NCBI GenBank assembly: GCA_025361585.1
Contig: JANYKK010000161.1
Location: 1-51,232 of the forward strand
DNA: 51,232 nt
From: Methylobacter sp.
Lineage (GTDB): Bacteria; Pseudomonadota; Gammaproteobacteria; Methylococcales; Methylomonadaceae
Direction: 5' to 3'
Shown here: piece after piece, positions 1-51,232 of the stretch
How positions within the stretch are numbered: the first letter of the stretch is position 1
How the letters are laid out: every line of letters begins with the position of its first letter
Position numbers and translations under genes: made by a program
Notes under the pieces: model-generated
The model's database searches: none
The model's input: the letters and a program-made list of their open reading frames with translations, nothing else
What the model was told of the DNA's origin: nothing

Positions 1-1496
1 TGGGGATTAATGGATCGCGCTTCGGCGCTGTAAGCGCTTAACAAGATCGCATCGGCATCCTGTCGTCTTTTCGGGGTGTATTTTACTTCGGGTATTAATG
101 CGTGGATTTTATTGTAACGCTGTTCGCTTTCATCCAGGTTGAGCAGTTTTTGGATCGGAGACGAAAAGTCGGTTTCTTTGGGATTATAGGTCTGGGTTTC
201 CAGGATAGTACCGCCCCGGTTTTGCCAGTCTTCCGCTAAATAATTGGCGATACGTTTGCCCTGCGCGTTATCAGGAATCAGCAACAGTGCTTTTCGATGT
301 CCGTCCGCCCACGCTTTATGAGTGATTTGTTCGGTGTCATCCAGTGGGCTGAGACTAAACTGGTAAAGCCGTTTTTTTTGCAAGCCGGGGACATGGTTTA
401 AAGCTAGCACTGGTGTATTGAAGCTAACCGTATCGGCTAGGCTTTGGATTTGTTCTTTCGCCAATGGGCCAATGATCAATTGCGCGCCTTCTGCGACAGC
501 CTGATTGTATAAGGCTTGCGGCGTCGATTGTTCGCTGTCGTAAAAGCGGATCGCGGGTTTGGAAGTCTTATCCTCATGGTTGTAAGCCGCCATAAATCCG
601 GCACGAATGGCTTTTCCTGCCTGTGCAAAAGTCCCCGATCCGGGCAATAATAGCGCGATGGTGGCTTTGGCTTGCAAGGGCGTATTGGTCGGCGTGTCTT
701 GAGGGCTATTTAAGAAGCTTAAATCGGCAGGATGGGCAGGATACGTTGCACGCCACTGGCTTATTTGCGCATTGAAGTCAGGTTGGTTTAAATTTTTCAA
801 AATCTTAGCTAATGACAGCCAGCCAGACAAGGCGTCTGTCTGGTTGCTCTGCAAGGCGGCGTCAGGCAGCAGGCGTAACGCTTCAAGAATCGCGGCCTGA
901 TTTTTTTCCAGTTCATCGGGAGACGAGATTAACGGGTGCAGTTCGATTCTGGATTTGGCGCTGCCTAGCAGGTTGCCGGTTAATGAGTAGGCAAAGGCCT
1001 GCGATTGAAAATACTTAATCTGGTTGTCCAAGCTCAGCTGTTGCGGTTGAATCTGCGCCAGACTTTCAATGGCCTGTTCGGCTTCGCCGAAGCTAAGCAG
1101 GATCTGGACATAAAGCAGGCTCAGCTGAGCGCGTTGCTCGGATGATAGATCGTTAGGATTAATGGCGTCAGCAGCTTTTTTAGCAGTAGTGCCGTCGCCT
1201 GTCTGGATAAAAGATTCGATAGACTGTAGGCGCTGTTGGTTTTGTTCGGAAAACGATGGACTGGGTCGTATCGGTTCCATACCGATTGCGGTACTTCCAC
1301 CACCATCCCTGCCGGTCGAAGGTTGCTGGTATAATTCAAGCATCGGCTCCGGTTGGTCGTTTCTTATCAACGGCTGCGTTATCAGTGCATCCTGCTCAGG
1401 CAAGGCGCTCTTCGCAGGCGCGGGCGTGCAACCGGAGAAAAACACTAGGCCGGGAATCAGGGCGCATAACAATGGCGGCTTATAATTGGGTCGCAT
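1..1496 (-). CDS. lpoA: Penicillin-binding protein activator LpoA-like outer-membrane lipoprotein (3' end runs off the window)
   Basis: Not in the ORF track. Manual translation from ATG at 1496 gives MRPNYKPPLLCALIPGLVFFSGC (lipobox FSGC), then IALLLPGSGTFAQAGKAIRAGF, GAQLIIGPLAKEQI and PVLALN, typical of LppC/LpoA. Divergent from rsmI, the usual arrangement. Confidence 0.88.
   Translation of the reverse strand, partial: MRPNYKPPLLCALIPGLVFFSGCTPAPAKSALPEQDALITQPLIRNDQPEPMLELYQQPSTGRDGGGSTAIGMEPIRPSPSFSEQNQQRLQSIESFIQTGDGTTAKKAADAINPNDLSSEQRAQLSLLYVQILLSFGEAEQAIESLAQIQPQQLSLDNQIKYFQSQAFAYSLTGNLLGSAKSRIELHPLISSPDELEKNQAAILEALRLLPDAALQSNQTDALSGWLSLAKILKNLNQPDFNAQISQWRATYPAHPADLSFLNSPQDTPTNTPLQAKATIALLLPGSGTFAQAGKAIRAGFMAAYNHEDKTSKPAIRFYDSEQSTPQALYNQAVAEGAQLIIGPLAKEQIQSLADTVSFNTPVLALNHVPGLQKKRLYQFSLSPLDDTEQITHKAWADGHRKALLLIPDNAQGKRIANYLAEDWQNRGGTILETQTYNPKETDFSSPIQKLLNLDESEQRYNKIHALIPEVKYTPKRRQDADAILLSAYSAEARSINP
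1264..1318 (-). repeat. Double-hairpin NGGA repeat, in-frame copy in lpoA (STGRDGGGSTAIGMEPIRP)
   Basis: Minus strand reads cgaccggcAGGGAtggtggtggaagtaccgcaatcggtATGGAaccgatacgacc. Aligns with the murF, ftsQ and hoxF copies. Confidence 0.85.
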
Positions 1497-1526
1497 CTTT
1501 TTAGGGTTTTCAAGTGAGAGTATTGA

Positions 1527-2387
1527 ATGTCAAGTGAATGCGGCAAATTATACGTTGTTGCCACGCCGATAGGTAATTTAGCAGATATTACTTTCAGAGC
1601 GGTTGAGGTATTAAAGCAGGTCGATTTGATCGCCGCAGAAGATACCCGGCATGTAAAGCTGTTGCTACAGCATTACGGCATCAGCAATAAACTGATTTCG
1701 CTGCATCAGTATAATGAAGACAAAGCATCAAGCGGGCTGCTGGAAAAGTTGCGAGAAGGCTTATCGATAGCGTTGGTTTCCGATGCAGGAACGCCGCTAC
1801 TTAGCGATCCCGGTATGCCGCTGGTCAAAATGGTCAAAGATGCCGGTGTCGACGTGGTGCCGATACCGGGCGCATGCGCGTTGATTGCGGCCTTGTCGGC
1901 GGCGGGCTTGCCGGTCACCCGATTTACGTTTGAAGGCTTTACGCCGCGCACCTCGTCGGGTCGGAAAGCATTTTTTAGTGAACGATTATTATGTCCGACC
2001 ACCTGGGTATTTTACGAATCCAGCCACCGGATTTTGGCCTCATTGCAGGATATGGCCGAAGTTTTGCCGTTGGATCGACAGATCGTGATTGCCAGAGAGT
2101 TGACCAAGCTGCACGAAACCATCGTCAAAACCAGCCTGAGCGAGGCGCTTAAGTTGGTCGAGCAAGATGCCAATATGAGGCGAGGCGAATTTGTGGTGAT
2201 TGTCGATGGAGCGGCCATCGATAAAAAAGAGCAGATCATCACGCCGGAGCAGGAAAAAATACTGCGCGTGTTATTGGGCGAATGCTCGATCAAGACGGCA
2301 GTCGCCATGGCGGTGGAAATTACCGGAGTCAGGAAGAAACTGTTATATCAAGCGGCATTGGATATGGGGAAAGAGGAGGAGGCGTAG
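1527..2387 (+). CDS. rsmI: 16S rRNA (cytidine(1402)-2'-O)-methyltransferase
   Basis: LYVVATPIGNL, IAAEDTR, VSDAGTP, ARELTKLHE and RGEFV motifs. Confidence 0.97.
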   Translation: MSSECGKLYVVATPIGNLADITFRAVEVLKQVDLIAAEDTRHVKLLLQHYGISNKLISLHQYNEDKASSGLLEKLREGLSIALVSDAGTPLLSDPGMPLVKMVKDAGVDVVPIPGACALIAALSAAGLPVTRFTFEGFTPRTSSGRKAFFSERLLCPTTWVFYESSHRILASLQDMAEVLPLDRQIVIARELTKLHETIVKTSLSEALKLVEQDANMRRGEFVVIVDGAAIDKKEQIITPEQEKILRVLLGECSIKTAVAMAVEITGVRKKLLYQAALDMGKEEEA

Positions 2388-2434
2388 GATCTGCTGAATG
2401 CAGTGAAACGCATTCCATCCCAGCAATGCAAGTC

Positions 2435-2445
2435 TGTGGTACACT
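2435..2445 (+). promoter_or_regulatory. Putative extended -10 promoter for rnpB
   Basis: TGTGG-TACACT, ending about 7 nt before the predicted rnpB 5' end. Confidence 0.5.
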
Positions 2446-2452
2446 AAGCGCT

Positions 2453-2806
2453 GAAAGAGTCGGCTGAGCAGTCGCTGTTTTATCGCAAGATAAGATGGAG
2501 GAAAGTCCGGGCTCCGCTGGGCAGGGTGCCAGGTAACGCCTGGGAGGCGTGAGCCTACGGAAAGTGCCGCAGAAAATATACCGCCTGTCACTTAGGTGAC
2601 CGGTAAGGGTGAAAAGGTGCGGTAAGAGCGCACCGCGCAACTGGTAACAGGAGTGGCAGGGTAAACCCCACCCGGAGCAAGATCAAATAGAGGGACAGAC
2701 GCGTGGCCCGCGCGGTTCCTGGGTAGATTGCTTGAGCTGCAGGGTGACTTGCAGCCTAGATGAATGACTGTTCTCGACAAAACCCGGCTTATAGGCCGAC
2801 TCTTTC
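2453..2806 (+). ncRNA. rnpB: RNase P RNA, class A
   Basis: GAGGAAAGTCCGGGC near the 5' end, GGTAAGAGCGCACC, GGTAAACCCCACCCGGAGCAAG, and ACAAAACCCGGCTTA at the 3' end. P1 pairing gaaagagtcggc/gccgactctttc. Confidence 0.97.
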
Positions 2807-3094
2807 TTCCTTCTTCCTTTTTCCGAGTGTTTTTTGCTCGGTATATGTTGTTCTTCTAAAAACGCAAAAAGCATCCGGTAATTATTGCGGCATTATCCTT
2901 GATGCATATCTCATTTTTATCTAAAAAACCGAAAACTTCCGGCAATCTCACACTTAAAGTAATTTCTCACTAAGACTGATTAACATTCTGATAAAGGATG
3001 GGAATTATTTTGCCATTTATTCCGTAGTTATATTCCATGCTGATTGTGATGTAAGTCATTGGTGAAAAAGAAAGAATTTAACGTGAAATCATTC

Positions 3095-3123
3095 TTGACT
3101 AGGGGTTGTTAGAAAACTATAGT
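3095..3123 (+). promoter_or_regulatory. Sigma70 promoter of the dcw operon
   Basis: TTGACT-N17-TATAGT upstream of mraZ. Confidence 0.8.
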
Positions 3124-3155
3124 GGGCATAAGTGGTAAAAAGTGGAAAGAAATGG
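3121..3155 (+). promoter_or_regulatory. MraZ operator: four GTGG-type repeats at 10-bp period
   Basis: AGTGG at 3121, 3131 and 3141, and AATGG at 3151. Overlaps the -10 and start region, matching known MraZ binding repeats. Confidence 0.85.
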
Positions 3156-3182
3156 TTTTTTAGGGGGAGTCTGGGGTGAATC

Positions 3183-3647
3183 TTGTTTCGAGGCATTAGT
3201 TCAATCAATTTAGACGGCAAAGGACGTCTTGCAATCCCCACCCGTTACCGGGAGGAGTTACAGGATTGCTGCGAGTGCCAGATGGTTGTGACGGTTGCTG
3301 TCGATGAGCGCTGTGCCGGGGAGCAGGGTTTGTGGCTCTATCCGATGCCGGAGTGGGAAAAACTTGAGCAAACGATCAGTAAATTGCCCAGCTTAAATAA
3401 GATGGCCATTAAGTTGAAGCGGTTTGTTATCGGAAATGCGTCCGAATGTGAAATGGATGGACAAGGCCGTTTGTTGCTGCCGGAAAATTTGAGGTCTTAT
3501 GCTGAATTAGATAAGAAGATTGTTTTAGTGGGGCAGCTGAATAAATTTGAATTATGGAATGAACAAGCTTGGGCCGAAAAGAATAGCGAGTGGCGTAATG
3601 GCGACGATAATGAGGGGCTGGAAGAAATAGGTTCTATATCCTTCTAA
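3183..3647 (+). CDS. mraZ: Division/cell wall cluster transcriptional repressor MraZ
   Basis: MFRG...LDGKGRLAIP and MDGQGRLLLP (two DxxGR motifs); TTG start. Confidence 0.97.
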   Translation: MFRGISSINLDGKGRLAIPTRYREELQDCCECQMVVTVAVDERCAGEQGLWLYPMPEWEKLEQTISKLPSLNKMAIKLKRFVIGNASECEMDGQGRLLLPENLRSYAELDKKIVLVGQLNKFELWNEQAWAEKNSEWRNGDDNEGLEEIGSISF

Positions 3648-3657
3648 TGCGGGAGAT

Positions 3658-4590
3658 TTGTTAGTGGAACATTTGCCCGTCATGTATGCAGAAGCATTGC
3701 AGCAGTTGGCCATAAAAGAAGACGGTATTTATTTGGACTGCACTTTCGGTCGGGGTGGGCATAGTCAGGGAATTTTAGAGCGATTGGGGCAGGATGGTCG
3801 GTTGCTGGCTTTTGATCGGGACTTGGATGCGATTAACTCGGATTTAGCGCAGGCCATGCGTGAGGATAAACGGTTCAAACTAAAACAGAGTTGTTTTTCT
3901 GAGCTGGAAAATTTAGTCGAAAGTGAAGGTTGGGCAGGGAAAGTCGACGGTATTTTGATCGACTTGGGCGTATCGTCGCCGCAGCTGGACAACCCGGAAC
4001 GAGGTTTTAGTTTTTTGCGCGACGGGCCGTTGGATATGCGCATGGATGGCACGGCAGGCGTTACCGCCGCACAGTGGCTGGCCGGGGTCGATGAAAAGGA
4101 GCTGGTTAGGGTTTTATTTGAATACGGTGAGGAGCGGTTTGCACGGCGCATAGCTCACGCGATTATTGAAAGAAGAATTGAAGCGCCCATTACCACAACC
4201 AGGGAGTTGGCGAAGTTAATTGAAGACGTAGTGCCGTTTAAAGAGCAGCACAAGCATCCGGCAACCCGAAGTTTTCAGGCGATACGCATTGAAATCAATA
4301 GGGAGCTGGATGAATTAAAAGATGTCTTGGAGCAGTCTGCCAGAGTTTTAAAGTCGGGAGGGCGATTGGTGGTGATTTCTTTCCACTCGTTGGAGGATCG
4401 TATCGTCAAGCGCTTTATCAGGGCAGAGTCGGGAGCCAAATATAACCCCGGCAAGCTGCCTGTTAAGGAAGTCGATATAGCCAAGGGCATCTTGAAGAAA
4501 ACAGCTAAAGCCCTGAAAGCCGGGCCGCAGGAAGTCGTCCAGAACGCTAGAGCGCGAAGCGCCGTTATGCGGGTAGCCGAGAGAGTTTAA
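3658..4590 (+). CDS. rsmH: 16S rRNA (cytosine(1402)-N4)-methyltransferase
   Basis: DCTFGRGGHS, DLGVSSPQLD, GPLDMRMD, ISFHSLEDRIVK. Confidence 0.97.
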   Translation: MLVEHLPVMYAEALQQLAIKEDGIYLDCTFGRGGHSQGILERLGQDGRLLAFDRDLDAINSDLAQAMREDKRFKLKQSCFSELENLVESEGWAGKVDGILIDLGVSSPQLDNPERGFSFLRDGPLDMRMDGTAGVTAAQWLAGVDEKELVRVLFEYGEERFARRIAHAIIERRIEAPITTTRELAKLIEDVVPFKEQHKHPATRSFQAIRIEINRELDELKDVLEQSARVLKSGGRLVVISFHSLEDRIVKRFIRAESGAKYNPGKLPVKEVDIAKGILKKTAKALKAGPQEVVQNARARSAVMRVAERV

Positions 4591-4860
4591 ATGGTAATTG
4601 GTCGCTATGTTCAAGGGGTGCTGATATTGGTGTTGTTGGTTTCGGCCCTGGTCGTGATTTACAGCAAATATCAATCGCGATTAATTTTTATTGAGATCCA
4701 AAAGCAGGAGCGGGAGCTGGATCAGTACGAAGTGGAATGGGGTCAGCTGCAACTGGAGTTGACCACCTTGGCGGAACAGAATCGGGTGGAGCAAGTAGCG
4801 CGGGAACAGCTGAGGCTGGTGATGCCGGTGCGGGAAAAAATAATTTATATAAAGCCGTAA
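4591..4860 (+). CDS. ftsL: Cell division protein FtsL
   Basis: Single TM plus coiled coil (EWGQLQLE); position between rsmH and ftsI. Confidence 0.93.
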   Translation: MVIGRYVQGVLILVLLVSALVVIYSKYQSRLIFIEIQKQERELDQYEVEWGQLQLELTTLAEQNRVEQVAREQLRLVMPVREKIIYIKP

Positions 4861-6642
4861 ATGATACATTTCCAAGGCAAAAGCAGGACGCACGGCAAAG
4901 ACGGCAATTTTTCGGGCCGGTCGTATCGGTTTCACCATGACGGTAACGACGCTTCCAGCAATTATGGCGGTCGAAGGAAAATAGTCGTCGTTTTTATCAT
5001 GGCTTGTATGGCGGTGCTGGTAGGTCGGGCCATCGATTTGCAGGTATTGAATAAGCAGTTTCTGAAGGATCAGGGCGACATGCGCCATGTCAGCGAGGTG
5101 TCGGTTTCGGCATACCGGGGCATGATAAAAGATAGAAATGGCGCGCCGTTGGCAATTAGCACCCCGGTCGAGTCGATATGGATGAATCCGCAACAGATTG
5201 AGCCGGGAAAAGAAGGCGAAATCAGGCAAGCGGAAAAATTGTTGGGCTTACCTAAGGGAAAGATTAGGGAGTCGATTAAGGCCGATGCGCATAGGCAGTT
5301 TGCCTATCTAGCCCGCCAGGTTAGTCCGGTGGTTGCCGATCAGGTCAAAGCATTAAAGCTTGCGGGCATATATTTCGAACGGGAGTTCAAGCGGTTTTAT
5401 CCGGCCGGAGAGGTTTCGGCGCATTTGGTCGGTTTTACCGATATTGACGATGTGGGGCAAGCGGGGCTTGAATCGGGATATGAAAAATCATTAAAAGGAA
5501 TTCCGGGCAGCAAGCGGGTTATCAGGGATGGGCAGCGGCGGATTATCGAAGATGTAGAAAACATAAAAGAGCCAGTTGATGGCAAGAACCTGGAGTTAAG
5601 CATTGATCAGCGTATCCAGTATCTCGCATATCGCGAGTTGCAGTTGGCGGTTAATTTGCACAAGGCAAAATCGGCGGCGTTGGTGGTATTGGATGCAAAG
5701 AGCGGGGAAATTTTGGCGGCAGTCAATCAGCCGTCATTTAACCCGAATACCCGAAAGAGTTTAAAGGAAAGTCTGTACCGGAATAGATCGTTAACCGATG
5801 TTTTCGAGCCGGGGTCAACGGTTAAGCCATTTGTGGTCGCGGCTGCTTTGGACGGGGGTTATGTTAAGCCGAATGACATATTTGAAACCCATGGCGTCTA
5901 TCAGATTGGCAGTCATGTGGTTAAGGATGTACATAATTATGGAACGCTGGATTTAACAGGCGTGCTGAAAAAATCCAGCAACGTTGCGGTCAGTCAGATT
6001 GCACTGAGCATGCCGCCGGAATATTTTTGGAGGAGCTATCATAAGCTGGGTTTTGGTGTTGCATCGAGCTCCGGTTTTCCTGGAGAAGCCAGTGGAAGCT
6101 TGCTTGACTACCAACACAGGAGCGATTTTGAAACGGCGACATTGGCATTTGGTTATGGCCTGAACACCTCGGCATTGCAGCTGGCAAGAGCCTATACGGC
6201 CTTGGCAGACAACGGAATTTTGCACTCTGTCAGCTTGTTTAGACGGGATGAAGATGTTGACCAGCAGCGAGTGTTTACAGCCAAGACCGCCAAGCGGGTC
6301 AGAGCCATGCTGGAAACCGTGTTAATGAAAGACGGTACCGCTTACGAGGGCAGGGTCGATGGCTACAGTGCAGCCGGCAAGACTGGGACGGTAAAAAAAG
6401 CCGGTGCGGGCGGATATATTGAGAAAAGTTATTTTTCGGTGTTTGCAGGCATGGCGCCGGCAAAGAATCCGCGCTTGATTGTCGTGGTCATGGTTGATGA
6501 GCCCTCTGCGGGGCAATATTACGGTGGGATAGTTTCGGCGCCGGTGTTTTCGAAGGTCATGGCGGGAGCCTTGAGGGTTTTGGGGGTGGCTCCTGATCAG
6601 CAGGATAACATGCCTATCTTGTTAACACGGGGCGATTCATAA
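4861..6642 (+). CDS. ftsI: Peptidoglycan D,D-transpeptidase FtsI (PBP3)
   Basis: RGMIKDRNG, EPGSTVK (SxxK), SSN and KTGT motifs. Confidence 0.97.
   Translation: MIHFQGKSRTHGKDGNFSGRSYRFHHDGNDASSNYGGRRKIVVVFIMACMAVLVGRAIDLQVLNKQFLKDQGDMRHVSEVSVSAYRGMIKDRNGAPLAISTPVESIWMNPQQIEPGKEGEIRQAEKLLGLPKGKIRESIKADAHRQFAYLARQVSPVVADQVKALKLAGIYFEREFKRFYPAGEVSAHLVGFTDIDDVGQAGLESGYEKSLKGIPGSKRVIRDGQRRIIEDVENIKEPVDGKNLELSIDQRIQYLAYRELQLAVNLHKAKSAALVVLDAKSGEILAAVNQPSFNPNTRKSLKESLYRNRSLTDVFEPGSTVKPFVVAAALDGGYVKPNDIFETHGVYQIGSHVVKDVHNYGTLDLTGVLKKSSNVAVSQIALSMPPEYFWRSYHKLGFGVASSSGFPGEASGSLLDYQHRSDFETATLAFGYGLNTSALQLARAYTALADNGILHSVSLFRRDEDVDQQRVFTAKTAKRVRAMLETVLMKDGTAYEGRVDGYSAAGKTGTVKKAGAGGYIEKSYFSVFAGMAPAKNPRLIVVVMVDEPSAGQYYGGIVSAPVFSKVMAGALRVLGVAPDQQDNMPILLTRGDS
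4919..4973 (-). repeat. Degenerate NGGA repeat copy in the ftsI cytoplasmic N-tail (antisense; SYRFHHDGNDASSNYGGR)
   Basis: ggtcgtatcggtt...cgacgcttcc...tggcggtcg. The first 13 nt are identical to the lpoA copy and the ends match the ftsQ outer copy. The loop is decayed. Confidence 0.65.
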
Positions 6643-6643
6643 C

Positions 6644-8167
6644 TTGACGGCTAGGTGGTTGAAAGATTTATTGAGCGGTTTGGCCTTGATTGCAGATCGT
6701 GACGATAGGCCGATAACCGGCTTGGCATTAGATAGCAGGACGGTAGTCGGTGGCGATGCATTTATTGCATTGGCCGGTACCAAACAGCATGGCTTGGCGC
6801 ATGCCGAGCAGGCTATTAATAATGGAGCCTGCGCGGTCATTTTCGATCCGGCCGGGGATGGTAGGCAGTTGGCTGAGGCTTTGCAGTGTAGGGGCGACCG
6901 GCCGGTCGCCCCTACTACGGCTGTACCAGTAATCGCAGTGGAAAATCTGGGCTTAAAGCTGGGGGCATTGGCTGCAAAGTTTTATGGCGATCCGTCACGG
7001 TTTATGACGGTTATCGGTATTACCGGCACCAACGGCAAAACATCGTGCAGCCAGTTTTTGAGCCAGATGCTCAATGACTGCGGAATTATAGGGACGCTCG
7101 GCTGGGGCGAGTGGGGTAAGCTCAACAAGACGCTGAACACCACGCCCGATGCGTTGGCAATCCAGCAAATATTGGCTGAATTGTTAAAGAATAAAAAGCG
7201 TGCCGTGGCGATGGAAGTATCCTCGCATGGATTGGAGCAAGGCCGGGTTAACGGGGTGATATTTAAAGGCGCGGTATTTACCAATATCAGCCGCGACCAC
7301 CTGGATTATCACGGCACGATGGACGCCTATGTGCAGGCCAAGTTGGCGTTATTAAAACAGCCGGGCTTGGCTTTCGCGGTAGTGAATTTGGACGATGTTT
7401 ACAGCGGGCAGATTATTGCCGCAGTACCCGAGTCAGTGCAGTTATGGCAATTTAGTGCCAAAGGAAAAACAGCGGATTCAGACAAAAGTGTTTGTGCAGA
7501 AAATATAGTGCATAAAACGGATGGGATCGAATTTGAGTTGCGCTGGCAAGATCAGCGACAGCGGGTGAAAGTACCGCTTTATGGCGACTTTAATATAGAG
7601 AATGTCCTGGCCGTTTCGACCGTGATGCTGGCTATGGGTGTTTCAGTTGCTGAGGCGGCTAAAAGACTGGGCCATATAAAACCGGTTGATGGGCGGATGG
7701 AACGCTTTGGGGGCAAGACTGATCCGTTGATATTTGTCGATTATGCCCATACACCAGATGCTTTGGACAAGGTTTTATCCAGCATGCGCAAGCATTGCAA
7801 ACAGGCTTTATGGGTGGTGTTCGGTTGCGGCGGCAACAGGGATGTCGGCAAGCGTCCGCAGATGGGGAAAATTGCCGAACAGTGGGCGGATCATGTGTTG
7901 ATTACCGATGATAACCCGCGATACGAAAACGGACTGGATATAGTGAATGCTATTTTGGCGGGGTGTGGATCATCAGCCAAGGTTGAAGTCATTCAAAATA
8001 GAGAACAGGCGATACAAAAAGTGGTAGCCAATGCGGCTAAAGATGATTGCATTGTGATAGCGGGCAAAGGCCATGAGCAATATCAGGAAATCAACGGCGT
8101 ACAACTACCCTTTAGCGACAGGCAGGTGGTGATGGAAGCTTTAGACAGGCGCAAGGTAAAAGGCTAA
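6644..8167 (+). CDS. murE: UDP-MurNAc-L-Ala-D-Glu:meso-DAP ligase
   Basis: GITGTNGKTS, MEVSSH, DYAHTPDAL, DNPR (DAP specificity). Confidence 0.97.
   Translation: MTARWLKDLLSGLALIADRDDRPITGLALDSRTVVGGDAFIALAGTKQHGLAHAEQAINNGACAVIFDPAGDGRQLAEALQCRGDRPVAPTTAVPVIAVENLGLKLGALAAKFYGDPSRFMTVIGITGTNGKTSCSQFLSQMLNDCGIIGTLGWGEWGKLNKTLNTTPDALAIQQILAELLKNKKRAVAMEVSSHGLEQGRVNGVIFKGAVFTNISRDHLDYHGTMDAYVQAKLALLKQPGLAFAVVNLDDVYSGQIIAAVPESVQLWQFSAKGKTADSDKSVCAENIVHKTDGIEFELRWQDQRQRVKVPLYGDFNIENVLAVSTVMLAMGVSVAEAAKRLGHIKPVDGRMERFGGKTDPLIFVDYAHTPDALDKVLSSMRKHCKQALWVVFGCGGNRDVGKRPQMGKIAEQWADHVLITDDNPRYENGLDIVNAILAGCGSSAKVEVIQNREQAIQKVVANAAKDDCIVIAGKGHEQYQEINGVQLPFSDRQVVMEALDRRKVKG
6888..6915. repeat. 28-bp perfect GTAG-type REP palindrome in frame in murE (CRGDRPVAPT)
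   Basis: gtaggggcgaccgg|ccggtcgcccctac; sister copy at 34449-34474. Confidence 0.9.
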
Positions 8168-8183
8168 AGGTGCAAGGCGAACG

Positions 8184-9596
8184 ATGAATATGATGCTGAG
8201 TGAAATTGCAGGCTTTGTGCAGGGACAGCTGGTCGGGAACGATGTTGAAGTCACATCGGTCAGCATCGACACACGGGCGATAAAGCCGGGCGAGCTTTAT
8301 GTCGCGATTAAAGGCCATAACTTCGACGGCAATGAGTTTGTGGGGCTGGCTGAACAGGCAGGTGCCGCGGCTGCCATTGTGAATAAAGGCGTTACGGCGA
8401 CTGCCATGGATGGTGGAAGTGTCGGAATCAGTAGGGAACTGATGCGACCGACGATACCGCACATTGTGGTTGACGATACGCACCTGGCATTGGCCCAGCT
8501 TGCAGGAGCTTGGCGGAACAAAGCCTTGGTATCGGTCGTTGGCATTACCGGCAGTAATGGCAAGACCACCGTCAAGGAAATGGTGGCGGCAATATTGAGT
8601 GTGAACGGCAATACGCTGTTTACCCAAGGCAACTTGAATAACGACATCGGCGTACCTTTGACCTTGTTGCGGCTGAACGGGCAACATCAGTACGTAGTTG
8701 TCGAGATGGGCGCAAACCATCCGGGCGAAATTGAATATACCAGCCGAATTGCGCAAGCGGACGTGGCGATTATCACCAATGTGGGGCCTGCGCATATCGA
8801 AGGGTTCGGTAGCGTTGACGGTGTCGCCAAAGCCAAAGGGGAAATAATCCAGACATTAAAACAGGATGGCGTGGCGGTGCTTAATCGGGATGATGAATAT
8901 TTCGACTACTGGCAAACGGTTGCAGGAACAAGAAAGGTGATGTCTTTCGGGATCGATGAGCGGTCTGAGGTGAAAGCGCATTCCGTTAAAACGGAAATCA
9001 TTAACCAAGCGTTCGCAACGACCTTTGAGCTGGTGACCGCAAAAGGCGAGTCGACGGTAAAGCTAAAACTGGCAGGTCGACATAACGTCGTCAACGCCTT
9101 GGCGGCAACGGCGGCTTGTCTGGCGCTGAACATCGATTTGCAACAGATAAAACAAGGGTTGGAAAGCGTAAAGCCGGTTACCGGGCGCTTGCAGCCGCTG
9201 GTAAGCCGCTTAGGCAATATCGTGATCGATGATACCTATAACGCCAATTCCGCCTCACTGAAAGCGGGGCTGGATGTGCTGGCGAACTGTGCCGACGAGC
9301 GCTGGCTGGTTTTAGGGGCTTTTGGCGAATTGGGGCCGGAAAGCCCGAAAATACATGAACAAATGGGTGAACTAATCAAATCAAGTGGTGTCGCGCGTCT
9401 CCTGGCTATAGGTTCTGATGCCCGAAATACTGTAAAGGTTTTTGGCAAAGGAGCCGCTTTTTTTGATACCCAAGAAGATTTAATTGAAACATTAAAACAA
9501 GAACTCAAAGGCGATGAAGCGATCTTGGTCAAAGGGTCGAGGGCTCAGCGCATGGAGAATGTAGTGGCCGCGCTGGTTGAAAATTTCAGGAAATAG
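8184..9596 (+). CDS. murF: UDP-MurNAc-tripeptide:D-Ala-D-Ala ligase
   Basis: [41 protein letters not shown]. Confidence 0.97.
8398..8452 (+). repeat. Double-hairpin NGGA repeat, in frame in murF ([17 protein letters not shown])
   Basis: cgactgccATGGAtggtggaagtgtcggaatcagtAGGGAactgatgcgaccgac; about 45/56 identical to the reverse complement of the hoxF copy. Confidence 0.9.
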
Positions 9597-9597
9597 A

Positions 9598-10680
9598 ATG
9601 TTACTTTATTTTGCAGATTATTTGATGACATTTGATGGCGGGTTCAGGGTATTTCATTACCTGACCTTTCGCGCCATTCTGGGGGCCTTAACCTCGCTGA
9701 TGATTTCATTTGTCATCGGGCCGCTCATGATCAGGAAATTAAGCCGCAACAAGATCGGACAAAGTATCCGTGAGTTGGGTCCGCAATCGCATTACGAAAA
9801 AGCGGGTACGCCAACCATGGGCGGAACCTTGATCCTGGTCGCCATTACATTCAGTACATTGCTATGGGCAGACCTAAGAAACCACTACATCTGGGTTATT
9901 TTATTGGTGACCTTGGGATATGGCGTGATCGGTTTCATAGATGATTATCGAAAAGTCATCAAGGGCAACAGCGACGGTTTGTCGGCGAAAGCCAAATATT
10001 CCTGGCAATCGGTGATCGGTTTAATAGCGGCAGTTTTTTTGTACAAAACCGCAATCCTGCCTGCCGAAACACAGTTGATAGTGCCGTTCTTTAAGGACTT
10101 CGTGCTGGAGTTGGGCTGGATGTATATCGTGCTGACTTATTTTGTGATCGTCGGTACCAGCAACGCGGTCAACCTGACCGATGGGTTGGACGGACTGGCG
10201 ATTATGCCGACCGTGATGGTTGCAACCGGCCTGGGGATATTCGCGTATCTGTCCGGGCATGTGACGTTTTCGCAATATCTGGCGATACCTTATTTACCGA
10301 ATTCCGGGGAGTTGATCGTTTTTTGTGCGGCGTTGGTAGGTGCCGGATTGGGCTTTTTGTGGTTTAACGCTTACCCGGCGATGGTGTTCATGGGCGATGT
10401 CGGCGCGTTGGCGCTGGGCGGAGCTTTAGGTGTGTTGGCGGTGCTGGTCAGGCAGGAAATCGTTTTGGTGATTATGGGCGGTGTCTTTGTCATGGAAACG
10501 GTATCGGTGATTATTCAGGTGGCCTCTTTCAAGATGACCGGGAAACGCGTGTTTCGGATGGCGCCTATACATCATCATTTTGAATTGAAAGGCTGGCCGG
10601 AACCTCGCGTGATCGTGCGGTTCTGGATTATTACCGTCATCCTGGTGTTGATCGGCTTGGCTACTTTGAAACTGAGATAA
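9598..10680 (+). CDS. mraY: Phospho-N-acetylmuramoyl-pentapeptide transferase
   Basis: [38 protein letters not shown] at 9598 preferred over the ORF-track start. Confidence 0.97.
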
Positions 10681-10683
10681 GAA

Positions 10684-12177
10684 ATGGATAGTGCAGCGAT
10701 TACAGCATCATTGAAAAAGAATTTCGCGTTGGATCCGCAAACGGCCAAGGTATTGGTCGTGGGGCTGGGCGACACGGGAATTTCGGTTGCGCATTATTTG
10801 CAAGGCTTAGGTTTTAAGTTCGCCATTATCGATAGCCGCGCCCAGCCGCCGATGATGGATGAGTTTTCTCAGCAGATGCCCGATACGCCGGTGTTTACCG
10901 GGGGCTTCGATGAGGCCGCGTTTAAGGTGGCAACGCATCTGGTGGTCAGTCCCGGCGTATCGCTGAATGAGCAGGCAATTGTTAAAGCCATAGCCAACGG
11001 TTCGAAAATAGTCAGCGATATAGACCTGTTTGCCTGTTCTGTCGATGTACCCATCGTTGCAATCAGCGGCTCGAATGGCAAAAGTACGGTAACCACCATG
11101 CTCGGTGAAATGGCAAAAGCGGCGGGAGTGGAAGTGGGCGTAGGCGGAAATTTGGGCACACCTGCTCTGGATTTGCTGGCGTTAAATGCGCAGCTTTATG
11201 TGCTGGAGCTGTCGAGTTTTCAGCTGGAGCGAACATCGGCTTTGAATGCGGCGGCAGCGACCGTGCTCAATGTCAGCGCCGACCATCTGGACAGGCATGT
11301 CGATTTGGCCGAATACGCTCGGGAAAAACAAAGAGTGTTCCGGGGTGACGGCGTGATGATTATCAACGTCGATGATCCTGTTGTCGATGCGATGCGGGAC
11401 GACTGCATGGATGCAGGAGGTAGAGCACCAAAAGTAGGCGCTTTAGGCGATGCTGGAGCAATTGCCGACGACAGCAGAAAGACATTCACCTTTTCAATTA
11501 ACAACAAAGCCGATTTCCACCTTGCATACCAAGGCGACACGGAATACCTGATGCACAACGAATCGCGCCTGATGCCGTTGGCTGAGTTGCCGCTGGAAGG
11601 CAGACATAACGCGGCCAATGCCTTGGCAGCACTGGCCTTGGGCGTGGCCGTGGGATTGGAAGAACAAGCTATGTGCAATGCCTTGCGAAAATTTAAAGGA
11701 CTAAGCCATCGAATGCAGCGTGTCGCAGAGATTCGCGGCGTCACCTGGGTTAACGACTCGAAAGCGACCAATATCGGTGCCTGTGTTGCCGCTTTGCAGG
11801 GCTACGCGCGCAAGGTGATTTTGATTGCGGGTGGCGATGCTAAAGGTGCCGACATGAATGAATTGACGTCTGCCATCAAAGAAAAAGCCAAAAGCGTAGT
11901 GTTGATGGGGAAGGATGCGGGGTTGATAAAGCAGGCCTTGAATGGCTGCGTCCCAGTCTATTCGGCAAGCAACATGGCGGAAGCGGTACAGATTGCAGCG
12001 GGTCTTGCCGATGCCGGTGAAAGCGTTTTGTTGTCGCCCGCCTGCGCGAGTCTCGATCAATATAAAAATTATCAGGATCGGGGTGAAAAATTTACCAAAG
12101 CGGTATTGGCGTTAGTTGACCGTACTGCATCGCCTAAGGCACCGACATTGATTCCGCCATCGATGGTGATCATATGA
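10684..12177 (+). CDS. murD: UDP-MurNAc-L-Ala:D-glutamate ligase
   Basis: GSNGKSTVT, LELSSFQL, DHLDRH, NDSKATN, LSPACAS. Confidence 0.97.
   Translation: MDSAAITASLKKNFALDPQTAKVLVVGLGDTGISVAHYLQGLGFKFAIIDSRAQPPMMDEFSQQMPDTPVFTGGFDEAAFKVATHLVVSPGVSLNEQAIVKAIANGSKIVSDIDLFACSVDVPIVAISGSNGKSTVTTMLGEMAKAAGVEVGVGGNLGTPALDLLALNAQLYVLELSSFQLERTSALNAAAATVLNVSADHLDRHVDLAEYAREKQRVFRGDGVMIINVDDPVVDAMRDDCMDAGGRAPKVGALGDAGAIADDSRKTFTFSINNKADFHLAYQGDTEYLMHNESRLMPLAELPLEGRHNAANALAALALGVAVGLEEQAMCNALRKFKGLSHRMQRVAEIRGVTWVNDSKATNIGACVAALQGYARKVILIAGGDAKGADMNELTSAIKEKAKSVVLMGKDAGLIKQALNGCVPVYSASNMAEAVQIAAGLADAGESVLLSPACASLDQYKNYQDRGEKFTKAVLALVDRTASPKAPTLIPPSMVII
11400..11469 (+). repeat. NGGA repeat variant with a nested 22-nt mini-element, in frame in murD (DCMDAGGRAPKVGALGDAGAIAD)
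   Basis: cgactgcATGGAtgcaggaggtagagca[ccaaaagtaggcgctttaggcg]atgcTGGAgcaattgccgac. Confidence 0.85.
12118..12172 (-). repeat. Inverted degenerate composite repeat forming the MurD C-terminal tail (RTASPKAPTLIPPSMVI)
   Basis: Reverse complement gatcaccatcgatggcggaat-caatgtcggtgccttaggcg-atgcag. The ASPKAPT peptide is also found in the antisense frame of the 11400 copy. Confidence 0.75.
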
Positions 12178-12187
12178 GCATGCAGCA

Positions 12188-13357
12188 ATGAAAGCACGGA
12201 GCCGCCAATTTTATTTCGATCCGATGTTGCTATTCGTGAGCATTAGTTTATTGCTGATCGGTTATGTGATGGTGGCATCCGCCTCATTGCATCTGGGCAT
12301 AAAGTTGACCGGCGACGGTTTGTATTATCCGGTCAGGCAGTTAATGCATATCGGTTTGGGGCTTATTTTCGGCGGGGGCGTGGCGTCAGTTCCGATGCGG
12401 GTTTGGGAGCAAAATGGCCCCCGGCTGTTCATTGCTGGATTGCTGTTGCTGATCATCGTGCTGATTCCCGGTTTGGGCGTAAAGGTTAACGGTAGTGTGC
12501 GTTGGCTGTCGATAGGCGGGGTAAGAATGCAGGTATCCGAAGTGGTGAAGTTTTTTTCGGTCATCTATATGGCCGGATATGTGACCCGGTACCAGGAGTC
12601 CGTGCAGAAAGCGGCTTTTGGATTGATTAAACCGCTAGGGCTGTTTTCAGTGGCTAGTTTGCTGCTGTTGCTGGAACCGGATTTCGGTTCGGCTGTCGTC
12701 ATTACAATGATAGCCATGGGCATCATGTTTTTAGCAGGTGCGAGACTATCGCAATTTATTGTGTTGTTGTTGGGCATTGGCGTATTGGCCATGATGCTGG
12801 TTTATTTTTCGCCTTATCGATTGGTGCGGGTCACCAGTTTTATGGATCCTTGGGCTGATCCGTTGAAAAGCGGATTTCAATTAGTCCAGGCGCTTATTTC
12901 GTTCGGGCGAGGGGAATGGTTGGGCGTGGGTTTGGGTAGCGGCATACAAAAATTATTTTATTTACCCGAAGCGCATACGGATTTCCTGTTTTCGGTGATC
13001 GGTGAAGAGCTGGGTCTTCTGGGCGTAGTGTCCGTGATTGGCTTATTTTCGTTATTGGTCTGGCGCAGCTTTGCAATAGGTGTTGCCGCCGAACAGGCAG
13101 GCCAACGGTTTTCAGCATTTATTGCCTATGGTTTGGGCATTTGGTTCGGATTCCAGTCATTCGTCAACATGGGTGTCAATATGGGCGTATTGCCAACCAA
13201 AGGCCTGACCTTGCCATTAATGAGTTATGGCGGTGGCAGCATGATGATCATGTGTTGTGCGATTGCATTGCTATTCCGGGTGCAAAGCGAAGTCGCCGAA
13301 CTCAATGCTGGTAAGGCTCCTAAGCAGCGCATGGGAACGAGAGTTCGGCATGGCTAA
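12188..13357 (+). CDS. ftsW: Peptidoglycan glycosyltransferase FtsW
   Basis: Multi-TM SEDS protein: RWL, EPDFGS, YLPEAHTDF, PTKGLTLPLMSYGG. Confidence 0.97.
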   Translation: MKARSRQFYFDPMLLFVSISLLLIGYVMVASASLHLGIKLTGDGLYYPVRQLMHIGLGLIFGGGVASVPMRVWEQNGPRLFIAGLLLLIIVLIPGLGVKVNGSVRWLSIGGVRMQVSEVVKFFSVIYMAGYVTRYQESVQKAAFGLIKPLGLFSVASLLLLLEPDFGSAVVITMIAMGIMFLAGARLSQFIVLLLGIGVLAMMLVYFSPYRLVRVTSFMDPWADPLKSGFQLVQALISFGRGEWLGVGLGSGIQKLFYLPEAHTDFLFSVIGEELGLLGVVSVIGLFSLLVWRSFAIGVAAEQAGQRFSAFIAYGLGIWFGFQSFVNMGVNMGVLPTKGLTLPLMSYGGGSMMIMCCAIALLFRVQSEVAELNAGKAPKQRMGTRVRHG

Positions 13358-14465
13358 GCGCATCGTTATTATGGCTGGAGGAACCGGCGGGCATGTGTTT
13401 CCGGCGCTTGCGGTAGCTCAAGAATTGATCGAAAAAGGCTGGAAGGTCAGCTGGTTGGGTACGCAAAAGGGGCTGGAAGGCCGGGTAATTCCCGAGCAGG
13501 GTATTGAGATCGATTGGCTGTCAGTTGCCGGTGTGCGGGGCAAAGGTTGGTTGTCGAAAATAACTGCCGTATTGTTGTTGGCGAAGGCTTGCATTCAGGC
13601 CTTGAAAATATTGCGGCAGCGCAAACCGGATGTGGTTTTGGGCATGGGCGGCTTTGTGGCGGGCCCTGGTGGATTAATGGCAAAACTATTGGGTATCCCA
13701 CTGGTCATACACGAGCAAAATCGGGTGCCCGGCACCACGAACCGGCTGTTGGCGCGCATGGCTAACCAAGTGTTGGAAGCCTTTCCGGGCAGCTTTGATA
13801 AAAAGCTGAATGCAAAATTTACCGGAAACCCGTTAAGGAAACAGTTTGTAATCCCCCTCAATCCCCCTTTTTCAAAGGCGGAGGCTAATTCTCCCTTTGA
13901 AAAAGCCCATGACCTAATTCCCCCCTTTAAAAAAGGGGGGCAAGGGGGGATTAAAGTATTAGTCGTTGGCGGCAGCCAAGGAGCCCAGATATTGAATGAA
14001 GTCGTGCCCGAGGCGTTGGCCGATTTAAATAATGTAGCCGTGCGGCATCAAACCGGCGCAGCCATGCAGCAGCAGGTCGAGAGTCGTTATAAAGAATTAG
14101 GCGTGAATGCGGAAGTTGCTGCCTTTATAGAAGACATGGTGTCGGCCTATCAATGGGCGGATCTGGTGATTTGCAGATCCGGCGCAATGACTGTCAGCGA
14201 GGTGTCGGCCTCTGGGGTACCCGCGATATTTATACCATTACCGAACGCGATAGACGATCATCAAACTGCTAATGCCCGGTATTTAACCGATGCCGGTGCC
14301 GGACTGCTGTTGATGCAAAAAGACTTGAATGCGGCAATGCTGGCAAATCAGATAAACAAGGTACTGACGCAATTGGATGTGATGAGTAAAACAGTAAAAA
14401 AATACGCCCGTTTGGATGCGACCCAAATCGTTGCCGGTGTTTGCATGACCGAGGCTGGGCTATGA
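13350..14465 (+). CDS. murG: Lipid II GlcNAc transferase MurG
   Basis: [37 protein letters not shown] at 13350 overlaps the ftsW end. Confidence 0.97.
13849..13953. mobile_element. ~105-bp MITE-like inverted-repeat element in frame in the MurG interdomain linker
   Basis: 30-bp imperfect terminal inverted repeats (24/30; taatccccc...aaagg / cctt...gggggatta) with TA at both ends and an internal third arm. Encodes [35 protein letters not shown]. Confidence 0.8.
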
Positions 14466-15913
14466 ACACTCCCAACAGTCAGATGCAGACTCAGGCATTA
14501 GGCGGCGTCAACCGGATACATTTTGTCGGCATCGGCGGCACCGGCATGAGCGGCATTGCCGAGGTGTTGTCGAACCTGGGCTATCAGGTTTCAGGTTCCG
14601 ACATCAGGGAAAGCGCGGTGACGCAAAGGCTGGCAAGCTTGGGCGTGATTATCAATATCGGCCATAAACGGGAAAATATAGCCAAGGTCGATGTGGTGGT
14701 CGCTTCCAGCGCTATAGACCGGAGCAATGAAGAAATAGACGAAGCCTATATTCAAAGGATACCGGTCATTCCGCGTGCGGAAATGCTGGCTGAGCTGATG
14801 CGTTTCAGGTTTGGCATTGCCGTAGCCGGAACCCATGGCAAGACCACGACCACCAGTTTGACCGCAAGCGTTTTGGCCGAAGGCGGGCTTGATCCTACCT
14901 TCGTGATCGGCGGGCGTTTAAACAGCGCAGGCAGCAATGCCAAATTGGGTTTAGGCCATTACTTGGTCGCTGAAGCCGATGAAAGCGACGCGTCATTTTT
15001 ATATTTGCAGCCGATGATGGCCATCGTCACCAATATTGATCAGGATCATATGGCGACCTATGAGGGCAGCTTTCAGCGGCTAAAGGATACGTTTACCGAG
15101 TTCCTGCATCATCTGCCTTTTTACGGGTTGGCGGTAATGTGCCTGGATGATGAAGGCGTCAGGGCTATCCTGCCGGGAATATCCAAGCCGGTAACGACCT
15201 ATGGCGTCCATGAAGATGCCGATGTGCGAGCGGTCAATATCAAGCAAGAGGGCATGCATACCTCTTTTGAAGTGTTACGAAGAGGCGACTATCCGTCGTT
15301 GCATGTCACCTTGAATATGCCGGGTTGGCATAACATGCTTAATGCGTTGGCAGCGATTTGCGTAGCGAGCAAGCTGGCGGTCGATGATGCGGCCATTATC
15401 AGGAGCCTGGGGGCGTTTAACGGCGTAGGCAGACGCTTTCAGCTTAACGGCGATTTGCCGATGGGCGCGGGCAAACTGACGCTGGTTGACGATTACGGAC
15501 ATCATCCGCGCGAGATTGCCGCGACGCTTGAAGCCTTGCGTCAGGCTTGGCCGGATCGGCGTAAAGTCATCATTTTTCAGCCGCACCGTTATACCCGCAC
15601 CCGGGATTTATTTGAAGATTTTGTGCAAGTGTTGTCTACCGTTGACGTGCTGATCCTGATGGACGTTTATTCGGCAGGTGAAACGGCGATTCCCGGCGCG
15701 GACGGCAGAGCTTTAAGTCGGGCCATTCGTGTCCGTGGGCAGGTCGATCCGGTGTTTGTCGAAAACTGGGAGGAATTGCCGCAGATATTGGCGGGCATCG
15801 TCTTAGCCGAGGATGTGATTTTGACCATGGGCGCTGGCAATGTCGGGCAAATTGCCGCCCAGTTGCAGCAGTCGTTGGCAGAAACCTTGCGATCCAAGGA
15901 TTCTGAGAAATGA
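14462..15913 (+). CDS. murC: UDP-MurNAc:L-alanine ligase
   Basis: [45 protein letters not shown] at 14462 overlaps the murG stop. Confidence 0.97.
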
Positions 15914-16788
15914 CCATGGAGGGTCAATTGCTAAAACATGAAAAACTGGCGAAGTACACTAGTTGGCGCATTGGCGGCCCGGCAGACCAGCTGTACATTC
16001 CGCAAGACCGGCAGGATCTGGTCGAATTTATAAAGACGATGCCGGAATCCGAACCGGTGTTCTGGATGGGCTTGGGCAGCAACTTACTGGTCAGGGATGG
16101 CGGCATACGCGGCACGGTGATTAACACTAAGGGCCGGTTAAAAGAGATGAGCTTGACCGACGATGGTTCGGTCTATGTTGAAGCAGGCGTTCCCTGTGCG
16201 CATGTAGCGCGATTTTGTGGAGAACGCGGCTTAATCGGCGCGGAATTTCTGGCGGGCATACCCGGAACCATGGGCGGCGCTTTGAAGATGAATGCCGGGG
16301 CTTTCGATGGCGAAACCTGGGCTATCGTTAAATGCGTGGACATGCTGGATAGGTCGGGCAAGGTCATGCAGAGAAAGCCTGAAGAGTTCAAGATAAGTTA
16401 CCGCTCGGTGCAGGGTTTCGGAAACGAATGGTTTCTATCTTGCCTGTTGATGTTGCAGCAAGGCGATACCGTAGCGAGCCAGCAGAAGATCAAAGGTTTA
16501 TTGGAAAAGCGGGGGGCAACACAACCGACTAATCAGCCCAGTTGCGGGTCGGTATTTAAAAATCCTCCAGGCGATTATGCGGCGCGGTTGATAGAGCAAA
16601 CCGGATTGAAAGGCTATGTGATCGGCGGTGCATGTGTGTCGGAAAAACACGCGAATTTTATCGTCAATACCGGCACTGCAACGGCAGCGGACATTGAGGC
16701 TCTTATATATTATGTACAGAATAAAGTTGAACAGCAACACGGGGTGGTCTTGCAGACCGAGGTTTGTATGGTAGGTGAATCACTATGA
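15910..16788 (+). CDS. murB: UDP-N-acetylenolpyruvoylglucosamine reductase
   Basis: [35 protein letters not shown]. Confidence 0.97.
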
Positions 16789-17717
16789 AGGCAATGACTA
16801 TAAATAATCCCCAACAGTTCGGTCGCGTTGCGGTATTGATGGGCGGTTCGGCGGCGGAAAGGGAGGTCTCATTAAGAAGCGGGTCGGCTGTCTATGAAGC
16901 GTTAAAAAATAAAGGCGTGGATGCGCTTGCCATTGATGTGACAGGCAGTCCGATTGAAGCGTTGGCAGGATTAAAAATCGACCGGGTATTTAATATTATC
17001 CACGGACGCGGCGGCGAAGACGGAGTGCTGCAAGGGGTGCTTGAAGTGTTGGGGATACCCTATACCGGCAGCGGCGTGATGGCATCGGCACTGACCATGG
17101 ATAAGCTTCGAACCAAGTTGTGCTGGCAGGGTTACGGATTGGTCACGCCGCTTTGGTGCTTGTTGGAAAATGAAGCCGATCTGGATGCTTGCATAGCAAA
17201 GCTGGGTTTCCCGGTAATCGTCAAGCCGGCGCAGGAAGGCTCCAGTATCGGCATGAGCAAGGCGGCCAATCGGGACGAATTGCAAAAAGCTTTAGCCTTA
17301 GCGGCACAGTATCGCTGCGATGTTTATGCGGAGGCTTGGGTTACCGGTAAGGAGTATACCGTTGCGGTGTTAGATGGCACAGCGTTGCCTGTTATCCGCC
17401 TGGAAACCCCAAATGCTTTTTACGATTATGAAGCGAAGTATCAGGCGACAACCACTCAATATCATTGCCCTTGCGGCCTGAATCAGGAACAGGAGCAATC
17501 GTTAAAGAAACTGGCGGAAACGGCTTGCAAGGTAGTCGGCGTTAAAGGTTGGGGGCGGGTGGATGTATTTGTCGATGACGCGGGGCAGTACCAGTTGATT
17601 GAGGTGAATACCGTCCCCGGCATGACCGACCATAGTTTAGTGCCGATGGCGGCGAGGCAAGCGGGCATGGATTTTGAGGAGTTGGTTTGGCGCATTTTGG
17701 AAACCAGTTGCGGGTGA
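16785..17717 (+). CDS. ddl: D-alanine--D-alanine ligase
   Basis: GGSAAEREVSL, HGRGGEDG, EGSSIG, EVNTVPGMT. Confidence 0.97.
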   Translation: MKAMTINNPQQFGRVAVLMGGSAAEREVSLRSGSAVYEALKNKGVDALAIDVTGSPIEALAGLKIDRVFNIIHGRGGEDGVLQGVLEVLGIPYTGSGVMASALTMDKLRTKLCWQGYGLVTPLWCLLENEADLDACIAKLGFPVIVKPAQEGSSIGMSKAANRDELQKALALAAQYRCDVYAEAWVTGKEYTVAVLDGTALPVIRLETPNAFYDYEAKYQATTTQYHCPCGLNQEQEQSLKKLAETACKVVGVKGWGRVDVFVDDAGQYQLIEVNTVPGMTDHSLVPMAARQAGMDFEELVWRILETSCG

Positions 17718-17723
17718 TGATAG

Positions 17724-18533
17724 ATGGCCGTTGTAAAAATCATGGTCGCTGCATTGCTGTTTGCAAGCCTAACCTGGGCGGCAAGCGTGGGCATCAAAAT
17801 CATCCCGATTAAATATGTGCGTACCGAGGGGGTTTTTCAATACCTCAGTAAGGAAGAAATAAAGGCAGCTTTGCGGCCCTTAGTGATGACCGGTTTTTTC
17901 GATGCCGATATGCAAGCCATACATCAGGCGGTTTCGGAATTGACTTGGGTGGATACGGTGACGGTCAAACGGGTCTGGCCGGACGCTATAGACATAAAGA
18001 TACGCGAAAAGAAGCCTTATGTGCGCTGGGGGCTGCAAAGCCTGATCAGTACACGGGGTGAGATTATTACGCCGAAGAATATAGAGCCGTTTAATAACCT
18101 GCCGATTTTACAAGGGCCGGAGCAGCAACAGGTAAAGACGCTGGAAATAATGAAGGGTGTAAACACAGCATTAGCCGATCAATCGATGAAAATGGCGGAG
18201 TTCACGATTAATGATCGCTGGGCATGGAAGATTAAATTAACAACAGGCTTGGAAATATTGTTGGGACGCAATGAACAGCTAAAGAAATTACAGCGGTTTT
18301 TAAAAACGCTGGACGTATTAGGACAAGAACAAGTTGAGAAAATAGCCATAGTCGATTTGAGATATCCCAATGGATATGCGGTTTCATGGAAACCGGGAAC
18401 TGAAGAAATCGACTGGTCGCATCGGTTCCATACCGATGCGACACTTCTGACCCCCAGGGATGGGGGAAATGCCGCAAGACTGCCGGGAGCAGTTGCGGCC
18501 TCCATCCTTGGCGGTCGGAAGAATAATGGTTAG
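17724..18533 (+). CDS. ftsQ: Cell division protein FtsQ with a repeat-derived C-terminal extension
   Basis: TM, POTRA domain (VKRVWPD) and VDLRYPNGYAVSW, followed by about 40 extra residues. Confidence 0.93.
   Translation: MAVVKIMVAALLFASLTWAASVGIKIIPIKYVRTEGVFQYLSKEEIKAALRPLVMTGFFDADMQAIHQAVSELTWVDTVTVKRVWPDAIDIKIREKKPYVRWGLQSLISTRGEIITPKNIEPFNNLPILQGPEQQQVKTLEIMKGVNTALADQSMKMAEFTINDRWAWKIKLTTGLEILLGRNEQLKKLQRFLKTLDVLGQEQVEKIAIVDLRYPNGYAVSWKPGTEEIDWSHRFHTDATLLTPRDGGNAARLPGAVAASILGGRKNNG
18415..18517. repeat. Nested NGGA repeats: antisense outer copy (18415-18447 plus 18501-18517) interrupted by a sense inner copy (18448-18500)
   Basis: Outer copy has a perfect 11-bp stem gtcgcatcggt/accgatgcgac, then acttc//tccatccttggcggtcg. 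Inner copy is tgacccccAGGGAtgggggaaatgccgcaagactgcCGGGAgcagttgcggcc. Confidence 0.88.
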
Positions 18534-18586
18534 TCCTCAGCATAAAATAGATGGTTAATCGTAAAAGTTGATGCAGAGTAAAGAAA

Positions 18587-19813
18587 ATGTCTAAAAAAAC
18601 AGAGCGTAATTTAATAGTCGGGCTGGACATCGGCACGTCGAAGGTCGCCGCTATTGTTGGCGAGATAGGCAGTGACGGCAATATTGAAATCATCGGCATC
18701 GGCTCAACACCATCGCGAGGTCTAAAAAAGGGGGTCGTGGTCAATCTGGAGTCGACCGTGCAATCCATACAGCGCGCTATTGAAGAGGCTGAATTAATGG
18801 CGGGATGCCAGATTAAGTCGGTTTATGCGGGCATTGCAGGCAGTCATATCCGCAGCCTTAATTCTCACGGCATCGTGGCCATTAAGGACAAGGAAGTGAC
18901 CCAGTATGACATAGACAGGGTGATCGATTCGGCCCGAGCTGTGGCGATTCCTGCGGATCAAAAAATCCTGCATATTTTGCCTCAGGAGTTTGTGATCGAC
19001 CTTCAGGAGGGCATTAAGGAGCCTATCGGAATGTCGGGCATTCGGCTGGAGGCTAAGGTGCATATGGTCACCGGCAGCGTCAGCGCCTCGCAAAATATCG
19101 TCAAGTGTATACGGCGTTGCGGCTTGGAAGTCGATGACATTGTGTTGGAGCAGTTGGCATCTTGCAGTTCGGTGCTGACCGATGATGAAAAGGAATTGGG
19201 CGTTTGCCTGATCGATATAGGCGGCGGCACTACGGATATAGCAATATTTGTCGAGGGCGCGATAAAACACACGGCAGTGATTCCGATAGCCGGCGATCAG
19301 GTGACCAATGATATTGCCGTTGCGCTGCGTACGCCGACTATGAATGCCGAGGATATTAAACGTAAATATGCTTGTGCCTTAACGCAGTTGGCGAATGTCG
19401 ATGAGGTTATTGAGGTGCCCAGTATCGGCGACAGAGCGCCGCGCAAGATATCAACGCAAAATCTGGCCGAGATTATTGAGCCGCGTTATGAAGAACTGAT
19501 GCTGTTGGTTCAGTCGGAGTTAAGACGCAGCGGATTTGAAGAATTAATTGCTGCCGGCATCGTGTTAACGGGCGGCAGTTCAAAAGTTATGGGATTGATC
19601 GAATTGGCGGAGGAGATTTTCCATATGCCTGTCCGGATGGGCGGACCGCAAAATGTGACAGGGCTAACCGAGGTGGTTAAAAACCCGATCCATTCTACAG
19701 GGGTCGGATTGTTAATGTATGGCAAAGAACATCAGGGCATGGGCAGAAGTATCGATTCTGACGGCCCCAGCGTGTTTTCAAGAATGAAGCATTGGTTTCA
19801 GGGTAATTTTTAA
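18587..19813 (+). CDS. ftsA: Cell division protein FtsA
   Basis: VGLDIGTSKV, DIGGGTTD, VLTGG, and C-terminal amphipathic helix WFQGNF. Confidence 0.98.
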   Translation: MSKKTERNLIVGLDIGTSKVAAIVGEIGSDGNIEIIGIGSTPSRGLKKGVVVNLESTVQSIQRAIEEAELMAGCQIKSVYAGIAGSHIRSLNSHGIVAIKDKEVTQYDIDRVIDSARAVAIPADQKILHILPQEFVIDLQEGIKEPIGMSGIRLEAKVHMVTGSVSASQNIVKCIRRCGLEVDDIVLEQLASCSSVLTDDEKELGVCLIDIGGGTTDIAIFVEGAIKHTAVIPIAGDQVTNDIAVALRTPTMNAEDIKRKYACALTQLANVDEVIEVPSIGDRAPRKISTQNLAEIIEPRYEELMLLVQSELRRSGFEELIAAGIVLTGGSSKVMGLIELAEEIFHMPVRMGGPQNVTGLTEVVKNPIHSTGVGLLMYGKEHQGMGRSIDSDGPSVFSRMKHWFQGNF

Positions 19814-19849
19814 TAATTTTGTAAGTTAACTAGGGGCGAGGAAATAATT

Positions 19850-21022
19850 ATGAAATATGAATTGATGGATATGAGTAACGAACATGCGGTCATCAAAGTA
19901 ATCGGTGTCGGCGGCGGCGGTGGCAATGCGGTTAGCCACATGGTTGGCAACTTGGTCGAGGGGGTTGAATTTATCTGTGCAAATACCGATGCGCAGGCAT
20001 TAAGAAAATTAAACATCGATACGATAATTCAGTTAGGCGTCGAGTTAACCAAGGGCTTGGGCGCGGGTACCAATCCTGAGATCGGCAGAATGGCGGCGGA
20101 CGAAAACAAGGAACGCATCAGGGAAGTTTTACAGGGGGCTGATATGGTGTTCCTGACTGCGGGTATGGGTGGCGGTACCGGTACCGGTGCGATTCCGGTG
20201 ATTGCCGAAATTGCCAGAGGCATGGGTATTTTAACGGTTGCAGTAGTGACCAAGCCGTTTTTATTTGAAGGTAAAAAGAAACAGGCAGCTGCGGAACAGG
20301 GCATAGTGGAGCTTGAACGGTTCGTAGACTCATTGATTGTCATTCCTAATCAAAAATTACTGCCGGTATTGGGCAGCGATGTGTCGCTGGTGAATGCATT
20401 TAAAGCGGCTAACGATGTGTTATTGGATGCGGTGCAGGGTATTACTGAGCTGATCGTTCATCCCGGCATGATTAACGTCGATTTTGCCGACGTCAGAACG
20501 GTGATGTCCGGCATGGGTGCGGCGATCATGGGCACAGGTGTGGCAAGCGGCCAAAATCGGGCGAGAGAAGCGGCTGAAAAAGCCATCGCCTGTCCATTGC
20601 TGGAAGATATTAATCTGCAGGGCGCACGTGGTATTTTGGTTAATATCTCTGCGGCTGACATGGGTATAGCTGAATTTGATGAAGTGGGTAATATAATTCA
20701 CGAATTTGCTTCAGAAGATGCGGTTATCAAAATCGGCATGTCGATTAACCCAGAGTTAGATGATGACATCAAGGTGACTGTCGTTGCGACAGGCATGGGT
20801 TTGCCGCATCGTGTAATTAAAATTCCTACTAAAGCATCGGTCGGATATAAAAGTCAAAATGTTGTAGCTAGTGAAGCCAGTTATGAAGGTTTGGATAAAC
20901 CTACAGTCATGCGTAAAAATAAAACTGAAACCAGAGAAACACGGTTTGGTGCTCAGCCGAAAAAAGACATAAACTTAGATTATCTGGATATTCCAGCTTT
21001 TCTAAGACGTCAAGCTGACTAG
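19850..21022 (+). CDS. ftsZ: Cell division protein FtsZ
   Basis: GVGGGGGNAV, GMGGGTGTGA, NVDFADV, C-terminal DIPAFLRRQAD. Confidence 0.99.
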   Translation: MKYELMDMSNEHAVIKVIGVGGGGGNAVSHMVGNLVEGVEFICANTDAQALRKLNIDTIIQLGVELTKGLGAGTNPEIGRMAADENKERIREVLQGADMVFLTAGMGGGTGTGAIPVIAEIARGMGILTVAVVTKPFLFEGKKKQAAAEQGIVELERFVDSLIVIPNQKLLPVLGSDVSLVNAFKAANDVLLDAVQGITELIVHPGMINVDFADVRTVMSGMGAAIMGTGVASGQNRAREAAEKAIACPLLEDINLQGARGILVNISAADMGIAEFDEVGNIIHEFASEDAVIKIGMSINPELDDDIKVTVVATGMGLPHRVIKIPTKASVGYKSQNVVASEASYEGLDKPTVMRKNKTETRETRFGAQPKKDINLDYLDIPAFLRRQAD

Positions 21023-21110
21023 TGAGTCTATGTGCAAAGGATTCAGTCTTCAGGTCTGATTGTGGTAAAATTTAAATTATTTGCCCTCTTTACTTAGCGT
21101 AATTTATTTT

Positions 21111-22034
21111 ATGATTAAACAGCGAACCTTAAAAAACACAATCAGGGCAACTGGTGTGGGACTACATACGGGCGATAAAGTTTATTTAACTTTACGCCCG
21201 GCTGAAGCGAATACCGGAATAAAATTTCGCAGAGTCGATCTGGATACACCGGTGATTATTGATGCAACCCCGGAAAATGTCGGCGAAACCATGCTGTCGA
21301 CAACGCTAGTTGCAGGCGATGTGAAAATATCAACCATAGAGCATTTGCTTTCGGCTTTTGCCGGATTAGGCATAGACAACGCCATTATCGATGTCAGTGC
21401 CGCAGAAGTTCCGATTATGGATGGCAGCGCCGGGCCTTTTGTGTTCTTGCTCCAGTCTGCAGGAGTCGAAGAACAGGACAGTCCTAAGCAATATATCCGA
21501 ATAAAGCGTAGCATCAAGGTTGAGGACGGCGACAAATGGGCGGCTTTTGAACCCTTTGAAGGTTTCAAGGTTACGTTTACGATTGATTTTGAGCACCCGG
21601 CTTTTGAAGACCATGTAAAAACCGCTACGATGGATTTTTCATCGACGACGTTTGTTAAGGAAGTGAGCCGTGCCAGGACGTTCGGCTTCATGAAAGATAT
21701 TGAAATGTTGCAGAAAAATAACCTGGCTTTGGGCGGGAGTCTGGATAATGCGATTGTGGTCGATGATGATAAAGTCATCAACGAAGACGGTCTGCGCTAT
21801 GCGGATGAGTTTGTTAAGCATAAAATTCTTGACGCGATAGGCGATTTATATCTGTTGGGGCATAGCTTGATAGGCGAGTTTACCGGGCATAAATCGGGTC
21901 ATGGATTAAACAACAAATTACTGCGTGCGTTATTAAAAGATAAGGACGCTTGGGAAATGGTCACCTTTGACGATGAAGAAAACGCCCCGATTTCCTTTAT
22001 GAGATCAGCCGAGTCGCTCAGGCCTGCTGCATAG
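21111..22034 (+). CDS. lpxC: UDP-3-O-acyl-GlcNAc deacetylase
   Basis: [33 protein letters not shown]; ATG at 21111. Confidence 0.98.
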
Positions 22035-22485
22035 AAGAACGTTTTGCCAGCGTTGCACTTAATCTTTGCAACGCCAGCTTCAATTGCTCATCAGAAACGG
22101 TGAGGCTATGATTATGGATAAATGCTATTTTTTCTGCCGAAGGGATGATCGGTGTCCGGCCAGGTAGAGATATTTTAGTCAACATCTCCATTCTAACTTT
22201 AATCTGCATGATCGAGATCGACTCACGGGTTACCGGAGCGATAGCGGCAAGTATCGCGCTGTTGTAAAAACGTAGTTGCGATGCCCAGGCCGCCGTATCG
22301 GTATAAATCAGCAATTTCTTGCCATTAATAACGCAGTGCAATGCATGCTCGGCTAGCGTGATCGGCAGCACGGCATGAATCCGTTGTAGAACCTGTTTTT
22401 GCTGCTCAATCTGGCTGTAAAAGTGAGCGATAGTGCGGTTAGGGAACGACAGGGCCGCTTTAAAGGGAGTTGTTTTTTTTGCCAT
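22018..22485 (-). CDS. DUF721 / DciA-like protein
   Basis: [17 protein letters not shown] motif and the conserved position convergent to lpxC. The 3' ends overlap by 17 bp. Confidence 0.8.
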
Positions 22486-22649
22486 CAGTGTTTGTCTGTC
22501 AGTTCGCGTCGAAAAGTCTTACCGGTTATTGGTTTATCTGACATAGTGGGATATAGTTGAGTTCTGTAAGGGAATAAATCGCGTTATTGTAATAATTCGC
22601 CAGTATCATAATCCACAAACATCCATAAAGATAAAGCCAGGGAGATAAA

Positions 22650-24479
22650 GTGAGACAGTTTATTCATGGTATCGCAGAAAACAATCATTACCAGGCAACG
22701 CATTTGTTGCAAATTCTAAGGCAAATCCAATCCCGTTATCATTATATCCCGGAAGCGGCAATAGAACAGCTGTCCGGGTTGTTAAGCATTCCCCGGACGC
22801 AAATCATCAGCGTCATTGAATTTTACAGTTTCTTTCATCTGACTCCCAGAGGGCGATATGAGCTGTTGATCAGCGATTCGATTACCGATCATATGTTGGG
22901 CAAGAAAGACCTGCTCGATTATCTGGCAAAAAAACTGGCTGTCGCCGTGGGCGCGGTCAGGGAAGATGGCTTAGTCAGTCTGGAAAATACCTCATGTACC
23001 GGCATGTGCGACCAGGGCCCTGCCGGTTTGGTTAATGGCTATGCTTTGACTCGTTTGGATCGTTCATCAATCGATAAAATTGTGGAGCTGGTTAATCAGC
23101 AAAAACCCCTAGACGAGTGGCCTAAGGAGTTGTTTCTGGTCAATGACAACATCTACAAATCAGGCTTATTGCTGGATCGTCAGATGGAGCAAGGCGCGGC
23201 GCTAAAATCTGCTTTTAAGCGGGGCGTCAAGGCAACGCTGGCCGAAGTTGATAAGTCGGGTTTGCGAGGCCGGGGCGGTGCCGGATTTAAAACGGCGACA
23301 AAATGGCAATTTTGTTCTGAAGAGCAACAGTCTGTGCGCTACGTGGTGTGCAATGCCGATGAAGGCGAGCCCGGCACGTTTAAGGACAGGGTACTGCTGA
23401 ATTCTTACGCAGACCAAGTTTTTGAAGGCATGACTGTATGTGCCGCTATTATCGGTGCTAAACAGGGCTTTTTGTATTTGCGCGGCGAGTATTTGCACCT
23501 TTACGACAAGCTGCAAAGCATTTTGAATCAGCGCCGTCAGAACGGTTTGCTGGGTACAAATATTTTGGATCAAGGCTTGGATTTCGATATTGAAATTTGC
23601 CTAGGCGCTGGCGCGTATATTTGCGGCGAAGAATCGGCGCTGATCGAATCGCTGGAAGGTAAAGCCGGGATTCCGCGCAACCGTCCGCCGTATCCCGTCA
23701 CCCAAGGCTATCTGGGCAAGCCGACTGTGGTTAATAATGTGGAAACGTTTCTGGCGGCGGCAAGCATTGCGGTCAATGGCGGCGACTGGTTTGCTGACAT
23801 CGGTACCGAAAAATCCAAAGGCACCAAAATACTCAGCATCAGCGGCGATTGCGCGCGTCCAGGCATCTACGAATATCCGTTCGGGACAACAATCCAGACC
23901 GTCCTTAACGATTGCGGAGCGGACGATGTGCTGGGAGTTCAGGTCGGCGGGCCGTCGGGAACCTTTATTTCCAATCAGGAGTTCGACCGCAAGCTGGCTT
24001 TTGAAGATTTGGCTACCGGCGGATCATTTATTATTTTCAACTCCAGTCGTAACATTCTCGACATGGTTCATAACTTCACGCATTTTTTCGCGCATGAAAG
24101 CTGCGGGTTTTGTACGCCGTGCCGGGTCGGCACCTCGTTGTTGCAAAAACAGATCGACAAGATAGTCGAAGGTCACGGTTCGGCAGGTGATGTGGTTGCG
24201 CTGGAAGAACTATGTCAACTGGTTAAAAACTACAGTCATTGCGGCTTGGGGCAAACGGCGGCGAACCCCATCATAACAACGCTGGAGCGCTACCCCGATT
24301 TGTACCAAAACCGGCTGAAAGAAATCAGTTATGAGCCGGGATTCGATTTGGATGGTGCATTGACAACAGCCAGACGCATGGCGAACCGGGACGATGCCGG
24401 AGCGCATTTGGCTCAGACGGACGCATTCGGTTCCCGACCGGTTGCGTCACTTCCGCCATCCCTGGCAGTCGGAGAATGA
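22650..24479 (+). CDS. hoxF: NAD-reducing hydrogenase diaphorase large subunit (NuoE-like plus NuoF-like)
   Basis: SGLRGRGGAGF, CNADEGEPGTFKDR, GAYICGEESAL, ESCGFCTPCRVG; GTG start. Confidence 0.93.
   Translation: MRQFIHGIAENNHYQATHLLQILRQIQSRYHYIPEAAIEQLSGLLSIPRTQIISVIEFYSFFHLTPRGRYELLISDSITDHMLGKKDLLDYLAKKLAVAVGAVREDGLVSLENTSCTGMCDQGPAGLVNGYALTRLDRSSIDKIVELVNQQKPLDEWPKELFLVNDNIYKSGLLLDRQMEQGAALKSAFKRGVKATLAEVDKSGLRGRGGAGFKTATKWQFCSEEQQSVRYVVCNADEGEPGTFKDRVLLNSYADQVFEGMTVCAAIIGAKQGFLYLRGEYLHLYDKLQSILNQRRQNGLLGTNILDQGLDFDIEICLGAGAYICGEESALIESLEGKAGIPRNRPPYPVTQGYLGKPTVVNNVETFLAAASIAVNGGDWFADIGTEKSKGTKILSISGDCARPGIYEYPFGTTIQTVLNDCGADDVLGVQVGGPSGTFISNQEFDRKLAFEDLATGGSFIIFNSSRNILDMVHNFTHFFAHESCGFCTPCRVGTSLLQKQIDKIVEGHGSAGDVVALEELCQLVKNYSHCGLGQTAANPIITTLERYPDLYQNRLKEISYEPGFDLDGALTTARRMANRDDAGAHLAQTDAFGSRPVASLPPSLAVGE
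24416..24471 (-). repeat. NGGA repeat (antisense) forming the HoxF C-terminal tail (DAFGSRPVASLPPSLAV)
   Basis: Reverse complement cgactgccAGGGAtggcggaagtgacgcaaccggtCGGGAaccgaatgcgtccgtc. Confidence 0.9.
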
Positions 24480-25201
24480 ACATGAGTAAAACAATTACCA
24501 TCGACGGCAAAGTCATCCCTTTCGAAGAAGGACAAACCATTATGGATGCAGCGATGGCGGCTGGCGTCTATATCCCGCATTTATGCCATCAGCCCGAATT
24601 TACCCCGCACGGCAGCTGCAAGCTATGTACGGTGAAAGTCAACGGGCGGAACTGTTCGGCCTGCACTTTTCCGGCTGCGGACGGTCAGGACGTCCTCAAC
24701 CATACCGAAGAGTTGATTGAAGACCGGAAAAAAATCACCCAGATGCTGTTCGTCGAAGGCAACCATTTTTGTCCATCATGCGAAAAAACCGGTAACTGCC
24801 AGTTGCAAGCCGTTGCCTACCACTTGAACATGCTCGACAATCATTTCCCGTTGTTCTACCCGGATCGGGAAGTGGATGCCTCTCATGATGAAGTGATGGT
24901 CGACCATAACCGCTGTATTTTTTGTACGCTGTGCGTCCGCGCCAGCCACGAAAAAGACGGTAAAGACGTATTTGCGATCAGCGGGCGCGGCATTCACAAG
25001 CATTTGATCGTTAATGCTGAAAGCGGCTTGTTGAAAGATACCGATGTGGCAGCGACGGATCAAGCGGCGCACATTTGTCCTACCGGCGCTATTCTGATTA
25101 AGCGCACTGGTTACCAAGTGCCGATTGGTCAGCGTATTTACGATCACCAACAAATCGATCAAGTGAGTTTAGCCACGGAGCATCCTAAACATGGCGAATA
25201 A
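24476..25201 (+). CDS. hoxU: NAD-reducing hydrogenase diaphorase small subunit
   Basis: IPHLC..GSCKLC (2Fe-2S), HFCPSC...C, CIFCTLC...CP. Confidence 0.92.
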   Translation: MNMSKTITIDGKVIPFEEGQTIMDAAMAAGVYIPHLCHQPEFTPHGSCKLCTVKVNGRNCSACTFPAADGQDVLNHTEELIEDRKKITQMLFVEGNHFCPSCEKTGNCQLQAVAYHLNMLDNHFPLFYPDREVDASHDEVMVDHNRCIFCTLCVRASHEKDGKDVFAISGRGIHKHLIVNAESGLLKDTDVAATDQAAHICPTGAILIKRTGYQVPIGQRIYDHQQIDQVSLATEHPKHGE

Positions 25202-25730
25202 AATTAGAGTAGCGACAACATCGCTGGCAGGCTGCTTCGGCTGTCATATGTCATTTTTGGATATAGACGAACGGATGCTGCAACTGGCTGAAGTCGTTGA
25301 GTTTGACCGCTCGCCGATTACCGATATAGAGCACTGCACCAATTGCGATATAGGCTTGATTGAAGGCGGTGTGTGCAATTCCGAAAACGTGCATGTGTTG
25401 AGGGAGTTTCGCAATAACTGCAAAATCCTGGTTGCGGTCGGCGCCTGCGCGATTAACGGCGGACTGCCCGCGATGCGCAATCATATCCCGCTTGAAGAAT
25501 GCCTGAACGAGGCTTACCTGGACGGCATCGGCGTGGAAAACCCGAAGATTCCCAGCGATATAGAATTGCCGCTGCTGCTGGATCAGGTGCATCCGATCCA
25601 CGAAATTGTCAAGATCGATTATTACCTGCCCGGCTGTCCGCCTTCAGCGGACGTGTTTTGGAAATTCCTGACCGATTTGATCGAAGGGCGCGAACCTTCA
25701 TTGCCTTATGAGTTGGTTCATTACGATTGA
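25191..25730 (+). CDS. hoxY: [NiFe]-hydrogenase small subunit
   Basis: GCFGCH, GACA, PGCPP (single 4Fe-4S cluster). Confidence 0.92.
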   Translation: MANKIRVATTSLAGCFGCHMSFLDIDERMLQLAEVVEFDRSPITDIEHCTNCDIGLIEGGVCNSENVHVLREFRNNCKILVAVGACAINGGLPAMRNHIPLEECLNEAYLDGIGVENPKIPSDIELPLLLDQVHPIHEIVKIDYYLPGCPPSADVFWKFLTDLIEGREPSLPYELVHYD

Positions 25731-25799
25731 GCGTTTCCGGCAAACACCTGAGCTGTGTTCCCATAAAGCCAGCAACTGATAACAAATACGAGAATCATC

Positions 25800-27299
25800 A
25801 TGTACGAACATTTAGAAACAGCCGAAAACCGGGACAGTTTAAAACGCGTAGTCGTCGACCCTGTCTCCCGCGTTGAAGGGCATGGCAAAGTCACGTTATT
25901 GCTGGATGAGAACAATAAAGTCCAGCAAGCACGATTGCATATCGTCGAGTTCCGAGGCTTCGAGCGATTCATTCAAGGCAGGCCGTATTGGGAATTGCCG
26001 GTCTTGGTGCAGCGCTTATGCGGCATCTGTCCGGTCAGTCATCATTTGGCCGCGGCCAAAGCTATCGACCAACTGGTCGGCATCGATCCTGAAAACTTGC
26101 CCGTTTCGGCCGACAAGTTACGCCGCCTGCTGCATTTCGGCCAAGTGCTGCAATCCCATGCCCTGCATTTTTTTCATTTATCCAGCCCGGATTTACTGTT
26201 CGGCTTTGAAAGCGACATCAGCAAGCGTTCGGTGATTGCGGTGTTGGGTGAATATCCCGACATCGGCGTACAGGGCGTTAAGCTGCGCAAATACGGCCAG
26301 GAAGTCATTCGCATGGTGTCCGGCAAACGTGTTCACGGCACCGGCGCGATTGCGGGCGGCATGAATAAATCGTTGAGCAAAGCCGAGCGCGACTATTTGC
26401 TGCAAGACATCGACCAGATGATAGCCTGGGCGGCAGGATCGGTTGCACTGATCAAAAAAGTGCATTGCACCAACCTGCCTTATTACGACGAGTTTGCCAC
26501 CCTGCGCACCAATTACCTCAGCCTGATCAAACCCGACGGCGCATTGGAGCTTTATCACGGTGGCATCCGCGCCAAGAATGAGCGCGGCGAAACCATCATG
26601 GATCAGGTCGATTATTGCAAATATAACGACTATATCCATGAAGAAGTCCGCTCATGGACCTACATGAAATTTCCTTACCTGTTGTCGTTGGGACAGGAAA
26701 ACGGTTGGTATCGGGTCGGGCCGTTGGCGCGGGTTAATAACTGCGACTACATCGACACACCGTTGGCGGAAGCCGCCCGCGTTGAATTTAAAGCGCACAG
26801 CGGTGAAGCGATGGTGCATAGCACCCTGGCCTATCATTGGACGCGACTGATTGAAGTTCTGCATTGCGCCGAAAGTATAAAAGAGTTACTCAACGACCCG
26901 GACATTATGGGCTCTGATCTGGTGGCGCAAGGCGAAAAGCGTTATGAAGGCATAGGTGTAATTGAAGCGCCGCGCGGCACCTTGTTCCACCACTATCAAG
27001 TCGATGAAAACGACATCGTCACCAAAGCCAATCTGATCGTTTCGACCACCAGCAATAACATGGCGATGAACGAATCGGTGCGGCAAGTGGCGGCGGAATA
27101 CTTGTCCGGCCGGGAACTAACCGAGCCCTTATTGAATAACCTGGAAGTGGCGATACGCGCTTACGATCCTTGTTTGTCCTGCGCGACCCATGCAGTCGGA
27201 AAAATGCCGCTGCAACTTGAGTTGGTCGATGCTGAAGGCAAGCTGATCGATAAACTGGTCAAACACAGCGACGGGCAAATCGAGCGGGATAATGCCTAA
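25800..27299 (+). CDS. hoxH: [NiFe]-hydrogenase large subunit, group 3d
   Basis: RVEGHGK, L1 RLCGICPVSH, EAPRG, L2 DPCLSCATH plus a C-terminal extension. Confidence 0.95.
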   Translation: MYEHLETAENRDSLKRVVVDPVSRVEGHGKVTLLLDENNKVQQARLHIVEFRGFERFIQGRPYWELPVLVQRLCGICPVSHHLAAAKAIDQLVGIDPENLPVSADKLRRLLHFGQVLQSHALHFFHLSSPDLLFGFESDISKRSVIAVLGEYPDIGVQGVKLRKYGQEVIRMVSGKRVHGTGAIAGGMNKSLSKAERDYLLQDIDQMIAWAAGSVALIKKVHCTNLPYYDEFATLRTNYLSLIKPDGALELYHGGIRAKNERGETIMDQVDYCKYNDYIHEEVRSWTYMKFPYLLSLGQENGWYRVGPLARVNNCDYIDTPLAEAARVEFKAHSGEAMVHSTLAYHWTRLIEVLHCAESIKELLNDPDIMGSDLVAQGEKRYEGIGVIEAPRGTLFHHYQVDENDIVTKANLIVSTTSNNMAMNESVRQVAAEYLSGRELTEPLLNNLEVAIRAYDPCLSCATHAVGKMPLQLELVDAEGKLIDKLVKHSDGQIERDNA

Positions 27300-27774
27300 A
27301 CCGGTATTGCTGTTCGGTTACGGCAATCTCAGTCGCGGCGACGATGCGCTGGGGCCGTTGCTGCTCGAATATGCCGAAACGCATTGCGACTTGGATACGA
27401 TAGATGTATTGACCGATTTCCAGTTGCAAATTGAACATGCGCTGGATCTGGAAAATAGGCGCCTAGTCATGTTTGTTGATGCGTCCGTAGCCTGCGCCGA
27501 CCCGTTTAACTTTACCGTACTGAAACCCGTTCGGGACAAAAGCTACACGACTCACGCGATGAGTCCTGCGGCGGTTTTGGATGTCTATCGGTCGATAAAA
27601 AAACAAAAGCCGCCGCCGTGCTTTTTGCTGAGCATCAAAGCTGAGCAATTCGAACTGGGCGATGGTTTAAGCGTAAATGCAAAAGAAAATTTAGTGCATG
27701 CATGTGCATTTGCGGTGCGACTATTGGATAACCCCAATCTTGATTTCTGGTTGAAACAAGTAACTTATGCCTGA
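27292..27774 (+). CDS. hoxW: Hydrogenase maturation endopeptidase
   Basis: GYGNLSRGDDALG, FVDA, THAMSP. Confidence 0.9.
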   Translation: MPKPVLLFGYGNLSRGDDALGPLLLEYAETHCDLDTIDVLTDFQLQIEHALDLENRRLVMFVDASVACADPFNFTVLKPVRDKSYTTHAMSPAAVLDVYRSIKKQKPPPCFLLSIKAEQFELGDGLSVNAKENLVHACAFAVRLLDNPNLDFWLKQVTYA

Positions 27775-27809
27775 TAAGTTGCTCCGAAGAGTGCGGGGTT
27801 GAGGTGGTC

Positions 27810-28048
27810 ATGCATGATTAAAACCTTGCCCTGAGTCAGGACTTCTCCAGTGTCACCCAAGTGCCCCTGGAAATAGGCAAACTTTCCAGCGTGGAGCTGG
27901 ATGCGCTTCGGTTTCGATGTGGAGCGTTGCATTATTTCGCTCGGCAGGTCATCCTGAGATACAGATCATCCAGCTGTCATCAACCAAGGACGATAATTTT
28001 TCAGCTTGGACAGACTGGCTAGTCGGGCAGGTTAAGTTGGGAGCTTAA
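27810..28048 (+). pseudogene. Decayed hypA 5' fragment fused to a hypB 3' fragment
   Basis: SD gaggtgg, then MHD*NLALSQDFSSVTQVPLEIGKLSSVELDALRF (HypA-like). With frameshifts this continues as FDVERC / YFARQV / PEIQIIQLSSTKDDNFSAWTDWL (HypB C-terminus-like). Confidence 0.75.
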
Positions 28049-28061
28049 AGGATTGTACGGT

Positions 28062-29342
28062 TTAATTACAAACCCGCTTAACCGGAAAATAACAGCTAAA
28101 CTGGCTGCCCTTGCCCAATTCGCTGGCTATATTTAACTTGGCATCGTGCCGCATCAGCACATGCTTGACGATAGCCAGACCTAAACCGGTGCCGCCCACC
28201 TTTTTAATGCGCTTGACTTCTGATCGGTAGAATCGTTCGGTAACGCGGGGAATGTCTGCCGCTGCAATGCCTTCGCCCTGATCTTCAACATCCAGCACGA
28301 TGCTTTCGTCGGTTCGATGCCAGCGCACCTTTACTAAGGAATCATCCGGCGAATATTTAAGTGCATTGCCCAGCAAATTGGTGAAGGCGCTACGCAGTTC
28401 CTGCTCTTCGCCGGTGATATGCACATCGGTTTCCAGGCTCAATTCAATCCGGGCTGGGATGCCATCGTGCAAGGTCTGTGCTTCTTTGCAAATCTGGCTT
28501 AATAAAGCCGGGACGTTAACGCACTCGGTTTTTTTCTGCTGGGTTTCCAGGCGGGTCAGCAACAGCAAGTCATCGACCAGGTGCTGCATGCGCTCGGTTT
28601 GTCCATGCATTTGCTGGAACGAGGTGGTCAACAGCGGTGACTCGCCGTCATCCATGTCCTGCAAGGTCTCCAGATAGCCTTTCAAAACGGTCAGCGGCGT
28701 TCTGAGTTCATGCGAGACGTTAGCCACAAAATCCTTACGCATCCGTTCCATTTTTTTTAGCTGGGTCACATCCTGGGCTAATAACAGGCGTAAGCCTGCG
28801 CCATAAGTGATAATCCGCACGGCCAGCGTGATGCGATGGTTGATCGGCGAAGGCAAGATGACAGGCTCGCTGTAATTCCCTGATTTAAGGTAGCGGATGA
28901 ATTCAGGGAAACGAATCAGGTTGGGGATGCGCTGGCCTTTATCCGATTGTTGCAGACCGAAAACTTCCCTGGCGGCTTTGTTCGCCCACTCAATTTCATC
29001 ATTGGGGCCCAAAACGATAGCGGCATCCGGCAGCGCTTCGGTGGATTGGCGAAACTGGTCAACCATTTTACCCAGTTTCTTTTTACGCTTTTTCTCCGTC
29101 TTTTTGATGCGGTAAACATGATAGTAAATTTCTTCCCAAATACCGGAGGTCTTGGGGTATTTAGCGCCACCGCCAGTTCTGATCCATTTTTCAAAGCGGT
29201 TAATCTGGAACAGCTGGCGCATTAATATGCCCAGCGTCAACGCCAGCGCCAAGGGCATGAATAGCCCGGTCATGCCGCCCGCTATCGCCACTGCGACAAA
29301 CAGCAGCAATCCGGTGATGATTTCTTTTTGCCAGACCCCCAT
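28062..29342 (-). CDS. phoR: Phosphate regulon sensor histidine kinase
   Basis: PAS, FVANVSHELRTPLTV, NALKY, ERFYR, GTGLGLAIVKH; downstream of phoB. Confidence 0.95.
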   Translation of the reverse strand: MGVWQKEIITGLLLFVAVAIAGGMTGLFMPLALALTLGILMRQLFQINRFEKWIRTGGGAKYPKTSGIWEEIYYHVYRIKKTEKKRKKKLGKMVDQFRQSTEALPDAAIVLGPNDEIEWANKAAREVFGLQQSDKGQRIPNLIRFPEFIRYLKSGNYSEPVILPSPINHRITLAVRIITYGAGLRLLLAQDVTQLKKMERMRKDFVANVSHELRTPLTVLKGYLETLQDMDDGESPLLTTSFQQMHGQTERMQHLVDDLLLLTRLETQQKKTECVNVPALLSQICKEAQTLHDGIPARIELSLETDVHITGEEQELRSAFTNLLGNALKYSPDDSLVKVRWHRTDESIVLDVEDQGEGIAAADIPRVTERFYRSEVKRIKKVGGTGLGLAIVKHVLMRHDAKLNIASELGKGSQFSCYFPVKRVCN

Positions 29343-29349
29343 AGCGCTG

Positions 29350-30072
29350 TTACGAAGTCGTGGAGGTTGATGCAGTTGACGAGTCCGCTACGGAAAACCG
29401 GTAGCCGAAACCGCGCACGGTTTGGACTAGATCCTCCCGGCCGTGCTCGCCCAGAATTTTCCGCAGCCGCCGGATATGCACGTCAACGGTGCGCTCTTCG
29501 ATGTAGACGCTACGCCCCCAGACCTGATCCAGCAATTGGGTGCGATTGAATACCTTGTCGGGATGGGTCATAAAAAACTGCATCAAGCGGAACTCGGTCG
29601 GGCTCACGTCCAGTTGTTTATCGCCGATGCTGAGCCGGTGCTGCTCGGTATCTAAAATTAAGTCGCCCTGAGTGATTTGCGCCAGATCGTTGATTTTTCC
29701 GCTACGGCGCAAAACGGCACGGATACGTGCCACTAGCTCTTTGGGTGAAAAGGGCTTGGTCATATAATCGTCCGCGCCGATTTCCAGGCCTCTCACCTTG
29801 TCTTCTTCCTCACCCCGTGCGGTCAGTAAAATAATAGGCAGATCCCGGTACAACGGATCTTTTTTTAGGCGTCTGGCCCATTCGACGCCGCTGGTTCCCG
29901 GTAACATCCAGTCCAGCAAAATCAAGTCAGGCAAGGCCTCATCCAGGGCTTTTTGCGCATCTTGCGCATCCGCTGCGGCAATCGACCTAAAGCCGGCCTG
30001 CTCAAGTACCATCATCAACATTCCCCTGATGGCATCTTCATCTTCTACAACGAGAATAGTTAAACTAGGCAT
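29350..30072 (-). CDS. phoB: Phosphate regulon response regulator
   Basis: LLDWMLPG, LTARGEEEDKVRGL, ERTVDVHIRRLRK, QTVRGFGYRFS. ATG at 30072 preferred. Confidence 0.96.
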   Translation of the reverse strand: MPSLTILVVEDEDAIRGMLMMVLEQAGFRSIAAADAQDAQKALDEALPDLILLDWMLPGTSGVEWARRLKKDPLYRDLPIILLTARGEEEDKVRGLEIGADDYMTKPFSPKELVARIRAVLRRSGKINDLAQITQGDLILDTEQHRLSIGDKQLDVSPTEFRLMQFFMTHPDKVFNRTQLLDQVWGRSVYIEERTVDVHIRRLRKILGEHGREDLVQTVRGFGYRFSVADSSTASTSTTS

Positions 30073-30118
30073 AATTAAATTGAGATAAGGACAAATGGGG
30101 TATTTTAGCAAACAGCAT

Positions 30119-30136
30119 ATTACCCTTTTATGACAA
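30119..30136 (-). promoter_or_regulatory. Putative Pho box upstream of phoB
   Basis: Minus strand TTGTCAT-AAAA-GGGTAAT resembles the CTGTCAT-A(A/T)A(A/T)-CTGT(C/A)A(C/T) consensus, about 47 bp upstream of the start. Confidence 0.5.
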
Positions 30137-30316
30137 AAAAGATTTGCCTAATATACTGAGCTAAGCCAACAAATCCAATTTGCAAATAAGAACTCCAAAA
30201 AAATTCCAAAACCCAGCTATTACGGGTATCATTCGACCTACTTCCACCTACGTAACAATGCCTATTGCAGATTAGCGTAGCATAACCCGACAATCCGCTA
30301 CCGCAGAGCTTTCTTT

Positions 30317-31366
30317 ATGCTGGAAATTTTACGCCGATATAGCTTCATAACGCTGTTATTGATGTTGAGTTTTGTCGTTTTTGTCGGCGCGTCTCCCTTG
30401 GAAGCCGCAGTGGATCAAGCCAAAACAGCCCAGTTATCGAATGAAAATGCTGCGACTCAAGAAAGTGTTATCTCCAAGTGGTGGAAATTATTATTGGATT
30501 TGCCGCTGTTTGCGGGATCGAACAAGCAGGCCGATGATGCTTATGCTCCCAGTTTTAACGCGGAAAATAAATCTAAAGCGATCAAATACGTGGTCGGCAT
30601 CCATCCCTTGCATAATCCTAAAAAGCTGTTTGAGGTTTACGGCCCTATCGTCGATTTCCTTAATGCAAACATGCCTGAAGCAGATTTTGTCCTGGAAGCA
30701 TCGCGCAATTATGAGGAATTTAACAAAAAGCTTTACGGCGGACACTTCGATTTCGCGATGCCCAATCCTTATCAAACCGTCAACTCGCTTAAACATGGCT
30801 ATCGGGTGTTCGGTAAAATGGGTGACGACAATGATTTTATCGGCATTATTCTGGTGCGTCGCGACAGCGGCATTAATACCATCGCCGACCTCAAGGGTAA
30901 AGCCGTATCTTATCCTTCGTCATCTGCGGTGGCTGCATGCATGATGCCCCAGTATTATCTACAGACTCACGGCATTGATGTTAATCACGACATTGAAAAC
31001 CGCTATGTCGGTTCGCAGGAGTCTTCTATCATCAACGTATTGCGGGGACATGTCGCAGCCGGAGTAACTTGGCCGGTACCCTGGAAAATATTCAGTACGG
31101 AGAATCCCCAGTTGGCCAGCCAGCTCGAAATCAAGTGGCAGACCGAGCCACTGCAAAACAACGGGTGGGTGGTGCGTAAAGATGTGCCGACCGAGGTGAC
31201 ACAGAAATTTTCTACGCTGTTGTTTAATCTTGATCAGCATCAGCAAGGCCGGGAAATGCTGGCGCGAGTTTCAATTAGCCGTTTTGAACCGGCTAATGAC
31301 GATACTTATGAACCGACGAAGGCATTTATTGCGGCCTTTATCAAAACAGTACGGCCCTTAGAGTAA
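30317..31366 (+). CDS. PhnD/phosphate-phosphonate-type periplasmic solute-binding protein
   Basis: Signal-like N-terminus, DFAMPNPY, ILVRRDSGI..IADLKGK. No adjacent permease or ATPase. Confidence 0.8.
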   Translation: MLEILRRYSFITLLLMLSFVVFVGASPLEAAVDQAKTAQLSNENAATQESVISKWWKLLLDLPLFAGSNKQADDAYAPSFNAENKSKAIKYVVGIHPLHNPKKLFEVYGPIVDFLNANMPEADFVLEASRNYEEFNKKLYGGHFDFAMPNPYQTVNSLKHGYRVFGKMGDDNDFIGIILVRRDSGINTIADLKGKAVSYPSSSAVAACMMPQYYLQTHGIDVNHDIENRYVGSQESSIINVLRGHVAAGVTWPVPWKIFSTENPQLASQLEIKWQTEPLQNNGWVVRKDVPTEVTQKFSTLLFNLDQHQQGREMLARVSISRFEPANDDTYEPTKAFIAAFIKTVRPLE

Positions 31367-34300
31367 ATGAATCATAATTGTAGCAAAGCGAAGCGTGCTT
31401 TTTTTAGCGGTTCCATTCGGCGCCAATTAGCGTGGTCATTTGGCGGCGTTGCGCTGATCATGATGATAGCTCTGGCCGGCATGTTATTCGAGCGGCAGCG
31501 TAATTTTCTTTATAGCGCCGCGATGAAGCAGGGTCAATCGCTGGCCACGTCACTCGCCAGCAGCAGCACATCATGGGTATTGGCCAACGATATTGCAGGA
31601 TTAAGGGAAGTGTTGCAGGGGTTTGTCGACCTGCCCGATTTGGAGCGAGCCTATATCTTATCGTTGCGCGGCGAAGTGCTCAGTTCCACAAGGGCAAACG
31701 AAGCAGGGCTGTTTGTTACCGATGAACAAAATCAAAAATTGTTGAGCGCCCCGCCAAAAACGCAAGTGCTGCTTGCCAATACCCGTCAAATTGAAATCGC
31801 CGCACCGGTGATGGCAGGGCAGCGTCATGTAGGATGGGCGCGGGTGGAAATGACCATGAACGGGGTCAATACCAATCTTCGTTCGGTCATAGTCATGGGT
31901 ATCTATTTTATAGCATTTGCAGCGTTGACCCTCTTGATTGCTGCAATGCTGCTGGCGCGAACACTCACCAGAAGATTGCGCCACCTGATGCAGGTAGCCG
32001 CTGAAGTCGAAGGAGGAAATCTCGAGGTGCGGGCGCAGATTTCCGGCAATGATGAAGTCGGCATACTGGCGCACGGGTTTAATCAAATGTTGGATGTGCT
32101 ATCCAATTCGGAACGGCAGAGGGAGCGCATCAACAACTTGTATGCGGCATGGACCCGGAGCGCCGACGTTATTGTGCGCGAACCGGACGAGGTTAAGCTG
32201 CTGACCGAGGTCTGTCGGATCATAGCCAGTCATGTTGCCTTTAAGCTGGTCTGGGTGGGCATGACTGAGCCGGATGGCTGGGTGCGGACGGTTGCGGCCA
32301 GTCATCCAGATTCTAGCTATCTTAGGAATATCAAAGTCTCGGCAGATGAGGCGTTACCGGAAGGGCGCGGTCCGGTGGGGAGTGCTATCCGGGATGGTGT
32401 GCCAAGAATTTTCAACAACTTTCTTGAGGAGCCCAGTACGCTGCCCTGGCAACCGATGGCAGCTACGGAAAACATTAACGCGGCGGCGGCATTTCCGCTG
32501 ATGCGCGGCGGACGCTGCGTTGGGGCTATTGCCGTTTATTCGGATGAACAAGGCTACTTTACACCCGACCTGATTGATTTGATGCGCGGACTGACGGACG
32601 ATCTTTCCTATGCGCTTGAACACAACGACCGTGAGAAGCTGCGGCTCAAGGCCGAGCATGAGCTGCGCATTGCGGCGGCGGCGTTTGAATCCCAGGAAGG
32701 CATTATCGTCACCGATGCCGACAATAAAATCCTGCGCGTCAACAAGTCGTTTACCGAACTCACCGGCTACAGCATGGATGAGGTTATCGGCAAACCCGCA
32801 GGCATACTTAGATCCGGCCGCCAAGACCGTGCGTTTTATACCGCGATGTGGGAATGCATCAAGCGCAACAAATACTGGCAAGGCGAAATATGGAATAAGA
32901 AGAAAAACGGCGTTATTTATCCTGAATGGCTGTGCATTACCGCCATTACCGACCCCGAAGGCCTGATTACCAACTATGTCGGTACCTTCACCGACATCAG
33001 TCAGCGCAAGGCCGATGAAGAGCGGATCAGGGATCTGGCCTACTACGATTCCCTGACCAAATTGCCTAACCGCACCTTGCTGTTCGACCGGCTCAACCTA
33101 GCGCTCAGCGCCAGCAATCGCAACAAGACGCACGGCGCGTTAATGTTCCTCGACCTGGATAATTTCAAAACGCTTAACGATACGCTGGGACATGATCGGG
33201 GCGATCAATTGCTGATCGAAGTGGGGCAGCGCCTGCAAAACTGTGTGCGGGAAGTGGATACCGTAGCCCGGCTTGGCGGGGATGAGTTTGTGGTCATGCT
33301 GGAGTGTCTTGATGAACAGGAGATTGAGGCAGCCATCCAGACCCACGCCATTGCCGAAAAAATCCGCAGTAATTTGGCTGAATTCTACCTGTTGAAAAGC
33401 AATGTCAATCACGCCGGTTCGCTGCCGACTGCGATACTTCTTGCCCCCATGGATGGGGAAAATGCCAACAATACGTTACAGCCTTTAGTCGAACACTATT
33501 CCACAGGTAGCATCGGCTTTGTGCTGTTTCTCGGCCACCAAACCAGCAGCGAAGAGCTGCTCAAACGCGCCGATCTGGCCATGTATCAGGCCAAGAAAGC
33601 CGGGCGAAATGTGATCCGTGCTTTTGTCCCCGAAATGCAGGAAACTTTAAATTTGCGAACCTCTTTGGAAGCCGACTTGCGCAGTGCGCTGGATCGCAAC
33701 GAATTGAGTTTGCATTATCAGGTACAGGTTGAGTCATCAGGACAACCGGTCGGCGCGGAGGCGCTAGTGCGCTGGAATCAGGTCGAGCGCGGCATGATTT
33801 CTCCGGCCGAATTTATTCCGCTGGCCGAAGAAACGGGTCTGATTCTGCCTATCGGGCATTGGATATTGAGGCAAGGCTGCGAAACCTTGGCTGACTGGAC
33901 AAACTACCCTGAAACCCGCGAGTTGAAATTGGCGGTTAATATCAGCTCTCGGCAGCTTAGTCAGGCCGATTTTGTTGAGCAGGTGCGTGCTATTTTGGCG
34001 GAAACCGGCGCCAATCCCGCGCTGCTAAAATTGGAAATTACCGAGTCGGTAATCCTGGATAATGTTGAAGAGACTATTGCCAAAATGCATGCGGTCAGGG
34101 AGTTGGGGGTTAATTTTTCAATGGATGATTTCGGTACCGGTTATTCCTCTCTGTCTTATCTGCAAAAATTGCCCTTGGAGCAGCTGAAAATAGACCAATC
34201 ATTCGTCAGGAATATGGCTTTTAATAACCACGACTCAGCCATCATTCGAACCATTTTGGCGCTGGGAAAAAATCTGGATCTTAACGTGATTGCCGAAGGC

Positions 34301-34444
34301 GTGGAAACCGAGGTTCAGCGCGAGCATCTGGCAAATTACGGATGCCGGGTGTTCCAAGGATATTTGTTCGGTAGGCCGGTTTCTGCGGAACAATTCAAAC
34401 AGAGTCTGTTGGCGGGACAGATCGAAAAATCGTCATTACTTTAA
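31367..34444 (+). CDS. Membrane diguanylate cyclase/phosphodiesterase (TM-periplasmic-TM-HAMP-GAF-PAS-GGDEF-EAL)
   Basis: YYDSLTKLPNR, DLDNFK, REVD I-site, RLGGDEF, EALVRW, DDFGTGYSS, AEGVET. Confidence 0.95.
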   Translation: MNHNCSKAKRAFFSGSIRRQLAWSFGGVALIMMIALAGMLFERQRNFLYSAAMKQGQSLATSLASSSTSWVLANDIAGLREVLQGFVDLPDLERAYILSLRGEVLSSTRANEAGLFVTDEQNQKLLSAPPKTQVLLANTRQIEIAAPVMAGQRHVGWARVEMTMNGVNTNLRSVIVMGIYFIAFAALTLLIAAMLLARTLTRRLRHLMQVAAEVEGGNLEVRAQISGNDEVGILAHGFNQMLDVLSNSERQRERINNLYAAWTRSADVIVREPDEVKLLTEVCRIIASHVAFKLVWVGMTEPDGWVRTVAASHPDSSYLRNIKVSADEALPEGRGPVGSAIRDGVPRIFNNFLEEPSTLPWQPMAATENINAAAAFPLMRGGRCVGAIAVYSDEQGYFTPDLIDLMRGLTDDLSYALEHNDREKLRLKAEHELRIAAAAFESQEGIIVTDADNKILRVNKSFTELTGYSMDEVIGKPAGILRSGRQDRAFYTAMWECIKRNKYWQGEIWNKKKNGVIYPEWLCITAITDPEGLITNYVGTFTDISQRKADEERIRDLAYYDSLTKLPNRTLLFDRLNLALSASNRNKTHGALMFLDLDNFKTLNDTLGHDRGDQLLIEVGQRLQNCVREVDTVARLGGDEFVVMLECLDEQEIEAAIQTHAIAEKIRSNLAEFYLLKSNVNHAGSLPTAILLAPMDGENANNTLQPLVEHYSTGSIGFVLFLGHQTSSEELLKRADLAMYQAKKAGRNVIRAFVPEMQETLNLRTSLEADLRSALDRNELSLHYQVQVESSGQPVGAEALVRWNQVERGMISPAEFIPLAEETGLILPIGHWILRQGCETLADWTNYPETRELKLAVNISSRQLSQADFVEQVRAILAETGANPALLKLEITESVILDNVEETIAKMHAVRELGVNFSMDDFGTGYSSLSYLQKLPLEQLKIDQSFVRNMAFNNHDSAIIRTILALGKNLDLNVIAEGVETEVQREHLANYGCRVFQGYLFGRPVSAEQFKQSLLAGQIEKSSLL
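33410..33470. repeat. Degenerate composite NGGA repeat in frame in the GGDEF domain (HAGSLPTAILLAPMDGENA)
   Basis: cggttcgctgccgactgcgatacttc|ttgcccccATGGAtggggaaaatgcc, the same junction as the ftsQ nested pair. Confidence 0.78.
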
Positions 34445-34448
34445 TTTT

Positions 34449-34474
34449 GTAGGGGCGACTTTAGTCGCCCCTAC
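34449..34474. repeat. GTAG-type REP palindrome, intergenic
   Basis: gtaggggcgact-tt-agtcgcccctac, 4 nt after the EAL gene stop; same arms as the murE copy. Confidence 0.9.
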
Positions 34475-34484
34475 GGGGCCATCT

Positions 34485-35636
34485 ATGCAGTCATCCTCCA
34501 TCCAGCACAAGGAAAACGTTACCGTACCAGCCAAGATCCTGCTTTTTGCTCTGTTGCTGGTTATTCAGTCCATCGTTTACGCAGGCAACACCGATTCTCC
34601 CTACTTTAAAGGCGGCAAAATTGACGCTTTCTATGACCGTAAGGATAACGGCGATTTTCAGGTCAATAGCATTTTGTGGACTCCGGTTTTTAAAGGTGGT
34701 CACGGCGTGCAGATTTCTGAAACAGGCGGGCAGGACATTAACTACTTCGGCGGTTTTGCGCGCCCTTTGCTGACTCGCCCCGAACTTGGCGATTTAATTC
34801 TGGGCGCTCAGGAAATCCTGCAAGGCGATAGCAAGCAAACCGAGGTGCAGGGCGAATACCGCTTGCCGTCCGGCTTAGGGTTTGGCGGCGGATTTGTAGA
34901 TAGAAGCCTCAGCAACCAGGATATTAAATTCGCCAAAATGTCCTACAGGAACGAATGGCAATCTGTTAAATACATCGTGTCCACGCAATGGCAAAGCTTT
35001 CAAGGAAAAGATTATCCCGGTGGCTATTTTGCTTTGTACAACAAGCAATTGATGGCGAGCTGGGGCAGCGATGGCGAACAATGGCGCAGCACCGTGGCCT
35101 ATGTCGCGCCCGATCAAGGGGCAAACGAACTGCGTCCGGCCATTGAAATGTTTTATGTCGACAACGCGATCGGCCAAGTCAACGGCTCCAAAGACATGAT
35201 GGTGACCGGCAGTCTGGGTTTTCGCAAAGGCTTCTTAGGGCATGAAGCCCGGTTGGGCCGCGCCATGGGGCCGACCGGCGTGGAGTTTTCCAATCCGCTA
35301 GGTTATTTAAACCCCAATTTCAATCGTCGTCTTACCGCATGGGAAGTCGGCGAGTTTATCAATTTTCGTTTTATTCACTCAGCCCTGCCTAATTCCGGCC
35401 GCCAAGAAACGCTGGAAACTGCTATATATCCCGGTCAATTACTGAGAACGGGTAGCTTGATCGACGCCCTGTTTGTCGGCGTCGGCGTTACCAGTCCGAA
35501 TCCGGGGCAGCACGGCGTCAGTGGGCTGCTGGGTTATCATAAGCGCATTGAGAACATTGAATCGAGCTTTAGGGTGCAACACGATTTCGACCGAGACGAC
35601 ACCTCGATTTTTTTCAGCTTGATACATTGGCTGTGA
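34485..35636 (+). CDS. Hypothetical secreted protein, possible outer-membrane beta-barrel
   Basis: Signal-peptide-like KILLFALLLVIQSIVYA, Gly/aromatic-rich alternating segments, C-terminus SIFFSLIHWL. Start is uncertain. Confidence 0.7.
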   Translation: MQSSSIQHKENVTVPAKILLFALLLVIQSIVYAGNTDSPYFKGGKIDAFYDRKDNGDFQVNSILWTPVFKGGHGVQISETGGQDINYFGGFARPLLTRPELGDLILGAQEILQGDSKQTEVQGEYRLPSGLGFGGGFVDRSLSNQDIKFAKMSYRNEWQSVKYIVSTQWQSFQGKDYPGGYFALYNKQLMASWGSDGEQWRSTVAYVAPDQGANELRPAIEMFYVDNAIGQVNGSKDMMVTGSLGFRKGFLGHEARLGRAMGPTGVEFSNPLGYLNPNFNRRLTAWEVGEFINFRFIHSALPNSGRQETLETAIYPGQLLRTGSLIDALFVGVGVTSPNPGQHGVSGLLGYHKRIENIESSFRVQHDFDRDDTSIFFSLIHWL

Positions 35637-35659
35637 TTTATATAGAGTATCTAGCCAAA

Positions 35660-35680
35660 CAGGGTGCGCAATCGCGCACC
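35660..35680. repeat. Short REP-like hairpin between convergent genes
   Basis: ggtgcgc-aatc-gcgcacc. Confidence 0.55.
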
Positions 35681-35687
35681 AATTGCT

Positions 35688-35885
35688 TTATTTCAACGAC
35701 AGTGTTTCAGCTCGGCCTACCATCTCGATGGATAGCTTGTCTTCCTTGCTCAGCCAGCCGATGGCGCGTTGCACATCGTTTTTATTGATGCCGGTTTCGG
35801 TAGTAACTTTATTGACGCTGGAAGGCCCGTTCTTGTCCAGATAGTTCCAGACTATTCCTGCTGCATCGCCGATTGTATTAGACAT
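35688..35885 (-). CDS. Small winged helix-turn-helix protein (DUF2582-like)
   Basis: IGDAAGIVWNYL...AIGWLSKEDKL signature. Confidence 0.8.
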   Translation of the reverse strand: MSNTIGDAAGIVWNYLDKNGPSSVNKVTTETGINKNDVQRAIGWLSKEDKLSIEMVGRAETLSLK

Positions 35886-35896
35886 AGTGATCACCT

Positions 35897-36166
35897 TTAG
35901 TTTGGATGTTTGGGTTGATGGTCAGGCAGCACGATATTGAGTTCCAGTGTTTCCTGAGTGTCGTTTTGTTCAAAATTAACGGATATGGCATCTTGCTCAA
36001 CGTTAATGTATTTTCGAATGACTTCCAACAATTCTTTTTGCAATTGGGGCAGGTAGGACGGCTGGTTTCTGGAGCTGCGCTCGTGAGCGACCAGAATTTG
36101 CAGCCGTTCCTTGGCCAGTGATGCGGAGCTGGCTTTAGATGTTTTAAAATAATCCAGTAAACTCAT
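35897..36166 (-). CDS. minE: Cell division topological specificity factor
   Basis: SASLAKERLQILVAHER, LELNIVLP. Confidence 0.97.
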   Translation of the reverse strand: MSLLDYFKTSKASSASLAKERLQILVAHERSSRNQPSYLPQLQKELLEVIRKYINVEQDAISVNFEQNDTQETLELNIVLPDHQPKHPN

Positions 36167-36975
36167 TATTTTCTCCCGAACAACTTCCCAAACAAGCCTT
36201 GTTTATCATCAATGAATCGATGGGGCCTGTTTTCACCCAAATAGCGGGCAACAATATCCGCATAGGCTTGGCCTGCGTCGCTTTTCTCGTCAAGGATAAC
36301 GGGCATGCCGGAGTTTGACGCATTGAGCACCGATTTTGATTCCGGAATTACACCCAGCAAATGTAGCGATAAAATTTCCTGCACATCATCCACGCTGAGC
36401 ATCTCGCCTAATTTCACCCGATCCGGCGAGTAGCGTGACAACAACAGGTATTCCTTGATGGGCTCTTCGTTTTGTTCGGCCCGGCGCGATTTGCTGGATA
36501 AAATGCCTAGCATGCGATCAGAGTCCCGCACTGAAGAGACTTCAGGGTTGGTCACGATAAACGCATCGTCGGCAAAGTACATGGCCAAGTGTGCGCCTTT
36601 TTCAATGCCGGCCGGAGAATCGCAGACGATGTATTTAAAGTCTTTTTTCAGTTCGTCCAAAATCTTGCCGACACCTTCCTGGCTCAGGGCGTCTTTATCG
36701 CGAGTTTGCGAGGCAGGCAGAATGTACAGCTGATTGCAGTTTTTATCGCGTATCAGCGCCTGGTTAAGGGTAGCTTCGCCGTTGATGACATTGACGAAGT
36801 CATAAACGACGCGGCGCTCGCAACCCATGATTAGATCCAGATTGCGCAAGCCCACATCAAAATCGATGACTGCTGTTTTGTGGCCTCTCTTTGCAAGCCC
36901 CATGGCGATGGCGGCGCTTGTGGTTGTTTTACCAACGCCACCTTTACCTGATGTTACGACTATGATTCGTGCCAC
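36166..36975 (-). CDS. minD: Septum site-determining ATPase
   Basis: TSGKGGVGKTT, DVGLRNLD, DSPAGIE, C-terminal GLFGKLFG; GTG start at 36975. Confidence 0.98.
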   Translation of the reverse strand: MARIIVVTSGKGGVGKTTTSAAIAMGLAKRGHKTAVIDFDVGLRNLDLIMGCERRVVYDFVNVINGEATLNQALIRDKNCNQLYILPASQTRDKDALSQEGVGKILDELKKDFKYIVCDSPAGIEKGAHLAMYFADDAFIVTNPEVSSVRDSDRMLGILSSKSRRAEQNEEPIKEYLLLSRYSPDRVKLGEMLSVDDVQEILSLHLLGVIPESKSVLNASNSGMPVILDEKSDAGQAYADIVARYLGENRPHRFIDDKQGLFGKLFGRK

Positions 36976-37001
36976 AAATGATTCCTCCAAAAAGCGCTAA
37001 A

Positions 37002-37805
37002 TTAAATATCTTTAATAACTAAAGCATGGTTTTGTAAATAGATCTGAACGGGCCGGATATGAGCGGCGCTATTCAAATCCTCGCTGACTTTGTAATTTCC
37101 GGCAATCGAAATCAGCTCGGCCTGTAAATCGGTACAAAAAATACGTGCTTCGGTGTTGCCTTGCACACCTGCCAGCGCCCTGCCTCTTAGCGGGCCATAG
37201 ATATGAATATTGCCTTCGGCCATAATTTCAGCCCCGGCACTGACCTGAGCGACAATGATCAAATCACCCGCAGCATAAATGCGCTGACCTGAGCGGACGG
37301 GGAGGGTGATTATGGTGGTGTTTACAGTAACGGCTGGTGGTTCGGGTTCAGATACTTGTTCAAGTTCTGGCTCAGGTTCAGGTTCAGGGGCTTGCTGTTT
37401 TGGCGTTGCCGCAGTGCTCGCCGCACCAGTTCCCGGCTGGTTTGCGGCATACACACCATCCCTGGCGATATGGCCGGAATGTATAGGGATGCCAAGATCC
37501 AAAGCTTGTCGGTTTTGTTGTGCGCTGCCGCCGCGTATCCCTATCGGCAATAAGCCCAGCTTGCGAATGACATGGGTAAGCTCGGTAACATCAATGCCAA
37601 GTTCGAGTTTGTTCAGTTCCTGCAAATCAAACACCAGCGGCGAATTTTTGAAGAACTCAGGTGCTTGCTGGGTTTTTTCTTGCAATTGCTGCTCGATAGT
37701 CATGACATCATTACCGGCTAAAATTAAAACAGGCACGGAAAACGTGCTGCTTTTAAATTCCAGTATCGGCGATTGATGAGCGTTCTGTTGAGAGTCTGTT
37801 GACAT
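37002..37805 (-). CDS. minC: Septum site-determining protein MinC
   Basis: QAPEFFKN, VRSGQRIYA, GNIHIYGPLRGRALAG; long linker with a PE repeat. Confidence 0.96.
   Translation of the reverse strand: MSTDSQQNAHQSPILEFKSSTFSVPVLILAGNDVMTIEQQLQEKTQQAPEFFKNSPLVFDLQELNKLELGIDVTELTHVIRKLGLLPIGIRGGSAQQNRQALDLGIPIHSGHIARDGVYAANQPGTGAASTAATPKQQAPEPEPEPELEQVSEPEPPAVTVNTTIITLPVRSGQRIYAAGDLIIVAQVSAGAEIMAEGNIHIYGPLRGRALAGVQGNTEARIFCTDLQAELISIAGNYKVSEDLNSAAHIRPVQIYLQNHALVIKDI
37420..37469 (-). repeat. NGGA repeat in frame in the MinC linker (IARDGVYAANQPGTGAA)
   Basis: Minus strand atcgccAGGGAtggtgtgtatgccgcaaaccagcCGGGAactggtgcggc. Confidence 0.88.
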
Positions 37806-38116
37806 CCGTTAAGTTTGGTTAGTCGGGAATGATATTGATTTTAACATTGCTAGCAAAAAAAATCATTTTTACACGGCGGATATATAGATTTTTGGGTGGA
37901 TTCTGAGGGGTTTTTGAGATGAGCGCTAGCCCAAGAGTGTCGAATTTTGGGTAATTCATGATGGCAGGCGACGGAGTGATGCTGATTTTAAATAAGGCCG
38001 TATTAAGGTGACTTTGTTGCCAAACCATATGTTTTATAAGGTGTTTACGGTATCTATGATGCGGTTCGAGCTTGCAATCTGTGGCATTATCCTTTAACGT
38101 AGCGATACATCCGTAA

Positions 38117-40138
<2,022 letters not shown>

Positions 40139-40169
40139 GCCGCACTTAATAGCTTCAACTTAAGGTCTA

Positions 40170-40238
40170 TCACCACGAAGGCACGAAGGACACGAAGTTT
40201 ATGTTTTTTTCTTCGTGCCCTTCGTGCCTTCGTGGTGA
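40170..40238. repeat. CACGAAG-unit long inverted repeat after thiC
   Basis: tcaccacgaaggcacgaaggacacgaag ... cttcgtgcccttcgtgccttcgtggtga; sister copy at 44897. Confidence 0.9.
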
Positions 40239-40301
40239 ATTAACCTGCTTGCATCAGTATGAGGGACGCATTGAGCACCCTTTTAAAATAAGGCGAAAAC
40301 A

Positions 40302-40745
40302 ATGGGCGCTTATCAACATATTTTACTGGCTGTGGATTATTCCGAGCACGGCAACCAAGTTGCCCAAAGAGCAAAGAATCTGGCCGAAAAATATCAGGCT
40401 AAGTTGAGTGTTATCCATGTGCTGGATAATATTCCAATGCCGGATACCGGATATGGAACGGTGATTCCGCTGGATAAAGACTCAGGCTATGAGTTGCTTG
40501 AGGCCGAGAAAGCGAAATTCAAGCTGATTGCTGACCAGTTGGGCGCTGCTCAGGCTAATCGTTGGATGGTCTGGGGTGCGCCAAAACAGGAGATTGTTCG
40601 GCTTGCTGAGCGTGAGCACGTGGATTTGATCGTAGTCGGTTCCCATGGGCGCCATGGTTTGTCGCTGTTGCTGGGTTCAACGGCAAATAGCGTCCTGCAT
40701 TATGCCGGATGCGATGTGATGGCGATTCGACTGCTGAATGATTAG
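40302..40745 (+). CDS. Universal stress protein (UspA family)
   Basis: YQHILLAVD, DLIVVGSHGRHG, LLGSTANSVL. Confidence 0.95.
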   Translation: MGAYQHILLAVDYSEHGNQVAQRAKNLAEKYQAKLSVIHVLDNIPMPDTGYGTVIPLDKDSGYELLEAEKAKFKLIADQLGAAQANRWMVWGAPKQEIVRLAEREHVDLIVVGSHGRHGLSLLLGSTANSVLHYAGCDVMAIRLLND

Positions 40746-40891
40746 CTTTTTAGATGCTATAATTTTTGGAAGGGAAAAGTTATTTAGGAATCTTTCGAAC
40801 GGATCGAATTTACCAAGAGTGCAAGAGCATAGCGTTACCCAGCGTCTGAAAGTGCTCCAAATACTTTAGAAATATTACCAAGGAATGCAGC

Positions 40892-43800
40892 ATGTCAAAC
40901 AATATCGCTTTTACGTCGAGTCTACGGTCAAAATTAATCCTGATGGCGGCTATTCCGGCCCTAGCCCTGCTGTATTTTGCCGGGTCGGGAGTTCTTGAGA
41001 GACTGTCGACTTCTAAAGAAATGACTAAGCTGGAATCCTTGGTCGATGTGTCTGTAAAAATCGGTGCTTTAGTGCATGAAATGCAGAAAGAGCGCGGCAT
41101 GAGCGCCTCTTTTATCGGCAGCAATGGCGTCAAGTTTGCCGCTGAGTTACCGGCGCAACGCGTGAAAACCGATAAGGCTGTTGAGACGTTGCAAACGACA
41201 CTGAAAAGCTTTGATCCAGCCAGCTACAGTGAAGGGCTTAAGACTCTGCTGGATGTTGCGGTTGGCAATTTGGGTGAGCTGGCCGCCAAGCGCGGCATCA
41301 TCAGTGCGCTCGGCATGGATGGAACGCAATCTAGCGCTTATTACACTAAAACTATCGGCTCCCTGCTTGATGTGCCTGCCCAGGTCTCCACGCTTAGTAG
41401 TCATAGCGAAATTTCCCGTTTGGCTTCTTCATATTCAAGTTTACTTAAAGCTAAGGAACGTGCCGGTATGGAGCGGGCCTTGCTGACTACGGTGTTTGCC
41501 GCTGACCAGTTTACGCCAGATACCCAGAGCCGATTTTTGAAAAACTTCTCTGCTCAGGATGTCTATACCGATATGTTTTTGGCCTACGCGTTGGACAGCC
41601 AAAAAGAGTTTTACAAGACTAAGGTCTCTGGCCCTGCCGTCGATGAAGTGGCCAGAATCAAGAAAATCGCGATGGACAAAGGTACTGAGCCGGGATTAGG
41701 CATTGATCCTGCCTACTGGTTCAAAACCGTGACCGAGAAAATCGACTTGATCAAGGAGGTCGAGAATAAACTCTCTGGCGACCTGCTCGATGCAGCAAGC
41801 AAATTCAAGAGCGACGCCCGGCGCATGGAGATATTTTTCATTGCGTTAACCATCCTGGCCCTCCTGATAACTATAGTATTGACCTTTTTTATCAGCCGGG
41901 AGATTTTGCGTTCAATTAACACGCTACAGCAGGTGGCTAGTGCGATTGCCAGCGGCGATTTGAGTTCCAGTATCGACACTTCCCTAAAGGATGAGCTGGG
42001 GGAATTGTTCCGTTCCATGAGCACCATGCAGAAATTATTGCTGGCACGCATCACCAAAGAACACAAGGAGCACGACGAAGCCCTGCGCCTCAAAATTGCG
42101 CTGGATGGTATTACGTCTAACGTGATGGTGGCCGACAATGAGCGCAACATTATTTATATCAATCCGGCGGTACTCGCTATGCTGGAGCACGCAGAGTCGG
42201 ATATACGCAAGGCCTTGCCCAAGTTTGATACCAGTAAATTGTTGGGGGAAAATATGGATATTTTTCACAAGAATCCTGCGCATCAACAACAATTGCTGGC
42301 AAGTTTCAGCTCAACCTTTCGTAGTGAGATTCACGTTGGAGGACGCACTTTTTATTTGATAGCCAATCCCATTAGTGATGAGCAGGGACAGCGTATCGGC
42401 TCGGTAGTGGAATGGAAAGACCGAACCGCTGAAGTGGCTATCGAGCAGGAAGTCGCCAAAGTGGTCAGCGGCGCCGTATTAGGCGATTTCAAACAGCGCA
42501 TTAACGAGGGGGATAAGGAAGGCTTCTTTCTGCAATTGGCGCACGGCGTTAATGAATTGATGGAGACCAGCTCTACCGGCCTGGATGAAGTGGTGCGCGT
42601 GTTGGGCGCACTGTCCCGAGGCGACCTGACCGAAACCATTACCAATGACTATGCGGGGACTTTCGGCCAACTTAAAGACGATTCTAATTCCACCGTGGAA
42701 AAACTGAAAGAGCTTGTCGGTCAAATCAAGGATGCTTCCGAGTCGATTAATACCGCAGCGAAAGAAATTGCAGCAGGCAACAATGATCTGTCGCACCGTA
42801 CCGAAGAACAGGCTGCCAGTTTGGAAGAAACCGCCGCCAGTATGGAGGAGTTGACTTCTACCGTGCAGGCTAATAGTCAAAACGCCAAGCATGCCAATCA
42901 GCTTGCTGTAGGAGCAACGGATATTGCAGGTAAGGGGGTTCAAGTAGTCGGTCAGGTGGTATCGACTATGGAAGATATTAATGAATCTTCGCGTAAAGTT
43001 GTGGACATCATCTCGGTGATAGACGGCATTGCATTCCAAACCAATATTCTGGCGCTCAATGCCGCAGTAGAAGCGGCTCGTGCCGGAGAACAAGGCCGGG
43101 GCTTTGCGGTGGTGGCCGTCGAAGTGCGCAATCTCGCGCAACGTGCGGCAGCCGCAGCAGCGGAAATCAAAGGGCTGATCGGTGATTCGGTGGAAAAGGT
43201 TGAGGACGGCACAAAATTGGTTGCCCAGGCCGGGAAAACCATGGAAGAGATTGTTGCTGCCATCCGTGGCGTGACCACCATCATGTCCGAGATCAGTGCG
43301 GCCTCGATGGAACAAACATCCGGCATCGAGCAGGTTAATCAGGCCATAGGCCAAATGGACGATGTGACCCAGCAAAACGCCGCTTTGGTAGAACAGGCCG
43401 CCGCCGCAGCGGAATCTCTGGAAGAGCAAACGCAAACTTTGGCGGTTACCGTGTCGCACTTTAAGTTGGACGGAAATTCACGAGGTTTTACTGGATTTGC
43501 CAATGCTGAGCCGGTGCGTACGGTTAGCCAAGCCAGCATAAAAAGCGCTCCTGCCAAGAAAGAGTCTTATCAAAATACGCCCGTATCCAATAACCTCGGC
43601 ATAGACTTGGATAAGGCGCTTGAGAAACATTCCGAGTGGAAGGTGAAGCTTCGTACCGCCATATCAAAACGCGAAGAAATGGATGCGGCAACGATTTCAA
43701 GAGACGATTGTTGCGATTTCGGTAAATGGCTGCACCACGACGTTAAGTCTCTCCTTGCCCATGAGCCGAGTTATGCGGATTGTGTGTCCAAACATGCGGC

Positions 43801-44026
43801 TTTTCATTTCGAGGCTGGAAGAATAGCCAATATGATTAATGCAAAAAAATACAGCGAGGCGGAAGCAATGCTGGGTAACGGATCCGCGTTCGTTGCCGCG
43901 TCAACGGCAGTGGGGGTTACAATCATGCGTTTGAAAAAAGATTTCAGTTCTTCGTCAAGCACCGTTGTGGCCAAGCCGAAACCCCAGTCAAAACCGGTTG
44001 CCAGCGATGAATGGGAGGAGTTTTGA
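40892..44026 (+). CDS. Methyl-accepting chemotaxis protein (NIT-like sensor, HAMP, Aer2-type PAS, MA, CZB, C-terminal pentapeptide)
   Basis: [68 protein letters not shown], terminal EWEEF. Confidence 0.93.
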
Positions 44027-44069
44027 TTTGTTTTTGGTTTAGGTGATCGAAAGGTCGCCTGGACAAGGC

Positions 44070-44870
44070 CTATTTTTTATTTAAAGCCAGTTTGGCTTGG
44101 TTCCATAAAACATCCAATTCGGCCAGTTCGCAGTCTTTCAAGTTCAGGCCGGATGCTTCAACCTGTTGTTCTATGTGTTGAAAGCGTCTGGAGAATTTTT
44201 TAGTGCTCTCCTTGAGTGCGACTTCTGCATTGACGTTTAAATGTCGGGCCAGATTAACAGTAACCAGCAATAAGTCGCCGATTTCTTCCTGAATATGGGC
44301 CTGATCGCCGGACTGCCAAGCCTCTTTCACCTCATCCAGTTCTTCCAGCACTTTGTCAAAAACCGGCAACACATCCGGCCAGTCAAAGCCATGATTTGCC
44401 GCGCGATCTTGTATTTTTTCACACTCGATCAATGCCGGAAGATTGCGGGCCACGCCGGATAACACGCTGTCCGGTTCAACCGTTTTGTTTTTCTTCTGGC
44501 GTTCGATGGCTTTTTCTTGTTCCCAGGCTTGATGGCGTTCTTCATCGGTGTTGAAAACGGCGTCGGAAAAAACATGCGGATGGCGGCGGATCAGTTTGTC
44601 GCAAATGCCTTCCGAAACTTGCTCAAAAGTGAACAATCCTTGTTCCTCGGCGATCTGGGCATGGAACACCACCTGCAACAGCAGGTCGCCCAGTTCCGAG
44701 CGCAAATCATCCAGGTCATTGCGCTCAATCGCATCGACGACTTCGTAAGCTTCTTCGATCAGGTAGGGGATCAGGCTGGTGAAATCCTGCTTCACATCCC
44801 ACGCGCAGCCTTGTTCAGGGTGGCGCAGGCGCGACATGATGTCTAGGAGGTTTTGGGTGTGTTTTAGCAT
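44070..44870 (-). CDS. mazG: Nucleoside triphosphate pyrophosphohydrolase
   Basis: GCAWD, EEAYEV, ELGDLLLQVVFH, KLIRRHPHVF, EEIGDLL. Confidence 0.96.
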   Translation of the reverse strand: MLKHTQNLLDIMSRLRHPEQGCAWDVKQDFTSLIPYLIEEAYEVVDAIERNDLDDLRSELGDLLLQVVFHAQIAEEQGLFTFEQVSEGICDKLIRRHPHVFSDAVFNTDEERHQAWEQEKAIERQKKNKTVEPDSVLSGVARNLPALIECEKIQDRAANHGFDWPDVLPVFDKVLEELDEVKEAWQSGDQAHIQEEIGDLLLVTVNLARHLNVNAEVALKESTKKFSRRFQHIEQQVEASGLNLKDCELAELDVLWNQAKLALNKK

Positions 44871-44896
44871 GAATAGATTGTTGTAATGGTTTTAAA

Positions 44897-44951
44897 TCAC
44901 CACGAAGACACGAAGGGCACGAAGTTTTATTTCTTCGTGTCTTCGTGGTGA
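44897..44951. repeat. CACGAAG-unit inverted repeat between the pfkB-like gene and mazG
   Basis: tcaccacgaagacacgaagggcacgaag ... cttcgtgtcttcgtggtga. Confidence 0.88.
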
Positions 44952-44984
44952 AAATTTCTTAGTTATCGAGTGATCGGTTAACGA

Positions 44985-45917
44985 TTAAAACGAAGAGCCA
45001 AAATTCTCGCGGTATCGCAGCTTGAAAGACTCCATATCGAACGAATGATTCTGGGTGCCGTTGTTTTCGATTTTAATCGCGCCCATCAAAGAGGCAACCC
45101 TGCCGGTCACTTCCCAGCCCAAGTCATTCATCAGGCCGTATAAAAGCCCTGCGCGATAGGAGTCGCCGCAACCGGTCGGATCAAGTATCTCCTTGGGTTT
45201 TGCCGCAGGAATGGTGATGCATTCGCCGCGGGTGTATATTTGAGAACCTTGGCTACCCAAGGTAATGATCAGTGCATCAACCCGCTCAGCCATTTGTTCC
45301 AGCGACAGTCCGGTACGTTCCTGCATTAGCTCGGATTCGTAATCGTTCAAGGTTACCCAGGTTGCCTGATCGATAAACTTGAGCAATTCTTTGCCATTAA
45401 ACATAGGCATGCCCTGGCCCGGATCGAAAATAAACGGTATATCCAGCTCGGCAAACTGTTCGGCATGTAATTGCATGCCTTCCTTGCCGTCCGGGGACAC
45501 AATGCCGATGCTGATTTTCCGGTTGGTCGGCACTGAATTTAAATGCGAAAAACTCATTGCGCCGGGATGGAAAGCGGTAATCTGGTTGGCTTCTTCGTCG
45601 GTGGTGATATAGGCTTGGCCGGTATAACTGTTGTCCAGAATCTTGATAAACTCGCTGGATAACTGGTTCTGCGCCATCCATTGGGCATAAGGTTCAAAAT
45701 CATGTCCAACGGTAGCCATGGTCAACGGCTCTTCGCCCAGCAATTTCAGGTTGTAGGCAATGTTGCCCGCACAGCCGCCGTATTCGCGCCGCATCACCGG
45801 CACCAGGAATGAGACATTCAGGATGTGGATTTTTTCCGGCAAAATGTGATGTTTGAATTTATCATGAAAAACCATGATGGTATCGTAAGCCATAGACCCA
45901 CAGATTAATGCGCTCAT
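44985..45917 (-). CDS. PfkB-family carbohydrate/nucleoside kinase
   Basis: GSMAYD, GGCAGNIAY, FDPGQ, DPTGCGDSYRAG. Confidence 0.92.
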   Translation of the reverse strand: MSALICGSMAYDTIMVFHDKFKHHILPEKIHILNVSFLVPVMRREYGGCAGNIAYNLKLLGEEPLTMATVGHDFEPYAQWMAQNQLSSEFIKILDNSYTGQAYITTDEEANQITAFHPGAMSFSHLNSVPTNRKISIGIVSPDGKEGMQLHAEQFAELDIPFIFDPGQGMPMFNGKELLKFIDQATWVTLNDYESELMQERTGLSLEQMAERVDALIITLGSQGSQIYTRGECITIPAAKPKEILDPTGCGDSYRAGLLYGLMNDLGWEVTGRVASLMGAIKIENNGTQNHSFDMESFKLRYRENFGSSF

Positions 45918-45930
45918 TGCGTTCCTCTTT

Positions 45931-45980
45931 ATTGTCAGGGATGATGTGTATGCCGCAAGACTGCTGGGAGCAGTCGCGGC
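45931..45980 (+). repeat. Intergenic NGGA repeat copy
   Basis: attgtcAGGGAtgatgtgtatgccgcaagactgcTGGGAgcagtcgcggc. The 5' part is 22/23 identical to the minC copy and the 3' part 29/31 identical to the ftsQ inner copy. Confidence 0.9.
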
Positions 45981-46192
45981 TTAAAGTAGAATTAATGCCT
46001 AGGTTACCGCTTCCAGATCATTTACATTATAACAGCCGCCGACCCTATGTCTTTGATGCGACCCGATACGATTGCGTATTTAAGCAGGAATTGCGCATAA
46101 AGCATAGAAGCCGGACTGATAAAATGGCATATTTTGGATAACAGTTATTTTAGCCGCTATTGTTGCGGCAGTTACGGAAGAGAAATTTAACC

Positions 46193-46669
46193 ATGGCTAT
46201 AGAAATAGAACATAAATTTTTGCTCGCTACCGATGACTGGCGCAATCACGTCAGCCGCTCGGTCAAATACCGGCAAGGCTATTTAAGTTCACAGGCAACC
46301 AGCTCAATCAGGGTGCGCACCAGCGATGAGCATGCGTGGCTGAATATTAAAACGGCGACTATCGGCACTCACCGGCATGAATATGAATATGAAATTCCGA
46401 TGGCTGATGCAGATGAGATATTAAACAATCTTTGCCGGAAACCCATCATCGAAAAAACCCGTCATTTCGTCACCGATGACGGCCATCTTTGGGAAATAGA
46501 TGAATTTGAAGGCGACAATCAGGGCTTGATAGTCGCCGAAATTGAATTGGACGAAACAGGGCAGTCTTTTTCAAAACCGTCCTGGTTAGGCGAGGAAGTT
46601 ACCGGGGACTTGCGTTATTACAACAACAATCTGGCGGTGCATTCGTATTCGGAATGGCGAGAAGATTGA
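46193..46669 (+). CDS. CYTH-domain protein
   Basis: EIEHKFL (ExExK), RVR, EKTRH, WEIDEF, VAEIEL. Confidence 0.93.
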   Translation: MAIEIEHKFLLATDDWRNHVSRSVKYRQGYLSSQATSSIRVRTSDEHAWLNIKTATIGTHRHEYEYEIPMADADEILNNLCRKPIIEKTRHFVTDDGHLWEIDEFEGDNQGLIVAEIELDETGQSFSKPSWLGEEVTGDLRYYNNNLAVHSYSEWRED

Positions 46670-46742
46670 TTGTTTCATGCGCTTATTTAAATATCATGAG
46701 TTTTAGCCACCTTTCGTCAAACGAAGCTATCCGTCGCAGTTA

Positions 46743-46921
46743 AACCTAGAAAAATCATTTCGTCTACGAAAACCAAAAGTAGGCGCCTCTAGGCGACACA
46801 AAAAATCACAAAATGTTTCAAAGAGTTATCAAATTGCAGCTCATTGCCCAAAGGGTGGGTCGCTAAATCAATACAGCGTATTGTTTCGTGCTTTTCGTGG
46901 ATAAACTGCGGTTTTTAGGCT
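46743..46921 (+). mobile_element. MITE-like ~160-180 bp repeat, copy 1, carrying a 23-nt insert at 46773-46795
   Basis: Aligns end to end with 47760-47919: gtc(t/c)acgaaaaacacaaaaa...aaatcaataca...aactgcggtttttagg. Confidence 0.8.
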
Positions 46922-47015
46922 AAATGGTGCGTTTAACAAACTCGGCATTCAATCGTGCAATGCTTTCTGCTAGAATAGCGCCCTAAATTAAAAATCAACT
47001 TTCCGGGTAATAATT

Positions 47016-47339
47016 ATGGCTTTTGTCGTCACTGAAAACTGTATTAAATGCAAATTTACTGATTGTGTAGATGTTTGCCCTGTCGATTGCTTTCATGAAG
47101 GCCCTAACTTTCTGGTTATCGATCCTGATGAGTGTATTGACTGCACGTTATGCGAACCGGAATGTCCTGCTAACGCAATTTTCGCAGAAGATGAATTGCC
47201 GGAAGGACAGGAAGGCTTTGCTGCGATGAATGCAGAACTGGCCAAGCAATGGCCTGTTATTACGGACGTAAAACCGGCTTTGCCCGATGCGGACGAGTGG
47301 AACGGGAAAGAAGACAAGCTCAAGTTTCTGGAAAAATAA
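47016..47339 (+). CDS. fdxA: 7Fe ferredoxin (FdI type)
   Basis: [38 protein letters not shown]. Confidence 0.96.
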
Positions 47340-47375
47340 CCCGTACCCGGACGGTTCGAGCTGTAGTGTGTCGGT

Positions 47376-47399
47376 CGGGCAGCGAAAAGCGGCTGCCCG
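47376..47399. terminator. GC-rich hairpin between convergent genes (terminator or REP-like)
   Basis: cgggcagc-gaaaagcg-gctgcccg; no clear U-tract. Confidence 0.45.
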
Positions 47400-47405
47400 C
47401 CAGAG

Positions 47406-47693
47406 CTACAAAACAGAAACGATCAACGCAAACACGAAGACGAAAATTACAAAAAGCGCAAACGCGCCTGTTTTAGTCAGCCCCGCCCATATCAGCTTCA
47501 ATTCTTCCAGCAATGCCTGCTTAACCTCATTCGAGGTCAGGATTCTTTTGCATCGTCCGCGCAAAGTTTGCATTTCCTCCAGCGCCTCCTGTTCGGCAAT
47601 AATCTCGGTAATTTTTGAGTAAAAACTGCCGCATTCAGGACATTTCATAGCTTGGTCGTTACGCGGATGACCGCACACTGAACATTTATTCAT
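47406..47693 (-). CDS. Hypothetical protein with an N-terminal zinc ribbon and a C-terminal TM helix
   Basis: SD ggagga, MNKCSVC...CPECG, hydrophobic C-terminus. Confidence 0.75.
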   Translation of the reverse strand: MNKCSVCGHPRNDQAMKCPECGSFYSKITEIIAEQEALEEMQTLRGRCKRILTSNEVKQALLEELKLIWAGLTKTGAFALFVIFVFVFALIVSVL

Positions 47694-47759
47694 ATATCCT
47701 CCAAAAAGTATTTCTTTAAAACCCGTCGACACACCGCTACGCTGCTTCTGCATCCATTC

Positions 47760-47919
47760 AGCCGGGATAATTTATTTTGTCCACGAAAAACACAAAAACT
47801 ATTCAAAATAGTTGCCAAGCTGTAGGTCATCACCTAAAGGGGAACGGTAAAATCAATACAACGCACTGACTCATTTTGTGTCTTTCGTGTTTTTTGTGGA
47901 CAACTGCGGTTTTTAGGTT
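47760..47919 (+). mobile_element. MITE-like repeat, copy 2
   Basis: Homologous to 46743-46921, with subterminal inverted arms gtccacgaaaaacac / gtgttttttgtggac. Abuts the stop codon of the next gene. Confidence 0.8.
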
Positions 47920-48233
47920 CAGTCGTCAATCCGGTACGGTTCCATCTGAATGGATTCAACCCGCTGCCCCAGTATCATACAAATGCCGTTATAGCGCTCA
48001 TTCCCGGTTGAAGAAAATTCAAATAAAAATGCCCGGTGCAGGCGCAGTTTCCCGGTTTGCTCCCGTTTAAACCGGATGCCGCTTAAGGCGACATACTCAT
48101 CGAGCATTTGCACGTCCAGATTCAGGCAATGAGCCCTGACCGCTTTAAGCGCGATCTCCTTCGCCTGCTGCGCATTAAACCAATACAGGTATGCGCACAG
48201 CAATAAAGCTATTAAAATAAAGTCGTCCAGCAT
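47919..48233 (-). CDS. DUF3301-like protein
   Basis: N-terminal TM, KEIA..C...VQMLD, FEFSSTGNERYNG. Confidence 0.8.
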   Translation of the reverse strand: MLDDFILIALLLCAYLYWFNAQQAKEIALKAVRAHCLNLDVQMLDEYVALSGIRFKREQTGKLRLHRAFLFEFSSTGNERYNGICMILGQRVESIQMEPYRIDD

Positions 48234-48311
48234 AGGTTATGATTGGTGTTGTTAGACTAGGTTCGCTCTATTGTACTCAGATTTGTCGGTAAATCCTCGA
48301 AGGAGAAAAAT

Positions 48312-48725
48312 ATGAAACTTCCTATTACCGGCGGCTGCCTTTGCGGGGCAGTCAGATATGAAATCTCGGCCGAACCCCTCGGCGGATTCAACTGCCATTG
48401 CCGAACCTGTCAGAAAGCGATAGGCGCGCCTTATTTTGCAGGCCTATTTGTTCCAGCTTCGGCCTTGTCCATCACCGGCAACTATAAGGAATATGCAACT
48501 ATTGCGGCCAGCGGCAACACCGTTTACCGCGCTTTTTGCCCTGAATGTGGAACCTCGCTGTTCGGCAGGAACAGCGCCTTTACCGACATCAGGCCGGTTG
48601 CAGCCGCAACCCTTGACGCCCCCAGTATTTTTCAGCCGCAAAAAGATATATGGGTGGCGGACGCCCAGCCATGGGACACTATGAATCCCGATTTGCCGAA
48701 ATTTGACGGCAATCCTTGGCATTAA
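48312..48725 (+). CDS. GFA/CENP-V family protein
   Basis: GGCLCGAVRY, CHCRTCQK, FCPECGT. Confidence 0.92.
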   Translation: MKLPITGGCLCGAVRYEISAEPLGGFNCHCRTCQKAIGAPYFAGLFVPASALSITGNYKEYATIAASGNTVYRAFCPECGTSLFGRNSAFTDIRPVAAATLDAPSIFQPQKDIWVADAQPWDTMNPDLPKFDGNPWH

Positions 48726-48742
48726 CTTTCTTGGAGAACTTA

Positions 48743-49414
48743 ATGAATTCCATGCAATTGAGCGCGATTGAAATACAGCCTGAAGCAGAGCATAAATATT
48801 CAGTGATATGGCTGCACGGCTTAGGCGCGGACGGCCATGATTTTGAGGGACTGGTTCCCGAGCTGAATTTAACCGCCAAAGCCAACATCCATTTCATATT
48901 CCCCAACGCGCCGATCCAGCCGGTCACGATCAACGGCGGCATGTCGATGCGCTCCTGGTACGATATTTTGGAGATGTCGCTGGAACGCCGCGTTGATATT
49001 GACGGCATCTACCAGTCAGCCGACCTGATTGAACCGCTGATTCAACGGGAAATAGACCTGGGCATCCCATCGACAAATATCTTGCTGGCCGGATTTTCCC
49101 AAGGCGGTGTGATTGCGCTTCATGCCGGACTAAGATACCCGCAGCCATTGGCTGGAATTGTCGCGCTGTCGACTTATTTGCCGACTATCGAGCAGTTAAC
49201 AACCGAGCGTTCCGCCGCCAACCATGCCGCGCCGATATTTATGGCTCACGGCATCATCGATCCCGTCGTGGCGGTCGAATCCGGCAAGGCCGCGTGCGAT
49301 ACGCTAAAGTCGATGGACTATGAAGTCGAATGGCATGATTATGTAATGGAACACAACCTTTGTGGCGAAGAAATCGAACACATTTCAGCGTTTATGAATT
49401 CGATTTTTAAATGA
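48743..49414 (+). CDS. Phospholipase/carboxylesterase (alpha/beta hydrolase)
   Basis: WLHGLGADG, GFSQGG, HG..DPVV, MEH; ATG at 48743 after GGAG. Confidence 0.93.
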   Translation: MNSMQLSAIEIQPEAEHKYSVIWLHGLGADGHDFEGLVPELNLTAKANIHFIFPNAPIQPVTINGGMSMRSWYDILEMSLERRVDIDGIYQSADLIEPLIQREIDLGIPSTNILLAGFSQGGVIALHAGLRYPQPLAGIVALSTYLPTIEQLTTERSAANHAAPIFMAHGIIDPVVAVESGKAACDTLKSMDYEVEWHDYVMEHNLCGEEIEHISAFMNSIFK

Positions 49415-49486
49415 TGTATGGCTCACGGTTTTAATGCGCGTCCGATTTGACCCCGGCTATTCTTGTCGGGATCAAGGCCATGGATT

Positions 49487-50788
49487 TTAACCTCGCTTAA
49501 TATGTTGCGGCGGTATGTCGCGTTTTGCCGCGCCGGTATAAAGCTGTCTTGGACGGCCTATTTTCTGTTCAGGATCCGCTATCATTTCATCCCAATGGGA
49601 AATCCAGCCGACGGTTCGGCCCATTGCGAACATCGCGGTAAACATATTGGTAGGTATGCCTAAGGCATGCAGCACGATGCCGGAATAATAATCGACGTTC
49701 GGATAGAGCTTTTTCTCGATGAAATACTCATCTTCAAGAGCAATACGCTCCAGTTCCAGGGCTAGTTTAAATATCTTGTCATCATGCAGGCCGAGTTCTG
49801 TGAGCACTTCATGGCAGGTTTCACGCATTAATTTGGCGCGCGGGTCATAATTTTTATAAACCCGATGACCAAAACCCATCAATCTGAACGAGTCGTTTTT
49901 ATCCTTGGCTTTGTTGATGAATTTATTGATATTCGAAACATCGCCGATCTCCTCCAACATATTGAGCACGGCTTCATTAGCACCGCCGTGGGCGGCTCCC
50001 CAAAGGCAGGCAATCCCGGCGGTAATGCAGGCGTAGGGGTTTGCGCCGCTGGAACCCGCTAAACGCACTGTCGAGGTCGAGGCATTTTGTTCGTGATCGG
50101 CATGCAGGATTAGTATTCTGTCCAGCGCTTTAACCAACACAGGGTTGGGTACGAAGTCATCGCAAGGCGTACCCAGCATCATGCGCATAAAGTTCTCGAC
50201 ATAACTGAGCTTGTTTTGCGGGTACATAAACGGCAAGCCAGTGCTGTATTTATGACACATCGCCACGATGGTCGGCACTTTGGCAATCAGGCGGATGGCG
50301 CTTAAGTCGCGATCTTTTTTGGATTTAATATCCAATGCATCATGATAAAACGCTGACAATGCGCCGACGACAGCAACCATGATAGCCATCGGGTGGGCAT
50401 CGCGGCGAAAGCCTTTAAAAAAGTTAGTCAGTTGGTCATGCACCATCGTGTGCAGGGTTATGGTGCTTTCGAACCCCTGCATTTCATCAGTGTTGGGCAG
50501 TTCACCATTCAGCAGCAGATAACAAACTTCCAAAAAAGTGCAATGTTCGGCAAGTTGTTCGATAGGATAACCGCGATACAGCAGTATCCCTTTTTCACCG
50601 TCTATATAGGTGATCGATGAGCTGCAACTGGCTGTTGAGGTAAAACCGGGGTCATAGGTAAACATGCCGGTTTTTTGATATAGCGTTTGAATGTCCACTA
50701 CATCGGGGCCAATAGTTCCAGATAAAATTGGTAACTCGCATAAAGCTTGAGCTTCCTCATTTAAGGTAACACTGCGCTGTTTAGTCAT
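49487..50788 (-). CDS. gltA: Type II citrate synthase
   Basis: [44 protein letters not shown]. Confidence 0.98.
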
Positions 50789-50939
50789 GGGTTTTCTCGG
50801 TTTTTAACAGGATCTGTAGCGTCATCGAATGGTTAGCTAAAATTTTAACTAGCCGATTGCGTAATTAATCTTGGTTATATTTTAAAGGGTGTTTACTTAA
50901 TACAGTAAAAAATATCTTTCATTTCCGCAAAGAATGAAT

Positions 50940-51232
50940 TCAAACCGAAACAGCCCGGTCTATGGCCTGTTTTGCCAGCTCGGTCACTTTAACCCAGTTT
51001 TTTGATTTTACCACATCCGCAGGCGCCAGCCACGATCCGCCAACACAGGCGACATTGCTTAGCTGCAAATAATTGTTGTAGTTTTCCGGCGAAATGCCGC
51101 CGGTTGGGCAAAAAGTCGCTTGGGGGACAGGCCCTGCGATGGATTTTAACATGGGTATGCCGCCTGCGGCTTCGGCCGGAAAAAATTTGAAATGATCCAG
51201 CCCATATTCCATGCCCAGCATCAGTTCCGATA
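50940..51232 (-). CDS. eda: KDPG/KHG aldolase (5' end outside the window)
   Basis: FKFFPAEAAGG, FCPTGGIS, CVGGSWL. Confidence 0.93.
   Translation of the reverse strand, partial: SELMLGMEYGLDHFKFFPAEAAGGIPMLKSIAGPVPQATFCPTGGISPENYNNYLQLSNVACVGGSWLAPADVVKSKNWVKVTELAKQAIDRAVSV

Follow-up and report, generated by a model that had tools for sequence, protein, structure and literature searches.

Why would a free-living gammaproteobacterium carry similar short palindromic DNA inside the reading frames of so many ordinary genes? The question is raised by a 51,232-nt stretch of Methylobacter sp. (contig JANYKK010000161.1; hereafter the window), in which an earlier note had described about ten copies of one double-hairpin repeat. 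Repeat DNA is indeed present at all ten loci, no more than a few bases away from the stated positions. The idea of one family did not hold: judged by their sequences, the loci are three sibling elements (A, A' and B) plus two decayed remnants, in murD (12118-12172) and in a GGDEF gene. Two-hairpin elements of 47-52 bases are found inside dozens of ordinary and essential genes, and they are cleanly missing at the same sites in close relatives.

Family A comprises the copies in lpoA, ftsI, murF, ftsQ and hoxF. The lpoA-like gene lies on the - strand, and its name is that given by the earlier note, without an NCBIfam match; it holds 54 nt in frame (1265..1318, +), with 3 carriers among the 14 orthologues found, one of which does not span the site. 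The N-terminal tail of ftsI carries a decaying 54-nt copy that keeps the frame (4920..4973, +; 8/21 alleles filled). In murF, 51 nt in frame (8398..8448, -) add 17 residues, which form a gap in the alignment to structure 1GG4. The predicted MurF structure has a pLDDT below 50 solely at residues 72-86, the insert being a disordered loop between two beta strands; in this model, MurF folds normally and the insert alone is disordered. Orthologues elsewhere lack the peptide, which is present in 5/23 genus alleles and in 0/7 alleles from other families of the order. Near the 3' end of ftsQ, an A copy (18416..18517, +; 102 nt in total; 8/21 alleles filled) is split by an A'-type element nested in its linker in the opposite orientation (18448..18499, -). 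The hoxF copy is a 52-nt variant (24420..24471, +; 7/23 alleles filled) located five codons before the native stop, with the frame of the tail shifted. By eye, the murF and hoxF copies are identical at about 43/53 positions with one gap, near the 45/56 reported earlier.

Besides the nested ftsQ element, family A' includes an in-frame 51-nt copy in the linker region of MinC (37419..37469, +; gene on the - strand), with 7 full-length carriers and 1 partial one among 30 alleles, and an intergenic copy (45931..45981, -) just upstream of a carbohydrate/nucleoside kinase gene. Family B is represented in murD by 69 nt in frame, including a 21-nt internal insert (11400..11468, -; 2/21 alleles filled), which the family A model matches only at E 0.32. 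The murD C-terminus is a decayed remnant of related elements (12118..12172, -), below detection by the final profiles at E 0.01; most relatives hold variable remnants there, and a clean empty allele was found in none. The PAS/GGDEF/EAL gene holds a decayed composite of A and a nested-element remnant (33405..33470, +; in frame, about 60 nt; A model E 0.015). Its 33410-33470 stretch gave no match with the final profiles at E 0.01, and the copy is confirmed because intact A copies occupy the same site in 7/15 relatives. Overall, 8/16 alleles are filled at this site, with tandems and nested copies in relatives. An unrelated palindromic repeat in murG (13849..13953, strand unassigned), in frame and outside the GGA superfamily, had been overlooked; its length varies among relatives.

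It had also been claimed that none of the copies breaks the frame. This applies to all internal copies (lpoA and ftsI 54, murF and minC 51, murD 69, GGDEF about 60 nt) but not to two C-termini. The 52-nt hoxF insert replaces the last five codons; in empty alleles the hoxF stop overlaps the hoxU start, and this overlap is lost in the filled one. In ftsQ the 102-nt insert keeps the frame, but an extra base just past it replaces the 11-residue native tail.

A and A' are both 51 nt long and homologous, their models cross-matching at E 7e-6 and 2.5e-6. B measures 47/48 nt, or 69 nt with its insert, and units span 47-52 nt. Each unit consists of a long hairpin with a 5-nt loop, a linker of 6-7 nt, a short hairpin and a tail of 3-4 nt. 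On one strand of A, A' and B the loops read NNGGA (long hairpin) and CA-N-GGA-TG (short hairpin). The stems covary while the loops stay constant: double changes occur at 5/11 pairs of the long stem and 95% of cells are paired, which was matched by 0/500 shuffles. In an independent metagenome set, GGA ends 109/114 long-hairpin loops and the two preceding bases vary; in A' this loop is mostly CGGGA, and that of the short hairpin A-N-GGA-T (N = T, G, A). CA-N-GGA-TG is also the commonest type of perfect hairpin loop in the genome (72 and 70 versus 6 and 5 when shuffled), being found in several unrelated repeat families. The third base of GGA is constant even at a synonymous Gly codon position. 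An Rfam scan of the window returned RNase P and the TPP riboswitch only. In another genome, a longer relative had a sub-threshold match to Rfam Ysr224.

Genome-wide, the profiles gave 24 (A) and 53 (A') matches, far above the controls, as both the Markov-shuffled and the reversed genome gave 0. Based on gene calls from a simple custom caller in a genome that is 81% complete, 16/21 A and 40/50 A' copies are in genes (together 56/71), as expected from the coding density of 0.82 given by the same calls (p 0.54); about 80-90% of A/A' copies are intragenic. The other families lie in genes in 19/77 (B), 10/25 (C) and 0/24 (D) cases, and control repeats in 2/111, 1/146 and 20/74, the first two together giving 3/257. 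No special link to cell-wall or division genes emerged, since hosts include dnaN, leuS, recC, rapA, hisC, nadE, glnE and aroE. At E 1e-25, 25 of the 40 host genes scanned have an NCBIfam match and 15 do not. In-gene copies use both orientations and five frames; the A' consensus is stop-free in all six. In the metagenome set, 103/114 distinct A' sites lie in coding frames, 61 in one frame. The length of B depends on its place, with 48 nt in 8/9 classifiable internal copies and 47 nt in 21/29 intergenic ones (p 0.002); therefore, selection filters for frame. Very probably, the elements insert without regard to genes, and the only copies to survive selection are frame-keeping ones in tolerant loops or tails, mostly in a Gly/Ala/Ser-rich frame. 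The elements likely persist in genes because 51 or 48 bases keep the frame.

In a plasmid collection, A and A' found no match. B matched at 97.9-100% identity over its length in 6/9 records, all Pseudoalteromonas, and in the 3 Pseudoalteromonas records read it lies within a different repeat, inserted at C-T. Viral contigs gave one A match and six B matches. The suggestion of active or recently active elements is indirectly supported by the 100% identical B in Pseudoalteromonas, but does not suit sites that are old and decaying.

Empty and filled alleles were both found for eight window genes and also for murE and ddl. Clean empty alleles occur in relatives for lpoA, ftsI, murF, murD, ftsQ, hoxF, the GGDEF gene and minC, and filled alleles have exactly one unit added, with no duplicated target. 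Immediately 5' of the insertion site, the sequence is similar to the 3' end of the element itself. For A', a C stands at -4 in 91% of sites, followed by A; for A the target is pyrimidine-G and for B it is C-T. Because of this resemblance, an existing copy can receive a new one behind it, giving head-to-tail arrays. Tandems do occur, and copies also sit inside each other and inside other repeats, in the loops and linkers. IS200/IS605 elements insert without duplication, have asymmetric hairpin ends and use a short 5' target resembling their 3' end. The same three features are found at the junctions here; a consistent guide tetranucleotide was not seen by eye. The elements likely move as folded single-stranded DNA, with the enzyme supplied from elsewhere in the genome. 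This might be a trans-acting transposase of the HUH/Y1 type (IS200- or RAYT-like), a proposal that we hold at slightly below even confidence, the Y1 chemistry being suggested by junction shape alone.

No gene for a mobilising enzyme is bracketed by elements at 57 Y1, Y2, IS110 and integrase loci in six genomes; A, B or C copies were present at just three of these loci, in each case on a single side. Among 37 Y1 loci in six genomes none is bracketed (for the relatives, this covers 30 of the 37 matches in their lists), and A/A' bracket none of the Y1, IS110, Y2, tyrosine recombinase, reverse transcriptase and GIY-YIG genes searched. A 261-nt multi-copy, IS-end-like element with the same short hairpin was ruled out and has no ORF. 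As the genome is 81% complete, the partner enzyme may be unassembled.

The same enzyme would excise copies without a scar, explaining carriers scattered over the tree. On FastTree trees, the number of changes required by the carriers is nearly that of randomly assigned labels (murF 4 versus 4, ftsQ 7 versus 8, hoxF 5 versus 6), also on local gene trees. Yet distant carriers have common site-specific variants at murF, hoxF and minC, and this combination points to precise loss or homing. If filled alleles converted empty ones between species, by homing or short-tract gene conversion, patchiness would arise without excision. The common variants fit such an exchange, as does the minC insert, which differs by 0.055 versus 0.345 at four-fold sites (7 carriers). 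However, local gene trees do not group the carriers, and the flanking sequences agree with the species tree. In ftsI and murE, the inserts have accumulated divergence at their sites (0.22-0.26 versus 0.42-0.46 four-fold, partly inflated by nested copies). We regard exchange as a rather unlikely alternative.

The constant loops raise the question of CsrA, which, according to the accessible part of PMC7366521, prefers hairpins with ANGGA loops, one dimer binding two. The elements present GGA in short hairpin loops as paired sites, and csrA is present in this genome. Transcripts of the GGA strand would contain two CsrA sites spaced by about 25 nt, a prediction to which we assign an even chance. 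At most sites, any regulatory effect of the predicted sites is likely a by-product. GGA lies on the mRNA strand in only 53/85 in-gene copies (p 0.03; frame selection could cause this bias), and co-directional intergenic copies show no consistent bias. In ftsI, the GGA loop is no longer present in old copies. Genome G406 has related modules and no csrA match at 94% completeness. Since csrA is present in 348/400 class genomes, its co-occurrence says little. A class-wide comparison of hairpin counts with csrA was uninformative, as coding DNA contains matches to the pattern too, the reversed control was too weak and csrA is near-universal. Genome G063 was dropped as a counter-example, its matches being ordinary, non-repeat sequence in the 6 loci read.

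Two further explanations build on these loops. A CsrA-protected GGA-strand transcript might serve as template for a borrowed reverse transcriptase, which would also insert the product. Both loops match an RNA-binding motif, the GGA third base is fixed at synonymous Gly and unrelated repeat families of the genome use the same loop. Nevertheless, no reverse transcriptase was found in this genome (81% complete), and target duplication, a 5' truncation series and a G-U wobble bias to the GGA strand are all absent, making this route improbable. G-T and A-C mismatches number 21 and 31 in this genome and 16 and 12 in the metagenome set, and neither gave a functional strand. Alternatively, selection might keep the elements as domesticated CsrA-controlled sites or as a dispersed CsrA sponge, as proposed for TwoAYGGAY in the accessible parts of PMC4333381 and bioRxiv 10.64898/2026.09.22.753630. 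The nearly invariant minC copy and the loop conservation would suit domestication, but any one copy is missing from most relatives, the copies occur in both orientations and in five frames, and many decay, which leaves it improbable.

Ordinary MITEs moved by a DDE transposase are very improbable: for A', a terminal inverted repeat of 5 bases preceding a TA can be drawn, but such repeats are lacking in A and B, ends are asymmetric and target duplication is absent at every empty/filled pair. Chance similarity, conserved peptide motifs or assembly artefacts, which two of ten loci too decayed for profiles might suggest, are refuted by the empty/filled alleles, by 0 shuffled matches and by the same inserts at the same sites in independent genomes, in differing frames and strands.

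Comparison with known systems follows the accessible parts of the cited sources. Rickettsia palindromic elements (RPEs) are about 105-150 nt long, with about half of three families' copies intragenic (PMC10969869, PMC3184786). They are likewise palindromic and non-autonomous, in frame in unrelated housekeeping genes and without a known enzyme, and the RPE-like behaviour noted before was indeed found. By description, the present elements differ in their 47-52 nt, their two GGA-loop hairpins and their nested and tandem copies, as well as in their host, a free-living gammaproteobacterium (nearest named murF Methylobacter, 82%) and not Rickettsia. The Rfam model of TwoAYGGAY (RF01731) spans 168 positions, includes a basal stem and has 1,693/16,086 matches in CDS (PMC4333381, bioRxiv 10.64898/2026.09.22.753630). 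The motif shares two adjacent GGA-loop hairpins, proposed CsrA sites, variable copy number and proposed mobile-like spread. Here, however, folds have no basal stem, one loop is NNGGA instead of AYGGAY, A/A' copies lie mostly in CDS, and empty sites have been demonstrated. The RF01731 model had no match among the elements, nor in 5 genomes where the scan controls were blank too.

REP/REPIN sequences, for which doublet excision and occasional intragenic copies are reported (PMC3733652, PMC3116915), resemble the elements in such copies, in their short hairpins and in the target duplication absent here. A, A' and B differ in lacking a GTAG or CGTC tag, in head-to-tail units instead of inverted doublets and in an unbracketed RAYT; the CGTC repeats of this genome, unlike A/A', are intragenic in 2/111 cases. 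SsnA has been shown, in the accessible part of PMC11893778, only to cut ssDNA, and tolerates loop changes. As in Ssn systems, two small GIY-YIG genes here are flanked by hairpin repeats, of CGTC type with a CA-N-GGA-TG hairpin and hosting nested B and D copies. Nevertheless, neither A nor A' flanks these two genes, and three other small GIY-YIG genes examined have no such flanks. The small dispersed repeats of Nostoc, reportedly described by Elhai in 2008, are said to be shorter and to occur in tandem arrays and inside coding sequences. They and BRE (about 90 nt, mostly intergenic; PMC3110155), compared by description, are similar as small repeats with tandem arrays and copies in coding sequences. 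The closest known systems would be RPEs by behaviour and TwoAYGGAY by loops, and the elements appear to match neither. In the literature searched the families are undescribed; subscription journals and supplements (PMC3733652, PMC2864571, bioRxiv 10.64898/2026.09.22.753630) may list them.

Overall, we think it probable that the loci are three related two-hairpin elements or their remains, absent from the same sites in close relatives, that would move as single-stranded DNA via an enzyme in trans, with a 51/48-nt length that keeps the frame and GGA loops predicted to bind CsrA. Non-autonomous mobile elements adding peptide segments to essential proteins, as first suggested, are supported at the DNA level, and neither of the two refuting conditions set out with that suggestion was borne out. 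More tentatively, A/A' may be minimal frame-neutral mobile DNA that has evolved a triplet length and a near stop-free sequence, opening all coding DNA of the genome to it. It would be excised without scar, genes switching between forms with and without 17 residues, would parasitise other repeats and itself and would seed paired predicted CsrA sites into dozens of mRNAs, moved by an enzyme linked to no element so far.

Coding palindromic elements have so far been a Rickettsia-centred curiosity without a mechanism, and the same behaviour is now found in a free-living genus. Dozens of genomes, exact empty/filled pairs, the 47- versus 48-nt B control, the target rules and the identical B copy in culturable Pseudoalteromonas make mobility, excision and peptide tolerance testable. 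In practice, the inserts lengthen MurF, MinC, DnaN, LeuS and other proteins, disturb alignments and break metagenome assemblies. The finding also links two questions: by what route palindromes within coding sequences spread, and whether GGA repeats of the TwoAYGGAY kind move and bind CsrA.

The repeat observation is real, and repeat DNA at the loci first noted is confirmed. Profiles seeded from the window copies of A and A' (sibling 51-nt two-hairpin elements) converged on 24 and 53 matches, respectively, in the genome (G000; 81% complete, 400 contigs), with none in the shuffled or reversed genome. The earlier note had described one single family; the window in fact holds A (murF, hoxF, lpoA, ftsI and ftsQ), A' (minC and intergenic) and a third sibling, B, of 47 or 48 nt. 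Because the covariance models of A and A' each recover copies of the other, they are subfamilies. The internal murD copy is B, which has its short hairpin and tail in common with A/A', and the murD 3' and GGDEF loci are decayed copies. Two further siblings, C and D, are present elsewhere in the genome. The window (contig C3) contains the dcw cluster, the hox hydrogenase operon, phoBR, a GGDEF/EAL gene and minCD, as well as an RNase P RNA (2456-2807), a TPP riboswitch preceding thiC (38112-38228) and a further short repeat near the ferredoxin region (46884-46928, 47754-47797, 47902-47926). Since the nearest named match of murF is from Methylobacter sp. (82% identity), the genus is termed Methylobacter-like.

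On one strand, each unit has two hairpins, a long one with a loop of 5 nt and then a short one, joined by a linker of 6-7 nt and followed by 3-4 nt of tail. On the opposite strand, the short-hairpin loop reads CA-N-GGA-TG and the long-hairpin loop NNGGA. Among 13 A' copies, 95% of the stem cells are paired and double changes occur at 5 of the 11 pairs of the long stem (reached by 0 of 500 shuffles), figures that kinship among copies and palindrome self-repair can inflate. Of all perfect hairpins in the genome, those with such loops are the most frequent, with counts of 72, 70 and 17 against 6, 5 and 3 after shuffling. A metagenome scan for A' covered 42 of 64 parts and gave 125 loci, kin among them not being independent and the short hairpin being fixed by the search pattern itself; the long loop ends in GGA at 109 of 114 distinct sites, the two bases 5' of it varying. 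On the GGA strand, the linker of family B (murD copy, 11400-11468) includes a strong Shine-Dalgarno-like AGGAGG.

Insertion is shown by empty alleles at the same sites in relatives, which are present for eight window genes. For murF, where 41 genomes yielded 30 loci, the insert is present in 5 of 23 alleles from the genus and in none of the seven from other families. Filled alleles make up 8/21 for both ftsI and ftsQ, 2/21 for murD, 3/14 for lpoA, 7/23 for hoxF and 8/16 for the GGDEF gene, and minC has seven full and one partial among 30. Relatives carry extra inserts in murE (7/21), ddl (2/21) and two additional murF sites. Filled alleles gain a single unit, 51 nt long in both A and A', and no target duplication; the junctions are ambiguous by about 1 base. 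Insertion sites are preceded by bases similar to the 3' end of the element itself: in A these are pyrimidine-G, in B C-T, and in A' a C at -4 (91% of sites) followed by A. This resemblance accounts for the head-to-tail arrays with an exact period of 51 or 48 nt. Elements are also nested, with B in an A loop, an inverted A' type in an A linker and B in B; 9 of 25 full B copies lie inside other repeats.

According to our own simple gene set (2,898 genes, coding fraction 0.82), 56 of 71 A/A' copies lie within genes, matching coding density (p = 0.54). The corresponding counts are 20/74 for GTAG repeats, 19/77 for B, 10/25 for C, 0/24 for D and 3/257 for CGTC and CACGAA repeats. B serves as a natural control for the frame filter: the 48-nt variant accounts for 8 of 9 classifiable internal copies and the 47-nt variant for 21 of 29 copies between genes (p = 0.002, leaving out 7 unclassified and 4 C-terminal copies). 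None of the six frames of the A' consensus contains a stop, yet 61 of 103 metagenome coding sites use a single frame encoding a Gly/Ala-rich peptide. The claim that no copy breaks the frame holds except at two C-termini, where the hoxF copy has 52 nt and an extra base adjoins the ftsQ copy. Because A/A' occur at coding density, B lengths are sorted and off-frame variants are only C-terminal, insertion looks blind to genes and subsequently filtered by selection. The host genes are diverse, including dnaN, leuS, recC, rapA, hisC, nadE, glnE, aroE, waaF, sufD, epmA and comEC (family matches in 25 of 40 scanned). The predicted MurF structure (mean pLDDT 90.9) is confident except for residues 72-86, i.e. 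the insert, located between two strands. In hoxF (24420-24479), the stop/start overlap with hoxU present in empty alleles is lost, which may alter their translational coupling. A different palindromic repeat (C-run/T-run versus A-run/G-run) lies in frame in murG (13849-13953); this segment varies in length across relatives and holds a B-type peptide in one of them.

Single-strand HUH (IS200/RAYT-like) families show no target duplication, asymmetric hairpin ends and a short target resembling their own end. Such an enzyme would give all these features as well as landing in loops and clean loss. Because the elements show the same, their loss being apparently clean, HUH chemistry is proposed as the mover, tentatively and a little short of an even chance, since none of 57 enzyme loci has an enzyme gene bracketed by A or A' and no guide bases are evident. 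Excision is reported for REPINs (PMC3116915). Other repeats of this genome pair with small nucleases: two Ssn-like GIY-YIG genes (contig C117, 35611-35907; C236, ~12147-12430) are flanked by CGTC-type repeats, a pairing like that reported for the Ssn family (PMC11893778). Because their flanks bear the same GGA hairpin as A/A'/B, Ssn-like enzymes are a second candidate mobiliser. An inverted pair of CACGAA-type repeats brackets a gene of 123 aa whose product carries a GxxExxY motif and presumably belongs to the GxxExxY family (C114, 5447-5818); 145 of 146 profile matches of this type are intergenic, and the window has such inverted repeats at 40169-40243 and 44892-44960. A separate non-coding 261-nt element (C6, 3816-4076; L218, 117-377) has sub-terminal inverted repeats, one CA-N-GGA-TG hairpin, and neither an ORF nor an Rfam match. 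It is ~99% identical across three full copies and over 20 half copies located at the ends of contigs, and has spread very recently; plasmids of Methylobacter and Methylomonas give partial matches. On the 2.4-kb contig C68 (L120), an integrase is paired with an IS91-type Y2 transposase; the pair is absent from four complete relatives and possibly foreign to the bin.

The GGA loops match the reported CsrA target (PMC7366521), and csrA is present in the genome. GGA lies in the mRNA for 53 of 85 in-gene copies, a weak orientation bias that intergenic copies do not show, and one genome with related modules gave no csrA match. The chances that CsrA binds element RNA appear evenly balanced, and a host function is rated lower. 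In C236, a GGA hairpin lies ~14 nt 5' of the GIY-YIG start codon, through which CsrA could repress translation.

On a species tree of 21 genomes (11 dcw proteins), carrier changes resemble random labels for murF, ftsQ, murE, hoxF, ftsI and GGDEF; only minC carriers cluster (p = 0.017). A single gain would require 5-8 losses per site, and local DNA trees show no carrier grouping. Carriers have site-specific variants in common: a compensatory pair (murF), an extra base (hoxF) and a rare stem (minC). Judged from these sequences, the best-fitting history is a single origin at each site with subsequent clean loss, or homing without co-conversion. Decay in place is seen for some inserts. At minC, the insert (37419-37469; L146-L150, L160) is near-invariant in seven species (0.055 versus 0.345 at four-fold sites), making it a candidate functional, domesticated copy. 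With the A model, each of four genus genomes (this one among them) gives 20-48 matches; elsewhere in the family, 10 of 20 genomes give 1-11, and the 77 genomes from other families of the order give none. The A pattern matches 3 of 401 class genomes (G085 forms one row of these tallies, and no claim depends on it alone). Tandem arrays of a close A variant, with units of 51 nt, are present in one distant genome; contig ends in G373, from a different family, carry arrays of at least three or four 51-nt A-like units (C43, L240; C93, L250), behind what we take by eye to be trmB-like and sox-like genes. In four other genomes examined, this short hairpin of the elements recurs within longer repeats. 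B also lies, in frame, within the pglX gene of a plasmid.

The likeness to Rickettsia palindromic elements drawn in the earlier note stands for behaviour, while the defining tests place A/A'/B outside these, as well as outside REPs, MITEs and TwoAYGGAY, of which they look like a stripped-down form. Repeats within genes, a mobile-like TwoAYGGAY and the proposed CsrA link have already been published (PMC10969869, PMC3184786, PMC3733652, PMC3110155, PMC4333381, bioRxiv 10.64898/2026.09.22.753630); no description of these families was found in the literature searched, supplements lying outside the search. What is new is the combination of a 51-nt GGA double hairpin as frequent in genes as coding density predicts, precise empty sites, a natural control for frame and a patchy presence among species. 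Six Pseudoalteromonas records contain B at 97.9-100% identity, implying that this element was recently transferred between orders.
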